A stretch of 64,000 nucleotides of DNA from Phallusia mammillata (Eukaryota): the NCBI GenBank assembly GCA_965637545.1, contig OZ281494.1, forward strand, positions 12,896,001 to 12,960,000, in the 5' to 3' direction. This document shows positions 1 to 64,000 of this stretch, piece by piece (positions within the stretch are counted from its first letter, which is position 1; each line of letters opens with the position of its first letter). The notes under the pieces are model-generated. The model was not told where the DNA came from. It was given only the letters and a program-made list of their open reading frames with translations, and searched no databases. The position numbers and the translations under genes were made by a program.

Positions 1-610
1 TTAATAAGCGATGTAAGTGTTGAAGGATGTTATATTTTATCTGCTAATTGCAATTTTGTATTTTTGAGCACCTTATTTTAACCAAGTGAAATCACAAATC
101 TTTTCACTGTGTGTTTATGCAGACAGGCGTCACTGCAAGTCTTCAATCTTATTTCATGCATAAAATAATAAACACGAACAATTTATTTGTAACGTTTTGT
201 TTTTGAGACAACTATGAAAGGGTAAGTAGCGAAACCGACGACAGCCACGGAAGCATGCAGAACAACTTTCGTGGCAAATTCTTTTTAATATTATGTTCTG
301 AATGTTTCAAATCCACCTGATAGTGAAACAAATGAATGTTATTTTACAATGACGCCAAGTGAGTTTCGTGGGACAATGAATTGAAAAACAAACGAAGTCA
401 GTCCGTTTAATTGCATAGAGATTGCAACCGTAACCAGCTGTTGCCAAAATCGTACGGTTAATTGCACAAAAAAGTTTGTGAATTGGTTATGCGATTAACT
501 GGATTCGTTTCCATTTTGCCTTGCCTAGATTTTCCTGCCCCTGCGGCCTTATAGATCTAATCCCCTTCCTAAATACCCCTACAAAGAAATATATATATAC
601 ACCATTAAAC

Positions 611-1702
611 CAGGGGTGCAAATTTTTTTTTAAGTTTGGTAGCGCGCAGAAAATTAGCAGCACACATGTTTTTGTATATGTGTCTATTTCCACATTATGC
701 ACAACCATGTCGCTATTAATAGCCATATCGCAGGTTCCTAATTTACAAACGGCCACCAAATGTCTCAATTTTTTGTAATAATCTGGTGATTCAAAAAAAA
801 ATCATTTATTTCACAGTGTCCCATTTGCTTGTGCCTGAAAGTTTATACCTAATCCACAGATTGAACTGAACAGTTTGATGATCGGTCTCAATTGTTAATG
901 ACGTCACTATCTAGTGTTAAGTTGTGTGTTACTTGAACATTTGGCATTGTTTGCATACAATAGCGTACAAGCGAGATCTCTCTAGAAGCCCCGCAAAATT
1001 TAGTTATACCACTTTTTAAACCCTAAAAATAAGTTTAAATCAACGCATGACCGCCAACACATATACTTTAATATACAGTTACAGTATCACAAATTCGTCT
1101 GCCGAAGGCACATATCCAGTTTTTAATTCGACACCTGACGAATCGTCGTTAAAATTGCTGATTCGGCAAATCGGTCTTTAGACTTATCTCTTACGTTTTT
1201 CTTATACGAACAGCAAACGTTCAAACCTGACGCACAGATTGTGTTGCAATATGGCAACTGAATCAAAAGTCCGTGTGAAGTAACTGTTCGCAAAAGTAGT
1301 TAAGAAAACGGCTGACTAAAGCACGTTTTACTCGTTTATAAATGTATCGGTGTTTGTTCTGATGCTGCCTAAGTATGGTATATTTTAATAAACTAGAAAT
1401 TAGTCTATTTTATTAAACTAAAACACAGTTAGCATCGCGATAGTGCCTCAAAAATTTAAAAGTTGCGACTAACATAAATCGGTCGAGGCTTGATCCAAGC
1501 GTGTTTTCTCGCGAAAACAATCTTGGTAGTTGCCTGAACTCTATATTTCCGCTAGTTGTGCCACTGCCTCGGTACTTTATTAATATTCTGATAAATGAGT
1601 TATGAAAATATAACCACCTATAATTGTTTCTGCAAATTAGGTCGCGCACGCAAGTTTATTGGTCGCGCGGCGCGACCGTGCGACCGCATTTTTGCACCCC
1701 TG
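611..1702. mobile_element. Non-autonomous hAT DNA transposon
   Basis: 12-bp TIRs CAGGGGTGCAAA / TTTGCACCCCTG; perfect 8-bp TSD CATTAAAC at 603-610 and 1703-1710; GGTCGC/GCGACC subterminal motifs; no transposase ORF. Confidence 0.9.
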
Positions 1703-2386
1703 CATTAAACTAATAATCGGAATATATTTATTTCTAAAGAAGGCACAGCATTTACAGACATTGCATTCAAAGCACCCTAGAATGTAAAATTGTTACAATT
1801 ATACAACAACACGAACTAAATTGCACAATAAATAGATATAAGCAGGTTTCATGTTGTGGAACAAATATAAGCACACCCGTTACATCTGAATATCAGTAAG
1901 CATGTGACCAAGAGTGCTTTACTATGCATATATTATACACCGAGACATGCATAAAAATCTGGGTAACAGCACAAATTGAAATTTATCCCAAGTATCTCTG
2001 CTTCATATAAATATAATTGTGTATTTTTTTGTAACTTGTTTTTCCAATGTCAGGTAAGCATGTAGCACCACTATTATCACATTCTGGGCAAATTTATTGT
2101 GAAAATGTGAAATCTGCATTCAATCAAAGCTTAAGGTGGAAGTCAAATCTGGAACGTGCTTCATTGCTTTAAAGTTTAAACCGACACTTTTATGTACTTT
2201 GTGCCATAACAATCATGCTATCTTATCACATGATTGTATTACCAAAGAACTATTGGTAAACAGTATTTTCTGTATAGTGTCACACAACTGCATGCACTCA
2301 ACACAACAGAATTCATCTTAGTTGGGAATCAATGGTTTGTTTGAAACGGCATTGATTCTGCATTCCACCAATGACAAACTTGGTCC

Positions 2387-5300
2387 TCATTCATCTGTGT
2401 AAGAAGATGACATTGACAGCCAAGATGAGCTTAAGGCACCCAGCTTGGAGTATAGAGAGGAAGACAGTTTCTTCTGCTGAGAGTTTTTGTCTTCATCTTC
2501 ATCCACAGAGCGAGTGAGCTCCCGAAGTGCACTTGCCAACGGAAGCTGACGAGATACTGCTGTAAGACGTTTGTGAGATCGAGTTGACCGGCCACTTACA
2601 GGAAGATATGAAAATCTACACAAAAAATAGTATTTTTCGTACTATGATGAAAAGTTTGGGTCCAATAGTAAAACAAAGCTTTTGTATTTCAATAATTCTT
2701 ACACACAGAAATTTTGAACAAAACAACGAAATAACTTATATACTATAAGTTTTGTTGTCTTTTGTTTTTTATTGTATGTTGTCTTAATCATAAGAAATTG
2801 GTGGAGAGGGGTAGTTTTCATCAAACAAATGTGACACCCCATGATAATAAGAAGATTAAACACCTAGTCTTACATACATGCAAAACAAAAGTACATTAAA
2901 ACTTATACCTTCATCGGGTTTCTCTATTAAAAAACATTTCTAAAATGCTTACCTTCCACAGTCTGCTGTCATTGGTAAAACATTGTGTGAGTCTTTGACA
3001 ATTCCAAGTTTTTGAGGTCCAGCTGTTCCTACACGACCAGGTGCAGCAAGTATTCCAAGCATGATGGATGTGCGTTGAATATGACGCTGTAAGTTCCGTG
3101 TAATATGAGGTGAAAACACATCGAGGTCAAATGGATCGACATAGCTCTCCAGCCAATCAACTAGTTCAGTAAATGTGTATGTTGATGAACCTTCATCCAT
3201 TCTTGCATTATCATCATCATCATCTTCACTATCATAATCTTTGTCTTGTGCTTCAGTCATTGGCGTCTGATACAGCAACATGTGAATATAACGCAGGTCA
3301 AATAAACACTGCAGTGCCCATGTTTGTGAGGGAACCATTGCTTCTCCATGGGTTCGACTTTGTCCATGTAGACTTGTATCGGCAGTAGACAAGGTGTGCC
3401 TCAACTCTGAAAAAGCCCCCAGGATCAATTTCAAACATTTTTGTGCCACATCGCGAAGGGTAAACCTGCATGTTGAGAAACCACCAACGCCAGTAATTCT
3501 TGAACAGAGGGTGTATAAAAGATCCTGTGTAAAGGAGGTGGTGGATGAAGGAATTTTAATGTGGGATGTGACCGTTGAGCCAGTCTCACTTTCTTCTTCC
3601 ACAGCAATAACATCCCATGAGGTTATGGTCTTGAGAAGAAAACCATTTTCTACTGATGAGAGCAGCTGATTTTTAAAGTCTTTGAAAACGTTTGAGAGAA
3701 TATTGTCACACCAAATACACATTAGTTCCCGACATTGTTTGTTCATTGCTACAACGATGGTCTTCCATTCACTGTCTGTACTTGCTGAATCCATTTTGCT
3801 CTTTGACATAATCATATCCCGATACTGGCTTCTAGCTGACACTTGTTTCACACCATCTTCAGAGATTGTACAGCAGTGATAAAATGATGTGCAAATTTCA
3901 AAAAAATTACGGCAAACCAGAGACAGCTCTAAAACCTTTGTCAGATTTTCAGGAGTTGCCTTGGCATTTTCAGAGCTAAATTGTTCCTTTAAAGTAGAAA
4001 TATATTCCAAAAGATTGTGCAAAAACTGCAAACATGTGCTTCTCAGTTGAGTGCGTATAGCGGTGCCTTCCACATTTGTTTCCAGTGGTTCATCTTTAGT
4101 AAGACTAAACACAGATTTTCGCTTTTCCAAGTTGCTCTTTTTTATTCCAGGCACATAACATTCCAAATCATCCAGCAAAGAAACTATTACAGAGTTTATT
4201 TCTGAACACAGTTGGTGAACTCTTGGTGTTATGGTAAGTGCCTTAAGGGACAAACCACCTTGCTTTTGAAGATCGTGGGTTTTTCTACTTTGCCAATGGT
4301 TCCATGCCATGGAGGGCAAAATATCATCTTCATGTTCTTGCCAAACATAAGAACAAACATTAAGGTATTTTTCTGATGTAGAACAAGCTGACAATATTTG
4401 TTTACTTTCTGTCAACAAAGTAATAAATGTTTCATTAACTAACTGGCTTACTTTGTCAACAAACAAATCATTTAGAATTTCTTCCCATATCATAACTTCA
4501 CGACCAAATATTGAAGAACAAGAGAGTGACCATTTTTTGACTGTTTCTTGAGATGCTTCGCCATCTGTAAACATCCACTCTGCCTTATCATCACCCTTAT
4601 CCTGGCAGGTGGGTGTATCAATGTTAACAATTTCCAATAATGAATTGCGAATAATGGCCAAGTCTTTGGCATTTGTGGTAAACTTCAGAAGATCTCTTAT
4701 CCCTTTTACCATGATTTCCTTGATGTCAGCAAGCCAAAGTCCACATTCTTTTTGAAGCAACTCCTGTGAAACAACCAGTTCCACCGATTTCAAGTCTGCA
4801 AGGTTTTTCGTTGTTTCTGCAGGCAAATGTTTACTCCAAAGCTTTGTGGCCTCATGGTTTCCCATAAACCTATTTATCACATCATGAGATGACTGGTTAG
4901 CACAACTCTCAAGAAGCTCTGCCACCAAGCCATTAGAATCTTGACAAAACAGCTTAGAGATATTCATAACAGTTTGAACCAAAACTGACGTGCTTTCGCA
5001 TATCCTTGCTTTTGCTCCAATACTTTGGTAAGCAGATTCTGAGCTGAGAATATCTGCAATTACCTGTTTTCGTGATTGTAGCATGGTCTTGAAAATATCA
5101 AAAGCAGATTGCTTGTTCAAAAGGACGATTGAACAGAGCGCTTCAGCAGTTTTTGATGGGTCTACGAGATGATCTGTAAGTCTTGAGTGACATTGCTTCA
5201 GGATTGCTGAGCCCAGGTTAGCGACTGCTTGGGCTTGCTGGCCCAACATTGGGAACCAAAGCAGTATAGGACTGTACGATGCACCGAGCGAAAGGTTTTT

Positions 5301-6235
5301 CACCACTTGCAGACTCTAAAATACATGCAAAGTGTTTACAATGAAATCAAGGAAAAACAAACATCAGAAGATATTTTTAACACCTGAAGATATAGGAAGG
5401 ATGCACTGATCATGTTTCCAGATTCAACTTGGGACCAAATTTTCTCAGGAAGTTCCATTAAAACTTTTGCCTCTGCTGAAATTTCCATGTACCTAATATT
5501 CCATAATATTTTTTTTCACTAATTCTATCTATTGTTTATTAGTTTTTAGTCCATTAGAATAGATAATGATAACAAACATTAAATCAACACTCAATGCTCA
5601 ACTGATGCAATAGTCATATCAATTTTACACATTTTTGCCAATTCTGGTATCATTGGTTAAGTTAAGCCACCAAGCCCACCATGTACAAAAACGATTGCAA
5701 ACATGCAGTATTAACCTTTTGTGGTCTTTTGCAGATTGCTTTTGTTTGGCACGGGATTCTCTTTTGGTTTTGACTGTTTTGGCAGAGCAAAAAAGCTTCA
5801 AGTCTTTAATCGAGTCTCCAACATTAGCAGAACACCGTTTCATCTCTGCAATCGTGTCAGCAGCTTCAATAAGATCTCGATATCTAAATACAATTTTAGG
5901 ATTAACATTTTTAATTTTTTAATTGATAAAAGCTACTCTGTTTTAACTGACAGCTTGCACTTTTTGGCTTGAAGTTAAAACCAAATTTCCAATAAATTGC
6001 AGTATTATTCACAGTTAAAATCTTTGGCAGATATGATACATGTATTAATTTATCATGTATACAATACAAACAGCAAAATTTACAAGCAACAACCAGCAAA
6101 CTATATGTGTTACCGTTCTCCAACCATTTGTCGCAATTCCTCCTTTTTTAACTCAATTTCACGTCGAGTTTTGCTTTCCAGTTCGTTCATTTCGTCCACA
6201 TTTTTATCGGTAAAAAGTTGAGTTACTGACTCCAT
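2387..6235 (-). CDS. COG1: Conserved oligomeric Golgi complex subunit 1; exons 6235-6114, 5883-5716, 5492-5384, 5315-2953, 2615-2387 (996 aa)
   Basis: Spliced N-terminus has the Vps51/COG1 signature KKEELRQMVGERYRDLIEAADTIAEM, then KVLMELPEKIW; C-terminal WLESYVDPFDLDVFSPHI...RFSYLP. All four introns are GT-AG and phases give one open frame of 2991 nt. Confidence 0.93.
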
Positions 6236-6923
6236 GATATGCTTCTGTACCACAATCGAAAGTCGCTACATTTACTGTAACTAACTCTAGAAAAAACGAT
6301 TCCGAAAGTAGTTCACACTTTACAATTTTTATGTTTGCGAAAAATGTGAAAAATTGCCGTGTCGCCGATTGTTGTTTGTGTAATAGACCGGAAAATTTTT
6401 TAGACATCGCACAATTTCATAGACAACCTAAATTAGTAAATATCCTCCAAAAAATGAAGCATGTTACTACAGTTATTTAGCACACATTGTTTTAGAAAAG
6501 AAAAATAATAGTTTTGGCTGATAAGATTTTTTGCATGATCTTGAAATATGGCGGTTCTCAGCAGTTATCTGCTGCAACACCGGTCTCTAGATTTCTGAAA
6601 CAGGAAAATGAAACAAACAAACCAACATATTCGTAAATGCATAACGAGAAAATTATTGGTTTTCAAATACTAATCGAGTAAACTATTAAGTTTATTATTT
6701 GCGTGTGTAGTTTTGTTTCTTTTGGTTCCTTTTTACCAAATTGATTTAAGGTCAAAGTTCGTGAAAGCAAACATGGAAAGCAGTCTTGCGTGGCTGCTCC
6801 TGGCTGCATTTTCTGAAGATAGTAATAAGGGGACCTGATTTTATGTGAATAAAATTGGGTTTTTCCCATGACCTATTAATGTAGATAATTGCAGTATATG
6901 TTTTAAAATATTTGTTAAGTAGA
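6236..6923. promoter_or_regulatory. Probable bidirectional promoter region between COG1 and the ZFR-like gene
   Basis: 688 bp between divergent start codons (6235 minus, 6924 plus). Positional inference only; no specific elements identified. Confidence 0.55.
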
Positions 6924-9900
6924 ATGGCGTACTACCCAGGACAATATGGGTAAGTTTTTAAACTAAAAACATTTCAAACAATTCAGAACAAAGTTTGTTA
7001 TTTTTCAGTTGTTTTATTGTCAAAATGGTCATGTGCAATAAATTTAACTTGTAAAATAGATTAAAATGAAAATATACAAAGCACATGTATTGAATTCATC
7101 TACTGCAATTTTTTACAATATGTATTTTTAAGTAATTAGTTTTAAACATTTTAGGCAGTACAGCCAACCAACAGCAGCACCAGCAGCATCAGGATATAAC
7201 AACCCTCAACAAGTAACTGCAAATTACACACAATATGGAAATTTTAATAGTTCTGCATCTGGAACAAGCACTTCATCAACCAACACATCAACTGTTGCAT
7301 CATCATTCGGGTAATTCAACAGCTGTTTTTCTGTAGAGATAAACTGATATGTTTTTTAAAGGCCGGGAACGATTATTAGTACATCAGTGGGCCGATAGAA
7401 AACCAATAATTTGTTTCCAGTTAAAGGCCTACATTTTTACCTTTTCAATGGCAAAACAATCTCCAAAGATGTTCAAAAAATACAAACGTTAGGTGATTTA
7501 ATGGTGGGGTAACAAAAATTGCAGTGCTAAGGTTTTGCTTTGCTTTATGTATGTAATAAATGTTAATAAACAAAAACTTGTAAAAATGAAACTTAAGAAT
7601 GCCATGACAGAGCATCAAAGTTTTTTAAGTTGCTTTGCCTTTATACCAATCATCGATGGCCAATGCATAAGGCAGAGACACAGTTGTGTCATGCAATAAT
7701 AATATAGTTACAAACAGTGTTTTTTTAAGGTTTTTTTTTTCTCCAGCGGTTTCCCAAAATTTGCCAGTAGCCTAATAAATAATTCGTTTAAAGCAAATAT
7801 GGCTATTTTTTGGTATTTAAATAAAACACTTGCGGTCTCTTAAAACTACTTAGCGGTCACCCAAACCAAACCTTAAAAAAAAACCTGGTTACAAACATCC
7901 CATTTATTGGCACTCGGATGACAAAAACAATACTGTTAATCTGTACAGTACCAAGTTAATTGCCTGACATTTATTTATTACATTGCTTTTAATGTGTATG
8001 TATGCTGCACTTCTTACCAAAAAGTTTTTATCTTGAAGTTTATTAGTTGTTGCTCAAATCTTTCTGTAGCAACATGTATTAAATCATGAATTTCTTTAGT
8101 TTCTTTTCACGCTTTGTTATTTTCTGTCTTTTTTGGTAGCTACCAACAAACTTCTGTGGCAAGCACAACGCCATCACAAACAACCGCACAAACTTTTCCA
8201 TCCCAGTCATACTATGGTTACACCAACGTTAGCAGTACTACAGTCAATCAACCAACATTTCACAACTTTGCTGTAAGTGCTTTCATTCAAATCTTTGTTT
8301 TATACATTTTGTCACTTTTTATCATGAGTTTAGTAATTTGAGTGACCTAAATGCACAATGTTATGGGTGGCCTTTTTGGTTTTCTAATTTTAATCAAAAT
8401 ATCCAGTTTTTAGAAGGTTTCCTGCATAATATTTTGCTTGGATATTAAACAAAAATGAGCAATTTTATTGTGAAAGGAAAGTTGTCCTAATAAAATACTT
8501 TTACACAAACATTTATTGCATTGAAATTTGATGCTATGTTGTTGAAATATATATATATGTTGATGCCAGCCACTCTTAAAAGCAAAATTATGATGTGTTG
8601 TGTAATGTTTTTTGAACAGGTTTCATGTACAGTAAAAACTGACAAAGCATTAAATGTATGTAACTTTGCAATTCTTGTTTCAGAATCTTTGGTACAGTCA
8701 GACAACAGCAAATAACGCTGCTGCTGCTGCTCAGACAACAGCGCAACAACAACAATCCACACAGACAAGACAAGCTCAAATGTCCGTTCAACAAGTTGCT
8801 TCTTTGCATGCTCAGGTATAAGGTTAAACTGAAACCAGTGTTTCTCTTTTTTAGCTTGTTTTATTCTGGAAAACAAAAACCACCCTGGCCACTGATTTGT
8901 TTGACCTTTTATCATGATAAATAAAAAGTTGCATAAATTGAATTTTCATGCTGATGTTTTTGTAATGTTGAATGATAGATTCTAACAAATATACACTCCA
9001 TAATGTGATGTAACGCTTAAGTATGGTCAAAGGTTACTTCATTTCCCTTTTTTGAGGTACAGTTATGCCAAATATACTGCATACCTATTTGGCTTGCTGA
9101 ATATTTAGTGCCTTCAAAATAGCCCCAAGGGAGATTACATAATGAAGCTCAGACATATGTTTGCAAGCTGTGAGACTTAAGTTTTTTTTTTTAGTCAGTA
9201 TTACAGTCAAGTGGGGTAAAAAAAAAACATTTTTTGAAAATTTTGTTACCATACTTTTGTATTGTTTTGGATAAAAAAATTTGCTTCAGATGTGAGGGCA
9301 TTTTTCTACCCCAACTTCGGTATAATTTTTTTACTGCATTTAACTATGTGCTGTTTTGTGCCTAGTTTACTTATAATATTTGTAGACCAACTTACATGTT
9401 TTCTCTAATAGCATTTTCCTAAATGTAAATGTTATAGCAGTTTTCATATTGTTGCAGTACATGGGATATCAGCAGGCATTTGTACAACAGCAGCAACAAC
9501 AATATCAACAACAGCAACAACAACTTGCAAACACAGGTAATAACTTAGAGGTAGAAGTTATTCATTCCTTATAACAACTGCTTTGTTTTATGTGTAAGCA
9601 ATTGTTGGGGTGTTTTTAACGGGAGGTATAGTGAACACAATGCATCAACAATTTGCAGTTACATCTGTATTTTAAACAACCTTAATTGTTGTGGTTTAAT
9701 ACTGAAATGTTGTATTCTACAGTTGCTACTACAGCTGCATCACAACAAGCTTATAAATCACCAATTGGGGCAAAATCAAGTCCCCAATCCAACATCGGCA
9801 TAAACCAAACCACAGTTGCTGGTAAATCAGTTGTTTTTTATTGTAATATACAAATAAATATGCTGAATGTGGGATTGGTGTTTATGGTGTTTAAAAGTTG

Positions 9901-12900
9901 GCGCTTGTTAACTGTTTGTACTTTTCTACTGCTGCTCTGCATTTACATAATGCAAGTGGTTTATGTTTGAACATGTCTGCCAACACTTGGCATTACTGCT
10001 TGGACTTTTATTCTGTTGCTTTGCATTTTTTATTCTTCACATAATGCTGGTGGTTTATGTTTGAACATGTCTGCCAACAGAGTTTGATATTTACACAAAC
10101 CTTGCTTACTTGTATCTTGCTGTCACAGCTTCTTGGGGTAATGCTGCCACCCCACGAACTCAGCATGAAAGTTTTCCAACTATTCCTCTACCAAACCAAC
10201 CACAGGTATTTTGAAAGTCTTGTTGTATTGTTCTTGTAAGAATGTGTGAGCTTTTATTATTTAGGGGTAGCATTTTTCAAATATAAATGTTTTTATTGAA
10301 TTTAATGTTGATTTTCTTTTAGACCGATCCTGTTAGTCGTACAACTGGTTGGGGGGCAACTTTTACCCCTCAACAGCACCCTCCTTCTCAACCCCCACAA
10401 CCCCAGGGTAAAGATTGGACCCATGTAACAACTGGATACCAACAGCAGGTATGAACCAGTATTATCTGATTTAAAAGAAATATTTTTTTAGAAATATAAA
10501 AAAAATTGATTTTTCTTTAGTACAGAGTTTTTGAACCTGTTTTTTCTTTTTAACTTTTTATAGATACAGAACTAAAAGTAGTGGATTAATCCTATAGAGA
10601 TTCTTATAGAGCCTTCTTCTTTATATTTGCCACCTAAGTGTGTACAATTTACTGCTTGGGGACAAATTTATCCTGGTTTAAGAACCACTGTTTTAGTTGG
10701 TGCTTTGCTATATGCATTGTCTGGTACTGTTCAAGTCTTGCATATTGAGTACATTCCAAATATGTGTTAATATTAACAAAAACAACCCAACTTTTTTGTC
10801 CTAGAATCTTTCAAGAGGTAATTACGGTGTATCTGGGGGTGACTTCAGTTGGTCACAGCAACAGGCACAGATGAACATGCAACGCCAAAACCAGGCATTT
10901 ACTCAGCAAGGAAAAACTCCAAGTTACCCCAACCAATCTCCACAGTATGGTGGTCAGCAGCAGCAAGGTAAATTCACTTGAAAACATTTTTTGTAAGAAA
11001 TCACAAGTCTGTAACAAAGTGCTTCCAATGACTATAATTCTGCTTTAAGTGACATGTGAATTAATTAAAGCCTCTTTTTTAACTAGGACCCAACCTTGAT
11101 ACTCGGGCATACAACAGTAGACCTCCGGATCCAGCAAATTTTCCTCCTGATGCCCGTGCTGCTTGGGGCCAGCATGCAAACAATTGGGGTGAAAACTGGA
11201 ACAAAGACCAAGGTTGGGGTGATTGGAATGGGGCCCAAAACCGACCCAGAGTAAATGAGGATGGACCCAACATACCCCCATTTCCTGAAGCATGGCAGAT
11301 GGGAAACCAACCCCCAGGGCAGAATGGGAATTGGGATGAGCGTAATCGAGCTAATTGGAACCAAGCCAACTGGCAGCAGGTTAGGAGATACATTTTATTT
11401 TTGGAAGGCAATCATTTGGATGCTAAATTGTAATGCAAGGTATGACTATCTCACTCACTATTTATAGTTTTGCATATCAAAACACTATTCATTGTTATGA
11501 CTTATGATATTTATGGGTCCCCTTCCCTGAAGGGGACACATATTGTTTTGTCTATATTTTTTTTTTCTTTCTAACACGGATTTGTTCCCACGTTTTGGTC
11601 AAGAAAGAATGGTTCAAACTTTTTCAAATTTACACACATTATAGATATTGGTCTAAAGATGGTCCATGTGAATTTTGACCCCGTTTGACCCCTCGGTTCA
11701 CCCACAGCCCCCCAAAACGTGAATTTTTTAACGCAGATTTGTTCCCACGTTTTGGTCAAGAAAGAATGGTTCAAACTTTCTCAAATTTACTCTTATTATA
11801 GATATTGGTCAAACGATGGTCCATGTGAATTTTGACCCCGTTTGACCCCTCGGTTCACCCACAGCCCCCCAAAACGTGAAATTTTTGAAACGGCTATACT
11901 TGCTAAAGCAGATGTTTCTGGAGTTTCATACTTTTTGATTGGTACATTGCAGCGTATTTTAAACTATTTTGAAACTTGAAGTTGTATATATCCATTTTCA
12001 CCCCTTTACCCCCAAATATTTGTTTGTTTGTTCACATGTTATTGAGGCCAGAAATACAAGACTTAACCTGCTGAAATTTTTAACAGCTGTGGATAGGGTG
12101 CTCCTTGTTGGCTGGTAAAAATTTCAGTGCAATCGGCTCAGTAATAGTAAAAATATGTTTTTACATGCTGTCTTCTGTCATATTTGTGCTCGCTCAGTGC
12201 ACAGCTGACGCAATGGGAATGATTGACGATAGTGGCACATGGAAAAATGCCTCTGCTTCACGCATGAACGCAGTCGTCACTTGACCATTTTCTCTCTGGT
12301 TGGAATTGAGATGATACGGTGTTAGTGATATTGCGCTGTAAACGTTAACGCTGCGGGGTCACGGCAGGGACAGGCGATGCGTATGACGTCATGACCGTAT
12401 TTGCCTGTCGCTCAGTGCACGGCTGACGCAATGGGAGTGATTGACCATAGTGGCGCATAGAAAAAAATGCCTCAGCTTCACGCATGAACGCAGTCGTTAC
12501 GTGACCATTTTCTCAGTCAGATAGAAGTATCAACTCTCAAGGGAGTAATTCACTTGTTTACGATTAAGGCGGGTGAATGCAGCGGGAGTGCTCAGCTTGA
12601 CGTCCGGACGGACGTTTTATGAGGCAGTCGTGTCGGTGATTAGAAATCAGCTGTTTTTGCGCAGCTATGCTATGTCGTTTTATTAAGTTATCAAGCACAT
12701 TTTAAGTTTTGGAAAATTGTGTTTAAAAACTGACCTTGAACGACAATATCAAGGTCAAAGCATGAGAATAAATTGAAAGTATTTCCTGTTATTTTTTCCT
12801 ATTTACTGTTTTTTTGTAATTATATGACAATAATGATGCAAAAACAATACGGACAAAACTTTTTGGGTTAAGGCTAAAGTTGGTTAAGCTTGTCCTTAAG

Positions 12901-15900
12901 AATCTAAAAATAACCAGGATGTTTGTTTACCATAAATCCGCACAAACGCGCATATGGGGACCCATTATATTATGCTTGCAGAAACAATTAGGTTATAAAG
13001 TGCCAGGAAAAAGATAGGGACCCAATGAAATGTAGGTGCCAAATATATATCCATTATAAATATAGTAAATGGAATATGTGATACATCATTAAATATGATG
13101 TAGTATATATAACCCAGCAATATATAGGAAAACCGCTATTCTAGTTTACAAACAAGTTTAGTTTCAATCTTCATAGAAAAAAAATTGTTCAGGTTGATTT
13201 AGAATTACAAACAAATCTGAACGAAGCACCTAAATTTATTGCCACAGATTAGCCTTAAAATATACCTTTAATGAACAAAGCATAAACAATTTGTTGTTGT
13301 TGTTGTTTTGTAGCAGACAGGCTTTGAACAAAATGGAGCGAGACAAAATCAAGGAAATCGGTAAAATTCATTCTGTTTTTGTTGACACTATGTTACTAGC
13401 TTTACACAATGACTTATATATCACAGGTTTGCAAGAGGTGATAACCAACAGCGGTTTCCTAATAATGGCAGATACAGTCCAAATTCCAGACAATCTAGAG
13501 GTAAGCTATTTGTGCCATTTTTTTTTGCTTTATGGTCTCTCAGTCTGTTTCATGTTTTTTAATACAAGGTGAAAAAACAGATCGTGAACTTTGGTCACCA
13601 GCTGACAATAAGAAAAAGTTTGGAAACAAAGTTATAAAGCCGCAGGATTCTCCAAAAGAAAATGTTTCTGATAAAATTGTAAGTTTAACATCGTAATAGG
13701 TGTGTGTTTAAAAATGTAATGAATACAGTCACTATTATTGCTTTAACAGTTATATCTTAGGCTACATTGTGTTATCATTTTTTCCATTTAAGGTCCAAGC
13801 CACGGAAATCAAGTCTTACTTGTATTCATGGTTAAGTATGCGACATATGCATCCTGTGTATGATTTGCACTCAACTGGAGAACGTCCTGATCAGACTTTC
13901 CGATGTGAGGTAAGAGAGCCTTATCTCAAGTGAAACCAGCTTGCAAACTGCTAGTTTAACACACAAAAGAGGAATGTTTTAAATCAAAACATATTTTTTA
14001 CGCTATATATATATATAAACATAAAATTTTGCAGATTTAAATTAGTGGAAAAACCATGTTATGTGAAATCAATAGGTCTGCTCTATAAAATATTACAAAG
14101 TCAAAAAAGTAAATTCAAAGGCAAGTTTGTTACTTTATGTATGGCTATTGTCTTCATTAAAACAGACCAACTACCAGAAATGCTGGATCAAAATTAATGA
14201 ATGAAATCTCTTATTGAAAATCCAATGTGAAAATTTCTAAACCTTCTAATATTTTCATCTTAACACAATATATTTGTTGAACACTACAGCTTCGAGTGCA
14301 AGGATATAAGTTTGTCGGAGTTGGTGAGTCTACAAACAAGAAGGAATCCCTGAATGACGCAGCATGGAGTTTTGCTGATTTCCTTGTAAAACAGGGGGAA
14401 CTAACACCCAGTGAATTGCCAGCCAAAACAGTAAGTCAAAGCCTTGTTTATAATTCAGATGAACTTCAACCAATTTACATAAATTCAAAACACAGCATGC
14501 AAAAAGATACTTAAAACCGGTGTTTCATTTCAGAACGGAACAAAACAAAATAATTCTGTGAAAATAATTTATTTCATTCCGTTTTTTTTTTCTGTCTTAT
14601 CAAAATAAATTTACAGTATTTTGGTTTTAACAAAAAGAACAATCCTTTGTTTAAAAAGAATAATCCTTTGTGTAAAAAGAACAGTCCTTTACAACAAAGA
14701 ATGAAAGTTATAACACACAAGAATTGTTGTTGGGTAGATAATACGTCACACAACATTTGTCAACTTAGGTCAAAAATATGGTGCATTGTTGGAGCCTAAA
14801 TTTTGTTATTATGTTGCACAGGCATGAAATTTTTTGCAACTTTCTCGTGTTAAACATTCAGAACGAAGTACATAATAAAAATCAGTGATATTTCATTTTT
14901 TTTCTGTGTTTAGTTTGCTTTTTATTTCTGTATTTTGTTCCTGTATTTGAACCAAAAATTAATTATTTCATTCCGGTATAATGTTCCATTCCGGTATGAA
15001 ACACTGTTCAAAACAACTTGCTATTCACACTGGAAAGTTACATATCTATTAGTCATTAGCTAAAATGACTCTAAGCATCATCGACTCATGTGTATGCTCA
15101 CATATTATCACATATAGATGAATCTAATTGAAAATAATTTAATCAACTAACTGATCATCTATCTAATTTTTATCATAGCAGATGGATGATGATATTTCTG
15201 ACAACTTCGGTGTAGTGAAAGATGATGAATCTGAGACAAGGGTTGAAATTCAACCTAAAAGAGGTGAGGGTAAGCAATAAATATCAAACAATAATAATAC
15301 ATTACATAAACTGTAACAAATGTAAATGCGGTTGCAAATCTTGATTGTCAGTGTATTAAGGTGTCTCCGAAATCATTGTTTTATGCCTGTATTATTGTGG
15401 GTAGTAGGGATGGACCAAAACTGCAAATATCATGTTTGGTCGAACCCCACGCATCTCACACTAATCCCCAGTGCTTGGCCGGCACACCCAGCGCCCAGGG
15501 CATTGTGATGTCGCAAACATTCCCGATTTTCCACTAGTTTTGTAGCATTTCAAGATCCCTGTAGTACATGCCCCAGAAATCCGTGTTTTGTCACTATATG
15601 CTTGGCTGATCACTGAGCATCAAAAACAGGTACCGAGTTCTCGGGTTCTGACTCGGCTCGGCCCATCCCTAGTGGGTAGCCTTTCCTGAAGGTAAAATAT
15701 GGTTTGCTTAAATCATTTGGTCAAGAAAGAGTGCTTTAAATCCTCCCATAGTTTGACCTCAGTTGATCACAAGTAATATTTTTAAAAATGGCTACACTTG
15801 CTAAAATAAATGACCCAGAAGTTCCATACACTGTTAGTTAGTATACTGCAAAGTGTGTGAAAGCATTTTGTAGATTTTAGTTGAAACCCCTAACATAAAA

Positions 15901-18900
15901 TCTTATACAGTTGAAGATATGGTAGTAATTGTTTGTTAGCTAAAATTTCAGCCTATTTGGCTCAGTGACAGGCCCAAAATAATGTCACATAAAGTTTTCA
16001 AATAAACTTAGGCCGGAAATGTACTTGTAGAAAGTGTTGCAAATGATGTACGTGTTCAACCATCAAACTTTTATTTTCTTAGTTGCCAGTGGTAACCAAT
16101 ATGTCCGTAAGAACCACAACCATAACCAGATGAACATGAAGGGACCCAAACAAAATATTCCCCCATTGATGAGCCTGGTCACAGCCCCACCAGTAAGTTG
16201 CATTTAAAACGTTTTATGAAATTTTCCGAGAGTCATAATTGTAAAGAACATAAAGTTTATTTAAGGTTTGCATGTGATTTTGTGTTGAAAAATTAATGAT
16301 CACACTCGGCTGCTGCTTTTAGAATCCCTTAACATTCAAGAACATAGCCCGAGCTAAATGTTGATCAAAATTCGACCCCCTTGTACCTTTTTAACACATG
16401 ACCTTTTATCGCCGTTATCTACACGTTTTTACCTGCCAATTGCACTTGTTTCTCACCTTTTTTGCTGCTTTTACTGGTTTTGCGCCCTGCTTGGTTTTAC
16501 ATTCATTCATTTGAGAATGACACAAGTTGCTGTTGAAACGTCATGTTTTATACAAAAAAAAATGGCTTGTTTGTTTCTTGTTAGAATTTAAAAAAAAACC
16601 GTTAATTGTGTACCTAATGATTTATGTTTTTTACAAAAGCTGTTTTTGTACACAGCTCGATATTTGCTAACCCAATTTTTATTTTAGGGACATCCCCATA
16701 TGCCCCCTTTTATGGATCGTGGTTGTGCCCCCCATGAAATGTGGGGAATGCCCCTTCATCCCCCACCTCACCCACCTCCGTGGATGATGGGACCCCCTCC
16801 GCCGATGCCAGGACCATGGAGGGGTATGATGGGAGGACCAAGACATGGTTGGCATCCAAAGAATGATTACTGGAGGTTGGAAGAGCAATGGATGGAGGAG
16901 ATTCATCATAGCCAAGAGTAGTAAGTCACTTTTGTAAAATAAAACTAAAAAAAAAAAAATTTAATCAAGGTCATAACTGCCAGGGTACTTGTGTATAAAG
17001 AATACAGAATGCAGATGTTTTAACAATCATTGTTGTCATCATCAGTGCAGGATTGTTCTCTGGCAGTTGTATTTTTGATTAAATTGCTCTTCAAGTTCTT
17101 ATATGTTAAGTATACCTAACTAACTTGGTAACTTTTGCACATGTATAAACCTGGTAATAAAGTTACTTGGATAAATATATGTAAAAGTGGAAAATGAACA
17201 CTATTGTTAATGTTTGTATAAACTAAATTTTCTCACTGTAAGCATTCTGATTTATGGAACCTGTGCGCAAATAAATTTTTAAACATTTCTTTGTAACTTT
17301 CCTACACCATATATGGTCAAAAATTGGGAAATGTGACTGGTTAAAACATTTGTTTTTGGATGTGAAATATAATATTTAATATTATAGTCAAAACCCAGAA
17401 GACATATTTATCAATCAAATGATAATGAGGCATAAAGAAGCAACTATGGGTGTTGGGGGTGGAATGAGACCACGCCCTAATCTCGCTATGCCGATGGATG
17501 GTCGTGGCGGTGGAGAATGGCAACCACAATATGTAAGTTACAGAAAATATAATTTTTGAAAAACTCTACACTGATTGTATCCAGTGAATTTTGTCTATTG
17601 TTTATAGTGGTCAATTTTTATTCGCAAAAGATCCAACTTAGCGAAGAACCAATTTGATTTTTCAATGCTTGTATAAATCACACAAAACCAATACTGTTTA
17701 ACCCTTTAACTGCGGCGGGCGCATAAATGCGCCCCGACACATGCCTCGTTGTAAACAGCGATACAAATCATATTAGTGCGGATATTTTTTACAACTGGGG
17801 TGCGTTTGAAAGCTTAGGCATATTAGCTTCAATTTATTCGAAAAAAATGATATGTTAGTATTTGAAAAAAATTAATTACACCAAGGAGAAAGTCAAAATT
17901 CAGAAAAAACGTGTTTTTTTCTAATTTATGTTTTGCAGCCATTTTTTTTTATTTTACGCTTGGTTGATTAACAGACAGCTGTTTGGAGTTTGTTTCAGGG
18001 CTCTGTAAGGGCGTTGTGGCGATCTTTGTTTACAATTTGATGTGTGTTCAGCTGAATTGGGCTTGAAAGTGGGTAGTTTTGGGCAGTAAATTTGCCTTGG
18101 TTTGCTTGAATATACTGCTGTATCAGTCAGTTTAGCTTTACTATTCGTGGTGACAGCAGTTATTTATCAAGAAAACAACTGTTGTAGAAGCATTTTGACT
18201 TTGGAAGTGTGTGGTTGCTGGCCAATATTTTGATTATATCTGGCCCTCAACTGCATTTACATTGTCAAATGGTAAGAGGATTTGACCTCATGAATGAACA
18301 ACAAATACAGAAGAATCAGTGCAAAGTACCTTGGGAATGCTTGGAATTGTGTTTTTTCTGTGAACTGTGTTTCAAACTTGCACATGCTGTGGTGTAATGA
18401 TACATAATAAACATCCCATGTACAAACACTTGTAAATGAATTATGTGTGTACAGGTATTCAGTAAACGTTTGAATAAGTCCGTAAATTGTCAAGTTTGCC
18501 AAAAATTATTATTGAAAACACGTTTCCTACGCTCAAAAACATTAAATTTATCCTTTACTACAGAAAAATAAGAAACTAAAATTGATCATTATGACGTCAT
18601 GAGCTAATTAATGACGTCATCGAAAAAACACACATCAAGTTTTGTAAGGAATTGTTTGTAAAACAACTTGGAAATAATAATTGTAACGAAAAACATCCAT
18701 AAACTGCAATTTTATGGAAAAATAGAATTGAAATGATGTCATTTCGTAAGTGATGACGTCATCGAATTTTTTTTTATCTCTAAATGGTAGAAAATTTTAT
18801 ACCCAACAACTTTCCCAGAGAAAGTTTTTGCCTATCTTCTATCGATTTTGCATAAAACCCTAAAGAGCAAGAGCATGTCTAAACATTAATTTTTGTCAAA

Positions 18901-21900
18901 AAGAATTCAGCAGTTAAAGGGTTAACTGTTTCATTCAGAAAAATCGTAACCAACTAACCATGGACGACCGTCACATAATGGCGAAACATGCTGCTATTTA
19001 CCCACATGAAGAGGAATTGAAGTCAGTTCACGAACTGGTGACGATTGCTGAACAAGCTCTTAAAGCTCTGTCTGACCAGTTTGTTGATGAAGATCACCCT
19101 CTGCCAAAATCAGGTGAGGCAAAAATCTTTACAAGTACAATATGGAATGTGTTATGTTTTGCACTGAAATAAAATATGTAATAGCAATCATAAATAGATT
19201 GTAATTTATAAAAGACACTAATACAGTAATAGCTTACAAAGGGCATTGGCACTCTATGTTTTTTTCCATGCAACTGAATCAATCAATTTGAAGTTGGTTA
19301 TTTATGTGTCTGTTAAAGCTTTGTTTAAATTTTATATACTAAAGAAATAAAATAGTTTGCAGTGCACATTATCAACTGTAAAAACAATTAAAATACACAT
19401 AAAATGATCAATATTAACTATGCATATTTGGTAATAACCCATGAGATTGTGATAAAAAGTGTTTATTTTTATGCTCAAATATATTTTGTATTAAATGTAT
19501 AAAAAAGTGTGATGATTCAGTGTGCTATGATTAATACTTGGTGAAACATAACAATTTCACTTTATGCTTGAATTATTTAAACAGAAGAAGAAATTGAAGA
19601 GGAGAACTTGGATAAAGAGGATTCTACAGAAAAAACAGAAGATGGAAATGAAGAGAAATCTACATCTGGGGATGAAGATAAACAAGAAAAGAAAGCAAAA
19701 ATACAAATGTATGAAATCAAATATTTATTTTTGAAGCAGTTTACCAAATTGACCATTCAATGTAAAAGCATAGAGCCAATAAATGATAAGCTGCAGACTT
19801 ATCATTTATTGGCTCTATGCTTTTACATTGATACTGTGACACTGAGCCGACTGTGGTTCCCAAGCAGTTGCTTGGCCATTGTGAGCCAGTTTTATGTGTG
19901 CTGTATGCCCAGCTGTGGCATTGCACAGACTAGGTGATGCATGGGGTTGTACCCTGTTGCTCCTAACAAACTGGAGTGCCGTTGGATGGCTACACTAGCC
20001 AATGCGGCCGATCTTTCGTCACCAGCTGCACTGATGAGACCTTATAGGTCGAAACAGTGTGCACTGTCTGCAGCTGACCATTCAATGGTGTTGAGACTTT
20101 CTAATTATAATAGGTTATCTAACATAAATGATAGAGCCATTTTTGTTAAATTTTGCAGTCTTTGATTATTGAGGTAGAGCTACTAGCACCATAACTCATG
20201 TCAGTTACATTTAGCTAATTTTCAATAGGTGGCACAGGAACTGAATTATTTATTTAGCGGCTAACTAGGGTTACGGTTGGCAAGTAAGGTTTTGAAAATT
20301 ATACATTGGGAACTAAATTTTAGTTTCATTAAATGTGCGAGTTAGTTTCATTAAATGTGCGACTGATGTGAGTTATGGTGTTGGTAGATTTTCCAATCAT
20401 TGAACTAATAAAGATGCACTGCGTCTTATCATTGGTGTTTAGTAATTTTGAGTGTTATTATGTTAGAGCTTTTGTTTTTTAAATATGATTTAGGCATGAT
20501 TACATTTGTCTGTACAAACCAAAAGTTATTGGTTATCAGCATTCCGACATAGGATACACATTATTTTTTTTGTTGCAGTTTGAAAAGGCCCAAGAAGCAA
20601 CCCAAAAAGCTAATTGACACTCGCCCTCGCATCCTGTGTGCAGTCAATAGAGTTGGTACTTTAGCTAAAGGACTTCTCATTCACAACGATCCCAATGTCA
20701 GTCTTGTATTACTTTGCGGAAACGTCCCCACCCAGAAACTGCTACAGAGGGTTTTAAAGCATTTACCAGGTAAGAATGTTTGATTATGCCATATAAAATC
20801 TGCTACCAAAAACAGAATTTGTAATACACAATGAAATGTTATTCCCATGTGACAGAAAACACCTATATGAGATGCTGGCTATGTTATTTATTTCTCCAAA
20901 CAATATCACAGTGCTAAGCATATCTTTTTGTTCAGAAAAAATGAAGGAAGTTAACAAGACACTGGAGTTTGAACTTGAAGAAAATGAGGCTGGCTTCACA
21001 ATTTTTGCAAAGTTGGCTGTTAAAGTTAAGGTAAGAACTTACATTCTCAAAAGGTTTTCCGAGTTCGTGCACTTTGCAACACCACAGTTCAATACAACTT
21101 TACTCAACTTTGGGTGCTTGTAGAGGCTGTTCTAACTTCTGACAGAAACAAAACAAGAATTCACCTAGTAAAACATGCAGCTTATCATTAAAGTGAGACC
21201 TCACAAAATCAAATACTTGTGCACCTGTGTAGAAGTTGCATAACATATGATAAAGGTTGCATGTTTAAAACCCAATACATGCTACCATTTACTTACCTTG
21301 CTTTGCTGCTATGGTTAGTTGAACTTAAAATATATCACTTGCGGAAGACATTCTTAAAAGCATTTCAAAGCAACACACCATTTGCTAATGAAACCAAACT
21401 TTTGTGTTCTAAATTGCATGCTTTTTCATAGGTTTTAGTTACACTCACATCCACCTCCTTAAACAAACCAAAACCCAAAGTACAAGAAGAGAAAGAAGCT
21501 GAAGAGGAAAAGGTAACAGGGCCTGAAGGAGTGGGTGAAGATGAAGGACACAAAGAAGATGCAGAGAAGGAGGAAGAAAAGCAAGAAGGAGATCAGAGTG
21601 AAGAGGAGAAGAAAGAAGAGACAGAAGATGCAGAAAACAACCCAACAGAACAAAAGGAAGAAACTCCACCAAAAGAGCAAGAGGAATCTAATGAGCAAAA
21701 ATACACATGTGTCGATTCGGAAACAAAGATAGATGAAATAGGTTTGATTTAATCCTTGCTTTAAAATCCTAATCTATTTCAGAGAAACAACCTAATGCTT
21801 TATTAACATCCTTTCGGGCATAAATAGTTTCAATCTGGGAACCTTACATACACTTTTGTTTACGTGTTAATTTGCAATGTTTAGAAGTGGAATCAAACAA

Positions 21901-23325
21901 TGAAGAAATTGAAGGAATGCTTCCGAAACATTTGCTGCTTGATGCGCTGGCACAACTGCGACATGCTAAATGGTTTCAGGTAATGGATATGCCAAGTATT
22001 TTTGGTACATTTTGCCTTCAAATACTAAAGAAAAGTGCTTGTTTAAAACTATCATATTTTTGTTGCAGGCACGAGCTAGTCAGTTGGATTGTTGTGTTGT
22101 CATGATTCGCATACTAAGGGATTTAAAACTGAGAGAAAAAGTTTGGAATCCACTATCCAATTGGGTACAGATCACTTTAGCATTATATAACATAATGTTA
22201 TGTAGTTTCAAACCTTTGTTTACTTTCCAGGCAATTGAAAACCTGGTATACATTTCATTGTCAAGTTCAAATGAACAAATGGGACATGGTGATGCATTCC
22301 GACGTGTGTTTGAAGTCCTAGCTGGTGGGGTTTTGCTACCAGGTAACATTGAAATAAATGGCCTCGAGCAATATGCAGCAAGTGCCACTTTCGTGCTTTG
22401 CCAAGATTTAGTTTTTACTGAACAGTTTTGTCATTTAGATCGACCTGGTGTTCAAGACCCATGTGAGAAAGACAAGGTTGATGTGTTGGATTGCTGTTCA
22501 GATCAGGAGTTGGAAGAGATGACTCGATATGCTCAGTATGTTCTCCTGAAAATTGCTTTTAGACAAATACACCAGGTTCGTTGCCTGAATTTACAGGTGC
22601 CATGGTAATGTGTGTACAAGACATTGATTGCCAACTGATCATGTTTATTTTTAGGTACTTGGTATGGAAAGGTTATCCCTGAATGCTCCTCGGCCTAACA
22701 ACCATTACCCTACATCTCATAATGTCAATAGCATACAGAGCAAAGATGAGAATGGTAGTGACCTACCAAACAAACAGCACTCAGAAAGTGATAAAATCAC
22801 AACAGAAAATGTAACAGAAACCTCTCCTGTAAAAGAAGGTAAGAATGAACTAAGAAACGTTTTCGGACATAAACAGGAATATACATGATGTTACCCTAAA
22901 TAATTTATTAATAGTTAGTTTATACATATTTACACTCTCAGAATCTACATTTTTCAAAGTTTGATTTCAGCATTGTGCAGTTACATTAATATTTCTTCTG
23001 TGTAACGTGGTGCAAAAGTAACCTGTTTCTCTGTCTAGCAGATAATGAAAATGAGCAAAAACTTGCTGACCTTTCAATTACCGATCCTGAAAACAAACAC
23101 ACTGAGGTTGTAGATCTACAAGAAAATGACAGAGTCACTGAACAAATCACAGATTGTCCTGAGGAAACAGATAAAAATTCCGACACGGATACCACAGACA
23201 AAAGTCAGAATCTTGACCAGTCCAGTTGTATGGAAAAGAATTCTGAGTTAAAAGAAGCACCTTCGGAGCCGGAGCCAAATCCAGATCAGATTCAACAGCA
23301 AACATCAAACACAGAAGACAATTAG
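6924..23325 (+). CDS. ZFR: ZFR-like DZF-domain RNA-binding protein, multi-exon: Q/S/T/Y-rich N-terminus, Trp-rich exon, DHX9-type dsRBD, Pro-rich region, DZF domain, acidic tail
   Basis: DZF motifs DDRHIMAKHAAIYPHEEEL (18960), RVGTLAKGLL (about 20650), LDALAQLRHAKWFQ|ARA (about 21935-22075), GDAFRRVFE, DPCEKD, KIAFRQIHQ|VLGM. Phase-consistent GT-AG exon chain traced from 11087 through 18939 into the DZF; long N-terminus with C-terminal DZF matches ZFR rather than ILF3. Stop TAG at 23323-23325. Orthology is uncertain because no zinc fingers were found. Confidence 0.8.
7715..7887. mobile_element. hAT-type MITE in ZFR intron
   Basis: Imperfect TIRs CAGTGTTTTTTTAAGGTTT / AAACCTTAAAAAAAAACCTG; perfect 8-bp TSD GTTACAAA at 7707-7714 and 7888-7895. 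Confidence 0.85.
9944..10079 (+). repeat. Local direct duplication (about 40 bp, ACATAATGC..GTGGTTTATGTTTGAACATGTCTGCCAACA) in ZFR intron
   Basis: Two near-identical copies starting at about 9944 and about 10039. Confidence 0.8.
10523..10690. mobile_element. Degenerate hAT-like MITE
   Basis: Decayed TIRs CAGAGTTTTTGAACC / GGTTTAAGAACCACTG; flanks CTTTAGTA and TTTTAGTT match at 6 of 8 positions. Confidence 0.4.
11511..12980. mobile_element. Helentron/DINE-like non-autonomous element with internal tandem repeats
   Basis: 10-bp subterminal inverted repeat ATGGGTCCCC (11513) / GGGGACCCAT (12956-12965); 5' hairpin CCCCTTC-CCT-GAAGGGG; internal 157-bp tandem (11581, 11738) and a direct repeat of about 104 bp (about 12190, 12410). 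Superfamily is inferred from architecture and the ends are approximate. Confidence 0.55.
14518..15006. mobile_element. Older hAT-like MITE containing a 21-bp minisatellite
   Basis: Termini CGGTGTTTCAT...GAACGGAAC / GTTCCATTC...ATGAAACACTG; flanks CTTAAAAC and TTCAAAAC (6/8); AAAAAGAACAATCCTTTGTTT-type units at about 14632-14698. Confidence 0.6.
15405..15671. mobile_element. hAT MITE with TAGGG termini
   Basis: TIRs TAGGGATGGACC / GGCCCATCCCTA (11 of 12 match); perfect 8-bp TSD GTGGGTAG at 15397-15404 and 15672-15679. Confidence 0.9.
15715..15970 (+). mobile_element. Decayed relic related to the 11.5-13.0 kb element
   Basis: Shares collinear words TTTGGTCAAGAAAGA, TTTGACC, GGCTA(C/T)ACTTGCTAAA, AAAATTTCAG and GGCTCAGT with 11750-12145. 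Confidence 0.55.
17702..18921. mobile_element. Non-autonomous piggyBac transposon
   Basis: TTAA TSD at 17698-17701 and 18922-18925; perfect 12-bp TIRs CCCTTTAACTGC / GCAGTTAAAGGG; repeated TGACGTCA palindromes inside; no transposase ORF. Confidence 0.92.
19750..20087 (+). mobile_element. Retrozyme-like unit of 325 bp bounded by a 13-bp direct repeat
   Basis: TGACCATTCAATG at 19750-19762 and 20075-20087; the interval is GC-richer than its flanks and contains a 34-bp perfect hairpin, small hairpins (CCAAGC-AGTT-GCTTGG, GGCTA-CAC-TAGCC) and a hammerhead ribozyme. Element class is inferred. Confidence 0.6.
20023..20076 (+). ncRNA. Type I hammerhead ribozyme, sense strand of ZFR intron 19708-20578
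   Basis: Stem I CAGCUGCA (20023-30) / UGCAGCUG (20069-76), 8 bp perfect; CUGAUGA (20031-37); stem II GACCU-UAU-AGGUC; GAAA (20051-54); stem III ACAGU-GUGC-ACUGU; GUC triplet, predicted cleavage 3' of C20068. All core nucleotides present. Confidence 0.93.
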
Positions 23326-25020
23326 TTTTCTTCTTTTAGCTTGCTATTATAAAAAAAACGACTGTTTTGGGGGATTTATGGGCATGTTATAAATATTCTG
23401 GGGGGAGGGGTACTCTGTTGGGTGGGGGGAGGGTCTAAAACGTATGAACTCCGGAAGTTGTTGTCAAGGTAGTTTAAATAGTAAAACAGTTGTTGTCTTG
23501 GTGTATTAATCTCGCTTATGCAATACCGATATGTGCTAGAATTTGAAATGATCGTTATGAAAGTCTGTACTAAAACTACAAAACGATGAAATATGTGGGA
23601 GGGGGGTTGGGTTATTCTTATGTACAGCTATATCCTTTGTATCATAGATCTTCTGTCTTTTGTTTGCGTAAAAGCGGGGAATGTATCTAGCGCTCTGTAT
23701 AATTAAGCGCAGGAATAATTTACCATGGTTTAAACTACATTAATACGCAGAGCTGGATTTAGAGTCGACATGCAAAAACTGTGTCAAAGCAGCCATTTGC
23801 GGTCATTCCACTTCCAAACATCACAACTTTGTTGCTGCTTAACATGTTTGATTATGAACGAAAATAAAATTTCAATAAAAGCGCACACTTTCATGCGTGG
23901 CATTATTGGCGGGAAAACATGGCGGAAATTCTGAGTACCTCTTGCAGCATTTTAACCGAGATACTTGCTTCATGTTTAAACGTTAACATAAAATTACCGT
24001 CCTGGTGAATTGAAACATTAATTAGAACAGTTTTAAGTTTAGTTTTTGCGTCTTAAACGCTTCGAAAAACAAACAAAATTAAAACCCCCACGGTGGTCAT
24101 GTTTAAGGCTGGTTCAACCGATGTGAGTTAGGACGCCAAAGTCTCCGAAAGAGGAAAGCCGACAATTTGCAAGCTTGTTTGTTTGTTAGGATGACGAATT
24201 GACGACGAAGAGGACAGCGTGCAACTTTTTGTTTTGTTTCTAGGCAAAGTAAACACACATTTAAAACAAAAGCAGTTTTACTATATTTTTGAAAGTATTA
24301 ATGCAGTTAGTATGGTACTAGGGCTGTTTTGCAGGTCAAAATAATATTCTCATTTCAACAGCAAAGAAACGAAAAAGTAGTGTTATTAATTAAATGCTAT
24401 TAGCTATTGCCTATTGCGCTTAAGGATATTATGTCTAATTTATGAATAAAAGTAGATTTAAAACTTGCAAGCACAAATTTTAGTTCGCAAATTTAGTCCT
24501 GATCTAATTGCAAACATGCAGAAAATAACATGATATGTGCAAAATAACAAAAAATGTCTAAATTAAGAAATGTGATTAACGGTTTTAAATATAACACCTC
24601 GTTTTGATGTGCCACGTCCAACTGAGCAAGCTTATGTGTCATATACTCATATTGCATAAAAAAAACTCACCAGATTATGAGAAAAATACTTTACATGTTT
24701 ATTGTCCAGTCTGCAGAATATGGCAGTTCCCAACAATATCACAGGCATTTAGAAAAGGTTGTCTCGTGTGTGCGCTTGCACTGGCCTTAAGTCCGCCTGC
24801 AAGACAATGTTTAGTGCATACAATACAAGTAAGAGGGCCATGTAGTAGTTTGGGTAAATGCAGCTGCCATACTTGCAGATTGGTTTATTGTCAGGTTTGT
24901 TCACCTTATAAAGGCATTTCTGACATAATGATCTCAAGACATAATGCATTTACATACCTTAAAGTTAACATAGTTTTGTACTTTCAGTTTAAGCGATTAC
25001 AAAATAGTAACTTTGATGAC

Positions 25021-26691
25021 ATGATTTACTCCATACCACAGTACACCAAAACAGCTCTGGGCCTGTTGGATGAAATGAGAAAGAACAATGAGTTTTGTGA
25101 CATATACATCAACATTAATGGCAATAACTATGCAGCACACAAGGCAGTGCTTGTGGCTGGAAGTCTGTTCATGAGAGAAAGACTTGCTAAACTTTCTGGG
25201 ATTTTTCTGAACCTACATTTGAAGTTGTCTGACCCAGCGGTGTTTGATGATCTTCTAAAATTTCTATACACTGGAGAAATATTGCTGACAGAACAAAATG
25301 TTGCCGAAATAACAATGCTTGCCTCATACTTACAGATTAATGACATTTTAACATTAACTTCTCAGTTTTTAAATAGTATGCAACCTGTGGAAAATTTTAG
25401 CTCAAGCATTCCATTGTTTGAGGTTGCTGTTGAACATGATGGTCTATTGGAAGATTTTGATTCTAATGAGCCCGAAGAAAGCCAATTAGACGATACAAAC
25501 CTTTGTAATGACTCATCGTCAGATATGGAATGCCAGCAGAAAATTCCTTCATTTTGTACAAAAAAAGATAACTTGACCAGGGTAGCATTCATTGCAGAAG
25601 AGCAAAAATATCGCTGCAAAGTTTGCTGCAAAGATTTTTTACGGAAATCAACTTGTTCAAGTCACTGCATGACACACACCATTGACGTTTACTTTTGCAC
25701 AGACTGTTGCAAGCCCTTTGATACTCCTGAACAATTAAATGTGCATTATTCACACAATCAAACATGTTTACACTTTGCAAAAGAACAACAGCAGGTTAGC
25801 AGAGATTGTAACGACTTTCTTACCAAACAACAAGTTAATGATGGGTTTAGGTTTAAGTGTGTTGATTGTTTTAAAGCATTCCAAGATTTTAAAACATTTC
25901 AAGATCACAGACAGACAAAACATAATGTAGAGGAAGCACTCACGTGCCCATTTTGTGAGGAATCCTTTGAAGATAGTGATTCTTTGTGTGATCATATTCA
26001 AGAGCATTACAGGACAGATAGTGCAGACGCGAACAAAAAAACAAACAAATTGGACAAAATGAGTGCAACATGCCTACACTGCAATAAAGTATTTCTTAAC
26101 CGTCGCAATTTACAGCGACACTGCAAAGAGACTAGATGCGGAAAAATGTCAATTAAAAAGCGCCCAAGCAAAAATGTTGATGACAAAACAAAGGAAATTT
26201 TTGCTTTTCAATGTGCATGTGGTCCTGGCTTTTCAACTTTTGCAGAATTTGCAACACACAGTGAAGAAAAGCATGCAATGGCTGTTGATATGTTTTGTCA
26301 GTTTTGTGGTATACTATTTGGAAATGAAGAGTGGCTTGAAAAACATGTACAACAACATGTGGCTGAAAAGAAAGCTGCCATTGAAAACGGGGGAGAAAAG
26401 TTTACTTGCCAGCTGTGCGAACTAACATTTGATCATGAAGACTTATTTGAGCAACATAATAAGCAAAAATGTTCTGATTCTTGTCGATTTTGTTCTAAAC
26501 CTTTTGACAAACGTCTGAACCTTGTACGTCACATAAAAATGCACACTGGTGAAAAACCATTCCCTTGCTTTGAATGCAATAGCAGATTTGGTCGTAAAGA
26601 TACAATGTTTCAACATTTGCGTGTCATGCACTCAATTGTAATGCCAAAGCAGCTTGTGGCATTAAAATTTCCTGGTAAAACAAGCAGGTGA
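25021..26691 (+). CDS. BTB/POZ-zinc finger protein, array member 1 (intronless CDS)
   Basis: BTB MIYSIPQY...LLDEMRKNNEFCDIYINING...HKAVLVAGS...LLKFLYTGEI; many C2H2/C2HC fingers including HTGEKPFPC. Start set at the family MIY motif, not at 24604. Confidence 0.92.
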   Translation: MIYSIPQYTKTALGLLDEMRKNNEFCDIYININGNNYAAHKAVLVAGSLFMRERLAKLSGIFLNLHLKLSDPAVFDDLLKFLYTGEILLTEQNVAEITMLASYLQINDILTLTSQFLNSMQPVENFSSSIPLFEVAVEHDGLLEDFDSNEPEESQLDDTNLCNDSSSDMECQQKIPSFCTKKDNLTRVAFIAEEQKYRCKVCCKDFLRKSTCSSHCMTHTIDVYFCTDCCKPFDTPEQLNVHYSHNQTCLHFAKEQQQVSRDCNDFLTKQQVNDGFRFKCVDCFKAFQDFKTFQDHRQTKHNVEEALTCPFCEESFEDSDSLCDHIQEHYRTDSADANKKTNKLDKMSATCLHCNKVFLNRRNLQRHCKETRCGKMSIKKRPSKNVDDKTKEIFAFQCACGPGFSTFAEFATHSEEKHAMAVDMFCQFCGILFGNEEWLEKHVQQHVAEKKAAIENGGEKFTCQLCELTFDHEDLFEQHNKQKCSDSCRFCSKPFDKRLNLVRHIKMHTGEKPFPCFECNSRFGRKDTMFQHLRVMHSIVMPKQLVALKFPGKTSR

Positions 26692-27181
26692 TAGTGAATT
26701 TGCCAGTACTGATCTAACTCATACCTGGGCTTTGTGTGTTTAACAGCTATGCATATTTATGGCCCTTTGGTTGTCTCCATCTGACCTGTTTAAGCTATTT
26801 GGGTATTACAGAATAAATATGTGTCATGCATAGACTAAAGCAGCATTGCTTACTCGCATACAAAATAATGAAAAAAACATGTGACTGTGACACAAAAGTA
26901 ACATAATGATATATATACTCTTTTCACTTGTCAAAGTCTATGATTGTCGAACTATTCGTAATGAAAAAATGGTGCAAAGCTGTAAAAAAATTGCCAGAGT
27001 CATGTTTTGTTATTTATGTCTGTGCATTTTGTAGGTTCCAGTGGCAACTTGCAAAATTAGTGATACCTTATGCATTTTGTCATACATACAAAATTTGTTT
27101 TTTAAGTTTGTTTAAATCTTTCTTTATGTTTTCTAGACAAGTTTGCTGTAGGGTTGTTAATAAATTGAAACTTCGCAGAAA

Positions 27182-28873
27182 ATGATTTTTTCATCACCCG
27201 AGTACCCTGTGACAGCCCTGAAGCTGCTAAATGAAATGCGACAAAACAATGAATTCTGTGACATTCTGATCAGCATCAATGGAACAAAATATGCGGCACA
27301 TAAAGCCATTTTGGTTGCTGGCAGCCAATACATGCGACAACATCTTGCCAACCTTACTACAAAGGTGTTTGTTCTTAATTTGCAGTTGACAAGTCTAAGT
27401 GTGTTTGAAGAAGTTCTACAGTTTCTGTACAATGGACAAATTGAACTTACAGAGCAAAATATTGCTGAAATGACCATGTTAGCTTCCTATCTTCAGATGC
27501 CGGAACTGCTAAATCTTACTTCCCAGTTTATTAACAGCTTTCAAGAGTTTAGTGTTGCAAATGAATTGGCCGAGTTGGAATACTCAATTGAACCACAGGA
27601 TGTTTCGAATGACCAAATGAGTTTTCTAGACCAAGATGATAGTACTGAGAATGAATTGACTTCTTCACCTGCCAAAAAACAGAAAACAAGCACTTGCAAT
27701 GAAGAAGATAACTCTACAATAAAGCTTTACGAGCGGCGGTGGAAAAAATTTCAATGCAAAACTTGTGGTAAACAGTTTTCACGCAAATATATTTGTATCA
27801 ACCACTGCTTATCACATGTTGATAAGAGCAGTGGCTCATTCTTATGCAATCATTGTGGAAACCTCCATAAAACTGTGGATGAGTTAAGAACTCATTATTC
27901 ACAAAGCAGAGAGTGTTGGCTTGCAGGACTGAATCGTTCACAACAAAACTCCACCCTCTTTCCTTATTTAAGCAAGCGTGATATCTTAAATGGATTACGA
28001 TTTAAATGTGATGTTTGTTTTGAAAAATATGAGAATTTTGTTCCTTTTCAAACTCACAGGCGCAATGAACATGGAATAGAAGAGACCCTGAAATGTTCAA
28101 TATGCAATGAATGTTTCGATACAGAGGAGTTTCTTACTTGTCATATACCAGAGCATTATAAAGTAACAAAGAATTACGAAAGGCAACAAAGGAGTACAAA
28201 AAGACCAACATACCAGCCTAAAGACACAGATCCAAGCTGTCCAATTTGTCGTAAATTATTTTCGTGTAAAAAAACACTAAAGCGTCACTTGGAAACCAAC
28301 AGAAGAGGACACTGTGGAAAACTTCTTCAGAAAATTAATAGCTCTGAAGAAACTAGTTCACCCACAGAAGAAGAACAGAATGAGTCTTCAGACAATATTA
28401 CCGGTTATCTGTGTGATGGTTGTAAGGTCGGATTTGAAAAGTTCGCTGAATTTGCATCGCACTGTCTAGAACTGCATGGCACCAATCCTGAGATGAAGTG
28501 TAGGTTTTGTGAACTTGTGTTTGCAAAAGAACTATGGGTTGACAAACATGTAGAGTATCATGTCACTCAAAAACAAGAAGAAACAGCCAAGGGAGAGGAA
28601 TACACATGCCAACTTTGTGCCGCCACATTTCAAAGTGACAATAATTTTCAGTGCCACAAAACAATGAAATGTGCATCTGAGTGCAGGTTCTGTGGAAAAA
28701 GGTTCAGTCGATTTGCTAATCTTAGAAGACATGTTCGCACTCATACTGGGGATCGACCATATCCATGTTTTGAGTGTGATTTATCATTTGCACGGAAAGA
28801 CATCTTGTTTCAGCATCTTCGTCTGAGACATTCCATTGTAATGCCAAGGCAGTCTATGATTGAAACAATGTAA
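27182..28873 (+). CDS. BTB/POZ-zinc finger protein, array member 2 (563 aa)
   Basis: BTB FCDILISING..HKAILVAGSQYM..FLYNGQI; fingers ending HTGDRPYPCFECD. Confidence 0.93.
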   Translation: MIFSSPEYPVTALKLLNEMRQNNEFCDILISINGTKYAAHKAILVAGSQYMRQHLANLTTKVFVLNLQLTSLSVFEEVLQFLYNGQIELTEQNIAEMTMLASYLQMPELLNLTSQFINSFQEFSVANELAELEYSIEPQDVSNDQMSFLDQDDSTENELTSSPAKKQKTSTCNEEDNSTIKLYERRWKKFQCKTCGKQFSRKYICINHCLSHVDKSSGSFLCNHCGNLHKTVDELRTHYSQSRECWLAGLNRSQQNSTLFPYLSKRDILNGLRFKCDVCFEKYENFVPFQTHRRNEHGIEETLKCSICNECFDTEEFLTCHIPEHYKVTKNYERQQRSTKRPTYQPKDTDPSCPICRKLFSCKKTLKRHLETNRRGHCGKLLQKINSSEETSSPTEEEQNESSDNITGYLCDGCKVGFEKFAEFASHCLELHGTNPEMKCRFCELVFAKELWVDKHVEYHVTQKQEETAKGEEYTCQLCAATFQSDNNFQCHKTMKCASECRFCGKRFSRFANLRRHVRTHTGDRPYPCFECDLSFARKDILFQHLRLRHSIVMPRQSMIETM

Positions 28874-29333
28874 AAAAATGTGATATGTGTGTGCTGACAC
28901 TTTAATTCTATATGATCTGTGTTAAATTTTGCTTACATTGATAAACTGCAAACTTTATGTACCAGCGGTTTCCATCTATTTATAATCATACACTTATACA
29001 TAAATAATGGTTCATTGCCATTTCTGTGCAGGTAGAATTTCAACCTTACTAAATATCCTTATGTACCACATTGAATTATTTGCATGCCACAGGTGAATGG
29101 CTGGAAACCACTGGTAAACATCATTGTATTAGTGCATGGTTTAGGTATTTCCTTTTTTACGCTGTGTAAAATTGTGCATTAGTTTAAAGCAAACAATAGA
29201 TTGAAATGTTGTGGTGTTATAACAATGTGTGTGTGTATATATGTTGAAGTCACAATTGCAACCATTTATTTCAATGCGTCTTTTACATTTGCAGGAAAAA
29301 ATAGGAAAAACTTACTGTTTAATTTCTGCTAAA

Positions 29334-31412
29334 ATGATCTATGTTGCTACTGAGCATTCCATCACAGTTTTGAAGCTGCTAAACAATCTCCGAAAAAACA
29401 ATGAATTCTGTGACATCACTGTTAACATAAATGGCTCCAAGTTCCGTGCACACAAGTCAGTACTTGCAGCAAGTAGTCAATATATGCGACAACATCTACA
29501 ATCTGAAAACTTTATACAGTTAAGTTTAAAGTTGAAAAGTACCACGATTTTTCAAGATGTTCTTGAATTTTTGTACACTGGAGAAATTGTGTTGACAAAT
29601 GAAAATATTGCTGAAGTGACCATGCTGGGTTCATACTTGAAAATTAATGATCTAACTAGGCTTACTGTTCAGTATTTAAATGGAATGCAAGCAAAAGGCA
29701 GTCTTGCTTCCCAAAAGTCACCATCTGTTCAAGTCATTGTACATGAAGGAAAAAGTTTAAACCCTTTCAACCAAAAATTTACTGTAAAGGATGGTAGACT
29801 TGCAACCTGGCAAACACCAATTAAAAAAATAAAAACTGAATCCTACCAATCCATGCAAACATTAAACCTAAATTCAAAAGTACTTTTGCTATCAGAAAGG
29901 AAAACTGATGATGAAAGGGAAGATTTTGATGACCTTGAACCAGCGTTTGAAGATGATACATTAATGCAAAGTGACAACGATTCTCTGCCTATTCATGAAT
30001 CACCAATGAGTGTTTCATCCTTCTATTTCAAGTCAATTATTCCACAAGCTTCTGGCATCAGTGATCGCCATGCTGTCAATGAGTCTTTGTCAAGCAACGA
30101 ACAGATAGAGCCCAATAAAATTGAACTTGAACCTGAAGTTGAACTGACTATGAAGGGGAGTCTGCTACTGAAAGAACAGTTTATGTCAGAACCCTATCTT
30201 ACCATGATGGACATATCGAATGGTCTTTTGTTTAAATGTGACATTTGTTTGGAAACATTTTGTAACTTTGATTTATTTAAAGAGCATAGAATGTTGTCAC
30301 ATGAATTAGAAGAAACACCAAAGTGCTGGATATGTGGAGAACAATTTGATTCTGGTAATGACCTTGCTCTGCATGTTCATGTCCATTATTTTGAGAAAGG
30401 TGATAAAATATTTAGAACTATTACCCAATCTGTAGAAGCAAATATTTTTCCTTGTCTTATGTGCAGTGAACAATTTTCCAAACACAAAGATTTGCAGCAA
30501 CATTTGGAAACAAGCCATGAAGAGGACTGGCCTTTTACTTGCACCAAATGTGGTGTTACTTTTGAACATAACCAAGCCCTTGGATTGTCTTTACACATAT
30601 TGTCACTGCATGCAAAGAGAAAAAAGCAATCAGCTTATTTCAGTGAGTCACAAAGAAACGAAAAAGACAAGGAGTATTTATGCACAGATTGTGGCTTGAT
30701 TTATACATCGAAGGAAATTTATGAGGAGCATGTTGAATCAAAGTGCACTCAAAGAGGTCATGTTTGCCAAATTTGCTCACGTTCTTTCACCAGACCTCAG
30801 TTACTAAGGCGTCATCTAACTCTTCCAAGGTTCTCCTGTGGTGAAGAATTGAAGAAATGGAGGAAAGATAATAATAAGATTAATGTCACAGAGGTTTTGC
30901 CACGACAAAATCCTGTCCCTGGATACCTTTGTGGAGACTGTGACTCAGGTTTCCAAAAGTTTAATGAGTTTAATACACATAGACTGGAAAAACACAATGC
31001 TAGTGAAGAACCGAAATGTCGTTTTTGTGATCTGGTAATAAGTGATGAAAAAAAACTTGATAAACATGTTAGTATCCATGTTGCAAGTAAAACATCAGCT
31101 AGGACCAAAAGGCGTCACCCTTCTCTTACCGAAGATGGAAAATGGACATGTATTGTTTGTGAAGCTGTTTTCGAACTTGAAAGTGATTATAGGTTTCATA
31201 AAACACTTCGATGTGCATTAAAATGCAGATTTTGCAACTTTTCCTCTGGAAAGAAGCAACGTCTTAGACAACACGTCAGTGGGCACTTAAGGGTCTTGCC
31301 TTTTCCCTGTTTAAAGTGTGACAAGGCATTTAGTTGGAGACAAAGTTTGCTAAACCACATGCACACTCAACATGCTGTTGAAAGTGTAATAAACTTAGAT
31401 GATTCAATATAA
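29334..31412 (+). CDS. BTB/POZ-zinc finger protein, array member 3
   Basis: MIYVATEH start; BTB FCDITVNING..HKSVLAASSQYM..FLYTGEI; finger array; close paralog of member 4. Confidence 0.92.
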   Translation: MIYVATEHSITVLKLLNNLRKNNEFCDITVNINGSKFRAHKSVLAASSQYMRQHLQSENFIQLSLKLKSTTIFQDVLEFLYTGEIVLTNENIAEVTMLGSYLKINDLTRLTVQYLNGMQAKGSLASQKSPSVQVIVHEGKSLNPFNQKFTVKDGRLATWQTPIKKIKTESYQSMQTLNLNSKVLLLSERKTDDEREDFDDLEPAFEDDTLMQSDNDSLPIHESPMSVSSFYFKSIIPQASGISDRHAVNESLSSNEQIEPNKIELEPEVELTMKGSLLLKEQFMSEPYLTMMDISNGLLFKCDICLETFCNFDLFKEHRMLSHELEETPKCWICGEQFDSGNDLALHVHVHYFEKGDKIFRTITQSVEANIFPCLMCSEQFSKHKDLQQHLETSHEEDWPFTCTKCGVTFEHNQALGLSLHILSLHAKRKKQSAYFSESQRNEKDKEYLCTDCGLIYTSKEIYEEHVESKCTQRGHVCQICSRSFTRPQLLRRHLTLPRFSCGEELKKWRKDNNKINVTEVLPRQNPVPGYLCGDCDSGFQKFNEFNTHRLEKHNASEEPKCRFCDLVISDEKKLDKHVSIHVASKTSARTKRRHPSLTEDGKWTCIVCEAVFELESDYRFHKTLRCALKCRFCNFSSGKKQRLRQHVSGHLRVLPFPCLKCDKAFSWRQSLLNHMHTQHAVESVINLDDSI

Positions 31413-31737
31413 GTGTTATCAAACATGTCAACTTTATCAAAACCATCATTACAATTGCCTTTTTTCAGTTTATTTCTAATGTAAGCAGTTCAGTGATATA
31501 CCATTGATTTCATATGCTTTGCTTCAATTTGTTTTGCTACACTACAGTACTTTTTTACTTGCCTTACCTTCATTATGTTTAGATAAGGTTTTGATGCTTT
31601 ATTTTCTTTTTTCAAATAGGAAAAAAACTGTGTAGATACCATTAAAGTTATTTTGTACATCCTAATGGGAAAGATTTCTGAATTGCCTCATTGCTGAACA
31701 CTTTGGATTTAAAGATTGCTGGTTCCCTTATTGAGTC

Positions 31738-33864
31738 ATGATCTATGCATCACCGGATTATTGTCAAACAGCTCTGAAGCTGTTGAATGAATTGCGCCAA
31801 AATAATGAATTCTGTGACATTACTGTTGACATTGATGGAACTAAATACACAGCACACAAATCAGTACTTGTAGCAGGTAGCCAATATATGCGACAGCATC
31901 TGCCTGCATTATCTGAAAACTTCATACAGCTTAACTTAAAGTTGACAATAACAGACATTTTTGAACATGTTCTTAATTTTTTGTACACTGGAGAAATTGC
32001 ATTGACAAATGGAAATGTTTCAGAATTGACGATGTTGGGCTCTTATTTGCAAATTACAGAACTGACTTGGTTGACTGTTCAGTTTTTAAATGGAATGCAA
32101 ATTCAGAATGGGTTGGGTTGTGATATGTCTCCAGCAGTACAAGTCATTGTACAGGAAGAAAAAAGTTTAGATGATTTAAACCAAACCACATCTGAGCCGG
32201 ATGATGCAATAGTAGCTTGTTCCACTCCTAAGAAAAAAATCAAAAAAGAATCATACAAAGTCGTGCAAACATTACATTTAAATTCAAAATTAGTTGTAAT
32301 ATCAGAAAGAAAAATGGAAGACGAAAAGGATGATTTCAATGACACTGGATCGGAACTTGCTAATGATACAATAATGCAGAGTGATGATGATATTCATTCT
32401 AATCACAATTCACCTACAAAGATTTCATCTTTATATACATTTGACGAAAAGCTGGACAAGTATGAATGTATCATCTGTGGCAAGATGTTTAACCGAAAAA
32501 CTTCTTGTCTCAGTCATTGCAAGACCCACAGCGAATTTGTTGATGCTTCTTTGGTAAAGAGCGAACGAAAGAAACCTGTTAAAACTAGTTCAAGACCTCA
32601 TCGTCAACTAACAATGAAGGACAGCATAATACTGCGAAAACGGCTGATGTCAAAACCTTACCTTAGCAGAAAAAATATTTCTAATGGTCTGTTGTTTAAA
32701 TGTGACATCTGTTGGGAAACTTTTCGTAAATTTGACTCATTTAAAGAGCATAGAATGTTGTCACACGAAATTGACGAGATACCTAAGTGTTGGGTATGTG
32801 AAGATGTGTTTCAGTCTGGAGATGACCTTGCTCAGCATGTTCCTGTGCATTATTTTAAAGAAGGTCAAAATTTTCAAAAAAAATCTAAACCAAAAACACT
32901 ACCAAAGATACTGCCCTGCCTGTTGTGTGATGAACAATTTGCTGAGCAAGTTGACTTGCAACAACATCTTGAAACAATGCATGAAGAGGACTGGCCTATA
33001 ACCTGTATTGATTGTAATATTACTTTTGAAAGCCATCATGACTCTTCATTGTCTTTGCATATACAGTCGTGCCACTCAATGAAAGAAAAACCTCCAACAA
33101 AGAAAGAACCTGAAGAATTCTTATGTACAGAATGTGGCCTGATTTTCAGATTGCAAGAAATTTATGAAGAGCATGTTGCTTCACGATGTGCACATCGCGG
33201 TCATGTTTGTCAAATTTGTTCACGCTCTTTCACAAGTCCTCAAGGGTTAAAGCGTCATCATAAGTCTGAAAAATTTTCATGTGGTGAACAAATAAAAAAA
33301 TGGAGGCTTGATAATGACAAGATTGATGTCAGAAAAGTTAAGTCTCAGGAACATGTGTTGGAATATCTTTGCACGGATTGTAACTCAGGTTTCCATAAAT
33401 TTGATGAGTTTTACTCACATCGATTGGAAATACACAATACCAGTGAAGAAATGAGGTGTCGATTTTGTGATTTTGTGGCAAATTATAAATCTCAACTTGA
33501 CAAACACGTTTATTTCCATGCTGTACGGAGAAATTGTGCAAGGGTAAGAAGACGATACCCATCACTAACGGAAGATGGAAAATGGACATGTATTGTTTGT
33601 GAAGCAATTTTTGAACATGAAAGTGATTATCGTTTTCACAAAACACTTAGGTGTGCCATTAAATGCAGATTTTGTAAGTTTTCAAGTGGAAGAAAAAAAC
33701 TCCTGAGGAGTCATATAAGCCGACATCTACAGAATCTACCGTTTCCCTGTTTAAAGTGTGACATGGCCTTTAGTCGAAGATGGAGTTTAAACAAACATAT
33801 GCAGAAACAACATGCGGTTGAAAGTCTCCTTAATAAAAGTCTAAACTATGAAACTGTGACATAG
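31738..33864 (+). CDS. BTB/POZ-zinc finger protein, array member 4 (708 aa)
   Basis: BTB FCDITVDIDG..HKSVLVAGSQYM..FLYTGEI; finger array. Confidence 0.93.
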   Translation: MIYASPDYCQTALKLLNELRQNNEFCDITVDIDGTKYTAHKSVLVAGSQYMRQHLPALSENFIQLNLKLTITDIFEHVLNFLYTGEIALTNGNVSELTMLGSYLQITELTWLTVQFLNGMQIQNGLGCDMSPAVQVIVQEEKSLDDLNQTTSEPDDAIVACSTPKKKIKKESYKVVQTLHLNSKLVVISERKMEDEKDDFNDTGSELANDTIMQSDDDIHSNHNSPTKISSLYTFDEKLDKYECIICGKMFNRKTSCLSHCKTHSEFVDASLVKSERKKPVKTSSRPHRQLTMKDSIILRKRLMSKPYLSRKNISNGLLFKCDICWETFRKFDSFKEHRMLSHEIDEIPKCWVCEDVFQSGDDLAQHVPVHYFKEGQNFQKKSKPKTLPKILPCLLCDEQFAEQVDLQQHLETMHEEDWPITCIDCNITFESHHDSSLSLHIQSCHSMKEKPPTKKEPEEFLCTECGLIFRLQEIYEEHVASRCAHRGHVCQICSRSFTSPQGLKRHHKSEKFSCGEQIKKWRLDNDKIDVRKVKSQEHVLEYLCTDCNSGFHKFDEFYSHRLEIHNTSEEMRCRFCDFVANYKSQLDKHVYFHAVRRNCARVRRRYPSLTEDGKWTCIVCEAIFEHESDYRFHKTLRCAIKCRFCKFSSGRKKLLRSHISRHLQNLPFPCLKCDMAFSRRWSLNKHMQKQHAVESLLNKSLNYETVT

Positions 33865-34052
33865 CTGTCCAAATTTTTTTGGAAAACTTTTTATTTTTTT
33901 TAGTGTTTTTAACACAGATTTTTTTTGTTTATTTGTGTATATGTGTACTTTCATGTCTTGTTTGTTTTTCAGGTTGTAGGTTAGGTGACAAAATATTTTT
34001 GGTGACAAAAATATTCTTTGTAATATTCTGAATCACTGAAAACCATATTATC

Positions 34053-35720
34053 ATGATTTATGCATCACAAGACTATTGCCTTTCAAAGATGCTGAATGAA
34101 ATGCGACGCAACAATGAATATTGTGACATTGCTTTGGGTGTGAATGACATCGAATTCGCAGCACACAAGGCTGTACTTGTGGCAGCCAGTCAATACATGC
34201 GACAACATTTGGCTACATTGCATGGAGACTTACTGGAGCTACAGATGCAGCTGAGCAATGCTGATGTTTTTGAGGACATTCTTCAATTTATGTACACAGG
34301 CGAAATAAGCTTGACAAAAGACAACTTTGCAGAAATTTCTATGGTTGCATCACACCTACAAATTTCCGCTTTCAAATCAGCAGCAGTGCAGTTTTTAAAG
34401 AGCACACATGACATTCGAGTGAGTGACATTAGTAGCTTGGCTGAACCATCTATGGAAGTTACAGTACCAGATGATTATGCTGAGTTTGAGAGTTTTGATG
34501 AAACAGACTATGATGTTAACAATTCACAGCCGGCCGTAAAAAAGCAGAAACAAGAATATAAGAAGCCAGCAAAACCTTTGTCACGTAATTCATCTTTGAT
34601 GGTCATTGATCAAATTTCCAAGAGGTATAAATGTTCATTGTGTGGCAAAAGTTTTGCCCGGAAACAGGGATGTCTCAGTCATTGTCGACGGCACTGTGTT
34701 TGTAGTATATGTGGAAAAGCTTTTGACACTGAACAAAGTTTAAAAGGTCACATAAAAAGCAAAACATGTGTTGTCTCCGAAAACAAGTCAGCTGTAAGTA
34801 CGAATGCTTCAGTTTTTCTGACTAAAGATGACATTGTAAATGATTTTCGTTTTAAATGTGATGCTTGTTATACAATGTTTCAAATTTTTGAAACATTCCA
34901 GGAACACAGACTCACAGCTCATAATATTGAGGAACTGTTAACATGTATAATATGCAGAGAGTCGTTTGACACAGGAGACTCTTTGAGTTCACACATAAAA
35001 CATCACTATTTGTCAAATGAAGATAGTAGTGATAGTGAAAGTGAGAAAGAAGGTATAACTGAACCAGCCTCGACATCCAAGTTTACTTGCAGAATTTGTG
35101 GAGCAAAATTTAATGAACCTGGAGCATACAACAACCATTTGCTTGCACAATGCAAAACCTCAGGCTTACCGTGCCCAGTCTGTCATAAACTCTTCTCTTG
35201 TAAGCCCAGCTTGCAGCGTCATTTAGAGAAACGTACAAGGCAAGTTCAATGTGGAGTTCAACTAGAAAAAAATCAATTACATACTATCAGTTCGGAGAAA
35301 AATGTGGACAACACAACCAACAATTCTAAATCAGTTTATGGTTTCATTTGCAAAGCTTGTGACCTTGGGTTTGAGAAGTTTTCTGAGTTTGCTTCCCACC
35401 GTGGTGAACAACATGGAGCAAAAGAGGAAATGAAATGTCGATTTTGTGGACTTGTGTTTGGAAAAGAAATATGGATTGACAAACACGTTCAATATCATGT
35501 TCAAGAAGTTTCAGGCCAGTCCAACATTGTACCGAAAAGCTACAAATGCCACATATGTGACTTGGAGTATGAAACAGAGTATGAGTTTGAGTGTCACAGA
35601 ACCGATAGCTGCACTGATGAATGTCGCTTTTGTGGAAAAGTTTTCAAAAGCAGAGCCCAACTACGGACACATGTTTACACACACTTGAGAAAAAACAAAG
35701 TTAAGCCACTAAAAGAATAA
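34053..35720 (+). CDS. BTB/POZ-zinc finger protein, array member 5 (555 aa; lacks the terminal finger of the family)
   Basis: BTB YCDIALGVND..HKAVLVAASQYM..FMYTGEI; finger array. Confidence 0.93.
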   Translation: MIYASQDYCLSKMLNEMRRNNEYCDIALGVNDIEFAAHKAVLVAASQYMRQHLATLHGDLLELQMQLSNADVFEDILQFMYTGEISLTKDNFAEISMVASHLQISAFKSAAVQFLKSTHDIRVSDISSLAEPSMEVTVPDDYAEFESFDETDYDVNNSQPAVKKQKQEYKKPAKPLSRNSSLMVIDQISKRYKCSLCGKSFARKQGCLSHCRRHCVCSICGKAFDTEQSLKGHIKSKTCVVSENKSAVSTNASVFLTKDDIVNDFRFKCDACYTMFQIFETFQEHRLTAHNIEELLTCIICRESFDTGDSLSSHIKHHYLSNEDSSDSESEKEGITEPASTSKFTCRICGAKFNEPGAYNNHLLAQCKTSGLPCPVCHKLFSCKPSLQRHLEKRTRQVQCGVQLEKNQLHTISSEKNVDNTTNNSKSVYGFICKACDLGFEKFSEFASHRGEQHGAKEEMKCRFCGLVFGKEIWIDKHVQYHVQEVSGQSNIVPKSYKCHICDLEYETEYEFECHRTDSCTDECRFCGKVFKSRAQLRTHVYTHLRKNKVKPLKE

Positions 35721-35831
35721 AACAATCTCACCACTGTAACCCCAACCATCCTCACACCAAATTATGAGACTTTGACACTAAATCACTGAATGGTTTAATA
35801 CTTTACCCAAAATGTGACTCCTGGTCATAAC

Positions 35832-36360
35832 CAGGGTTGTAGAGTTGGAGGATTAGGGTGAGTTGAATTTAGACTGTCCAACTTTAACTAGTACAGTCCA
35901 ATATCTAAGGTTACAAAACTCAACTTGCAAACTCAAAAGTTTGCCCTTGACTTATGAAAGGCACACAAATGGGTCCTAAGGCATGTACCTATTAAACGGT
36001 GAATAAAAAACTTTTGATTACATTGAAGTGTACATTGTTGCACCACCGCAACGTTAAAATGTTGACACATCATGCATCATTATGTCGCTGGTTTTTAACA
36101 TACTAATAGAAGCTGGCGGAGTTGTGTTATTTTATTGCAATATTTATTTTCGACTTTTATCCACCTGTCAAACAAACGGCCAATAAAAATTTCCCGCAAA
36201 TAGGACCGGTTTTCTGGGAAGGAGCTTCCCAACTTCCCCACTTTTTTCCCTCATGCCATCTGTATTCAAAAAAAAATTAGCAGTAGAGCTGTAGAGGTCA
36301 GCATATTAGTAATACTAGGGGTTGGTGTTGGAACTTATACTATCCAACTCTGCAACCCTG
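35832..36360. mobile_element. hAT-like MITE between BTB-ZF members 5 and 6
   Basis: 18-bp TIRs CAGGGTTGTAGAGTTGGA / TCCAACTCTGCAACCCTG (1 mismatch); flanks GTCATAAC and ATCATGAC (6/8). Confidence 0.8.
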
Positions 36361-36616
36361 ATCATGACTTTAAACATGCATATTTAGCAAAAAGTTGTAA
36401 ATGTGTGCAAGTTTTTTGTTGCGAACAAGAAAAATGAGTTGTGTACTATTTGATACAAATAAATTAACCCTTCTTTTGTATAATGCACCATTTTGTTATT
36501 TTGTAAACTCATACCGATGTTTGATTTCTGTTTCCAGGTATGTAGGGATGTGTTTAGGGCAAAACCTGTATCTGAATGTTCATATTTAACTGAAAGTGTA
36601 TGAAAACACAACAATC

Positions 36617-38761
36617 ATGATTTATTCTTTGCCTCAATATCCAGAAATGGCATTGAATTTGCTGAGTGAAATGAGAAAAAACAAAGAATTTTGTGACATT
36701 GTCATTAATGTTAGTGGCAACAGGTATTGTGCTCACAAAGCTGTACTTGCAGCAGGAAGCCAATACATGCGACAACATCTTGCCGGACTAACTGGAACTT
36801 TCTTACACTTGCAATTACAGTTGACAAAGTGGAATATCTTCGAAGACGTACTTCGCTTCATATACACGGGTGAAGTGGAATTGACTGAACAAAATGTGGC
36901 AGAAATGACTATGATAGGAACATTTCTGCAAATTTCTGACCTTACAATGTTAACCTCACAATTCCTTAATAGTATGCAGCGGAAAACTAATCCTAAAGTT
37001 GTTTCCGAACCTACTGCTGATGTCAATTCCATTGAAAATTATAGTGTTAATGAAAGTGTTCCCAGCCCTACAGCCAGTGTTGATCCCAGTGAAGATTACA
37101 CTGTTAATGGTATTGAGGAATTTACTGGAATGGAGACCTTCGTAGCTCATGTTGCTAAAAGTGTTGCAAAGGCGGCAAAGACAAAGAAAAAACCTGATGA
37201 GAATGATGACAAGCCATGGACTCCGGGTATGCCACGCTATAAGCCGAAAAGTGCTACAAAACGCCCAGCTAAATCACAAGCCAAATCTTTGCCAGCTAAA
37301 AAGACTAAAAATCAGAGCAAAGTATCAAACAATGTGAGCAACGATTCTATGATTGTGGAAATAAGTTCTAATGTTGCAACAAGCGCAGTGACAAAGACAA
37401 CAAACCAAAAAACATCTGTTACCAATCCCAAAGTTTCTAAACCAGTTCAGTTTGAAATTATCCCTGAAACACTCACTGATAATAATGAAGAAAAAACTGA
37501 GCAGTCACTAATCGTAACGGAATCCACTTTTGTGTTGTTTGACAAGAAAACAGGCAAGTTTTTGTGCAGGTTCTGCAAAAGGCAAAACACAAGATACAAC
37601 GCATGTCTTAACCATGCCGAAAGCCATAAAAACAAACCCTTTGCATGTAGATACTGTGGCGAGTCTTGCAAAACAACCAGTTTACTGTTATACCATTATC
37701 AGAAAAACATAATTTGTAATCAGTCAACAAAAAAGGACCCAAATGCCTTTTTAAGCAGAAAGGATTTTGATGATAGATTTCTGTTTAAATGTGGACTATG
37801 TTTTGCGAGATGCAAGAATTTTGACTTCTATCAAAAGCACAGAAAAGAAAAACATGACATTGATGAGGTGTTGATGTGTTATGTCTGTGATCAATCATTT
37901 GTAGGAAAGGCAACATTACAACAGCACATTGCAGGTCATTATGCTCCGCTGGAACAAACATCTGACAAAGATCTTGAAAATAATGTACAGCATCAGGAGC
38001 AGAAAATTGTTGATTCTAATTGCATGTGCAAATTTTGTGGCAATATCTTTCCTTCTATTGAAGAATACAAAAAACATATGGTAATCAAGTGTGGATTGAA
38101 AGGCCATCAATGTACATTTTGTCACAGAACGTTTACTACTCCCCAGGTGCTCAAGAGACATTTTAAGAATGGCCCTTGTCATGCACGATGGCGAAAAGTT
38201 AGAAAGAGTGAAAATCCACCGCTTACGCGAAAATCATTTGAAAATACAAATGTACAAATGCCAGAATATGGTTATTTTTGTGAAACTTGCAACAAAGGCT
38301 TTAAGAAATTTGCAGAATTTTCAGCTCACCAAGTTAAAAACCACAAAGAAACCTTTGCAAAATTGAAATGTCGCTTTTGCAACTTAGTATTTAGAGATGA
38401 AAAGTGGTTTGCCAATCATACTGGTTACCATGTTAATCAAACCACCAAAACCACTGAGGACTTGACTAAACCATATCGTTGGAAATGTATTGTATGTGAA
38501 AAAGAATTTTCTACAAAGGAAGACTTTCATCATCATAAGCAAATGTCCTGTGCAAAAGAGTGTCGATTTTGTGGCGAGTCAATTCCAGACAAATGGAAGC
38601 TTAATAAGCACATTGCAAAGCATACAAGCCCTAAACCGTTTGATTGCTGGAAGTGTGAAGATACATTTCGACTTCATGATGAACTATTTAAGCATCTTAG
38701 AGATGATCATTCTGTTCACATGCCTAATACTAATATAGAACCAATACTTTTGCCAAAATGA
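36617..38761 (+). CDS. BTB/POZ-zinc finger protein, array member 6
   Basis: MIYSLPQY start; BTB FCDIVINVSG..HKAVLAAGSQYM..FIYTGEV; Lys-rich linker; finger array. Confidence 0.92.
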   Translation: MIYSLPQYPEMALNLLSEMRKNKEFCDIVINVSGNRYCAHKAVLAAGSQYMRQHLAGLTGTFLHLQLQLTKWNIFEDVLRFIYTGEVELTEQNVAEMTMIGTFLQISDLTMLTSQFLNSMQRKTNPKVVSEPTADVNSIENYSVNESVPSPTASVDPSEDYTVNGIEEFTGMETFVAHVAKSVAKAAKTKKKPDENDDKPWTPGMPRYKPKSATKRPAKSQAKSLPAKKTKNQSKVSNNVSNDSMIVEISSNVATSAVTKTTNQKTSVTNPKVSKPVQFEIIPETLTDNNEEKTEQSLIVTESTFVLFDKKTGKFLCRFCKRQNTRYNACLNHAESHKNKPFACRYCGESCKTTSLLLYHYQKNIICNQSTKKDPNAFLSRKDFDDRFLFKCGLCFARCKNFDFYQKHRKEKHDIDEVLMCYVCDQSFVGKATLQQHIAGHYAPLEQTSDKDLENNVQHQEQKIVDSNCMCKFCGNIFPSIEEYKKHMVIKCGLKGHQCTFCHRTFTTPQVLKRHFKNGPCHARWRKVRKSENPPLTRKSFENTNVQMPEYGYFCETCNKGFKKFAEFSAHQVKNHKETFAKLKCRFCNLVFRDEKWFANHTGYHVNQTTKTTEDLTKPYRWKCIVCEKEFSTKEDFHHHKQMSCAKECRFCGESIPDKWKLNKHIAKHTSPKPFDCWKCEDTFRLHDELFKHLRDDHSVHMPNTNIEPILLPK

Positions 38762-39217
38762 TGATGATGATTATTTTTAGTCTTTTGGCAAAATAGTAGT
38801 CACCATAATCATGTGTATTCTATTTTATGTGTATTTCAACTAAAGTGTTTATTTAGAAACAAATACTGCCAACTTATCTAGTTATGAATAAATAACAATG
38901 TGTCCAAAATCAATGTGATATTAATGCTGCCAAAACATCTTTTTTATTTATTGCTTTAAATGTGAACACACCGATAAGACTTAAAACTGTTTAGCTTTCC
39001 TATTAACCTGCACCATTTTAATTTATCCTCACAGGCTTGTTTCTATTTAAATTTCACAATTTGGTACTAGTTTTACCTGATGTTGTTCTTAATTTGCTCA
39101 TACAATAGTCTGTTCTGTGTTTTCATTATGTCCTGTACATACAGTTTTATCATTTTTATTTTTCACTTTCTCAAGGTTTAGGTGTTTTTTTCCAAGGCAG
39201 AATAAAAAAAAACTGCA

Positions 39218-41068
39218 ATGATATATTCATCATTGAACTTTTCTCTGAATTCCTTGAAATTTTTAAATCAACTTCGCAAGAAGAAACAAACATGTGACAT
39301 TAACATTAAGCTGAATGGGGTAAGTTATCCAGCACACAAAGCAATCCTGATTGCAGGCAGTCCATTTCTGCATCAGCACTTGTCCGTGGAGAGTGGATCT
39401 TCCTTTACAATTGGTCTCAAATTGACAAACACTAAAGTAATGGAAGAAATTCTAACTTTTCTCTACACTGGCGATATTGATTTGTCCCAAGACAAACTTG
39501 CCGAGACAATGCTACTTGGAGCATATCTACAAATATCTGAAATACAAACACTGACCACCAAATTTTTGCAAAGTGTACAAACTGTTGGTGTAAAAAGCTC
39601 AGCTCCAATTGAAGTCACTGTTCACCACTTTGTTGATTCCAATGAGGAATATGATGAAGAAAATGATTTTGATGATGAACCAAATCTGGATGAATCTGAA
39701 GAACCAATAAAGGAGGTTACACAGGAGCTTGTCCCCTTTGTTGCTGAAGCTTTACAGGATACAGAAGACAGGTTCAAGGATGTAAAATTTGATGAGGATT
39801 TGAAAAAGCATGTTTGCAAGATTTGCAATCGTCCTTTTAATAACCGCAATAACTGCATGCGGCATACACTTTTACACACTGGAGTAAGGCCCTTTATGTG
39901 TGACCTTTGTGGAAAGTCTTATAAAAGAAAAGAAACACTAAACAAGCATTGTTCCTCTGGTTCTTGTCGAAAAGGTATAAGCCCTACTAAACAACGCAGA
40001 AGAGACAGACAACAGCGATGGATATTTAGAAAAAAGGTCAAGGGAAATAGTAACAATTACAGTATAACTGATCCTCAAATACTAGAATACTTGGACACTA
40101 ACAGCGCACCAGACATTTTTTTGTGCACGAAGTGTGGTAAAGAAAATTCTAGTTTGGGAAATTTTCGCCGTCACATCCGTATCCATACAGGTGAAAAACC
40201 ATTTCAATGTACCACATGTTTGAAACACTTTCCAAGAAAGGATTCATTACAAGCACACACATCAAGATGGAAGAATGGAGCATGTTACGTAGCTCCAGAT
40301 AAGCAATTACCAGAAGGTGCAAGTATTACGAGAACTGTTTCATTAATTAATTCCCACATTAAATCAGCTGGTACTACAAGAGCCATTTTGGAAACAAATT
40401 CCCAGGAAACTTTACCTAGCGATGGTTTAATTCAGGAATTGGAGAATGCTCAAAACTTTTGTCCCTTTGTTTGTGCTGAGTGCGATCTCAGATTTGAGCA
40501 TTTTCAAGACTTTTCCAATCACCGAAGTGTTGAACATGATGTAACTGAAGAGATAAAATGTCCAATATGCCATTTGGAATTTGGAAAAGAGCTGTGGCTG
40601 ACCAAACATTTATTCTACCACAACAAAGAAAGACAGAATACTACTGAATTGTCAACAATAAAGAGAAAAGTTTTTGTGTGCATTTTATGTGCTGAATCAT
40701 TTCAAGATGAAGAATCTTTTCAGGCTCATGGATCAAAAATTTGCATAACTTACTGTCGTTTTTGCAATAAAGTATTTGCAAGCAGGGCTCATCTTGATCG
40801 CCACGTACGTACTCACATTAATGAAGATTTTTTTGCCTGTTCTGTGTGCAAGGACTCATTTAAAACACGCAAGAAGCTTGCAGCTCATTTAAAGCAGGAA
40901 CACTCAATCATAATGCCCAAATATGCTAGATTTGGCAGCATTCCACAGATCGTAGAAGTTGATGAAATAGTATCAAACAATACACAAGATGAAACTAATA
41001 TCCCCATGGAAACAGAGGTTGAAGTCATGGGTTCTGCTGATGAAGGAAATGACTCAATAACCAACTGA
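39218..41068 (+). CDS. BTB/POZ-zinc finger protein, array member 7 (616 aa)
   Basis: BTB TCDINIKLNG..HKAILIAGSPFL..FLYTGDI; classical HTGVRPF and HTGEKPF linkers. Confidence 0.93.
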   Translation: MIYSSLNFSLNSLKFLNQLRKKKQTCDINIKLNGVSYPAHKAILIAGSPFLHQHLSVESGSSFTIGLKLTNTKVMEEILTFLYTGDIDLSQDKLAETMLLGAYLQISEIQTLTTKFLQSVQTVGVKSSAPIEVTVHHFVDSNEEYDEENDFDDEPNLDESEEPIKEVTQELVPFVAEALQDTEDRFKDVKFDEDLKKHVCKICNRPFNNRNNCMRHTLLHTGVRPFMCDLCGKSYKRKETLNKHCSSGSCRKGISPTKQRRRDRQQRWIFRKKVKGNSNNYSITDPQILEYLDTNSAPDIFLCTKCGKENSSLGNFRRHIRIHTGEKPFQCTTCLKHFPRKDSLQAHTSRWKNGACYVAPDKQLPEGASITRTVSLINSHIKSAGTTRAILETNSQETLPSDGLIQELENAQNFCPFVCAECDLRFEHFQDFSNHRSVEHDVTEEIKCPICHLEFGKELWLTKHLFYHNKERQNTTELSTIKRKVFVCILCAESFQDEESFQAHGSKICITYCRFCNKVFASRAHLDRHVRTHINEDFFACSVCKDSFKTRKKLAAHLKQEHSIIMPKYARFGSIPQIVEVDEIVSNNTQDETNIPMETEVEVMGSADEGNDSITN

Positions 41069-41681
41069 CATAAAATAAGCAGTCTGTAAAACCATACCAT
41101 TGCTAAAAATCAATTTAAGATTGTTTTGTGACATTCTATTTTGAGCTAAGCTGGTAACAATGAACTTTAAATTTATGTGTTTGCTTGGTAAGATTCAACT
41201 GAACAAAGCATTTAAATTAACTCGTGAATTGTATTAAGCAGGAAAGTGCACAACTACTAAACGAAAAAGTGGGATAAAAGGTAAAGTCTTTACTAATATC
41301 AAAGTTGGAACGTTTTTCATGACTTATTATGGGTGAGAAAACAAACCCTAAATTTGTTGCATAGAATTGCTAAATTGGTTGTGACCAAAGTGTTTAAAAG
41401 ATCATGTTTTATATGTTGCCCAACGTTAAAACAGCAACAACAAACCAGAAAGTTTGTTGATGTGAAAAAAGTCCTGTAACTTTTGATATGTATATGACAG
41501 AAATTGGTACAACTGATACTGATGTTAAACATTTTTGTTCATTGCTTTTGTGTTTGTATCTGCTTATGTGATGTTTTGTATGAAATAGATAATACATGTA
41601 TTTGGATTTTTCAGGTGACTGTGATAGGGGTCTGTATTTAGGATTTGGTAGTGGCAGTTGCAAATATTTAGGGACGACAAA

Positions 41682-43412
41682 ATGTTATACGTTTCCCCAA
41701 ACTTTGGTGGAAAAACTCTCCAAACTCTGAATGAAATGCGAAAAAATGAGCGCTTTTGTGATATCACCATTGCTATTGGTAGTTACAAATTCCCAGCTCA
41801 TAAATCTGTTTTAGTGGCAAACAGCCCTTATATGGCACAAGAAATTGAAAAACTACATGGAAAAACTTTGACAATTGGCTTGACTTTGTCAAATCCTGCT
41901 GTGTTTGCTGAGTTACTGAACTTTTTATATCTTGGTGAAATCGAGCTGACACAGGAGAAGTTAGCAGAGGTTATGCTACTTGCCTCTTTTCTTCAAATCT
42001 CTGAAATACTAAAGATTACCTCCGAGTTTGTGCGCGCGATGCAAAGTGCTAACACAAGTATTAACAATAATGCCATAACAGACAACATTCATTCGGATGC
42101 AGAAATTTCTGATGCTGAACAAATGACTGATGATGCTGGAAATACCTCGTTGGAGTCAAGTAATTCTGAAACATCAGCAATACAACAAGCAAACACTAAT
42201 GTTCTGTCAAGTACTTCAAACGCAATGGAAGTTTATTCAACACCCAGTAATGCTTTAAACTCTAGTATGGTGGAAAAATCACCAGGACAATTTAACTGTT
42301 CAGGATGCAAAATGGTTTTTACCAATCAGCTTGATCGTGCAATGCACACTGTCAAGTACTGCAAAAACAGGAAGAAAATGAAAAATTTATTGCAAAAGAA
42401 GAAAAAATCTGGTCGACTAGAGATACAAACCACTAAAGATGATGATCTAGAGACATATGGCAATTGTATTGAAATGTACATTGAACATGTTGAAAATGAA
42501 AGTGTAAAGAAGTTCTGTCGCAATCTTCAAGGCAAAAAGCGAAAATGTCTGGCTTGTGATTTTGAGTGTGCCAAAATGGTTGAATTTCGACGTCATGTGA
42601 CGCAACACACTGGAGATACTCCTTTTGGTTGTCGTGCCTGTGGTAAAGCTTTTAAGCGAAGCGACATTTTAAAGGCCCATTTGCTGCGAAGTACTCGCAA
42701 TTCTTGTGGACAATATTTAGTTGACCATAAAGGTATGTTCAAAGACTTTAATGTGACACCAACATCACAGCTAACAAAGAAGTTTGAAAGTTTGGTGAGT
42801 TCTACACTTGAAGTCTTCTCAACTGGAGAAAATTTCCTGAATTTTAAATGCAATAAATGCATTGAAGAGTTTGAAAGCTTTGAGGAGTTTTTTTCTCATA
42901 GAAAAGATGAACATGACATAGTTGAAGAGATCAAGTGCCCAATTTGCAAGCTTGTCTTTGGAAAGGAGTCTTGGTTGGATGCACATCTAGAGTATCATCG
43001 AACTAAACCCAACAATACAATGACTGTGGCTACACCTGTTGTAAAAACCAAAGTATTTCAGTGTATCTTATGTGAAGATGTGTTCCGCACAGAAGATGCC
43101 TACGAGCTGCATCGACGAAAAAACTGTGCCAACTGTTGTCGATTTTGCAAGCGAGTATGCAAAAGCAGATACCACTTAGATCGACATGTTAGGTCCCATA
43201 TCAAAGACAAGCCTTACAAGTGCCCTGTTTGCCATAGGAGCTTTAAACACCATGAAAGACTGGACATTCATGTAAAGGCAAAACACTCAATGACAATGCC
43301 CAAAGACATTCGCCAAGCTCAAGCTGCTCATGTTATTGAGATTTTGGATGAACTTTCAACTGAGCTGTTAGATGAAATGGGTATCGGAGAAACAACTGAA
43401 CTTCCCCAATAA
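41682..43412 (+). CDS. BTB/POZ-zinc finger protein, array member 8
   Basis: MLYVSPNF start; BTB FCDITIAIGS..HKSVLVANSPYM..FLYLGEI; HTGDTPFGC and KDKPYKC fingers. Confidence 0.92.
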   Translation: MLYVSPNFGGKTLQTLNEMRKNERFCDITIAIGSYKFPAHKSVLVANSPYMAQEIEKLHGKTLTIGLTLSNPAVFAELLNFLYLGEIELTQEKLAEVMLLASFLQISEILKITSEFVRAMQSANTSINNNAITDNIHSDAEISDAEQMTDDAGNTSLESSNSETSAIQQANTNVLSSTSNAMEVYSTPSNALNSSMVEKSPGQFNCSGCKMVFTNQLDRAMHTVKYCKNRKKMKNLLQKKKKSGRLEIQTTKDDDLETYGNCIEMYIEHVENESVKKFCRNLQGKKRKCLACDFECAKMVEFRRHVTQHTGDTPFGCRACGKAFKRSDILKAHLLRSTRNSCGQYLVDHKGMFKDFNVTPTSQLTKKFESLVSSTLEVFSTGENFLNFKCNKCIEEFESFEEFFSHRKDEHDIVEEIKCPICKLVFGKESWLDAHLEYHRTKPNNTMTVATPVVKTKVFQCILCEDVFRTEDAYELHRRKNCANCCRFCKRVCKSRYHLDRHVRSHIKDKPYKCPVCHRSFKHHERLDIHVKAKHSMTMPKDIRQAQAAHVIEILDELSTELLDEMGIGETTELPQ

Positions 43413-43700
43413 TCAGTTATTAATCTTCATACTTAGCGATTTACATACGGATAATACCTTCAGTGTGACAAACTATGTAATCTTAACACATCTTTGAGAA
43501 CCGCATTTTGTCTGCTTTGACTGTTGCAACCCAGCTTGAAATTATTTGTTTTCAAGACTAACATTTTTACATTTTTAGTTGTACACATTTTGTGATAATA
43601 TGATTTTGCATATGTGTGTCCAAATCTGTTTTTTTTTAAGTGTTACAATTTAATGTTCTTACAGGGGAAATACTGTACAATAATAGACAGTGACTGAGTT

Positions 43701-46700
43701 ATGTTGCCTCGATGGACTGTGTCATTGGAAGGTGGCCCTCGGAGAGTTAACCACTCTTCTGCTCTGATTGGACATAGAATATTTATGTTCGGTGGTTACT
43801 GCATGGGCGTGAATTATGAAGTTATCAGCCTTATTGATGTCCATGTCTTTAACACATGTAAGTTACAGTGTATAAATTTCCCTTTAAAATAAGTTTTGTG
43901 TAAGTCTGCTTGAAATTGTTTAGTTGGAATCACTTATTTGTATTGAAGTTTTAATAGTTGATTATTGATGTATTAATATAACTGTGTGTTTTGTTTAAAT
44001 TTTAGATACCTACAGATGGGCAAGAATACCAACAGAAAAAACAACATTTGAAAATATTGCACATGTGCCTTACATGAGGTACAGTACATAGTTTTTTTTG
44101 AAACAGCAATATAAAATATGTGTGTTTCTTAACTATGAAAATATATTTGTAGAGTAAGGTTTGATTGACAGGTGATAACACTTGATGTGTTTTCCAGATA
44201 TGGTCATGCATCTGTAGCTATTGATAATAAGGTGTATTTGTGGGGCGGACGGAACGACTCATTTGGTGCATGCAATGTATTGCACTGCTTTAACACTGGT
44301 GGGTTTAGTGTGCCATTTAATTTAAAGCAGATTAAAACATGTGACAATGTTGCATATGGAATAGAAAAGTGTTTTTGCTACCTCTGCCAACCTTTCTTTC
44401 CAGTGATGTGATAGATATGTGGAACACACATGAAAACAAAATAGTGCTTTATGTTCAATTTATTTTGATGAAGCTTGTAGTACTCAATTCATAAAAAATG
44501 TATACAACAAGCTAAATTCTTTTTCTTGCTTTGCTACAAACTTAACAGCCTGCGTCACTAGCTTTGGAACACAACTGTAATGTAACAAGCTAGCAATGAC
44601 AAAATAATTTTGGCAACAAAAACAACAGAATGCTAACAACTATGGTAAAGCAAAAATAAACAAAATTTTGTGTGCATGGCGAGCCCCTCATGGTATAAAA
44701 TTTCTGCATTAGATCTTTTTTATAAATAAGCTGTTGCTGCCAGGCATAGTATCAAGTTTATAGAGCTCTTCTGGCAAATGTATCTTTATTCCGACGTTTC
44801 GACGTCCTATACAGGTCGTCTTCATCAGGGTAAATAACACTGAATGCGACTAGAACAGTGCACGATAAACAAAGGAAAAAAGAATGAAACGCAAGCACGT
44901 CACAACACAACGAAAACACTGAGCGATAACGAATGATTGGGTCTCTAATCTTTGAGCAGGTGCCTGTAGCACGCTGGAAGCATCACGTCTGTTTTGACCC
45001 GGGAGCCTGACTACAGGAAAAGACTATTTCTTGAGTCATGGAATATTCACCAACGGGGCAACACAATGACCATCAAAACAGACGTGATGCTTCCAGCGTG
45101 CTACAGGCACCTGCTCAAAGATTAGAGGCCCAATCATTCGTTATTGCGTGGTGTTTTCGTTGCGTTGTGACGTGCTTGCGTTTCATTCTTTTTTCCTTTG
45201 TTTATGGTGCACTGTTCTAGTCGCATTCAGTGTTATTTACCCTGATGAAGACGACCTGTATAGGACGTCAAACGTCGGAATAAAGATACATTTGCCAGAA
45301 GAGCTCTATAAACTTGAGATCTTTTTTATGGTGAACTATGGTCCTCTATCTTCAGGCAGCTTCAGTACTACTGTACACACACTTTGTAGGTTAAAACTAT
45401 TGTTCCAAGTAATTGTAGTGATTAGACATAACAGATACATTAGTTGCAAATTGCAATGACTTTATCTAAAAATAAACTGGAAAGTTTTTTCCCCATGCTT
45501 GCAAAGCAAGTGGCGCTTGTAGCATCATGACTTACCTTAGGTGTGTTAATGATTTTAGTTATATTATTATTCAGACAAACTGCATTGGAAAAAAGTGCCA
45601 CTGAAAGGGACATATCCTGGTGCCAGAGATGGGCATGCTATGTGTGTTGTAAACTCCAAAATATACATTTTTGGTGGATATGAGCAGGAGGTATGTTATT
45701 GCACAACAAATGATTAGTTTTCACATTAAGCATGTAAGATTTGCACGTTTCATATTTCCTTTTAGGCTGACTGTTTTTCCAATCAAATGTTCATGATTGA
45801 CCTCAAAGAAAAAATGTGGCACTTTATTCAAGCAAAGGTATTCAGTTTGTATTCCGTTTCACATCTATAACTTTCTGTGTTGATTATGCCTGCTGCCAAG
45901 TATAGAGTATCTCTTCATACACACCTTGTGCTACATAATTAAATAGGCTTGCTTTTTTATAATAACACACACATTTTTGTTTTCATTTAACTGGTACTCT
46001 ACTTTATTGTCAGGTGAGTATAGAAACTTTAAATTCAATTTTTTCTTTTATGTGCTGAATCAATCTCTTGGTTTCTGCAGCACAAAAGAATTAACATGAC
46101 CTAATTAATAAACTATGCATTAAAACTCAACGATTTGTTTCTTTGAGGAATCTATCTTGCTATTTGATTTTTTATTATTTTTAGGGTGGTATTCCAGCAT
46201 CATGGAGAGATTTTCACACAATAACATCCCATGGTGATCTAATTTATGTGTTTGGTGGCCGTGGTGATGTAAATGCTCCTATGCACTCAAATAGAGATAT
46301 TTATGACAACACTTTAAAGGTAAATGAACAATGAAGAAGTAGCAGTCTTGTTTATATTGTTTGTTTTGGGTGCAGTGTGGTTGGCAAACTTTTACACCGG
46401 GTAAAATTCTTCTCCAAATATCTGCATGTGGTTTCAAATATACATTGTGTCAATCCATCAATTATGGGATGATTTTTTTTTTTCAAAAAAACTAAACTGA
46501 AAATTCAATAAATCATGTAAACCAGAATGAATCAAGTGCATTAAAATTGTAAAGATAAAATGATGTTGAAATAATGAATAAAATGTATTTAAATTGTTTC
46601 TCTATTTTATAGGTTTTTAACACAAAAACATGTGAGTGGAGTAATCCAGTTAATCCAACATCTATTGCTCCATTGGGACGACGAAGCCATTCTGCATGTA

Positions 46701-48431
46701 ATTCACTTACAAAAAGTTGACAAGAAAATGATTTACATCTCATAAAACTGATTGTTTGGTTTGCAGTTATGCATGGAGGTTGTTTGTACATTTTCTGTGG
46801 ATACAATGGTGAAATCGATCAACATTTTAATTGTTTGTGGAAGTTTGATCCAGGTGCATTAAATTTTGTCAAAATCTTTTTTCAATTTATACAAGCTATA
46901 GCAATCCAATTAAACTATAATCATTTGTGTGAAGCGTAATTTTAAAGAAAGTTAAAACTTTGTGCATAAAAACCCATGTTAATACCAGATATATCATTGT
47001 GGAGCAAAGTGAAAACAGTCGGAACTCTTCCAATGGCTAGAAGACGACAATGCTGTTGTATCCATGACAACCGACTTTTTATGTTTGGAGGAACAAGGTG
47101 TTTTTACTATTGGATTTTGTAAAAATGTTATGTTTAAAAACAGTGGTTTTTCAAAAACTTGCCTTCACCGATGTACTACACAAAATGACCTTCTAAACTA
47201 AATTTTTTTTTGTTTAACTGTTTTAATTGATTGATAACATTTGTATGTTTTTTTACAGCCCTGTAGCAAGTAGTGATTATTACGCTGCTGACAACAGCTT
47301 TTTTATTGAAACTGATGACACAAACCTACAAGATCACAGTGACACACATGTTTTGGATTTTAGTAAGAAGCTTGATTTTATGATAAGTAACATCCAGATA
47401 ATAATAAACATAAAGTGCCGAAACCTACAAAAGGTATGTACTGTAGTTACTTAACAGTTACATGGATGCTTAAAATTTTGCAGACCCCAGCTTGAAAACC
47501 CTTTGTATTTTATCTGTCATCAAACATCGTCTTAATATGCAAACTTTACCTCCAAAAATCAGGTCAGTTTAATTGGTGATGGTGTTGTTGCTGTGTTGTC
47601 TAGATCAGTGGTTCCCAACCTTTCTACACTGTGGGACCGGTAAAAATTTGAAAAAAATCCACAGACCGGCAACAAAAGATCGTATAATGAATGCAACATG
47701 TATTTATAAGCTTTTTGTTCACCAAAGTTGTCGTTGCGCAACATAATGCAAGATTTAGTCATAGCCTATGTATTTAGGACGGAACGTTACAACCAAAGGG
47801 CAATCAACTCAAACAACAAAACGCCTATCTATTTACATACAAAATTGCTGTTGTTTCGCTTCCAGTATGAATCTTATCTCAAAGTTAAAAGTGAAGAATA
47901 ACTTTGTTTTCCAAAAAAATATTGACAAAACAAACATATACGTCACAAAAGCTTTATCAAACAATTCGCGGGTATCAACGGTGGAAAGCTACCCCAGTTT
48001 TACAGCCAAGCGTAAAATGAGTTTCGCAGGTACCAACAACTTTGCTATAGGTCTACTTATCATTCCATTTTAAAAAGTAACTCGGCATAAAGTAAGATAA
48101 TTTGCGGACCGGCAATATATTTGGGCGGACCGGCGGTTGGGAACCACTGGTCTAGATGGCATGAAGATTTTTAACTACCTTTCCCTTGCAAGGTTGCATT
48201 TTTTAATCCTCTCTTGTCCCTTGAGTTCTGATTTTATGCTGATGGACTTGTCACCAACAAAAAAGTTCAATGAAATTTAAATGAAGCAAACTTAATAGAA
48301 GTCACATTTTTAGCATACTTCAGTGTAGAAATAAAACAAACCTTACCTACTTTTGTTTACAAATTTCTAGATCTGAAATTCGTATGATGACAACACCAAA
48401 CACCATCAGTCGGTCTTTGTCGCAAGGTTAA
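43701..48431 (+). CDS. KLHDC3: Kelch domain-containing protein 3 (CRL2 substrate receptor), multi-exon
   Basis: N-terminus MLPRWTVSLEGGPRRVNHSSALIGHRIFMFGGYC; kelch motifs YGHAS..LWGGRND, PGARDGHA, WRDFHT, GRRSHSA, ARRRQCC; BC-box-like PSLKTLCILSV (about 47485); last exon 48371-48431 ends RSLSQG-stop. Confidence 0.93.
44791..44830 (-). ncRNA. Minimal Penelope-type hammerhead ribozyme motif (intact core)
   Basis: Minus strand CC-CUGAUGA-A-GACGACCU-GUAU-AGGACGUC-GAAACGUC-GG; palindromic ACGU in helix III as in dimer-dependent PLE hammerheads. Confidence 0.75.
45240..45278 (+). ncRNA. Penelope-type hammerhead motif with the G of GAAA deleted (predicted inactive)
   Basis: CC-CUGAUGA-A-GACGACCU-GUAU-AGGACGUC-AAACGUC-GG; one G missing relative to the copies at 44791 and 61888. 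Confidence 0.7.
47606..48149. mobile_element. hAT-Charlie-type MITE in the last KLHDC3 intron
   Basis: Perfect 15-bp TIRs CAGTGGTTCCCAACC / GGTTGGGAACCACTG; TSD GTCTAGAT at 47598-47605 and 48150-48157 (NTCTAGAN target typical of Charlie). Confidence 0.93.
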
Positions 48432-49158
48432 ACTGTTTGAGGAAATTTTAACTTGAAGCCATGCACTTACCCATGTTAATTTTTTGATGATTAAAATGCT
48501 CAATTACCCCAAAGCTGTTGTTAGGTTGTTTGTTTACCTTTTTGATCAACGAGACTCAAAGTTTGGATAAAAAATATTTATTGGTAAAAACAATTGCTTT
48601 ATGAGTCCCTTATTACTGGCCTGTGAAATATTTTAAATGATAACCCAAGGATGCAATCTTCAACTTTATTGTGCTGCAGGAATATATGTTGTGTCTGAAG
48701 TATTTTTTTTTAATTGCTGGTGTTATTTTTAGAATTGTCAATTTACATGATAATAATTATCTTTTTGCTGAAATGAAATTTTCGGAAAATCAGGATATTT
48801 TACCTGTTGCCAAATAGTGGAAGCAAATTTACTTCTATTTGACTATTTTGTTTTGTTAACCATTTTTCATCAGCCATCTTTGTTTGTATGAGGATCCTAC
48901 TTTGAAACTACTCAAAGTGTTTTTGTTTTATTTTATCTTTGTGCTAACTGCCTGGTGAATGTTTTTCCTAATTTGTCACTGTGCTCTTGTTTGTGTGTTT
49001 GTTAGCTTATACGCATGTATTGCATAGATCGTAAATAAACTGGTTCCTGACTGTAAGTTGCACTTTTCTTCACCCCGGGTCCGCAACAGACAGAGCGTAG
49101 CATGAGCGTTTACCAACGAAAATTGTAGGCTTAAGAGTGGTAGTAGTTTGTTGTAGTG

Positions 49159-49414
49159 CAGGGGCGGGCAACCTTTGTTACTGTGGGGTCAATTACAAAT
49201 GTCAAAATTGGACCGCGGGCCGCATCTGTTTTGCTTTGTTGCTTACAAAATATGCTTAACTACAATTCGTATTTGATTCTAGCCACATTTTGCCAGGTCG
49301 CAGAAAACTAGCATCAGGCGCATTAATCAGCTCAAAAATATGTAATTATTGGACTCGTTTGCCAGTACTTCTGAAACCCAAGCGTCTCTGCGGGCCACAG
49401 GTTCCCCACCCCTG
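49159..49414. mobile_element. hAT-Charlie-type MITE
   Basis: TIRs CAGGGGCGGGCAACCT / AGGTTCCCCACCCCTG; perfect TSD TTGTAGTG at 49151-49158 and 49415-49422; GCGGGCC subterminal motifs. Confidence 0.9.
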
Positions 49415-49977
49415 TTGTAGTGTGTCTACTATTGTAATTGTACCACCTTTTTGATGCACTATCGTTCTCTTGAAAAACGTTCCACTACATTATTGTTTTT
49501 TTTTTTGGTTTTCAAATTGTTGTTTCACGTCTATATTCCAGCCAAAAAGCCGTAAGTCTTGCATTTATGTGAAGATTTCATGGAATCGCAACATCAGTTT
49601 AAAATCGTCCATGTAGAGAAAAAGGGTAAAGAGCTCTACACTATTTACTTAAATGTGGGTTAATTTGCATTTAGCATACATTTTGTGAGTGTTTGACTGG
49701 TAGTTGTCTGCCTTGCTGCGCCAGCTAGCTCAAATACGAAATTTTGCATTGTTGTTTTGGTGCCGTGCGTAAACTACCCATAGTTTTAAGAAACATCGGT
49801 TCGAGCTCTGAAAGTTCGCCGCTGCATTGTACGTGTTTGATCACGTTTTTTCCCCACATCGTAGAGTGGTTCCGGTTTTAGGCAATGCAATTGTACTGTA
49901 TACGATTCAGGCCTATGTATGTATGTATGCATTTCTCAAAACTTGCCTTCGCTTGCAAATGGCCCATGGTGCCACTA

Positions 49978-50348
49978 CAGAGTTGTAAGTCGGGCTCGGG
50001 CTTAGGTTTTTTTTTTAAAAAAACGGGCTTGATTCGGGCCTGACTTTTCACTCTGTCTGAGTATTTTTTTAAAATAAATTTAACCAGATCAGTACCCAGT
50101 TGCTGGACCTGACCTAATGTCAAAAAGCGCTAAAACGCCGTGTTTAAGACCAACGATTCGAGTTCGGCCTTGGTCTTGGTCTTTCCTAGGGCTTAAATAT
50201 ATACGCTTGGCCTGTCAATCAAACTTTCGGGCCTAAACGGGCTTCTTAAAAACGATTCGAGTTCGGTCTGGGTTTCGGGCTTGTACTTTCGGGTTCGGGC
50301 TTGTACTTTCGGGTTCGGGCTTTAATTTCAGGCCCGTTTACAAGTCTG
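49978..50348. mobile_element. hAT MITE with TCGGGC subterminal arrays
   Basis: TIRs CAGAGTTGTAA / TTACAAGTCTG; perfect TSD TGCCACTA at 49970-49977 and 50349-50356. Confidence 0.88.
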
Positions 50349-50914
50349 TGCCACTAGGACATTTTGTTAAATTTTCTTGGACGTTTCCTTACCTTGCCGT
50401 ACCTCGACTCTACGCTTTCATATAAGAGCAAGGACAGTAAAAAGCAATCATTGTAATTATCTAATGTGATAATAAAATGTGATCAAAATCACGCGACAGT
50501 TAACTTTCAAACATACGAACGAGTACCGTGACAATCTTGCAACTGAACGATGTCGCATTGCAAGTTTTGCGAATTAAAAATGGGCTTAAGCATGAAACCT
50601 GTTAACTTGTAGAACGACCTTCCGAACTGCTTAACGTAAGCACATAAAACGCCTTTTGTAAACTTATACCGCACGTAGCAAATACATAAAGGATTAAAGA
50701 CAGCTTCACATAAAACGTGGTTTAAAAATTCATTCACACCTGTACACAATAAAATATATGACAGGCCTGGGCTAACGTAATAAAAAACACATTTTGCGAA
50801 ACAATTAATTTGGGGGGCATGTTACACCAGTGCTAACTTTTTGCCTCGTCGTAAATAAAACGACTGCAGAGAACAGTGTTAAATGTTTCAAAAACAAGGT
50901 TGACAAGTTTCCCT

Positions 50915-55426
<4,512 letters not shown>

Positions 55427-56021
55427 TCAAAATCGGCGGTTAAACTTTGTAGGTTTCTAAGCAACCTTAGTCTACGTCTAATCGTCGCTTTAGAGTGCAG
55501 TTGTATACCTGTAAATTGAAAACTTGCAAATCATTGCCTAACGGAATTTCTGCTGCTGGCAGTTGTAGCTGTTGCATTGTCACCTAGATAACAGCTTTTG
55601 CTAACGGCTTTAGGGCTTGCGCATTATAGCATTCCCAGTAATGTGGTGGGCCTGCTGCTGTGATAGAAGATCCAGTGACTTATCGATTGGATGTGATTTT
55701 AATTCCCTGTTGGGAATGACCTTTGCTACCCGGTGACACCGATCGTTACCGAAAGACGATATAGTGAGATGACATAAGGTTTTGCATTGAGGTGTCCCCC
55801 TTTGGGAAATCTGCAAGTGTTGTACACCAGAGGGCACCTGTTAAACATATGTTATGGTGACTCACTCCAAACATTTTTTTTCATTAGTTAACATGATGAT
55901 TAAACACTATTTAAGAAGTGGTAAAGTCAGCATGAATGTCCAAGCAAATACCGATACTATTTATTTAAAATAAATATTAAATTATAAAATCAATTATTTT
56001 AATCGGTTTTTAACAGTAATA

Positions 56022-56101
56022 ATTCTTGGGCGAAACTAAAACATCGACATAGCTGAAACTAAACACCGATTCTTGGGCGAAACTAAAACACCGATATAGC
56101 T
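56022..56101 (+). repeat. Short tandem duplication TTCTTGGGCGAAACTAAAACA(T/C)CGA(C/T)ATAGCT
   Basis: Two copies about 47 bp apart. Confidence 0.75.
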
Positions 56102-59100
56102 AATTGCCTGAAGCTCGTTTACAAATCCGAAAAATATTCTCTATAACGCACAATGCCATACGGAAGATCATATATGCAAGATGAGTTTTCTTAAGCACGG
56201 TTTGTCTGTTAGTTGATGTACCGTATGCTTTTTCAAAAAGTGAGTCCAAAGGTTTCTTATACAACCCGTCCAACTCGTTAGCACATTCGTAAGGCCAACA
56301 TCGGTCTGTTTGACCAATTAGCAACTCACGAAGCTGTAGACTTTAGCCTCGTCTTGTTTTCAAGGTCCCATTACTCCCTTAAGTGCTGATCGAGAAAAAC
56401 AAATTTGTTGTGGTGTTGGTGTCATCGAATATGTGATATACTGCCTTATTATTGGCGCTTGTGACAAGTGTAAATGCTGATGCAAATTTGCTGATTTGTT
56501 TAGGCACTACTATTGTACAAGCCGTACGATTAATGTTACAGACTTTGTTGTTATGAAACTGAATAGAGTAACATATCGCTGAAATGCTTCGAAAATAAGT
56601 TATATTACACATTTTTATGGACATATTGCATGTGGTCCTGTATAGCTTACCTAAGACTTTAAAGTTTACAAAATCTATGTTCCTTATTTATTCTTTTAAA
56701 TAACCCCTTAAGCTGATCTGTATAAAGGACTGCCAAAATATTTGCTAAACATGCATTTGTTATATACATTCGATACAAACTTTCCAGCAGATAAGTTGTT
56801 TACCAGACTACGTCAACACGTTACCTTGGTGGACGTCGTTGAATCGACTCGGTGCAAATCCAGGTTCTCGTCTCTGTTGGTGATAAAAAGTTGAGTTTCG
56901 TCGCGTCTCGTCCATGGATCATGTTGATGTAGTTTGTGATAGTTGCTGGAAAGAAAATTGGAATCGAAACATAAATTTTGAAAAAAACTGTAAGGTTTAA
57001 ATGTTGTCTAGGTTTACGATACAACCGAATGTCTTACTGTTTTTTTTTTTTTAATTTGAATAAGAAGCAGTAAATTCGTTTTTGGGGATCGGAAACAATT
57101 ATTGGGTTTTTGACATACAAACAACCCAAAGGTCGTTAAAATTGTGTCTTAAAAATGTTGAGTTTTGCCACATTTGGACCAAATTTAGGATTCGAGTCTG
57201 AAACATTTGAAACGTTACAATGTCAAGCGTTAATTCGCAAAGAATAGGATTTGGGGTCGAAACAATAGTCTCAAATAGCATACAACAGCCGGTTTCAAAA
57301 CGCAGTGGTAACTGTTAAGTCGTGGGATTGCAGCAATCAACTTTTCAAACCAGCTGCATTTACACACCGACCACCGTCAAACTCCTTGGCCCTATTGTTT
57401 CCCAAATGACTCACTCATGACCGTTTCACCTGTTCCACAGCTCAGCTTTGTGTGGTAAGAGAACAACCGATTTTACGAGTGGGGCGTTGGTAAATATGTG
57501 TTTTGTTGATTAGACCGTAAACACTTTTTGCAAGCGGACCGCGTTGCGCAACATGCAAGGTGGATTGCAAGTGGGCAAAGTTTGTGGATTCAAAACCGCT
57601 CTGGCGTAATATTACCGCTAATTACGCTTGAAAACCTATTTCAATGTATGCTTGCTAGAGGCCAGTTTTAATGGTTTGCGTTACCTCAATTTTTACAACA
57701 ATAATGTGAAAGATAGCGACGTTAGTTAGCATACATGCACAAGTTTTCAAAAGCTACCAAAGGTACAGCCTACTTCGAATCCTATTCAAAGAATTTAATG
57801 ATTTTGTTACTTAACAATCGCTGCAATGGACAGCAGCGAAATACTCTTTTTATGCAGTACAGTGTTGACAAGTTAACAGATCTAGCCAGGCTTCATATTT
57901 GTTCCTAACTTGCCGACATTGCAAATTTGGTGTACTCTGTAAACACTACTACGTACACACAATTACAATAACATGCTATTGTGTGATCTAGAGTGACAGC
58001 CCGGTAAAATGGACTGACAGATGTTTGGATATGATTCCAGGTCTCCAATAAAGAACGAATCAATATGCGTCCGGTTGTTCAGTCTTTCGTGTTTAAAACG
58101 AGTCAATATTTAACTGTGGGTTTGGGGTGGGACAGAATCCGACGGTTGCTAAATAAGTGGAACTAAGCTATATCAGAAGGTTGCGACAGTAATAAAAAAT
58201 ATTTTTTAATCTTTCAAAACGAAATATTGCGAGGTACATTGGTAGATGTGTACATTGTAAGTTATCTTCGATTGTAACAATATGAGTGACCGACATACCT
58301 TCACAAATTGCTACAAGACAAAAGTTTACCACATAACAAAATTTTTATGTCGTTTATCAACAGCTTTTGCCTTTGATCACACACAGATAAAATTTCCTGA
58401 ACAAACGTATTTATTTTAACTCGGTAACTTACTTATTAGTTTCAATCTTTTCATCTCCGTATTCACCCATCTTGATGCTGTTGTTGCTGGGAAAAAGTCG
58501 ATCTTGAATCAAACCAACGACCTTCCTTCGTTTGTCACCGAACAAGTAGGGGTAGATGCTGCAACGAAGATTCGATAAATCCCGTTGCTCAGGCAAATTT
58601 CCTTTTTTCTTTGTGCTTGCTGACGGTGGACTGCGTGTTGCGTAATGCCCCGTCGGATTGCGTTGAGTCAATAGGGTAGTCAATATATAAATCGTAGCCC
58701 TGCCTTAAACTAGTGGGCTCTGCAAATGCAACGAATCAAATGCTGATGTTAATTATATACTACGCGTGTTTTGACACACAGCATTTGGATTCATTTGTTT
58801 GTTTGTTTTTTTGTTTGTTTTTAATTCAAACAGTTTTAGTTTCTTAGCAAGATTAAGACGTAAACGTACCTAGTGCTCAAAATACATAGATACATGTATT
58901 GAGCACCCAGTTTGATTATAAAGATTTCATACAAAATCTACATCAAGTTATTCTAAGTTGCCAAAGTCTATTTTCTCATGTAGTTGGAACGTTTTGCTTT
59001 GGCAACGGGATTTAAAAGTCACTCCATAGTTTATCCGGAAAACAACATCCTAAAAATGAGTTTGTATATTAATATCCCAGCGCAATACACCCTAGTTACG

Positions 59101-61845
59101 ACAAACAGCAAGACTTGAAAAGAATACAATGAAACAAGATTTACTTTCTCGATTGTGCTAAAAAGCACCGAGGGAGACGTTTCACCATTTCGCCATCAAA
59201 TAACGTCATTGGGCAAGTTTACCTTACCGCGATGACAAATACTTCTCAAGTTTTAACGACTATAGGACCTTTCAGTGCGTCAAACAGTGCTCAAAAATAT
59301 TTGCATTTAACAACCGTGTATAAATATTTTGCACAAATCCGCTAAACGATGGTTCACTTATAGCGTACTTCCTAACACTAAAACAATCGGTTTAACGCTA
59401 CAAATTTGGAACACAACACCATTGCGTATTGTTTTATCTTCTGATTGTGCTTGCCCCCAAAAAGGTACCCTTGCCTAAAACGCATCCAGTACACATTAAT
59501 TTCTACAAAGTACTGTATGTTAAACTCAAAATTAGCTAAGCAAGGTACTGAACTGTTAACAGACGTTACGTAGACTATGTAGCAAGTCGTCTAGTATCTT
59601 GGTCATAAGGGTTGGTTCGTCTTGACCTACATTGTCACGCATTCGGATTTTAACTACTTGTCTTTGTAAGGCACTTGTCAAGCAATGTGATTTGTGACTT
59701 TCAAAGGGCTTCGATGGCTGCGAATGTAATTGTTACAAATGTTGTTCGTTTGTTATCTGAGATGCTACTGCCTGCTTGGTCCATTACTGTAAGTATAGTG
59801 ATCCGACGTTTACACGAATCAGGCCAATTTAAACTTACTGAAAGAATTGTACAACTGTATGAACGTTAGACGTTTTAAATGGACAAAATTGTTCACGTTT
59901 TAAACATAATAGTTGACTTAATTTTTGACTTTGTTGACAGAACATTATTATCATCTGTGTGAACCTTTCGCTTTTTTCGGTAACTTGTATAGCTTTGGCA
60001 ATAATAACAAACACAACAATGGCAAAATATCATTTGAACAGTTGGTTTTAGCTCTCAGATGGACAATTTAACTTTACAGGAACCTCATAACGTTATTTCA
60101 AAAGGCTGAAGGCAATAATACACGTAAACTTAAACCTTAGCTTTGTAACACATGACAGTTGTCATGTATTTTAACATTTTAACTTGGTGGTTTCCGCTTA
60201 ATTGATCGCAAACCAAAGCGCAATCAAATCCATCGATTGCATTGCAAACGAGTCTGAGCTGTCGCAATACACATAAACGCAAACACTGTTATATTCATTG
60301 TATTTTTGTTACTGCACTGGTGTGTTTCTATTGGAAACGAGTTAACAATGCCTTTATACCACAACTTTTGAAAAACATTTGAAGCGGTTTAAAGAGCATT
60401 GTGTAGTCAACCACAATACCAAAATTACAAACTTAAGCGAGTTCAAACCAAAAGTAGCATTTCTTCAACAATTATTTTACATTTAAAGCTTGTTTTTTTG
60501 GCAATTTTCTTTCTCTTAGTCATACACCTTTTCTGCCAAACCTAAAATAATGCAAAATTTTGCATCCGTTACTTCAACTTTGCAAAGATTCGTTCTGGTA
60601 ACTCGCGAAACATAACCGGTCACTGTAATACCGGACGCACATGTACGCATCCAGCGGTTGTTTATGTTTTGAATATAACTCACAGCAACAGAACTGCATC
60701 GTCTTTTTGTATTCATAAATGAATGTAAACAAAACGATGTTGATGTGCCGCTACCGACTGAAGTGTTGATATAACAACGGTCATCTTCTTTCGTTTCTCT
60801 GGCTTTGTATCAACGTTTGTAGCGCTCTGGGTTGTTAACCGGGTCGGGTTTTCGCGTAGGAATCGGGTTCTGGCTTCGGCTTTAGATATTTGAAAAGACA
60901 AGTCAGATCGACCAAATTTTAATTTTGCACCAATCATTAATTATATTTTTTGCACCAATGTATATGTACACAGATTTGCATTGGTTTGTAGAGTACAACT
61001 ATACACTACGTAAATCTTTATGTGGGCCTGCTTTTCAATTTCGTGCATTCGGTTGGCAAAGTTTTCGGGCCTGATGTAGCCTTTTTATTTCTGTTCGGGT
61101 TAGGGCGTAAAAGTTGGTTTCGAAAAGAATAAAGGTTGTGGCGCTGTTGGCGTACGTTAACGTTCCCTTTCTACGATATGGCTATGTACTTTCTAACTAT
61201 GACTTTCTGATGGATGATGTTCGTAATATAAAATCACATAAACTTAAAACAAGACTTGAATCTTGCTAAACTTACATTTTCATGCAAGAAAATCGCGACA
61301 GGCGAGCATCGAGATTTAATGGTTTTTCAAAAATGTTTGTTGTCGAAATAATAATTCCTTTGTAGGTGAACAAGTCCTGAACAAGTTTATTCGTCAAGTC
61401 AACACAACTGTTCTACCCACTTCTGATATCTGACTCGTTAAGTGGTACAAATAATTTTATTACAAAAAGCGATTGGTGGCGGTAAAGGACAGCAAAACAC
61501 AACACAACGAAACTCAGTGGAGATGGAGTTTTTCATGCAAGTAACCACTAGCGAGCAGCACAGAGCATGGTGAATAAATAGCAACAGAAAAAAGAAGCAT
61601 TAGGGGTTGCTATGGACCATGGACATCAAAATAAGGACAATGTTTTTTAATAATTTTCATACGAAACGAAACAAACTTTTCCAAAAAATCTTTGCCTTCG
61701 TACGAGCCATGACATATCGTATGCAATTTTGCAAAAAAAAAACAATCTGTTTCAGTAACTCCTTGTTTGTAAAAAATACTTCGTGCATAACAAGCGGCTC
61801 AGGTTTAGGTTAAATTTGACTGACATTTTACTAAGTTTGTTCCTT

Positions 61846-61938
61846 GTATCAAGTTTATAGAGCTCTTCTGGCAAATGTATTTTTATTCCGACGTTTCGAC
61901 GTCCTTTGCAGGTCGCCTTCATCAGAGTAAATAACACT
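61846..61938 (-). mobile_element. Penelope-like 3'-end fragment with intact minimal hammerhead motif (about 61888-61927)
   Basis: Near-identical to 44749-44841; minus strand CU-CUGAUGA-A-GGCGACCU-GCAA-AGGACGUC-GAAACGUC-GG-AATAAA. Confidence 0.85.
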
Positions 61939-61974
61939 ACGCGCTTTCAGTGTTATATATTTGTTCCTTGTAAT

Positions 61975-62113
61975 TGTTGAAAATAAGGCAAAATAAAGAC
62001 TCGGGTAAAAAAACAAGGACATTTCTCAGAAATAAGGGCATTCAAATTTGACCAAGACATTACCCTTCAATATAAGGCCAAATCTTGAAAATAAGGACGA
62101 TGCGGCGACCCTG
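61975..62113 (-). mobile_element. Possible truncated hAT terminus
   Basis: Minus strand begins CAGGGTCGCCGCATCGTCCTTATTTT with repeated ATAAGG/AAGGAC subterminal words; no matching second end or TSD found. Confidence 0.35.
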
Positions 62114-64000
62114 AATATAAATGACAAAACCTAGCTGAACGTGCCAACACTCTGTACTAAAAAGTCAATAATTTTTTTTAGGCTTAATGCTAGAAAACGC
62201 GGAAAACCTTCGTTATTGAATGTACTGTTGTTTTGCCCGACATTTATCGTAGCTCCTGGGATTTTCTGGGAAAGGCAACTACGTTTGTTGAATCACGAAT
62301 TAACAACATTACGCCAGCCCTTGTGACGTAATAGCTAGGGTAAAACAGGTTTCCGAATCTATTTTGGGTCGTCATCTGGGATTTACCGTAAATTTATTGG
62401 AATATCTCGTTACCCGAGTAATTGTGTTTACAATCGCAAATCTCCATGTATCGGGTTTTCTAGTTTGTTTGGAAACAACGAGAAACTTAACCCGCCTCTC
62501 CTTCTCTCCATTTTTCTGTTAACAACCTATACTATAAACAAAATTAGTACCTATATTTTGTCATTTAATTTATTTATTTTAGAACTATATTTGTAAATAC
62601 TCCTTTAAACAGTATACGTTTGATATGCGCTGGACTTTGCGTGGCTACTTAAGTAGTTTAATAATGCACACATTAATTTGGAATGTAAAAATTCTATTGT
62701 ATGCAAACCAAATGCCCTTTGGCAAACGAAATACATTTGCATATTGGTAAGCGTGGCAAAATTAGCAGTAATTATTACTGATGGTTTGAGGAGAATGAAT
62801 TTCCGCTCACAAGTTCTTGAATGTAGTTTGAAGAAAAAAAAAACGTTTTCCTGGTCAAGTTGTTGCTGTAAGATGCTACAACTTGAACTGTTGGTATTTT
62901 AACATAAAATGCCACTTGGTGGGGCAAAAAAGTTCACTTAATTACCTTATTTGTGTAGCGTACTTGAAATAGTCAAACGTATTTGAATTTGATTTACCAG
63001 GGATAACATGGGAAGGTATTTAATATGTTTTGAAAATGTTACATCGTTTGGTTATTTTTTCCTAAAGAACTTCGATATGTAACAGGGCTAAATCAGTTGT
63101 ACAAAGTTTACTATGGCATATATAACTAAGTGTTTTTCCGTACATCGTTGTGTGCTGTAAACACAACACGGAACCTTTTAAACTTTTGCCGCTGGTATGG
63201 CGAGACGTTGAGGAGGAAACTTAAAACTTGCTTGTACTTGGCTAAAGATAATCACCAGATTGTTGACAAACATTCCAGACTGCTTTAACCGGCGGCTGCC
63301 GTTCGCCACTTACGCGGTCGTCCAGGTCGCACTAGACTTCAACATTCCGCCGAGCAAACAAGGCTTGAACTACCGAACGGCCCACACCCGTAGCCAAGCA
63401 GTCAAGCAGCAGCTATAGCATACAGAAACCATGACTTTCAATCCTTTGTGTGCTGCCGCCTTAGATAAGGGTTGCGCTGAATGATTGCCTGGTATTAACG
63501 GGACGAAGCCACGAGCCAGAACCAGAGCGATTCGGCGCAAGCGATTGGTTACGGTCTGTGAGCATGCTGACAGATGCTACGATAATAACGGCTGCGGGAC
63601 AAGCTCTTTGGCTGTTGTGAACTGTTCAAGAGCCTCGTTCCCACGCTTCGAGGCCAGCCCACGCGTTCCAGAGATCCTCCCTTTACCCATTTTCGAGGTC
63701 GTTTAGTGGAACTTTTTAAAGGCGCACGCGCTGAGTCGACTCGCCTAATATGTGTTGGCTCTACACACACGCGTCTTCCGTCTGTCCTCTGCCTTTTCGC
63801 ATTGTTACCTTCTTTTTGCCAATACGGCGGTGCAATTTAACAAAGATAAAATCAATAGCCCTGTTAACGACGAGTTTATATGTATTTTCAGCACAAACTT
63901 TAAGATTATTGTTTAATTGTAGTAACATCTGGTTTTTCGACTTTTAAAAATATCTAAATTTAAAACTTCGCGAGCGACGAATTGAATCCTTAACCTAAGG

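Follow-up and report, generated by a model that had tools for sequence, protein, structure and literature searches.

A ZFR-type DZF gene of Phallusia mammillata apparently carries a DHX9-derived double-stranded RNA-binding domain in place of zinc fingers

Proteins of the ZFR/Zn72D family carry three C2H2 fingers ahead of a C-terminal DZF domain, and ILF2 is their expected partner. A locus of Phallusia mammillata raises the question whether these fingers can be exchanged for another RNA-binding module. The locus lies within the window, a 64-kb stretch of genomic DNA, and was originally predicted to encode a dsRBD of the DHX9 type followed by a DZF domain. The best explanation is a ZFR-family DZF protein with a single DHX9-derived dsRBD at the place where ZFR has its three C2H2 fingers, a reading to which we assign, as a whole, a probability of about 0.75.

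The locus is modelled as one expressed gene at ~6.9-23.3 kb of the plus strand, with a predicted product of ~1405 aa. For the N-terminal 1.4 kb of the CDS, the model is a prediction from a composition-aided splice-site DP, and the downstream DZF exons were modelled by hand; a DFS model of the N-terminus based on splice scores only was dropped in favour of the DP because it preferred tiny exons. The predicted CDS of 4218 nt, together with a 3'UTR of 33 nt and a 5'UTR of ~63-76 nt, adds up to the lengths of two RNA contigs (4314 and 4327 nt), and the hand-modelled exons after position 19113 total 1631 nt versus 1664 nt in the RNA contigs. The predicted protein consists of a Q/N/G/W-rich N-terminus of ~465 aa, a stretch encoded by two small conserved exons, the dsRBD (residues ~532-612), a linker of ~200 aa, the DZF (~813-1249) with two E/K-rich insertions, and an acidic tail. 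The upstream neighbour gene lies on the opposite strand and the downstream neighbours form a BTB-ZF array; an exact look-up of a neighbouring BTB-ZF product among public gene calls returned no record. The features of the gene are as follows.

6924..13360, plus strand: predicted N-terminal exons, Q/N/G/S/T/W-rich low complexity, ~465 aa (splice-site/composition DP)
6924-6949 (ATG), 7155-7310, 7427-7492 (doubtful), 8140-8272, 8684-8815, 9458-9536, plus strand: predicted exons (DP)
9723-9821, 10129-10205, 10323-10448, 10805-10967, 11087-11379, 13314-13360, plus strand: predicted exons (DP)
13427..13500, plus strand: small conserved exon, RYSPNSRQSRG (end from RNA joint 13498>13567, cut +2; start predicted)
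13569..13678, plus strand: RELWSPA exon, ends in phase 0 (flanked by RNA joints in four runs; conserved in other loci)
13793..13909, plus strand: dsRBD exon 1, 39 codons, phase 0-0, DHX9 dsRBD1 residues ~3-37, ending ...FRCE
14290..14430, plus strand: dsRBD exon 2, 47 codons, phase 0-0, DHX9 dsRBD1 residues 38-84
15179..15263, plus strand: linker exon, acidic (RNA joints)
16083..16192, plus strand: linker exon (RNA joints)
16688..16920, plus strand: linker exon, Pro/Met/Gly-rich, DYWRLEEQW at its end (RNA joints; no Pfam family)
17388..17532, plus strand: linker exon (RNA joints; no Pfam family)
18939..19113, plus strand: first DZF exon, DDRHIMAKH (RNA joint 17532>18939 in four runs; DZF_N match)
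19585..19708, plus strand: acidic insert exon within DZF_N (contig ends match 19585; donor set by hand)
20579..20769, plus strand: DZF_N exon (DZF_N match; hand model; conserved in other loci)
20936..21030, plus strand: DZF_N exon (hand model, frame-consistent)
21432..21741, plus strand: DZF_N exon with an E/K-rich insertion of ~85 aa (hand model; sole donor keeping the frame into the next exon)
21885..21979, plus strand: DZF_N exon, LRHAKWFQ (DZF_N match; hand model)
22069..22164, plus strand: DZF_C exon (DZF_C match; ILF3 alignment)
22231..22342, plus strand: DZF_C exon (Pfam DZF_C; ILF3 alignment)
22439..22575, plus strand: DZF_C exon with the helix-9 dimer interface (ILF3 alignment, residues mapped per PMC3467086)
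22655..22838, plus strand: C-terminal tail exon (hand model)
23039..23325, plus strand: last coding exon, stop TAG at 23323-23325 (hand model)

The dsRBD and the DZF are joined in one mRNA. Contigs from four runs, each from an independent study (4314, 4327, 2996 and 2101 nt), were compared with positions 13450-19300, and all four display the same eight GT..AG joints from the dsRBD exons to the first DZF exon (13500/13569-13678/13793-13909/14290-14430/15179-15263/16083-16192/16688-16920/17388-17532/18939-19113). Beyond 19113 the contig letters match the sequence at 19585 in 4/4 runs. The label of these runs is a guess, and their RNA nature is concluded because contigs spliced at GT..AG are explained only by spliced RNA. 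A single frame stays open along the verified chain, which leads from the dsRBD by way of an acidic and then a Pro/Met/Gly-rich linker to the first DZF exon. Both the phase-0 splice between the two dsRBD exons (joint 13909/14290) and the in-frame continuation to the DZF, which had been proposed from the genomic letters, are thus seen in transcripts. The variant G15261A (R>K) is present in 3/4 runs. Minor isoforms skipping the dsRBD may exist and would be compatible with the contig data.

The two dsRBD exons have open translations and AG/GT flanks, and the second starts with LRVQGYKF... and holds the N-K-K dsRNA-contact motif. When each exon was searched separately against all PDB chains, exon 1 matched residues 6-41 of 1whq (E 5e-5) and exon 2 residues 39-82 of 3vyy (E 1e-7). 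All matches of either exon were to dsRBD1 of DHX9 (RNA helicase A) or of MLE, the fly orthologue of DHX9, and dsRBDs of any other type were absent up to E=10. The two matches adjoin exactly between CE and V, so that the splice rebuilds one complete dsRBD1. The spliced domain of 82 aa scored 72 bits against dsRBD1 residues 3-82 of a DHX9 N-terminal fragment (P0060) versus 0.1 bit against its dsRBD2, and its similarity to dsRBD1 of DHX9/RNA helicase A/MLE extends from end to end with 43-52% identity. The assignment to the DHX9-dsRBD1 type, put forward in the original prediction, is confirmed by these searches. Pfam gave no match with either half alone, and a protein atlas search with exon 2 returned generic dsrm clusters only (0.82), which we regard as a lead and not as evidence.

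In contrast to ZFR/Zn72D, the protein has no C2H2/zf-met finger and contains one DHX9-type dsRBD instead. A motif of the form C-x2-C...H-x3-7-H/C is absent from every plus-strand frame between 5500 and 24500, and inspection of every C-x2-C in 5500-19000 disclosed no plausible finger split by an intron. The RNA-verified chain is likewise free of C2H2 fingers, and neither a finger nor a helicase exon could fit into it between dsRBD and DZF. The three N-terminal C2H2 fingers of the U1/zf-met type that mark ZFR/Zn72D are therefore missing from this locus, as are the remaining parts of DHX9: neither a helicase exon nor a dsRBD2, a DExH core or HA2/OB occurs in the chain of the locus, and the RGG part of DHX9 is also lacking. 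A locus without fingers and without helicase exons had been anticipated, and the motif scan, the inspection for split fingers and the RNA chain all agree with it.

At least four further genomes have the same gene, from dsRBD to DZF. When 1.84 billion representatives were searched without a profile, exon 2 yielded 79 matches, nearly all of them ORF fragments of unannotated contigs; one long match (P0019) was spurious and was discarded. The four best matches (P0001-P0004, 53-66% identity) have a signature distinct from DHX9, namely VGVGE and an AAW-x-FA replacing NAA-x-DF. Their contigs, taken from metagenome or Logan assemblies, are L001-L003, L004, L005/L006 and L007, with L011-L015 added for the species of L001. 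On L001/L011, L004, L005/L006 and L007 the RELWSPA exon, dsRBD exon 1, exon 2, the linker and finally the DZF exons, these at 75-89% identity, follow one another on one strand; L011 carries dsRBD exon 2 through the end of the DZF on one 44-kb contig, and L007 stems from a compact genome whose introns measure ~60 nt. Collinearity extends to the N-terminal low-complexity exons, with exon 11087-11379 conserved in L001, L004, L006 and L007 and exon 13427-13500 in L001 and L004-L006, and finger motifs are absent from the loci of all four genomes. This common arrangement rules out an assembly chimera or an annotation accident and establishes the distinct architecture that had been postulated for the locus. 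The sources of the related loci are probably other tunicates. In comparisons of the five dsRBDs, pS was saturated (0.66-0.97) and pN ranged between 0.10 and 0.31, which indicates that the fusion is old and the dsRBD under purifying selection. A scan of JGI metagenomes with an exon-2 alignment found no contig beyond one already known, and a synteny test with the neighbour genes of the window gave no matches. Among the representatives matched by exon 2, a full-length protein with the ZFR-like dsRBD was absent, which weakly suggests that the dsRBD-DZF architecture is not widely annotated.

The exon boundaries of the dsRBD are shared with DHX9. The best DHX9-type match (P0005) is a genuine DHX9 N-terminus on contig L009, where the first coding exon starts with Met (M-A-EIKSFLYAWLG...KCE) and is followed by GTAAGT, and the second, located 5.5 kb further (VRVDG...ELPMKA), is again followed by GTAAGT. 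The intron after KCE in this gene has the same position as the one at FRCE/LRV in the ZFR-like genes; the second exon comprises 47 codons in both, and its end is also common (ELPMKA in L009, ELPAK(T/S) in the ZFR-like genes). The intron after CE that DHX9 was expected to share is thus present in this one DHX9 locus, along with the 3' boundary of the second exon. In Phallusia both exons are of phase 0-0 and are set between phase-0 boundaries, as would be expected if they had been shuffled into a phase-0 intron. Together, the shared boundaries and the phase 0-0 cassette point to exon shuffling from DHX9. In contrast to DHX9, N6 is replaced by S and N30 by P, and the position of the DHX9 start codon lies within the exon. 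A maximum likelihood tree of full dsRBD1 sequences (88 columns, thin sampling) united the five ZFR-like dsRBDs in a single clade with 100/100 support, whose long stem branch shows a fast early divergence that sets it apart from DHX9. The nearest relative of this clade is the DHX9 of L009, with 45-52% identity versus 38-46% for other DHX9s, in line with the anticipated grouping with DHX9; WLG is common to L009 and the ZFR-like dsRBDs, and vertebrates have WCG. As the tree is short and thinly sampled, the donor lineage it indicates is a lead. L009 and L003 originate from the same JGI sample and, given their G+C contents of 38% and 46%, respectively, may derive from different organisms.

The C-terminal DZF is composed of DZF_N and DZF_C. 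In Pfam, DZF_C scored 56 bits (cut-off 24.3), and DZF_N appeared as three pieces on separate exons with 14.6-24 bits each; these fall below the cut-off of 27.1 because introns split the domain. Large E/K-rich insertions within DZF_N distinguish the protein from ZFR/Zn72D. The domain aligns with the DZF of ILF3 in the PDB (E 1e-15), and a word search with a DZF_C stretch gave two fragments as matches. The affiliation with the ZFR family is argued from the domain order and the low-complexity N-terminus: like ZFR/Zn72D, the predicted protein has a long N-terminus of low complexity, an RNA-binding module in its middle, and a W/R/E-rich stretch before a C-terminal DZF. DZF_C is ~45% alike between this protein and ILF3. 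The helix-9 residues by which NF90 contacts NF45 were described by Wolkowicz and Cook (2012, PMC3467086); in our alignment the equivalents of Q309, E312, Q319 and F327 are kept, R308 is replaced by D, and R323 by L with K next to it, so that pairing with ILF2/NF45 through the DZF is plausible, if not assured.

Binding of dsRNA is likely retained. In dsRBD1 of DHX9, the RNA is contacted by K5, N6, Y9, N30, N53, K54 and K55; the Y9A mutation and the triple mutation of N53/K54/K55 abolish binding, and N30A is neutral (Fu and Yuan 2013, PMC3597700). K5, Y9, K54 and K55 are invariant in the five ZFR-like dsRBDs, and their conservation suggests that the capacity to bind dsRNA persists. N6 is S in 5/5 and N30 is replaced by P; Phallusia retains N53, for which the other four of the five domains have S. 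The zinc fingers of ZFR bind dsRNA, the same ligand that ILF3 binds by dsRBDs (Haque et al., 10.1101/2022.06.15.495552). The module found here is hence alike to the ZFR fingers in ligand class, and a dsRBD in exchange for fingers would be a swap of functionally equivalent modules.

The proposed course of events starts with coding exons 1 and 2 of DHX9, which, probably by exon shuffling, would have been inserted into a ZFR gene as a two-exon cassette of phase 0-0. The direction of transfer would accordingly be from DHX9 to ZFR, and the dsRBD would have been kept since by purifying selection in deeply diverged genomes, probably of tunicates. The dsRBD would provide the dsRNA binding for which other animals use the zinc fingers, the C-terminal DZF would pair with ILF2/NF45 in the manner of ZFR and ILF3, and the protein may serve ILF2 as a dsRNA-binding partner during nuclear RNA processing. 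A wider version of this reading, in which the only ZFR orthologue of tunicates has lost all its fingers and uses the DHX9-derived dsRBD, with fingers and dsRBD interchangeable and in parallel to the ILF3 of vertebrates, is tentative and in our judgement falls a little short of an even chance.

The alternative that survives best concerns the difference between replacement and addition. A normal ZFR with three fingers may be encoded elsewhere and the gene described here be a lineage-specific paralogue that gained the dsRBD and lost the fingers. The evidence from the Phallusia genome is that of this 64-kb window, and for Ciona a Zfr-like protein with "only one annotated zinc finger" was reported (Wolkowicz and Cook 2012, PMC3467086), both of which would fit such a paralogue; the Ciona protein may be an orthologue with an unnoticed dsRBD or the product of a second gene. 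Against addition, five genomes share a conserved and collinear low-complexity N-terminus, linker and DZF, which is what the main orthologue should show, and we consider a paralogue of this kind unlikely and a replacement of the fingers the probable course.

Alternatively, the gene might belong to the ILF3/STRBP lineage or descend from a common ancestor of ZFR and ILF3, in which case the combination of DZF and dsRBD would be older than the split of tunicates and vertebrates. As in ILF3/NF90 and STRBP/SPNR, DZF and dsRBD are present in one polypeptide, the solved structures related to the DZF are ILF3 DZF domains only (E 1e-15), and E312, Q319 and F327 of helix 9 are kept. Tunicates are the sister group of vertebrates, the group in which ILF3 first appears (PMC3467086). 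However, ILF3 and STRBP have the DZF first, followed by two dsRBDs of another subtype, whereas here one dsRBD precedes a DZF that is C-terminal as in ZFR, and the tail after the DZF is free of dsRBDs in the gene model. The dsRBD is moreover of the DHX9-dsRBD1 type, with no match to an ILF3 dsRBD up to E=10, and the long low-complexity N-terminus resembles that of ZFR. Such an ancestry is consequently improbable. ILF3 and STRBP are reported from vertebrates only (PMC3467086), and the union of DZF and dsRBD observed here looks like an independent, parallel event. Lastly, a dsRBD on a separate upstream transcript (e.g. of an operon partner) or a decaying DHX9 fragment is a very remote alternative, since contigs could in principle bridge adjacent genes but GT..AG splices join all exons in one frame in four studies, strong purifying selection has kept the contact residues across saturated synonymous divergence and thereby rules out a relic, and four other genomes have the same arrangement.

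The DZF architectures described in the papers searched are finger-DZF, DZF-dsRBD-dsRBD and DZF-only, and a ZFR with a dsRBD ahead of the DZF was not found among them. Gene names and models based on zinc fingers will mislabel the dsRBD-DZF gene. The exon boundaries kept from the donor make the locus a clean and datable case of exon shuffling. The DZF proteins ZFR, ILF3 and ILF2, along with DHX9, are central to the handling of dsRNA in splicing, A-to-I editing, circular RNA and innate immunity. It is an open question why ILF2 should have two partners whose dsRNA-binding modules are unrelated (10.1101/2022.06.15.495552), and a ZFR-type partner that uses a dsRBD constitutes a natural experiment on it. 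From this it is predicted that the targets of ascidian ZFR are directly comparable with ILF3- and DHX9-type binding. ZFR has apparently exchanged one dsRNA-binding module for another and, if the swap indeed took place in the only ZFR of tunicates, zinc fingers and dsRBD would be functionally interchangeable in the partnership with ILF2.

The predicted first exons of the ZFR-like gene (window 6924-7000) encode M-A-Y-Y-P-G-Q-Y-G-Q-Y-S-Q-P..., an N-terminus that presumably resembles the Q-Y-S-Q-Q-P start region of human ZFR. The equivalent of DHX9 residue 3 sits about four codons downstream of the start of dsRBD exon 1, as judged from window 13793-13804 against 3700-3730 of L009, a locus with a genuine DHX9 N-terminus. 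Because exon 1 begins about four codons before this match, the position of the DHX9 start codon and a few bases of the 5'UTR seem to have been turned into coding sequence (Q-A-N/S/T) in the ZFR-like gene, the nucleotide alignment being suggestive only.

Within DZF_N, the reading frame is preserved through two strongly acidic, E/K-rich insertions:

19585-19708, + strand, first insertion, about 40 aa
21480-21741, + strand, second insertion, about 85 aa

A comparable acidic stretch is present at the equivalent of the first site in L007, a contig of another genome carrying the same dsRBD-to-DZF gene.

Four differences between the spliced RNA contigs and the assembly are most simply explained as alleles. 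G15261A, present in three of the four runs, replaces R by K in the linker. The three synonymous differences are 16801 G>A, 18983 G>A and 19031 C>T. The long intron preceding the first DZF exon (17533-18938) is matched by short, mismatch-rich contigs of low depth at 17698-18149 and 18365-18925, which are probably transcribed repeat copies originating elsewhere. In the orthologue-bearing contig L004, an open reading frame for a reverse transcriptase/endonuclease (RVT_1, Exo_endo_phos_2; 763-2565) lies upstream of the dsRBD exons and is a retrotransposon insertion inside or adjoining the ZFR-like orthologue.

The protein P0037, a fragment of 515 aa from a JGI metagenome contig, carries repeated units similar to dsRBD1 and dsRBD2 of the DHX9 type. 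No helicase is present within this 515-aa fragment, named 'dsRNA-specific ribonuclease' by its source. Reuse of DHX9-type dsRBDs in a non-helicase context has, on the evidence of this fragment, happened at least once more.

What the first reader, a model, noticed from the sequence alone, without database searches (positions are those of the whole stretch)
20023..20076. Complete canonical hammerhead ribozyme on the sense strand of an intron of a dsRNA-binding DZF gene
Seen: a textbook type I hammerhead (8-bp stem I, CUGAUGA, 5-bp stem II, GAAA, 5-bp stem III, GUC triplet, cleavage predicted after 20068) in the intron between ZFR exons ending 19707 and starting 20579, in the transcribed orientation. 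Established: intronic hammerheads with conserved cores are known in amniotes (HH9 in RECK, HH10), and ZFR-family proteins bind dsRNA and regulate splicing. Inference: it would cut ZFR pre-mRNA co-transcriptionally, so it is either tolerated, conformationally silenced, or part of a splicing or autoregulatory circuit. I could not identify the extended stem I bulge that normally docks loop 2, so cleavage rate is unknown.
Basis: partly seen in the sequence, partly recalled or inferred. Interest (0 to 1): 0.92.

Follow-up and report, generated by a model that had tools for sequence, protein, structure and literature searches.

The report
Hammerhead retroelement copy in ZFR intron
The hammerhead ribozyme is real and intact, but it is the working end of a ~276-nt mobile element present in thousands of copies in this genome that happened to land in an intron of a ZFR-like gene, so it is an ordinary transposon insertion and not a device of that gene.

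Summary
Window 20023-20076 (+) carries a complete type I hammerhead: CUGAUGA, GAAA, an A15.1-U16.1 pair, C17 at 20068, and helices I, II and III. It lies in the sense strand of intron 19709-20578 of a DZF-domain (ZFR-like) gene.

The gene-specific reading does not hold.
- **Repeat family.** Contigs of two independent DNA runs pile up on 19740-20109 at summed depths of 5,000-220,000, against 8-22 for the flanks. More than 4,000 contigs per run match.
- **Family ends.** Copies end at 20072-20075, and tandem joints 20073>19798 define a 276-nt unit.
- **Locus layout.** One full unit sits at 19798-20075. A 42-nt inverted copy of the unit junction lies head to head with it at 19757-19798. A perfect 13-nt target-site duplication flanks both. 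The insert is a 50% GC island in a 29-32% GC intron.

This is the insertion pattern of Penelope-like elements and their non-autonomous derivatives, the animal non-LTR retrozymes.

Whether this copy cuts ZFR pre-mRNA could not be tested, because only contigs were available and no raw RNA reads. Folding predicts a competing hairpin that hides the catalytic core, favoured by 3.4-4.3 kcal/mol.

Earlier notes of this scan record the same kind of element many times elsewhere in this genome. Interest is low: a new member of a known kind.

The parts
19750..19762 (.). Left copy of the 13-nt target-site duplication TGACCATTCAATG. Its last 6 nt, TCAATG, are also complementary to unit positions 29-34, a possible microhomology.
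   Evidence: family D5, 100% identical, spacing 325. loose ends show that sequence outside the element is not conserved among copies.
19757..19798 (-). Inverted, 5'-truncated copy. Its reverse complement is GTCTGCAG|CTTATC...CATTGA, that is, the last bases of the ribozyme, the cleavage site, and the first 34 nt of the next unit (the 'tail'). With 19798-19831 it forms a perfect 34-bp hairpin.
   Evidence: pair I1 (34 nt, 100% complementary). One search gives a letter-for-letter match to the tandem junction. In one search, 60 X4 contigs continue past 19798 with the antisense ribozyme.
19798..20075 (+). One full unit (276-nt period plus 2 nt) of a high-copy, non-coding, hammerhead-bearing retroelement. 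GC is 50%, against 29-32% in the flanking intron.
   Evidence: summed contig depth 5,000-52,000 (X3) and 25,000-220,000 (X4) against 8-22 for the flanks. Joints 20073>19798 'go back 276'. Copies end at 20072-20075. Composition.
20023..20076 (+). Type I hammerhead ribozyme. Helix I 20023-30/20069-76, CUGAUGA 20031-37, helix II 20038-50, GAAA 20051-54, helix III 20054-67. Predicted cleavage is after C 20068.
20025..20062 (+). Predicted competing hairpin. 20025-20035 pairs with 20053-20062 on top of helix II and sequesters CUGAUGA and GAAA. GCACUG occurs twice, at 20028-33 and 20061-66.
   Evidence: The hammerhead fold is disfavoured by 3.4-4.3 kcal/mol in element, intron and dimer contexts. This is thermodynamic prediction only.
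20075..20087 (.). Right copy of the target-site duplication TGACCATTCAATG.
   Evidence: family D5.
19709..20578 (+). Host intron (GT...AG) of the DZF-domain (ZFR-like) gene. Exons end at 19708 and start at 20579.
   Evidence: DZF_N profile positions 38-74 lie upstream and 85-133 downstream. The frame is kept across the junction.

Best explanation
The hammerhead is the 3'-terminal ribozyme of one copy of a ~276-nt non-autonomous retroelement. The family is of the animal non-LTR retrozyme / Penelope-like-element (PLE) derived kind.

How it got here (inferred from the layout). The element was inserted into the ZFR-like intron by target-primed reverse transcription. The enzyme would be a PLE-type reverse transcriptase/endonuclease that extends both cleaved DNA strands. 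That would leave three things: a full direct unit whose 3' end is at the family's usual end (20075); a short inverted copy that starts about 34 nt further downstream in the template (the 'tail') and stops at the ribozyme cleavage site; and a 13-nt target-site duplication.

What the ribozyme does (inferred from published work on such elements). It serves the element by cutting multimeric or read-through transcripts into unit-length RNAs that can circularise. It does not serve the host gene.

Effect on the host (inferred). In this sense-strand intronic copy the ribozyme is probably tolerated. The catalytic fold is predicted to be out-competed by a hairpin that buries the core, and any cleavage must compete with splicing of an 870-nt intron.

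Shown here: the motif, the repeat family, the unit length, the ends, the inverted fragment, the duplication, and the host gene and strand.
For: - **Motif.** It is complete and not a chance match.
- **High-copy family.** 4,463 contigs (X3) and 5,224 contigs (X4) at 80% likeness or more lie on 19740-20109. Summed depth is up to 52,000 and 220,000, against 8-22 for the flanks.
- **Family ends.** 338 and 386 contigs break at 20075 into unrelated AT-rich sequence (table 7).
- **Tandem unit.** Joints 20072-20075>19797-19798 appear in both DNA runs and in one contig of a run guessed to be RNA (table 5).
- **Conserved ribozyme.** No variant row is listed between 20018 and 20205, although this is the deepest stretch. 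19 variant rows fall in 19893-20017 (table 3).
- **Insertion scars.** The 13/13 duplication and the perfect 34-bp inverted arm. The arm's reverse complement equals the tandem junction. The insert is a GC island.
- **Present in independent samples.** Contigs with 0-2 mismatches span a junction in two runs of different studies: X3 records 10 and 15, X4 record 17.
- **Literature on PLE insertions.** They show 5' truncation, partial tandems, an adjacent inverted 5'-truncated copy and a 30-40-bp tail (PMC8557442). A purified PLE protein extends both DNA strands, and starts reverse transcription at two internal sites whose spacing is the tail (PMC11167929).
- **Literature on retrozymes.** Animal type I hammerheads lie in ~150-450-bp non-LTR retrozyme repeats with longer duplications than the 4 bp of plant retrozymes (PMC7229834). 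These repeats are related to PLE terminal repeats, and about 44% of Xenopus copies are intronic (bioRxiv 10.64898/2026.07.22.740005).
- **Earlier scan notes.** They report the same kind of element elsewhere in this genome.
Against: - No family copy other than this one could be read directly. The family picture rests on one read-laying run on contigs, whose depth is not a true copy number.
- No autonomous PLE sharing this 3' module was identified here.
- The ribozyme has a stable 5-bp helix III, unlike the minimal hammerheads typical of PLE terminal repeats (PMC7761336).
- No loop 1 partner for loop 2 could be recognised.
- The 5' ends of the two copies lie 0-5 nt from the cleavage site rather than exactly on it, so use of a self-cleaved template is not shown.
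- Self-cleavage and circular RNA were not observed. Only contigs were on hand, and the RNA label of X6 and X11 is a guess by the tool.
Confidence: 0.85

Rival explanations
1. Domesticated regulator. This particular sense-strand copy cleaves ZFR pre-mRNA co-transcriptionally and has been retained to tune ZFR output, in the manner of the intronic CPEB3 ribozyme or of HH9/HH10.
For: The core is intact and identical to the family majority. It is in sense orientation inside a coding gene. The insertion is present in two independent samples. Intronic ribozymes can set mRNA levels by competing with splicing (PMC10919898 abstract).
Against: It is one of thousands of copies. The intact 13/13 duplication and the 68 unmutated arm bases point to a recent neutral insertion, not long retention. 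The predicted inactive conformer is favoured by 3.4-4.3 kcal/mol. There are no cross-species data.
Confidence: 0.04
2. Truncated autonomous Penelope-like element. The 278 nt are only the terminal-repeat end of a heavily 5'-truncated coding PLE, not a separate non-autonomous (retrozyme) family.
For: PLE insertions are usually strongly 5'-truncated and carry the hammerhead in the terminal repeat. The last ~115 nt (19962-20075) are 6-9 times deeper than the rest, as expected from truncation or from a 3' module shared with other elements.
Against: Tandem joints with a 276-nt period exist in both DNA runs. The direct copy begins exactly at that unit boundary, so a short complete unit exists. Joints of 121-122 nt (20075>19954/5) point to still shorter non-coding units. 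Helix III is full-length, unlike the minimal PLE hammerheads.
Confidence: 0.09
3. Chance match or tRNA-derived SINE. The motif is either a random occurrence, or the ribozyme of a Pol III SINE of the schistosome Sm-alpha type moved by LINEs.
For: The loose sequence pattern CTGATGA..GAAA..GTH is expected by chance about once per window. A 13-nt duplication would also fit LINE-mediated insertion.
Against: The strict structural descriptor scored 0 of 600 shuffled strands. The ribozyme is the best conserved part of a high-copy family. ARAGORN found no tRNA-like part and no tRNA, 5S or 7SL hit appears even at E up to 10. There is no A-rich tail: copies end at 20075 inside helix I. The head-to-head inverted fragment is not a LINE/SINE feature.
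Confidence: 0.02

Closest known systems
Animal non-LTR retrozymes (Cervera & de la Pena 2020, PMC7229834; Li, Clavereau & Pollet 2026 preprint)
   Same: A type I hammerhead in a non-coding unit of a few hundred nt. GC is at or below 50%. There is no LTR, PBS or PPT. The target duplication is longer than 4 bp. Tandem copies exist in the genome and monomers are scattered through it, introns included. The unit folds stably with the ribozyme hidden (circular fold -94.5 kcal/mol, z -3.6).
   Different: This locus holds a single unit plus an inverted fragment, so it cannot release a unit-length RNA by two cleavages. Circular RNA was not shown. Helix III is a stable 5 bp, whereas many animal type I motifs have a weak helix III. 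No loop 1 was recognised.
Penelope-like elements and their terminal-repeat hammerheads (PMC4209133, PMC8557442, PMC11167929)
   Same: The insertion architecture matches: an adjacent inverted 5'-truncated copy, a ~34-nt tail on one side, a defined internal 3' end, AT-rich flanks, and the hammerhead near the 3' end.
   Different: There is no reverse transcriptase / GIY-YIG reading frame in the 278-nt unit. The ribozyme is a full three-helix motif, not the minimal dimer-dependent variant.
HH9 / HH10 intronic hammerheads of amniotes (Rfam RF02275, RF02277)
   Same: Type I hammerhead on the sense strand of an intron. HH9 is the best, though weak, Rfam hit (19.8 bits).
   Different: HH9 and HH10 are single-copy and conserved at orthologous positions. 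This motif is one copy of a high-copy repeat with fresh insertion scars, and it scores far below the gathering score of 52.
CPEB3 intronic HDV-like ribozyme (PMC10919898)
   Same: A self-cleaving motif in an intron, whose cleavage would compete with splicing.
   Different: It belongs to a different ribozyme class, is conserved in mammals, and has been shown experimentally to affect expression. None of that is shown here.

Membership tests
Hammerhead ribozyme, type I | Conserved core: C3 U4 G5 A6 N7 G8 A9, G12 A13 A14, an A15.1-U16.1 pair, and H17 at the cleavage site | tested here: met
   All are present at 20031-37, 20051-54, 20054/20067 and C20068. The G10.1-C11.1 pair is 20038/20050.
Hammerhead ribozyme, type I | Three helices around the core, with helix I open and helices II and III closed by loops | tested here: met
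   The MFE fold of 20015-20085 is this junction. The descriptor scan gives helices of 8, 5 and 6 pairs.
Hammerhead ribozyme, type I | Tertiary contact between loop 2 and a loop or bulge in helix I | tested here: inconclusive
   Helix I is an uninterrupted 7 bp (8 at this locus), followed by unpaired strands. No bulge was recognised. The helix II geometry (4 bp plus a 5-nt loop) is shared with many metagenomic hammerheads, but the contact itself cannot be judged from sequence.
Hammerhead ribozyme, type I | Score at or above the Rfam gathering threshold for a hammerhead model | tested here: not met
   There is no match at gathering score. Best hits are HH9 at 19.8 bits against 52 and RAGATH-1-hammerhead at 21.1 against 56.3.
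Hammerhead ribozyme, type I | Self-cleavage after H17 | not testable with these tools
   Only contigs were available, no raw reads.
Animal non-LTR retrozyme | Short (150-450 bp) non-coding unit with a type I hammerhead, occurring as tandem repeats | tested here: met
   This holds at family level. Joints 20073>19798 give a 276-nt period in X3 and X4. This locus itself is a monomer plus an inverted fragment.
Animal non-LTR retrozyme | No LTR, PBS or PPT; GC below about 50%; target duplication longer than 4 bp | tested here: met
   Unit GC is 49.6%, the duplication is 13 nt, and there are no terminal direct repeats beyond it.
Animal non-LTR retrozyme | Expression as unit-length linear and circular RNA | tested here: inconclusive
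   Contigs of two runs guessed to be RNA match the family. One carries a back-joint 20073>19798. Contigs cannot tell a circle from a tandem, and the RNA label is a guess.
Penelope-like element (autonomous) | Reading frame encoding a reverse transcriptase, usually with a GIY-YIG endonuclease | tested here: not met
   The unit is 278 nt and has no reading frame that could hold one.
Penelope-like element (insertion signature) | Adjacent inverted 5'-truncated copy, 30-40-bp tail at one end, target duplication | tested here: met
   Inverted copy at 19757-19798, equal to the ribozyme end plus a 34-nt tail. 13-nt duplication. Criteria are from PMC8557442 and PMC11167929.
Conserved intronic hammerheads (HH9/HH10 kind) | Single-copy, kept at the orthologous intron across species | tested here: not met
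   The single-copy criterion fails: thousands of copies. Orthologous conservation could not be tested, because every run found belongs to the same organism.
tRNA-derived SINE with hammerhead (Sm-alpha kind) | tRNA-like Pol III promoter region | tested here: not met
   ARAGORN finds nothing in 19600-20500. No tRNA, 5S or 7SL match appears at E up to 10.

The most novel reading that the evidence does not exclude
This sense-strand copy is catalytically active in ZFR pre-mRNA and has been co-opted. Cleavage after 20068 would compete with splicing and set ZFR output. The adjacent perfect 34-bp RNA hairpin (19757-19831) would act as a ligand for the dsRNA-binding DZF protein itself, closing an autoregulatory loop. 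The competing hairpin 20025-20062 would act as the switch.
Probability: 0.03. Interest if true: 0.6.

Novelty: new member of a known kind. Interest (0 to 1): 0.15.

Why it matters
In itself it matters little. It adds one more intronic copy of a hammerhead-bearing retroelement in a genome that holds thousands.

Its use is as a clean, well-delimited example. It has a full unit, an inverted tail-bearing fragment and an intact duplication. Together these fit the two-start-site, both-strands model of Penelope-type insertion proposed from in vitro work.

It is also a natural test case for how a cell copes with an intact self-cleaving ribozyme on the sense strand of an essential gene's intron.

Tried and rejected
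- **Rfam at gathering score over the whole window:** no family. The permissive scan gave only weak hammerhead hits, plus spurious miRNA-like hits caused by the perfect hairpin.
- **Second copy in the window:** none by BLAST or by descriptor. The only other CTGATGA..GAAA..GTH match (3653-3707) has no helices and is at chance level.
- **Scan-notes look-up by sequence:** blank.
- **Metagenome scan for the ribozyme core:** it returned 120 or more contigs. None shares anything with the element beyond the ribozyme. They are unrelated hammerheads with the same helix II, so no family alignment or covariation test could be made.
- **tRNA-derived SINE reading:** rejected.
- **RNA evidence:** the two runs guessed to be RNA gave no contigs on the ZFR exons or the unique intron parts. 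Nothing can therefore be said about splicing, retention or cleavage at this locus.
- **Empty-site allele:** no joint skipping 325 nt was among the 15 shown, but 231 joints were not shown, so polymorphism is not excluded.
- **Organism:** it was coded by the tools and I did not try to uncover it.

Full report
**Observation**

The sequence at 20023-20076 (+) reads CAGCUGCA-CUGAUGA-GACCU-UAU-AGGUC-GAAA-CAGU-GUGC-ACUG-UC-UGCAGCUG. Every invariant hammerhead position is present:
- C3-A9 at 20031-37.
- G12-A14 at 20051-53.
- A15.1-U16.1 at 20054/20067.
- C17 at 20068.
- The G10.1-C11.1 pair at 20038/20050.

On its own the 71-nt stretch folds into the three-way junction (-21.4 kcal/mol, z -1.8). My structural descriptor finds this one site on both strands of the window. 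A strict version of it (helix I at least 6 pairs, helices II and III at least 4) scored 0 of 600 dinucleotide-shuffled strands. A bare sequence pattern, by contrast, is at chance level.

Rfam does not call the motif. Nothing reaches gathering score. At permissive settings Hammerhead_HH9 reaches 19.8 bits against a cut-off of 52.

- Helix III is A-CAGU/ACUG-U with a GUGC loop.
- The eighth pair of helix I uses a base of the flanking target.
- The upstream exon ends at 19708.

**Host gene**

Plus-strand reading frames at 18960-19172 and 20580-20783 match DZF_N (profile positions 38-74 and 85-133). The frame at 22261-22608 matches DZF_C. GT at 19709 and AG at 20577-78 keep the frame (...KIQ-I-LKRPKK...).

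**What it belongs to**

The window holds no second copy, so I used public runs of the same (coded) organism. I laid contigs of two DNA runs from different studies and of two runs guessed to be RNA on 19000-21200 at 80% likeness.

- **Depth.** Unique intron and exon sequence has depth 8-22. Stretch 19740-19961 has 5,000-8,300 (X3) and 25,000-34,000 (X4). Stretch 19962-20109 has 44,000-52,000 and about 220,000.
- **Contig counts.** 4,463 and 5,224 contigs were laid.
- **Caveat.** Depth summed over contigs is not a copy number. The order of magnitude, thousands of copies, is still clear.
- **Ends.** 338 (X3) and 386 (X4) contigs break off at 20075, and smaller numbers at 20072-20074. They continue into unrelated AT-rich sequence. 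This is the family's 3' end, 4-7 nt past the cleavage site.
- **Unit length.** Joints from 20072-20075 back to 19797-19798 occur in both DNA runs and define a tandem period of 276 nt. Joints of 121-122 nt (20075>19954/5) suggest a shorter sister unit.
- **Conservation.** Among the variant rows shown, 19 fall in 19893-20017 and none in 20018-20205. Yet 19962-20109 is the deepest stretch, and rows are kept by support. The ribozyme is thus the most uniform part of the family, and this copy matches the majority there.

**Anatomy of the locus**

- A perfect 13-nt direct repeat, TGACCATTCAATG, sits at 19750-62 and 20075-87.
- The direct unit runs 19798-20075.
- To its left, 19757-19790 and 19798-19831 form a 34-bp, 100% complementary inverted repeat.
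- The reverse complement of 19757-19798 is, letter for letter, GTCTGCAG followed by the first 34 nt of the unit. That is the tandem junction.
- The left arm is therefore an inverted copy. It starts 34 nt into the 'next unit' and stops at the ribozyme cleavage site.
- The insert has 50% GC, in an intron of 29-32% GC.
- Contigs with 0-2 mismatches cross a junction of the insertion in X3 (records 10 and 15) and X4 (record 17). The insertion is therefore present in two independent samples.

**Comparison with the literature**

- PLE insertions are described as strongly 5'-truncated and often in partial tandem. They often carry an inverted 5'-truncated copy directly at the 5' end and a 30-40-bp tail at one end, with the hammerhead in the terminal repeat (PMC8557442).
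- A purified PLE protein cleaves and extends both DNA strands. It starts reverse transcription at two internal sites of the RNA, and the spacing of those sites is the tail. Target sites are AT-rich (PMC11167929).
- The locus fits this model. One strand is primed at the usual start (20075) and copied through a whole unit. The other is primed about 34 nt further on and copied only as far as the cleavage site.
- Type I hammerheads of animals lie in non-LTR retrozymes of about 150-450 bp with GC below 50% and duplications longer than the 4 bp of plant retrozymes (PMC7229834).
- A 2026 preprint relates these retrozymes to PLE terminal repeats. It finds about 44% of Xenopus copies in introns, although they are depleted there.
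- The unit is too short to encode a protein, so it is non-autonomous.
- It shows no tRNA-like part and no A-rich tail, which argues against a classical SINE.

**How it works**

The motif, the family and the insertion scars are shown here. Two steps are inferred from the cited work:
- The ribozyme serves the element by cutting multimeric or read-through transcripts to unit length for circularisation.
- A Penelope-type enzyme supplied in trans moved it.

That both copies have their 5' ends within 0-5 nt of the cleavage site is compatible with self-cleaved templates, but does not prove it. In vitro, cleavage was not needed for PLE insertion.

**Effect on ZFR**

This could not be tested. All runs were contigs, which cannot show RNA ends. 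The two runs guessed to be RNA gave nothing on the ZFR exons.

Folding gives one lead. GCACUG occurs twice, at 20028-33 and 20061-66, so CAGUGU (20055-60) can pair with either. The alternative extends helix II into a long hairpin (20025-35 with 20053-62) that buries CUGAUGA and GAAA.
- In the context of the element, the intron or a tandem dimer, this fold is favoured by 3.4-4.3 kcal/mol.
- The hammerhead helices then have pair probabilities of 0.5% or less.
- The unit folded as a circle gives -94.5 kcal/mol (z -3.6) with the ribozyme hidden. This is the behaviour described for retrozyme and viroid-like RNAs.
- These are thermodynamic predictions. They ignore tertiary contacts and co-transcriptional folding.

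My reading is that the copy is tolerated: at most a minor fraction of transcripts would be cut.

**Verdict**

The gene-specific interpretation is not supported. The element is a new member of a known kind.

Earlier notes of this scan describe the same kind of element many times on other DNA of this genome. They report units of 273-294 nt, duplications of 11-13 bp and head-to-head Penelope-type scars. One note, s1-408661, covers this very unit. I used these notes as leads only.

Noticed in passing
window 20173-20394: A second dispersed repeat lies in the same intron. Contig depth is 300-2,700 against 9-22 for unique sequence. It has imperfect 33-nt inverted ends (20173-20205 / 20362-20394) and a 21-nt tandem duplication at 20320-20362, so it looks like a MITE. 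Contigs of the runs guessed to be RNA also match 20184-20331.
   Followed up: no
L001-L120 (metagenome contigs): At least 120 metagenome contigs carry hammerheads with the same helix II (GACC-N5-GGUC). 95 motifs have closed helices II and III and a 6-7-bp helix I. Several contigs hold 2-3 of them 500-950 nt apart (for example L031, L045, L011). A helix I sequence, agattaa/ttaatct, recurs, and helix III varies by compensating changes. They are unrelated to the window element outside the ribozyme.
   Followed up: partly
window 19757-19831: A perfect 34-bp hairpin with a 7-nt loop would be transcribed within the intron of a dsRNA-binding-protein gene. It produces spurious weak miRNA-family hits in Rfam. 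It is a by-product of the head-to-head insertion. Whether it is processed into small RNAs is unknown.
   Followed up: no
window 19910-19929 versus 20022-20038: The unit contains an internal look-alike of the 5' strand of helix I (CCAGCUGUGGCAUUGCACAG against CCAGCUGCACUGAUGAG). In the whole-element fold it pairs with the 3' strand of helix I and with helix III. It may be a built-in competitor, or the remnant of an internal duplication.
   Followed up: partly
window 19955-20075: Joints 20075>19954/19955 appear in X4 contigs, and the last ~115 nt are 6-9 times deeper than the rest. Together these suggest a shorter sister family with a ~121-nt tandem unit that shares the ribozyme module. An earlier scan note (s1-375407) describes a ~130-nt family.
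   Followed up: no

What the first reader, a model, noticed from the sequence alone, without database searches (positions are those of the whole stretch)
24970..43701. Candidate polycistronic, trans-spliced operon of eight BTB-ZF genes plus KLHDC3
Seen: nine same-strand genes with stop-to-ATG spacers of 490, 460, 325, 188, 896 (367 without the MITE), 456, 613 and 288 bp. Each ATG is preceded by a pyrimidine-rich AG acceptor 33-118 nt upstream (AG ending 24987, 27136, 29294, 31619, 33972, 36537, 39175, 41614, 43664). Between members 4 and 5 only 108 nt separate the stop from the acceptor, leaving almost no room for a promoter and leader exon. I see no AATAAA in several spacers (after members 2, 3, 4 and 8). 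Established: ascidian operons are resolved by SL trans-splicing with little or no intercistronic DNA. Inference: a large transcription-factor operon, possibly starting at ZFR. Alternative: one upstream non-coding exon cis-spliced to nine alternative acceptors.
Basis: partly seen in the sequence, partly recalled or inferred. Interest (0 to 1): 0.85.

Follow-up and report, generated by a model that had tools for sequence, protein, structure and literature searches.

The report
SL trans-spliced BTB-zinc-finger gene array

Summary
Eight single-exon BTB + C2H2 genes lie on the + strand, with the stated spacers and AG sites, followed by a Kelch (KLHDC3-like) gene.

The genome is Phallusia mammillata: member proteins are 99-100% identical to its UniProt entries.

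Public cDNA contigs laid on 31300-37299 begin at the predicted acceptors of members 4, 5 and 6. Each carries the 16-nt ascidian spliced leader ATTCTATTTGAATAAG, which is absent from the window. So SL trans-splicing is shown at 3 of 3 tested sites, and the "shared cis-spliced leader exon" alternative fails there.

Upstream transcripts fill the spacers. Contigs end at most 80, 46 and 10 nt before the next acceptor. One leader-bearing member-5 contig runs through the whole 896-bp spacer, MITE included. That meets the operational Ciona operon rule (same strand, downstream gene spliced, under 100 nt).

All spacers are strongly CpG-depleted (o/e 0.31). The only CpG-normal island (23.4-24.7 kb) lies between ZFR and member 1.

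No contig crosses an acceptor, poly(A) sites are unmapped, and five junctions are untested. Operon about 0.55; separate promoters with short outrons about 0.3. A start at ZFR is unlikely. This is a new member of a known kind.

The scan noted other candidate operons in this genome, all unchecked.

The parts
23400..24700 (.). Unique CpG-normal island between the ZFR stop (about 23324) and the first acceptor. Candidate promoter and outron start for member 1 or for the whole array.
   Evidence: CpG o/e is 0.96 here, against 0.31 in the pooled spacers and 0.46 in the coding sequences. No other copy in the window. The promoter role is inferred, not shown.
24986..24987 (+). Predicted trans-splice acceptor of member 1 (untested).
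   Evidence: CAG, 33 nt before the ATG.
25021..26691 (+). Member 1, intronless BTB-C2H2 gene (556 aa).
   Evidence: The exact protein is in UniRef/nr.
27135..27136 (+). Predicted acceptor of member 2 (untested; passes the strict site test).
27182..28873 (+). Member 2 (563 aa).
29293..29294 (+). Predicted acceptor of member 3 (untested).
29334..31412 (+). Member 3 (692 aa). Its transcript contigs run on to 31476-31539.
31618..31619 (+). Trans-splice acceptor of member 4, shown. A probable second acceptor ends at 31635.
   Evidence: Contigs of X7 and X12 start at 31618 preceded by ...ATTCTATTTGAATA. Contigs of X1 and X5 start at 31636, just after a TAG.
31738..33864 (+). Member 4 (708 aa). One leader-bearing contig spans 31618-33926 unspliced.
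33971..33972 (+). Trans-splice acceptor of member 5, shown.
   Evidence: The X7 contig carries the leader followed by GTTGTAGGTTA, which equals 33973-33983. The X1 contig starts at 33973.
34053..35720 (+). Member 5 (555 aa).
   Evidence: 100% identical to a P. mammillata UniProt entry.
35721..36527 (+). Transcribed spacer, best read as a long 3' UTR of member 5 reaching within 10 nt of the next acceptor.
   Evidence: The X7 contig with the leader at its 5' end runs 34000-36527. X1, X5 and X12 contigs cover up to 36461, 36397 and about 36389.
35824..36368 (.). MITE-like insertion (26-nt terminal inverted repeats) inside that transcribed spacer.
36536..36537 (+). Trans-splice acceptor of member 6, shown.
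   Evidence: Contigs of X7 and X12 start at 36536 preceded by the leader. The X5 contig also starts at 36536.
36617..38761 (+). Member 6 (714 aa).
39174..39175 (+). Predicted acceptor of member 7 (untested). It is a weak AAG; alternative AG sites end at 39181, 39196 and 39200.
39218..41068 (+). Member 7 (616 aa).
41613..41614 (+). Predicted acceptor of member 8 (untested).
41682..43412 (+). Member 8 (576 aa).
43663..43664 (+). Predicted acceptor of the Kelch (KLHDC3-like) gene (untested).
43701..43892 (+). First coding exon of the Kelch-repeat (KLHDC3-like) gene, a possible ninth cistron.

Best explanation
This is a tandem array of eight old, intronless BTB-C2H2 transcription-factor paralogues of Phallusia mammillata.

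Each mature mRNA is monocistronic. At least members 4, 5 and 6 get their 5' end by trans-splicing of the 16-nt ascidian spliced leader onto an AG 80-118 nt before the ATG.

The DNA between coding regions is not empty spacer. It is mostly the 3' UTR of the upstream gene, which runs to within 10-80 nt of the next acceptor.

The most likely mechanism is a Ciona-type operon. RNA polymerase II starts in the CpG-normal island at about 23.4-24.7 kb, downstream of ZFR. It transcribes through the array, perhaps into the Kelch gene. Each cistron is then released by SL trans-splicing at its acceptor together with 3' end formation of the upstream mRNA at or just before that acceptor.

Shown: array anatomy; SL addition at three acceptors; transcription of the spacers; absence of the leader from the locus.

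Inferred: the polycistronic precursor; the single promoter; SL addition at the other six acceptors; membership of the Kelch gene.
For: (1): in two independent studies (X7, X12), contigs begin at 31618 and 36536 with GTACGGG + ATTCTATTTGAATA, followed by the genomic AG. An X7 contig carries the leader joined to the 11 bases that follow the AG at 33972.

(2) This string is the published Ciona SL (PMC7986045, PMC1488885). It has no match in the window with up to 1 mismatch.

(3): upstream contigs end at 31539, 33926 and 36527, which is 80, 46 and 10 nt before the next acceptor AG. The 36527 contig has the leader at its other end, so one mRNA-like molecule spans SL, member 5 and the whole 896-bp spacer. 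Depth arithmetic leaves no unlisted contig over the gaps.

(4) The Ciona operational operon definition is: same strand, downstream gene SL-spliced, under 100 nt between models (PMC1488885, PMC2760879). SLOPPR's k-means cut-off is 85 bp (PMC7986045). Three of three tested junctions pass.

(5) No AATAAA lies within 40 nt upstream of any of the eight downstream acceptors, as in 16 of 18 Ciona operon junctions (PMC1488885).

(6) All members are single-exon genes, a class enriched in Ciona operons (38% against 15%, PMC2760879).

(7) Pooled spacer CpG o/e is 0.31. Random same-length sets elsewhere in the window give 0.70 +/- 0.15, and only 0.3% are as low. The one CpG-normal island (0.96) sits upstream of member 1. 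In Ciona, methylation, and hence CpG loss, marks transcription units (PMC4776710, PMC3827831).
Against: No contig crosses any acceptor, so no dicistronic RNA was seen. The contig sets also have gaps inside coding sequence, so their ends are not true RNA ends.

Poly(A) sites were not mapped. The hallmark of Ciona operons, a poly(A) site exactly at the acceptor AG, is therefore unproven.

Ciona outrons peak near 100 nt and can be as short as 51 nt (PMC4691747). A promoter inside the upstream 3' UTR or coding end remains possible.

About 29% of regions upstream of annotated Ciona gene starts are methylated (PMC4776710), so CpG depletion does not exclude internal promoters.

X7 has no contig on the last 200 nt of member 3 and its UTR although member 4 is covered. 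This could reflect independent expression, or merely a divergent allele.

The only relative found elsewhere (L001, 41% identical to member 7) has 1.4 kb of upstream DNA without a paralogue.

Five junctions and six acceptors are untested.
Confidence: 0.55

Rival explanations
1. Independent genes. Each paralogue has its own promoter inside the spacer or the upstream gene's 3' UTR. Each makes a short outron (about 50-150 nt) that is replaced by the SL. The tight packing is only a compact tandem array with overlapping transcription units.
For: About half of ascidian genes are SL-spliced without being in operons, and outrons peak near 100 nt (PMC4691747, PMC11155486). No bridging contig was seen. 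Most stop-to-acceptor distances (207-817 nt) could hold a small promoter. X7 lacks member-3 3' end contigs while member 4 is present. The distant relative L001 stands alone with a CpG-rich upstream segment.
Against: Transcribed sequence reaches within 10-80 nt of each tested acceptor. That leaves no untranscribed room, so every promoter would have to lie inside the upstream mRNA. Only 108 nt separate the member-4 stop from the member-5 acceptor, and that stretch has no CpG and is 58% T. The spacers are more CpG-depleted than the coding sequence. There is no TATA-like box in six of eight spacers, though this is weak evidence since most ascidian promoters lack one.
Confidence: 0.3
2. Mixed architecture. 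Some junctions (for example 3-4, 4-5, 5-6) are operonic. Longer spacers (1-2, 2-3, 6-7, 7-8) carry internal promoters, giving two or more sub-operons.
For: Only junctions 3-4, 4-5 and 5-6 were tested. Internal promoters are known in nematode operons (my own knowledge). The largest annotated Ciona operons hold six genes (PMC2760879).
Against: CpG depletion is uniform over all spacers. No feature sets the untested spacers apart.
Confidence: 0.1
3. One locus-encoded non-coding first exon is cis-spliced to nine alternative acceptors, or the unit starts at the ZFR promoter.
For: All acceptors lie on one strand downstream of ZFR.
Against: The letters joined to acceptors 31619, 33972 and 36537 are the canonical SL, and this sequence is absent from the 64-kb window. 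ZFR ends 1.66 kb before the first acceptor, with a CpG-normal island in between.
Confidence: 0.03

Closest known systems
Ciona intestinalis/robusta SL-resolved operons (Satou et al. 2006, PMC1488885; Satou et al. 2008, PMC2760879)
   Same: Same 16-nt leader sequence. Same-strand neighbours. Downstream cistrons SL-spliced. Under 100 nt between the upstream transcript and the downstream acceptor. No AATAAA near the junction. Rich in single-exon genes.
   Different: A different genus (Phallusia). Eight or nine cistrons against a maximum of six in the KH annotation. All the BTB members are paralogues of one family. Exact abutment of poly(A) site and acceptor, and a dicistronic RNA, are not shown here.
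Caenorhabditis elegans SL2-type operons
   Same: Polycistronic logic, with downstream genes resolved by trans-splicing. Up to eight genes per operon (my own knowledge).
   Different: No specialised SL2: the same leader serves here. There is no roughly 100-nt intercistronic region with a U-rich element, and upstream cistrons lack a canonical AAUAAA.
Oikopleura dioica operons
   Same: Tunicate. A single SL serves both operonic and monocistronic genes. Upstream cistrons lack AAUAAA (PMC1488885).
   Different: Oikopleura has a different, longer leader and 23-30 nt intercistronic regions.
Vertebrate ZBTB (BTB-zinc finger) transcription factors such as MYNN, ZBTB11 and ZBTB41
   Same: N-terminal BTB/POZ domain plus C2H2 fingers. 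The nearest non-ascidian hits are ZBTB11, ZBTB41 and ZBTB39 at 21-24% identity.
   Different: No orthology could be established. The members are intronless, tandemly arrayed and very divergent from each other (27-57% identity).

Membership tests
Ascidian (Ciona-type) SL-resolved operon | Neighbouring genes on the same strand | tested here: met
   Eight ORFs plus the Kelch gene, all on the + strand.
Ascidian (Ciona-type) SL-resolved operon | Downstream cistrons receive the spliced leader at their 5' end | tested here: met
   Met for members 4, 5 and 6 (leader identity). Members 2, 3, 7, 8 and the Kelch gene were not tested because of the reads cap.
Ascidian (Ciona-type) SL-resolved operon | Operational rule: under 100 nt between the upstream gene's transcript end and the downstream acceptor | tested here: met
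   Contig ends at 31539, 33926 and 36527 against acceptors at 31619, 33972 and 36537, giving gaps of at most 80, 46 and 10 nt. This covers three of eight junctions and rests on contig ends, which are lower bounds on transcript ends.
Ascidian (Ciona-type) SL-resolved operon | No intercistronic DNA: the poly(A) site of the upstream mRNA coincides with the acceptor AG | tested here: inconclusive
   Contigs cannot show poly(A) sites. No A-tail loose ends were listed.
Ascidian (Ciona-type) SL-resolved operon | No AAUAAA within 40 nt upstream of the junction (16 of 18 Ciona cases) | tested here: met
   None within 40 nt of any of the eight downstream acceptors. The nearest is at 36458, 79 nt upstream of 36537.
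Ascidian (Ciona-type) SL-resolved operon | An unresolved polycistronic RNA exists | tested here: inconclusive
   No contig bridges an acceptor in four runs. Such precursors are rare, and contigs break at graph branches, so their absence is not informative.
Ascidian (Ciona-type) SL-resolved operon | A single promoter upstream of the first cistron and no internal TSS | not testable with these tools
   Only a proxy is available: one CpG-normal island at 23.4-24.7 kb, with all spacers CpG-depleted.
C. elegans SL2-type operon | A specialised downstream leader and a roughly 100-nt intercistronic region | tested here: not met
   The leader seen at all three sites is the general ascidian SL.
Cis-spliced shared first exon (alternative acceptors) | The leader exon is encoded upstream in the same locus | tested here: not met
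   The leader has no match in the 64-kb window with up to 1 mismatch.
BTB-zinc finger (ZBTB) transcription factors | N-terminal BTB/POZ domain plus C-terminal C2H2 fingers | tested here: met
   Pfam BTB at E 1e-18 to 1e-23, and zf-C2H2 families, in all eight. Conserved Cys/His columns in alignment A1.

The most novel reading that the evidence does not exclude
A single eight- or nine-cistron operon, the longest yet seen in an ascidian, that grew by repeated tandem duplication of an intronless BTB-zinc-finger cistron inside a polycistronic unit. Each new copy, carrying only its own acceptor, would be expressed at once without acquiring a promoter. Operons would then act as nurseries for transcription-factor family expansion.
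Probability: 0.35. Interest if true: 0.6.

Novelty: new member of a known kind. Interest (0 to 1): 0.45.

Why it matters
Operons are well documented in Ciona, but I found no description of them in Phallusia in the searched literature.

If the whole array is one transcription unit, it would exceed the six-gene maximum of the Ciona annotation. It would also be an operon made of paralogous transcription factors. That would offer a simple route by which a gene family can expand without new promoters.

It would matter in practice too. Cis-regulatory screens and ATAC-based enhancer assignment in this embryological model would have to treat the eight genes as one regulatory unit.

If the genes instead have internal promoters, the locus is an ordinary compact SL-spliced tandem array.

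Tried and rejected
(1) The look-up of encoding contigs with the exact proteins of members 5, 7 and 8 found nothing on record. No further transcript contigs could be fetched that way.

(2) Three word-indexed protein searches and one full profile search gave no Ciona orthologue. The profile hit list was swamped by giant poly-zinc-finger proteins. Conservation of the array in Ciona, where operons and TSS-seq are published, could therefore not be tested.

(3) The one relative found, P0025/L001, comes from an unnamed Logan run. I could not tell whether that contig is RNA or DNA.

(4) Spacer-against-spacer and spacer-against-window BLAST found no shared element. No conserved promoter or processing motif emerged.

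(5) The TATA-box scan was uninformative.

(6) The listing of cluster members placed a 57-aa Logan protein (P0008) in member 1's cluster. It is not encoded in the window and was dropped.

(7) Contig depth was used only to check that no unlisted contig covers the acceptors. It was not used to compare expression, as the tool warns.

(8) The literature search for 'U1like' returned nothing.
Full report
**Anatomy**

The window has eight long + strand ORFs between 25.0 and 43.4 kb. Each begins with a conserved MIY/MLY start: 25021, 27182, 29334, 31738, 34053, 36617, 39218, 41682.

The stop-to-ATG spacers are 490, 460, 325, 188, 896, 456 and 613 bp, then 288 bp to an ATG at 43701.

Pfam finds a BTB domain and C2H2 fingers in all eight. 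The next gene carries Kelch motifs and the upstream gene carries DZF domains.

The paralogues are old, at 27-57% pairwise identity, but share one architecture (alignment A1). The spacers share no similarity with each other.

The 896-bp spacer holds a 545-bp element with 26-nt terminal inverted repeats at 35824-35849 and 36343-36368.
- The spacer is 351 bp, not 367 bp, without the MITE.
- AATAAA is indeed missing from the spacers after members 2, 3, 4 and 8, but one lies within the last codons of member 3 and of member 4.

**Organism**

Members 5, 6 and 7 are 99-100% identical to UniProt entries of Phallusia mammillata. These are named Myoneurin (A0A6F9DL18 and A0A6F9DL19) and 'ZF(U1like)-9' (A0A6F9DXX3). 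A 708-aa P. mammillata entry (Myoneurin, A0A6F9DMD1) has the length of member 4 and is very likely it, though I compared it only with member 5. A 99.7% match to member 8 (P0020) also turned up, but its source is not given. So the genome is an ascidian.

**Transcript evidence**

I laid four of them (X1, X5, X7, X12), from four studies, on 31300-37299. They behave as cDNA:
- Their contig sets total only 16-30 Mb.
- Contigs stop short of each acceptor and restart at it.
- In X7 and X12, contigs begin at 31618 and at 36536 with the loose letters (G)TACGGG ATTCTATTTGAATA, followed by the genomic AG.
- A third X7 contig carries TCTATTTGAATAAG followed by GTTGTAGGTTA, which matches bases 33973-33983. 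The aligner clipped it at 34000 because this allele has an indel in the 5' UTR.

ATTCTATTTGAATAAG is the published 16-nt Ciona spliced leader (PMC7986045, PMC1488885). The GTACGGG before it looks like the end of a template-switch oligo. That reading is my own knowledge, and it would mean the leader is the true 5' end of the cDNA.

The leader has no match in the window, even with one mismatch.

Contigs of X1 and X5 start at 31636, right after a second TAG. Member 4 probably has an alternative acceptor 16 nt downstream of the first.

**How much room is left between cistrons**

Member-3 contigs run to 31476, 31488 and 31539; the acceptor AG ends at 31619. The leader-bearing member-4 contig of X7 runs unspliced from 31618 to 33926; the acceptor AG ends at 33972.

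The leader-bearing member-5 contig of X7 runs to 36527, through the entire 896-bp spacer and its MITE. It ends 10 nt before the acceptor AG at 36537. X1, X5 and X12 also cover that spacer, to 36461, 36397 and about 36389.

I checked the per-bin depth figures against the listed contigs. They add up, so no unlisted contig lies over the gaps or the acceptors.

Untranscribed DNA before each tested acceptor is thus at most 80, 46 and 10 nt. Contig ends are not RNA ends, and these contig sets also have holes inside coding sequence. The true gaps may therefore be smaller.

**Comparison with defined ascidian operons**

In Ciona, operons were defined as same-strand neighbours whose downstream member is SL-spliced and whose gene models lie under 100 nt apart. 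On inspection almost all have no intercistronic DNA at all: the upstream poly(A) site coincides with the downstream acceptor AG. Sixteen of 18 lack AAUAAA within 40 nt (PMC1488885).

The KH annotation lists 1,310 such operons. The largest holds six genes, and single-exon genes are enriched (PMC2760879). SLOPPR's empirical cut-off is 85 bp (PMC7986045).

The three tested junctions meet the operational rule. None of the eight downstream acceptors has AATAAA within 40 nt, and all members are single-exon.

Two defining items remain open. Exact coincidence of poly(A) site and acceptor cannot be seen with contigs. No dicistronic contig was found, which is expected to be rare in any case.

**Sequence proxy for the transcription unit**

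CpG observed/expected is about 1.1 at 12.0-13.0 kb, the presumed ZFR promoter. It is low through the ZFR body and rises to 0.8-1.18 at 23.4-24.6 kb. It then stays at 0.07-0.84 without interruption from 24.8 to 44.6 kb.

| Region | CpG o/e |
|---|---|
| Pooled spacers | 0.31 |
| Pooled spacers without the MITE | 0.27 |
| Pooled coding sequences | 0.46 |
| Upstream island 23400-24700 | 0.96 |
| Random same-length sets elsewhere in the window | 0.70 +/- 0.15 |

Only 0.3% of the random sets are as low as the spacers.

The island is unique sequence. The next CpG-rich patch (44752-45317) is a foldback repeat in a Kelch-gene intron.

In Ciona, methylation targets transcription units (PMC4776710, PMC3827831). 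The pattern therefore fits one continuous germline-transcribed unit starting downstream of ZFR. It is only a proxy, because about 29% of regions upstream of annotated Ciona starts are methylated.

ZFR's last exon ends at about 23324, 1.66 kb before the first acceptor. A start at ZFR is unlikely.

**Rival reading**

About half of ascidian genes are SL-spliced without being operonic. Ciona outrons peak near 100 nt, with a mean of about 440 nt (PMC4691747, PMC11155486). Each member could therefore have a promoter lying inside the upstream 3' UTR.

Three further points weigh against a strict operon:
- X7 has no contig on the end of member 3 while member 4 is covered.
- The only outside relative retrieved (L001, 41% identical to member 7) has 1.4 kb of upstream sequence without a paralogue.
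- Five junctions are untested.

**Verdict**

SL trans-splicing is shown at three of three tested acceptors. The shared cis-leader alternative is rejected for those genes.

| Reading | Probability |
|---|---|
| Ciona-type operon (best supported, unproven) | about 0.55 |
| Independent promoters | about 0.3 |
| Mixed architecture | about 0.1 |

This is a new member of a known kind. It would be notable if all eight or nine cistrons prove to be one unit, longer than any annotated Ciona operon and made of paralogues.

Noticed in passing
window 31620-31636: Contigs of X1 and X5 start at 31636, just after a second TAG ending at 31635. Member 4 probably has an alternative trans-splice acceptor 16 nt downstream of the main one.
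   Followed up: partly
window 33973-34000: The X7 individual's member-5 5' UTR has only 16 letters between the leader and position 34000, where the reference has 27. This is an indel polymorphism in a near-duplicated GGTGACAAAA-ATAT motif.
   Followed up: no
window 31387-31392 and 33831-33836: AATAAA hexamers lie inside the last codons of members 3 and 4. The X1 member-4 contig ends at 33863, at the stop codon, so a very short-UTR isoform is possible.
   Followed up: no
window 33973-33990, 36538-36560, 39176-39185, 41615-41670: The 5' UTRs of members 5-8 begin G+T-rich and repeat a TTTAGG/GTAGG motif just after the acceptor. These may be extra acceptor AGs or a shared 5' UTR element.
   Followed up: no
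window 31665 and 36540-36600: Upstream ATGs and short uORFs lie in the trans-spliced 5' UTRs of members 4 and 6.
   Followed up: no
window 44752-45317 and 61846-61938: A CpG-rich foldback repeat (89% self-complementary over 573 nt) sits in a Kelch-gene intron, with a partial copy near 61.9 kb.
   Followed up: partly
window 29334-29483: The stored protein that matches member 3 (P0018) starts at Met51, so it lacks the first 50 residues of the BTB domain that the genomic ORF encodes.
   Followed up: no
L001 1-3630: This Logan contig of run DRR090687 (organism not named) encodes a 630-aa protein 41% identical to member 7. A pyrimidine-rich AG lies about 30 nt before its ATG, and a CpG-rich patch lies at 330-500. 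No paralogue lies within 1.4 kb upstream or 0.3 kb downstream.
   Followed up: partly
window 31300-31499: Run X7 has no contig on the end of member 3, while members 4-6 are fully covered. This could mean a divergent allele or independent expression.
   Followed up: no
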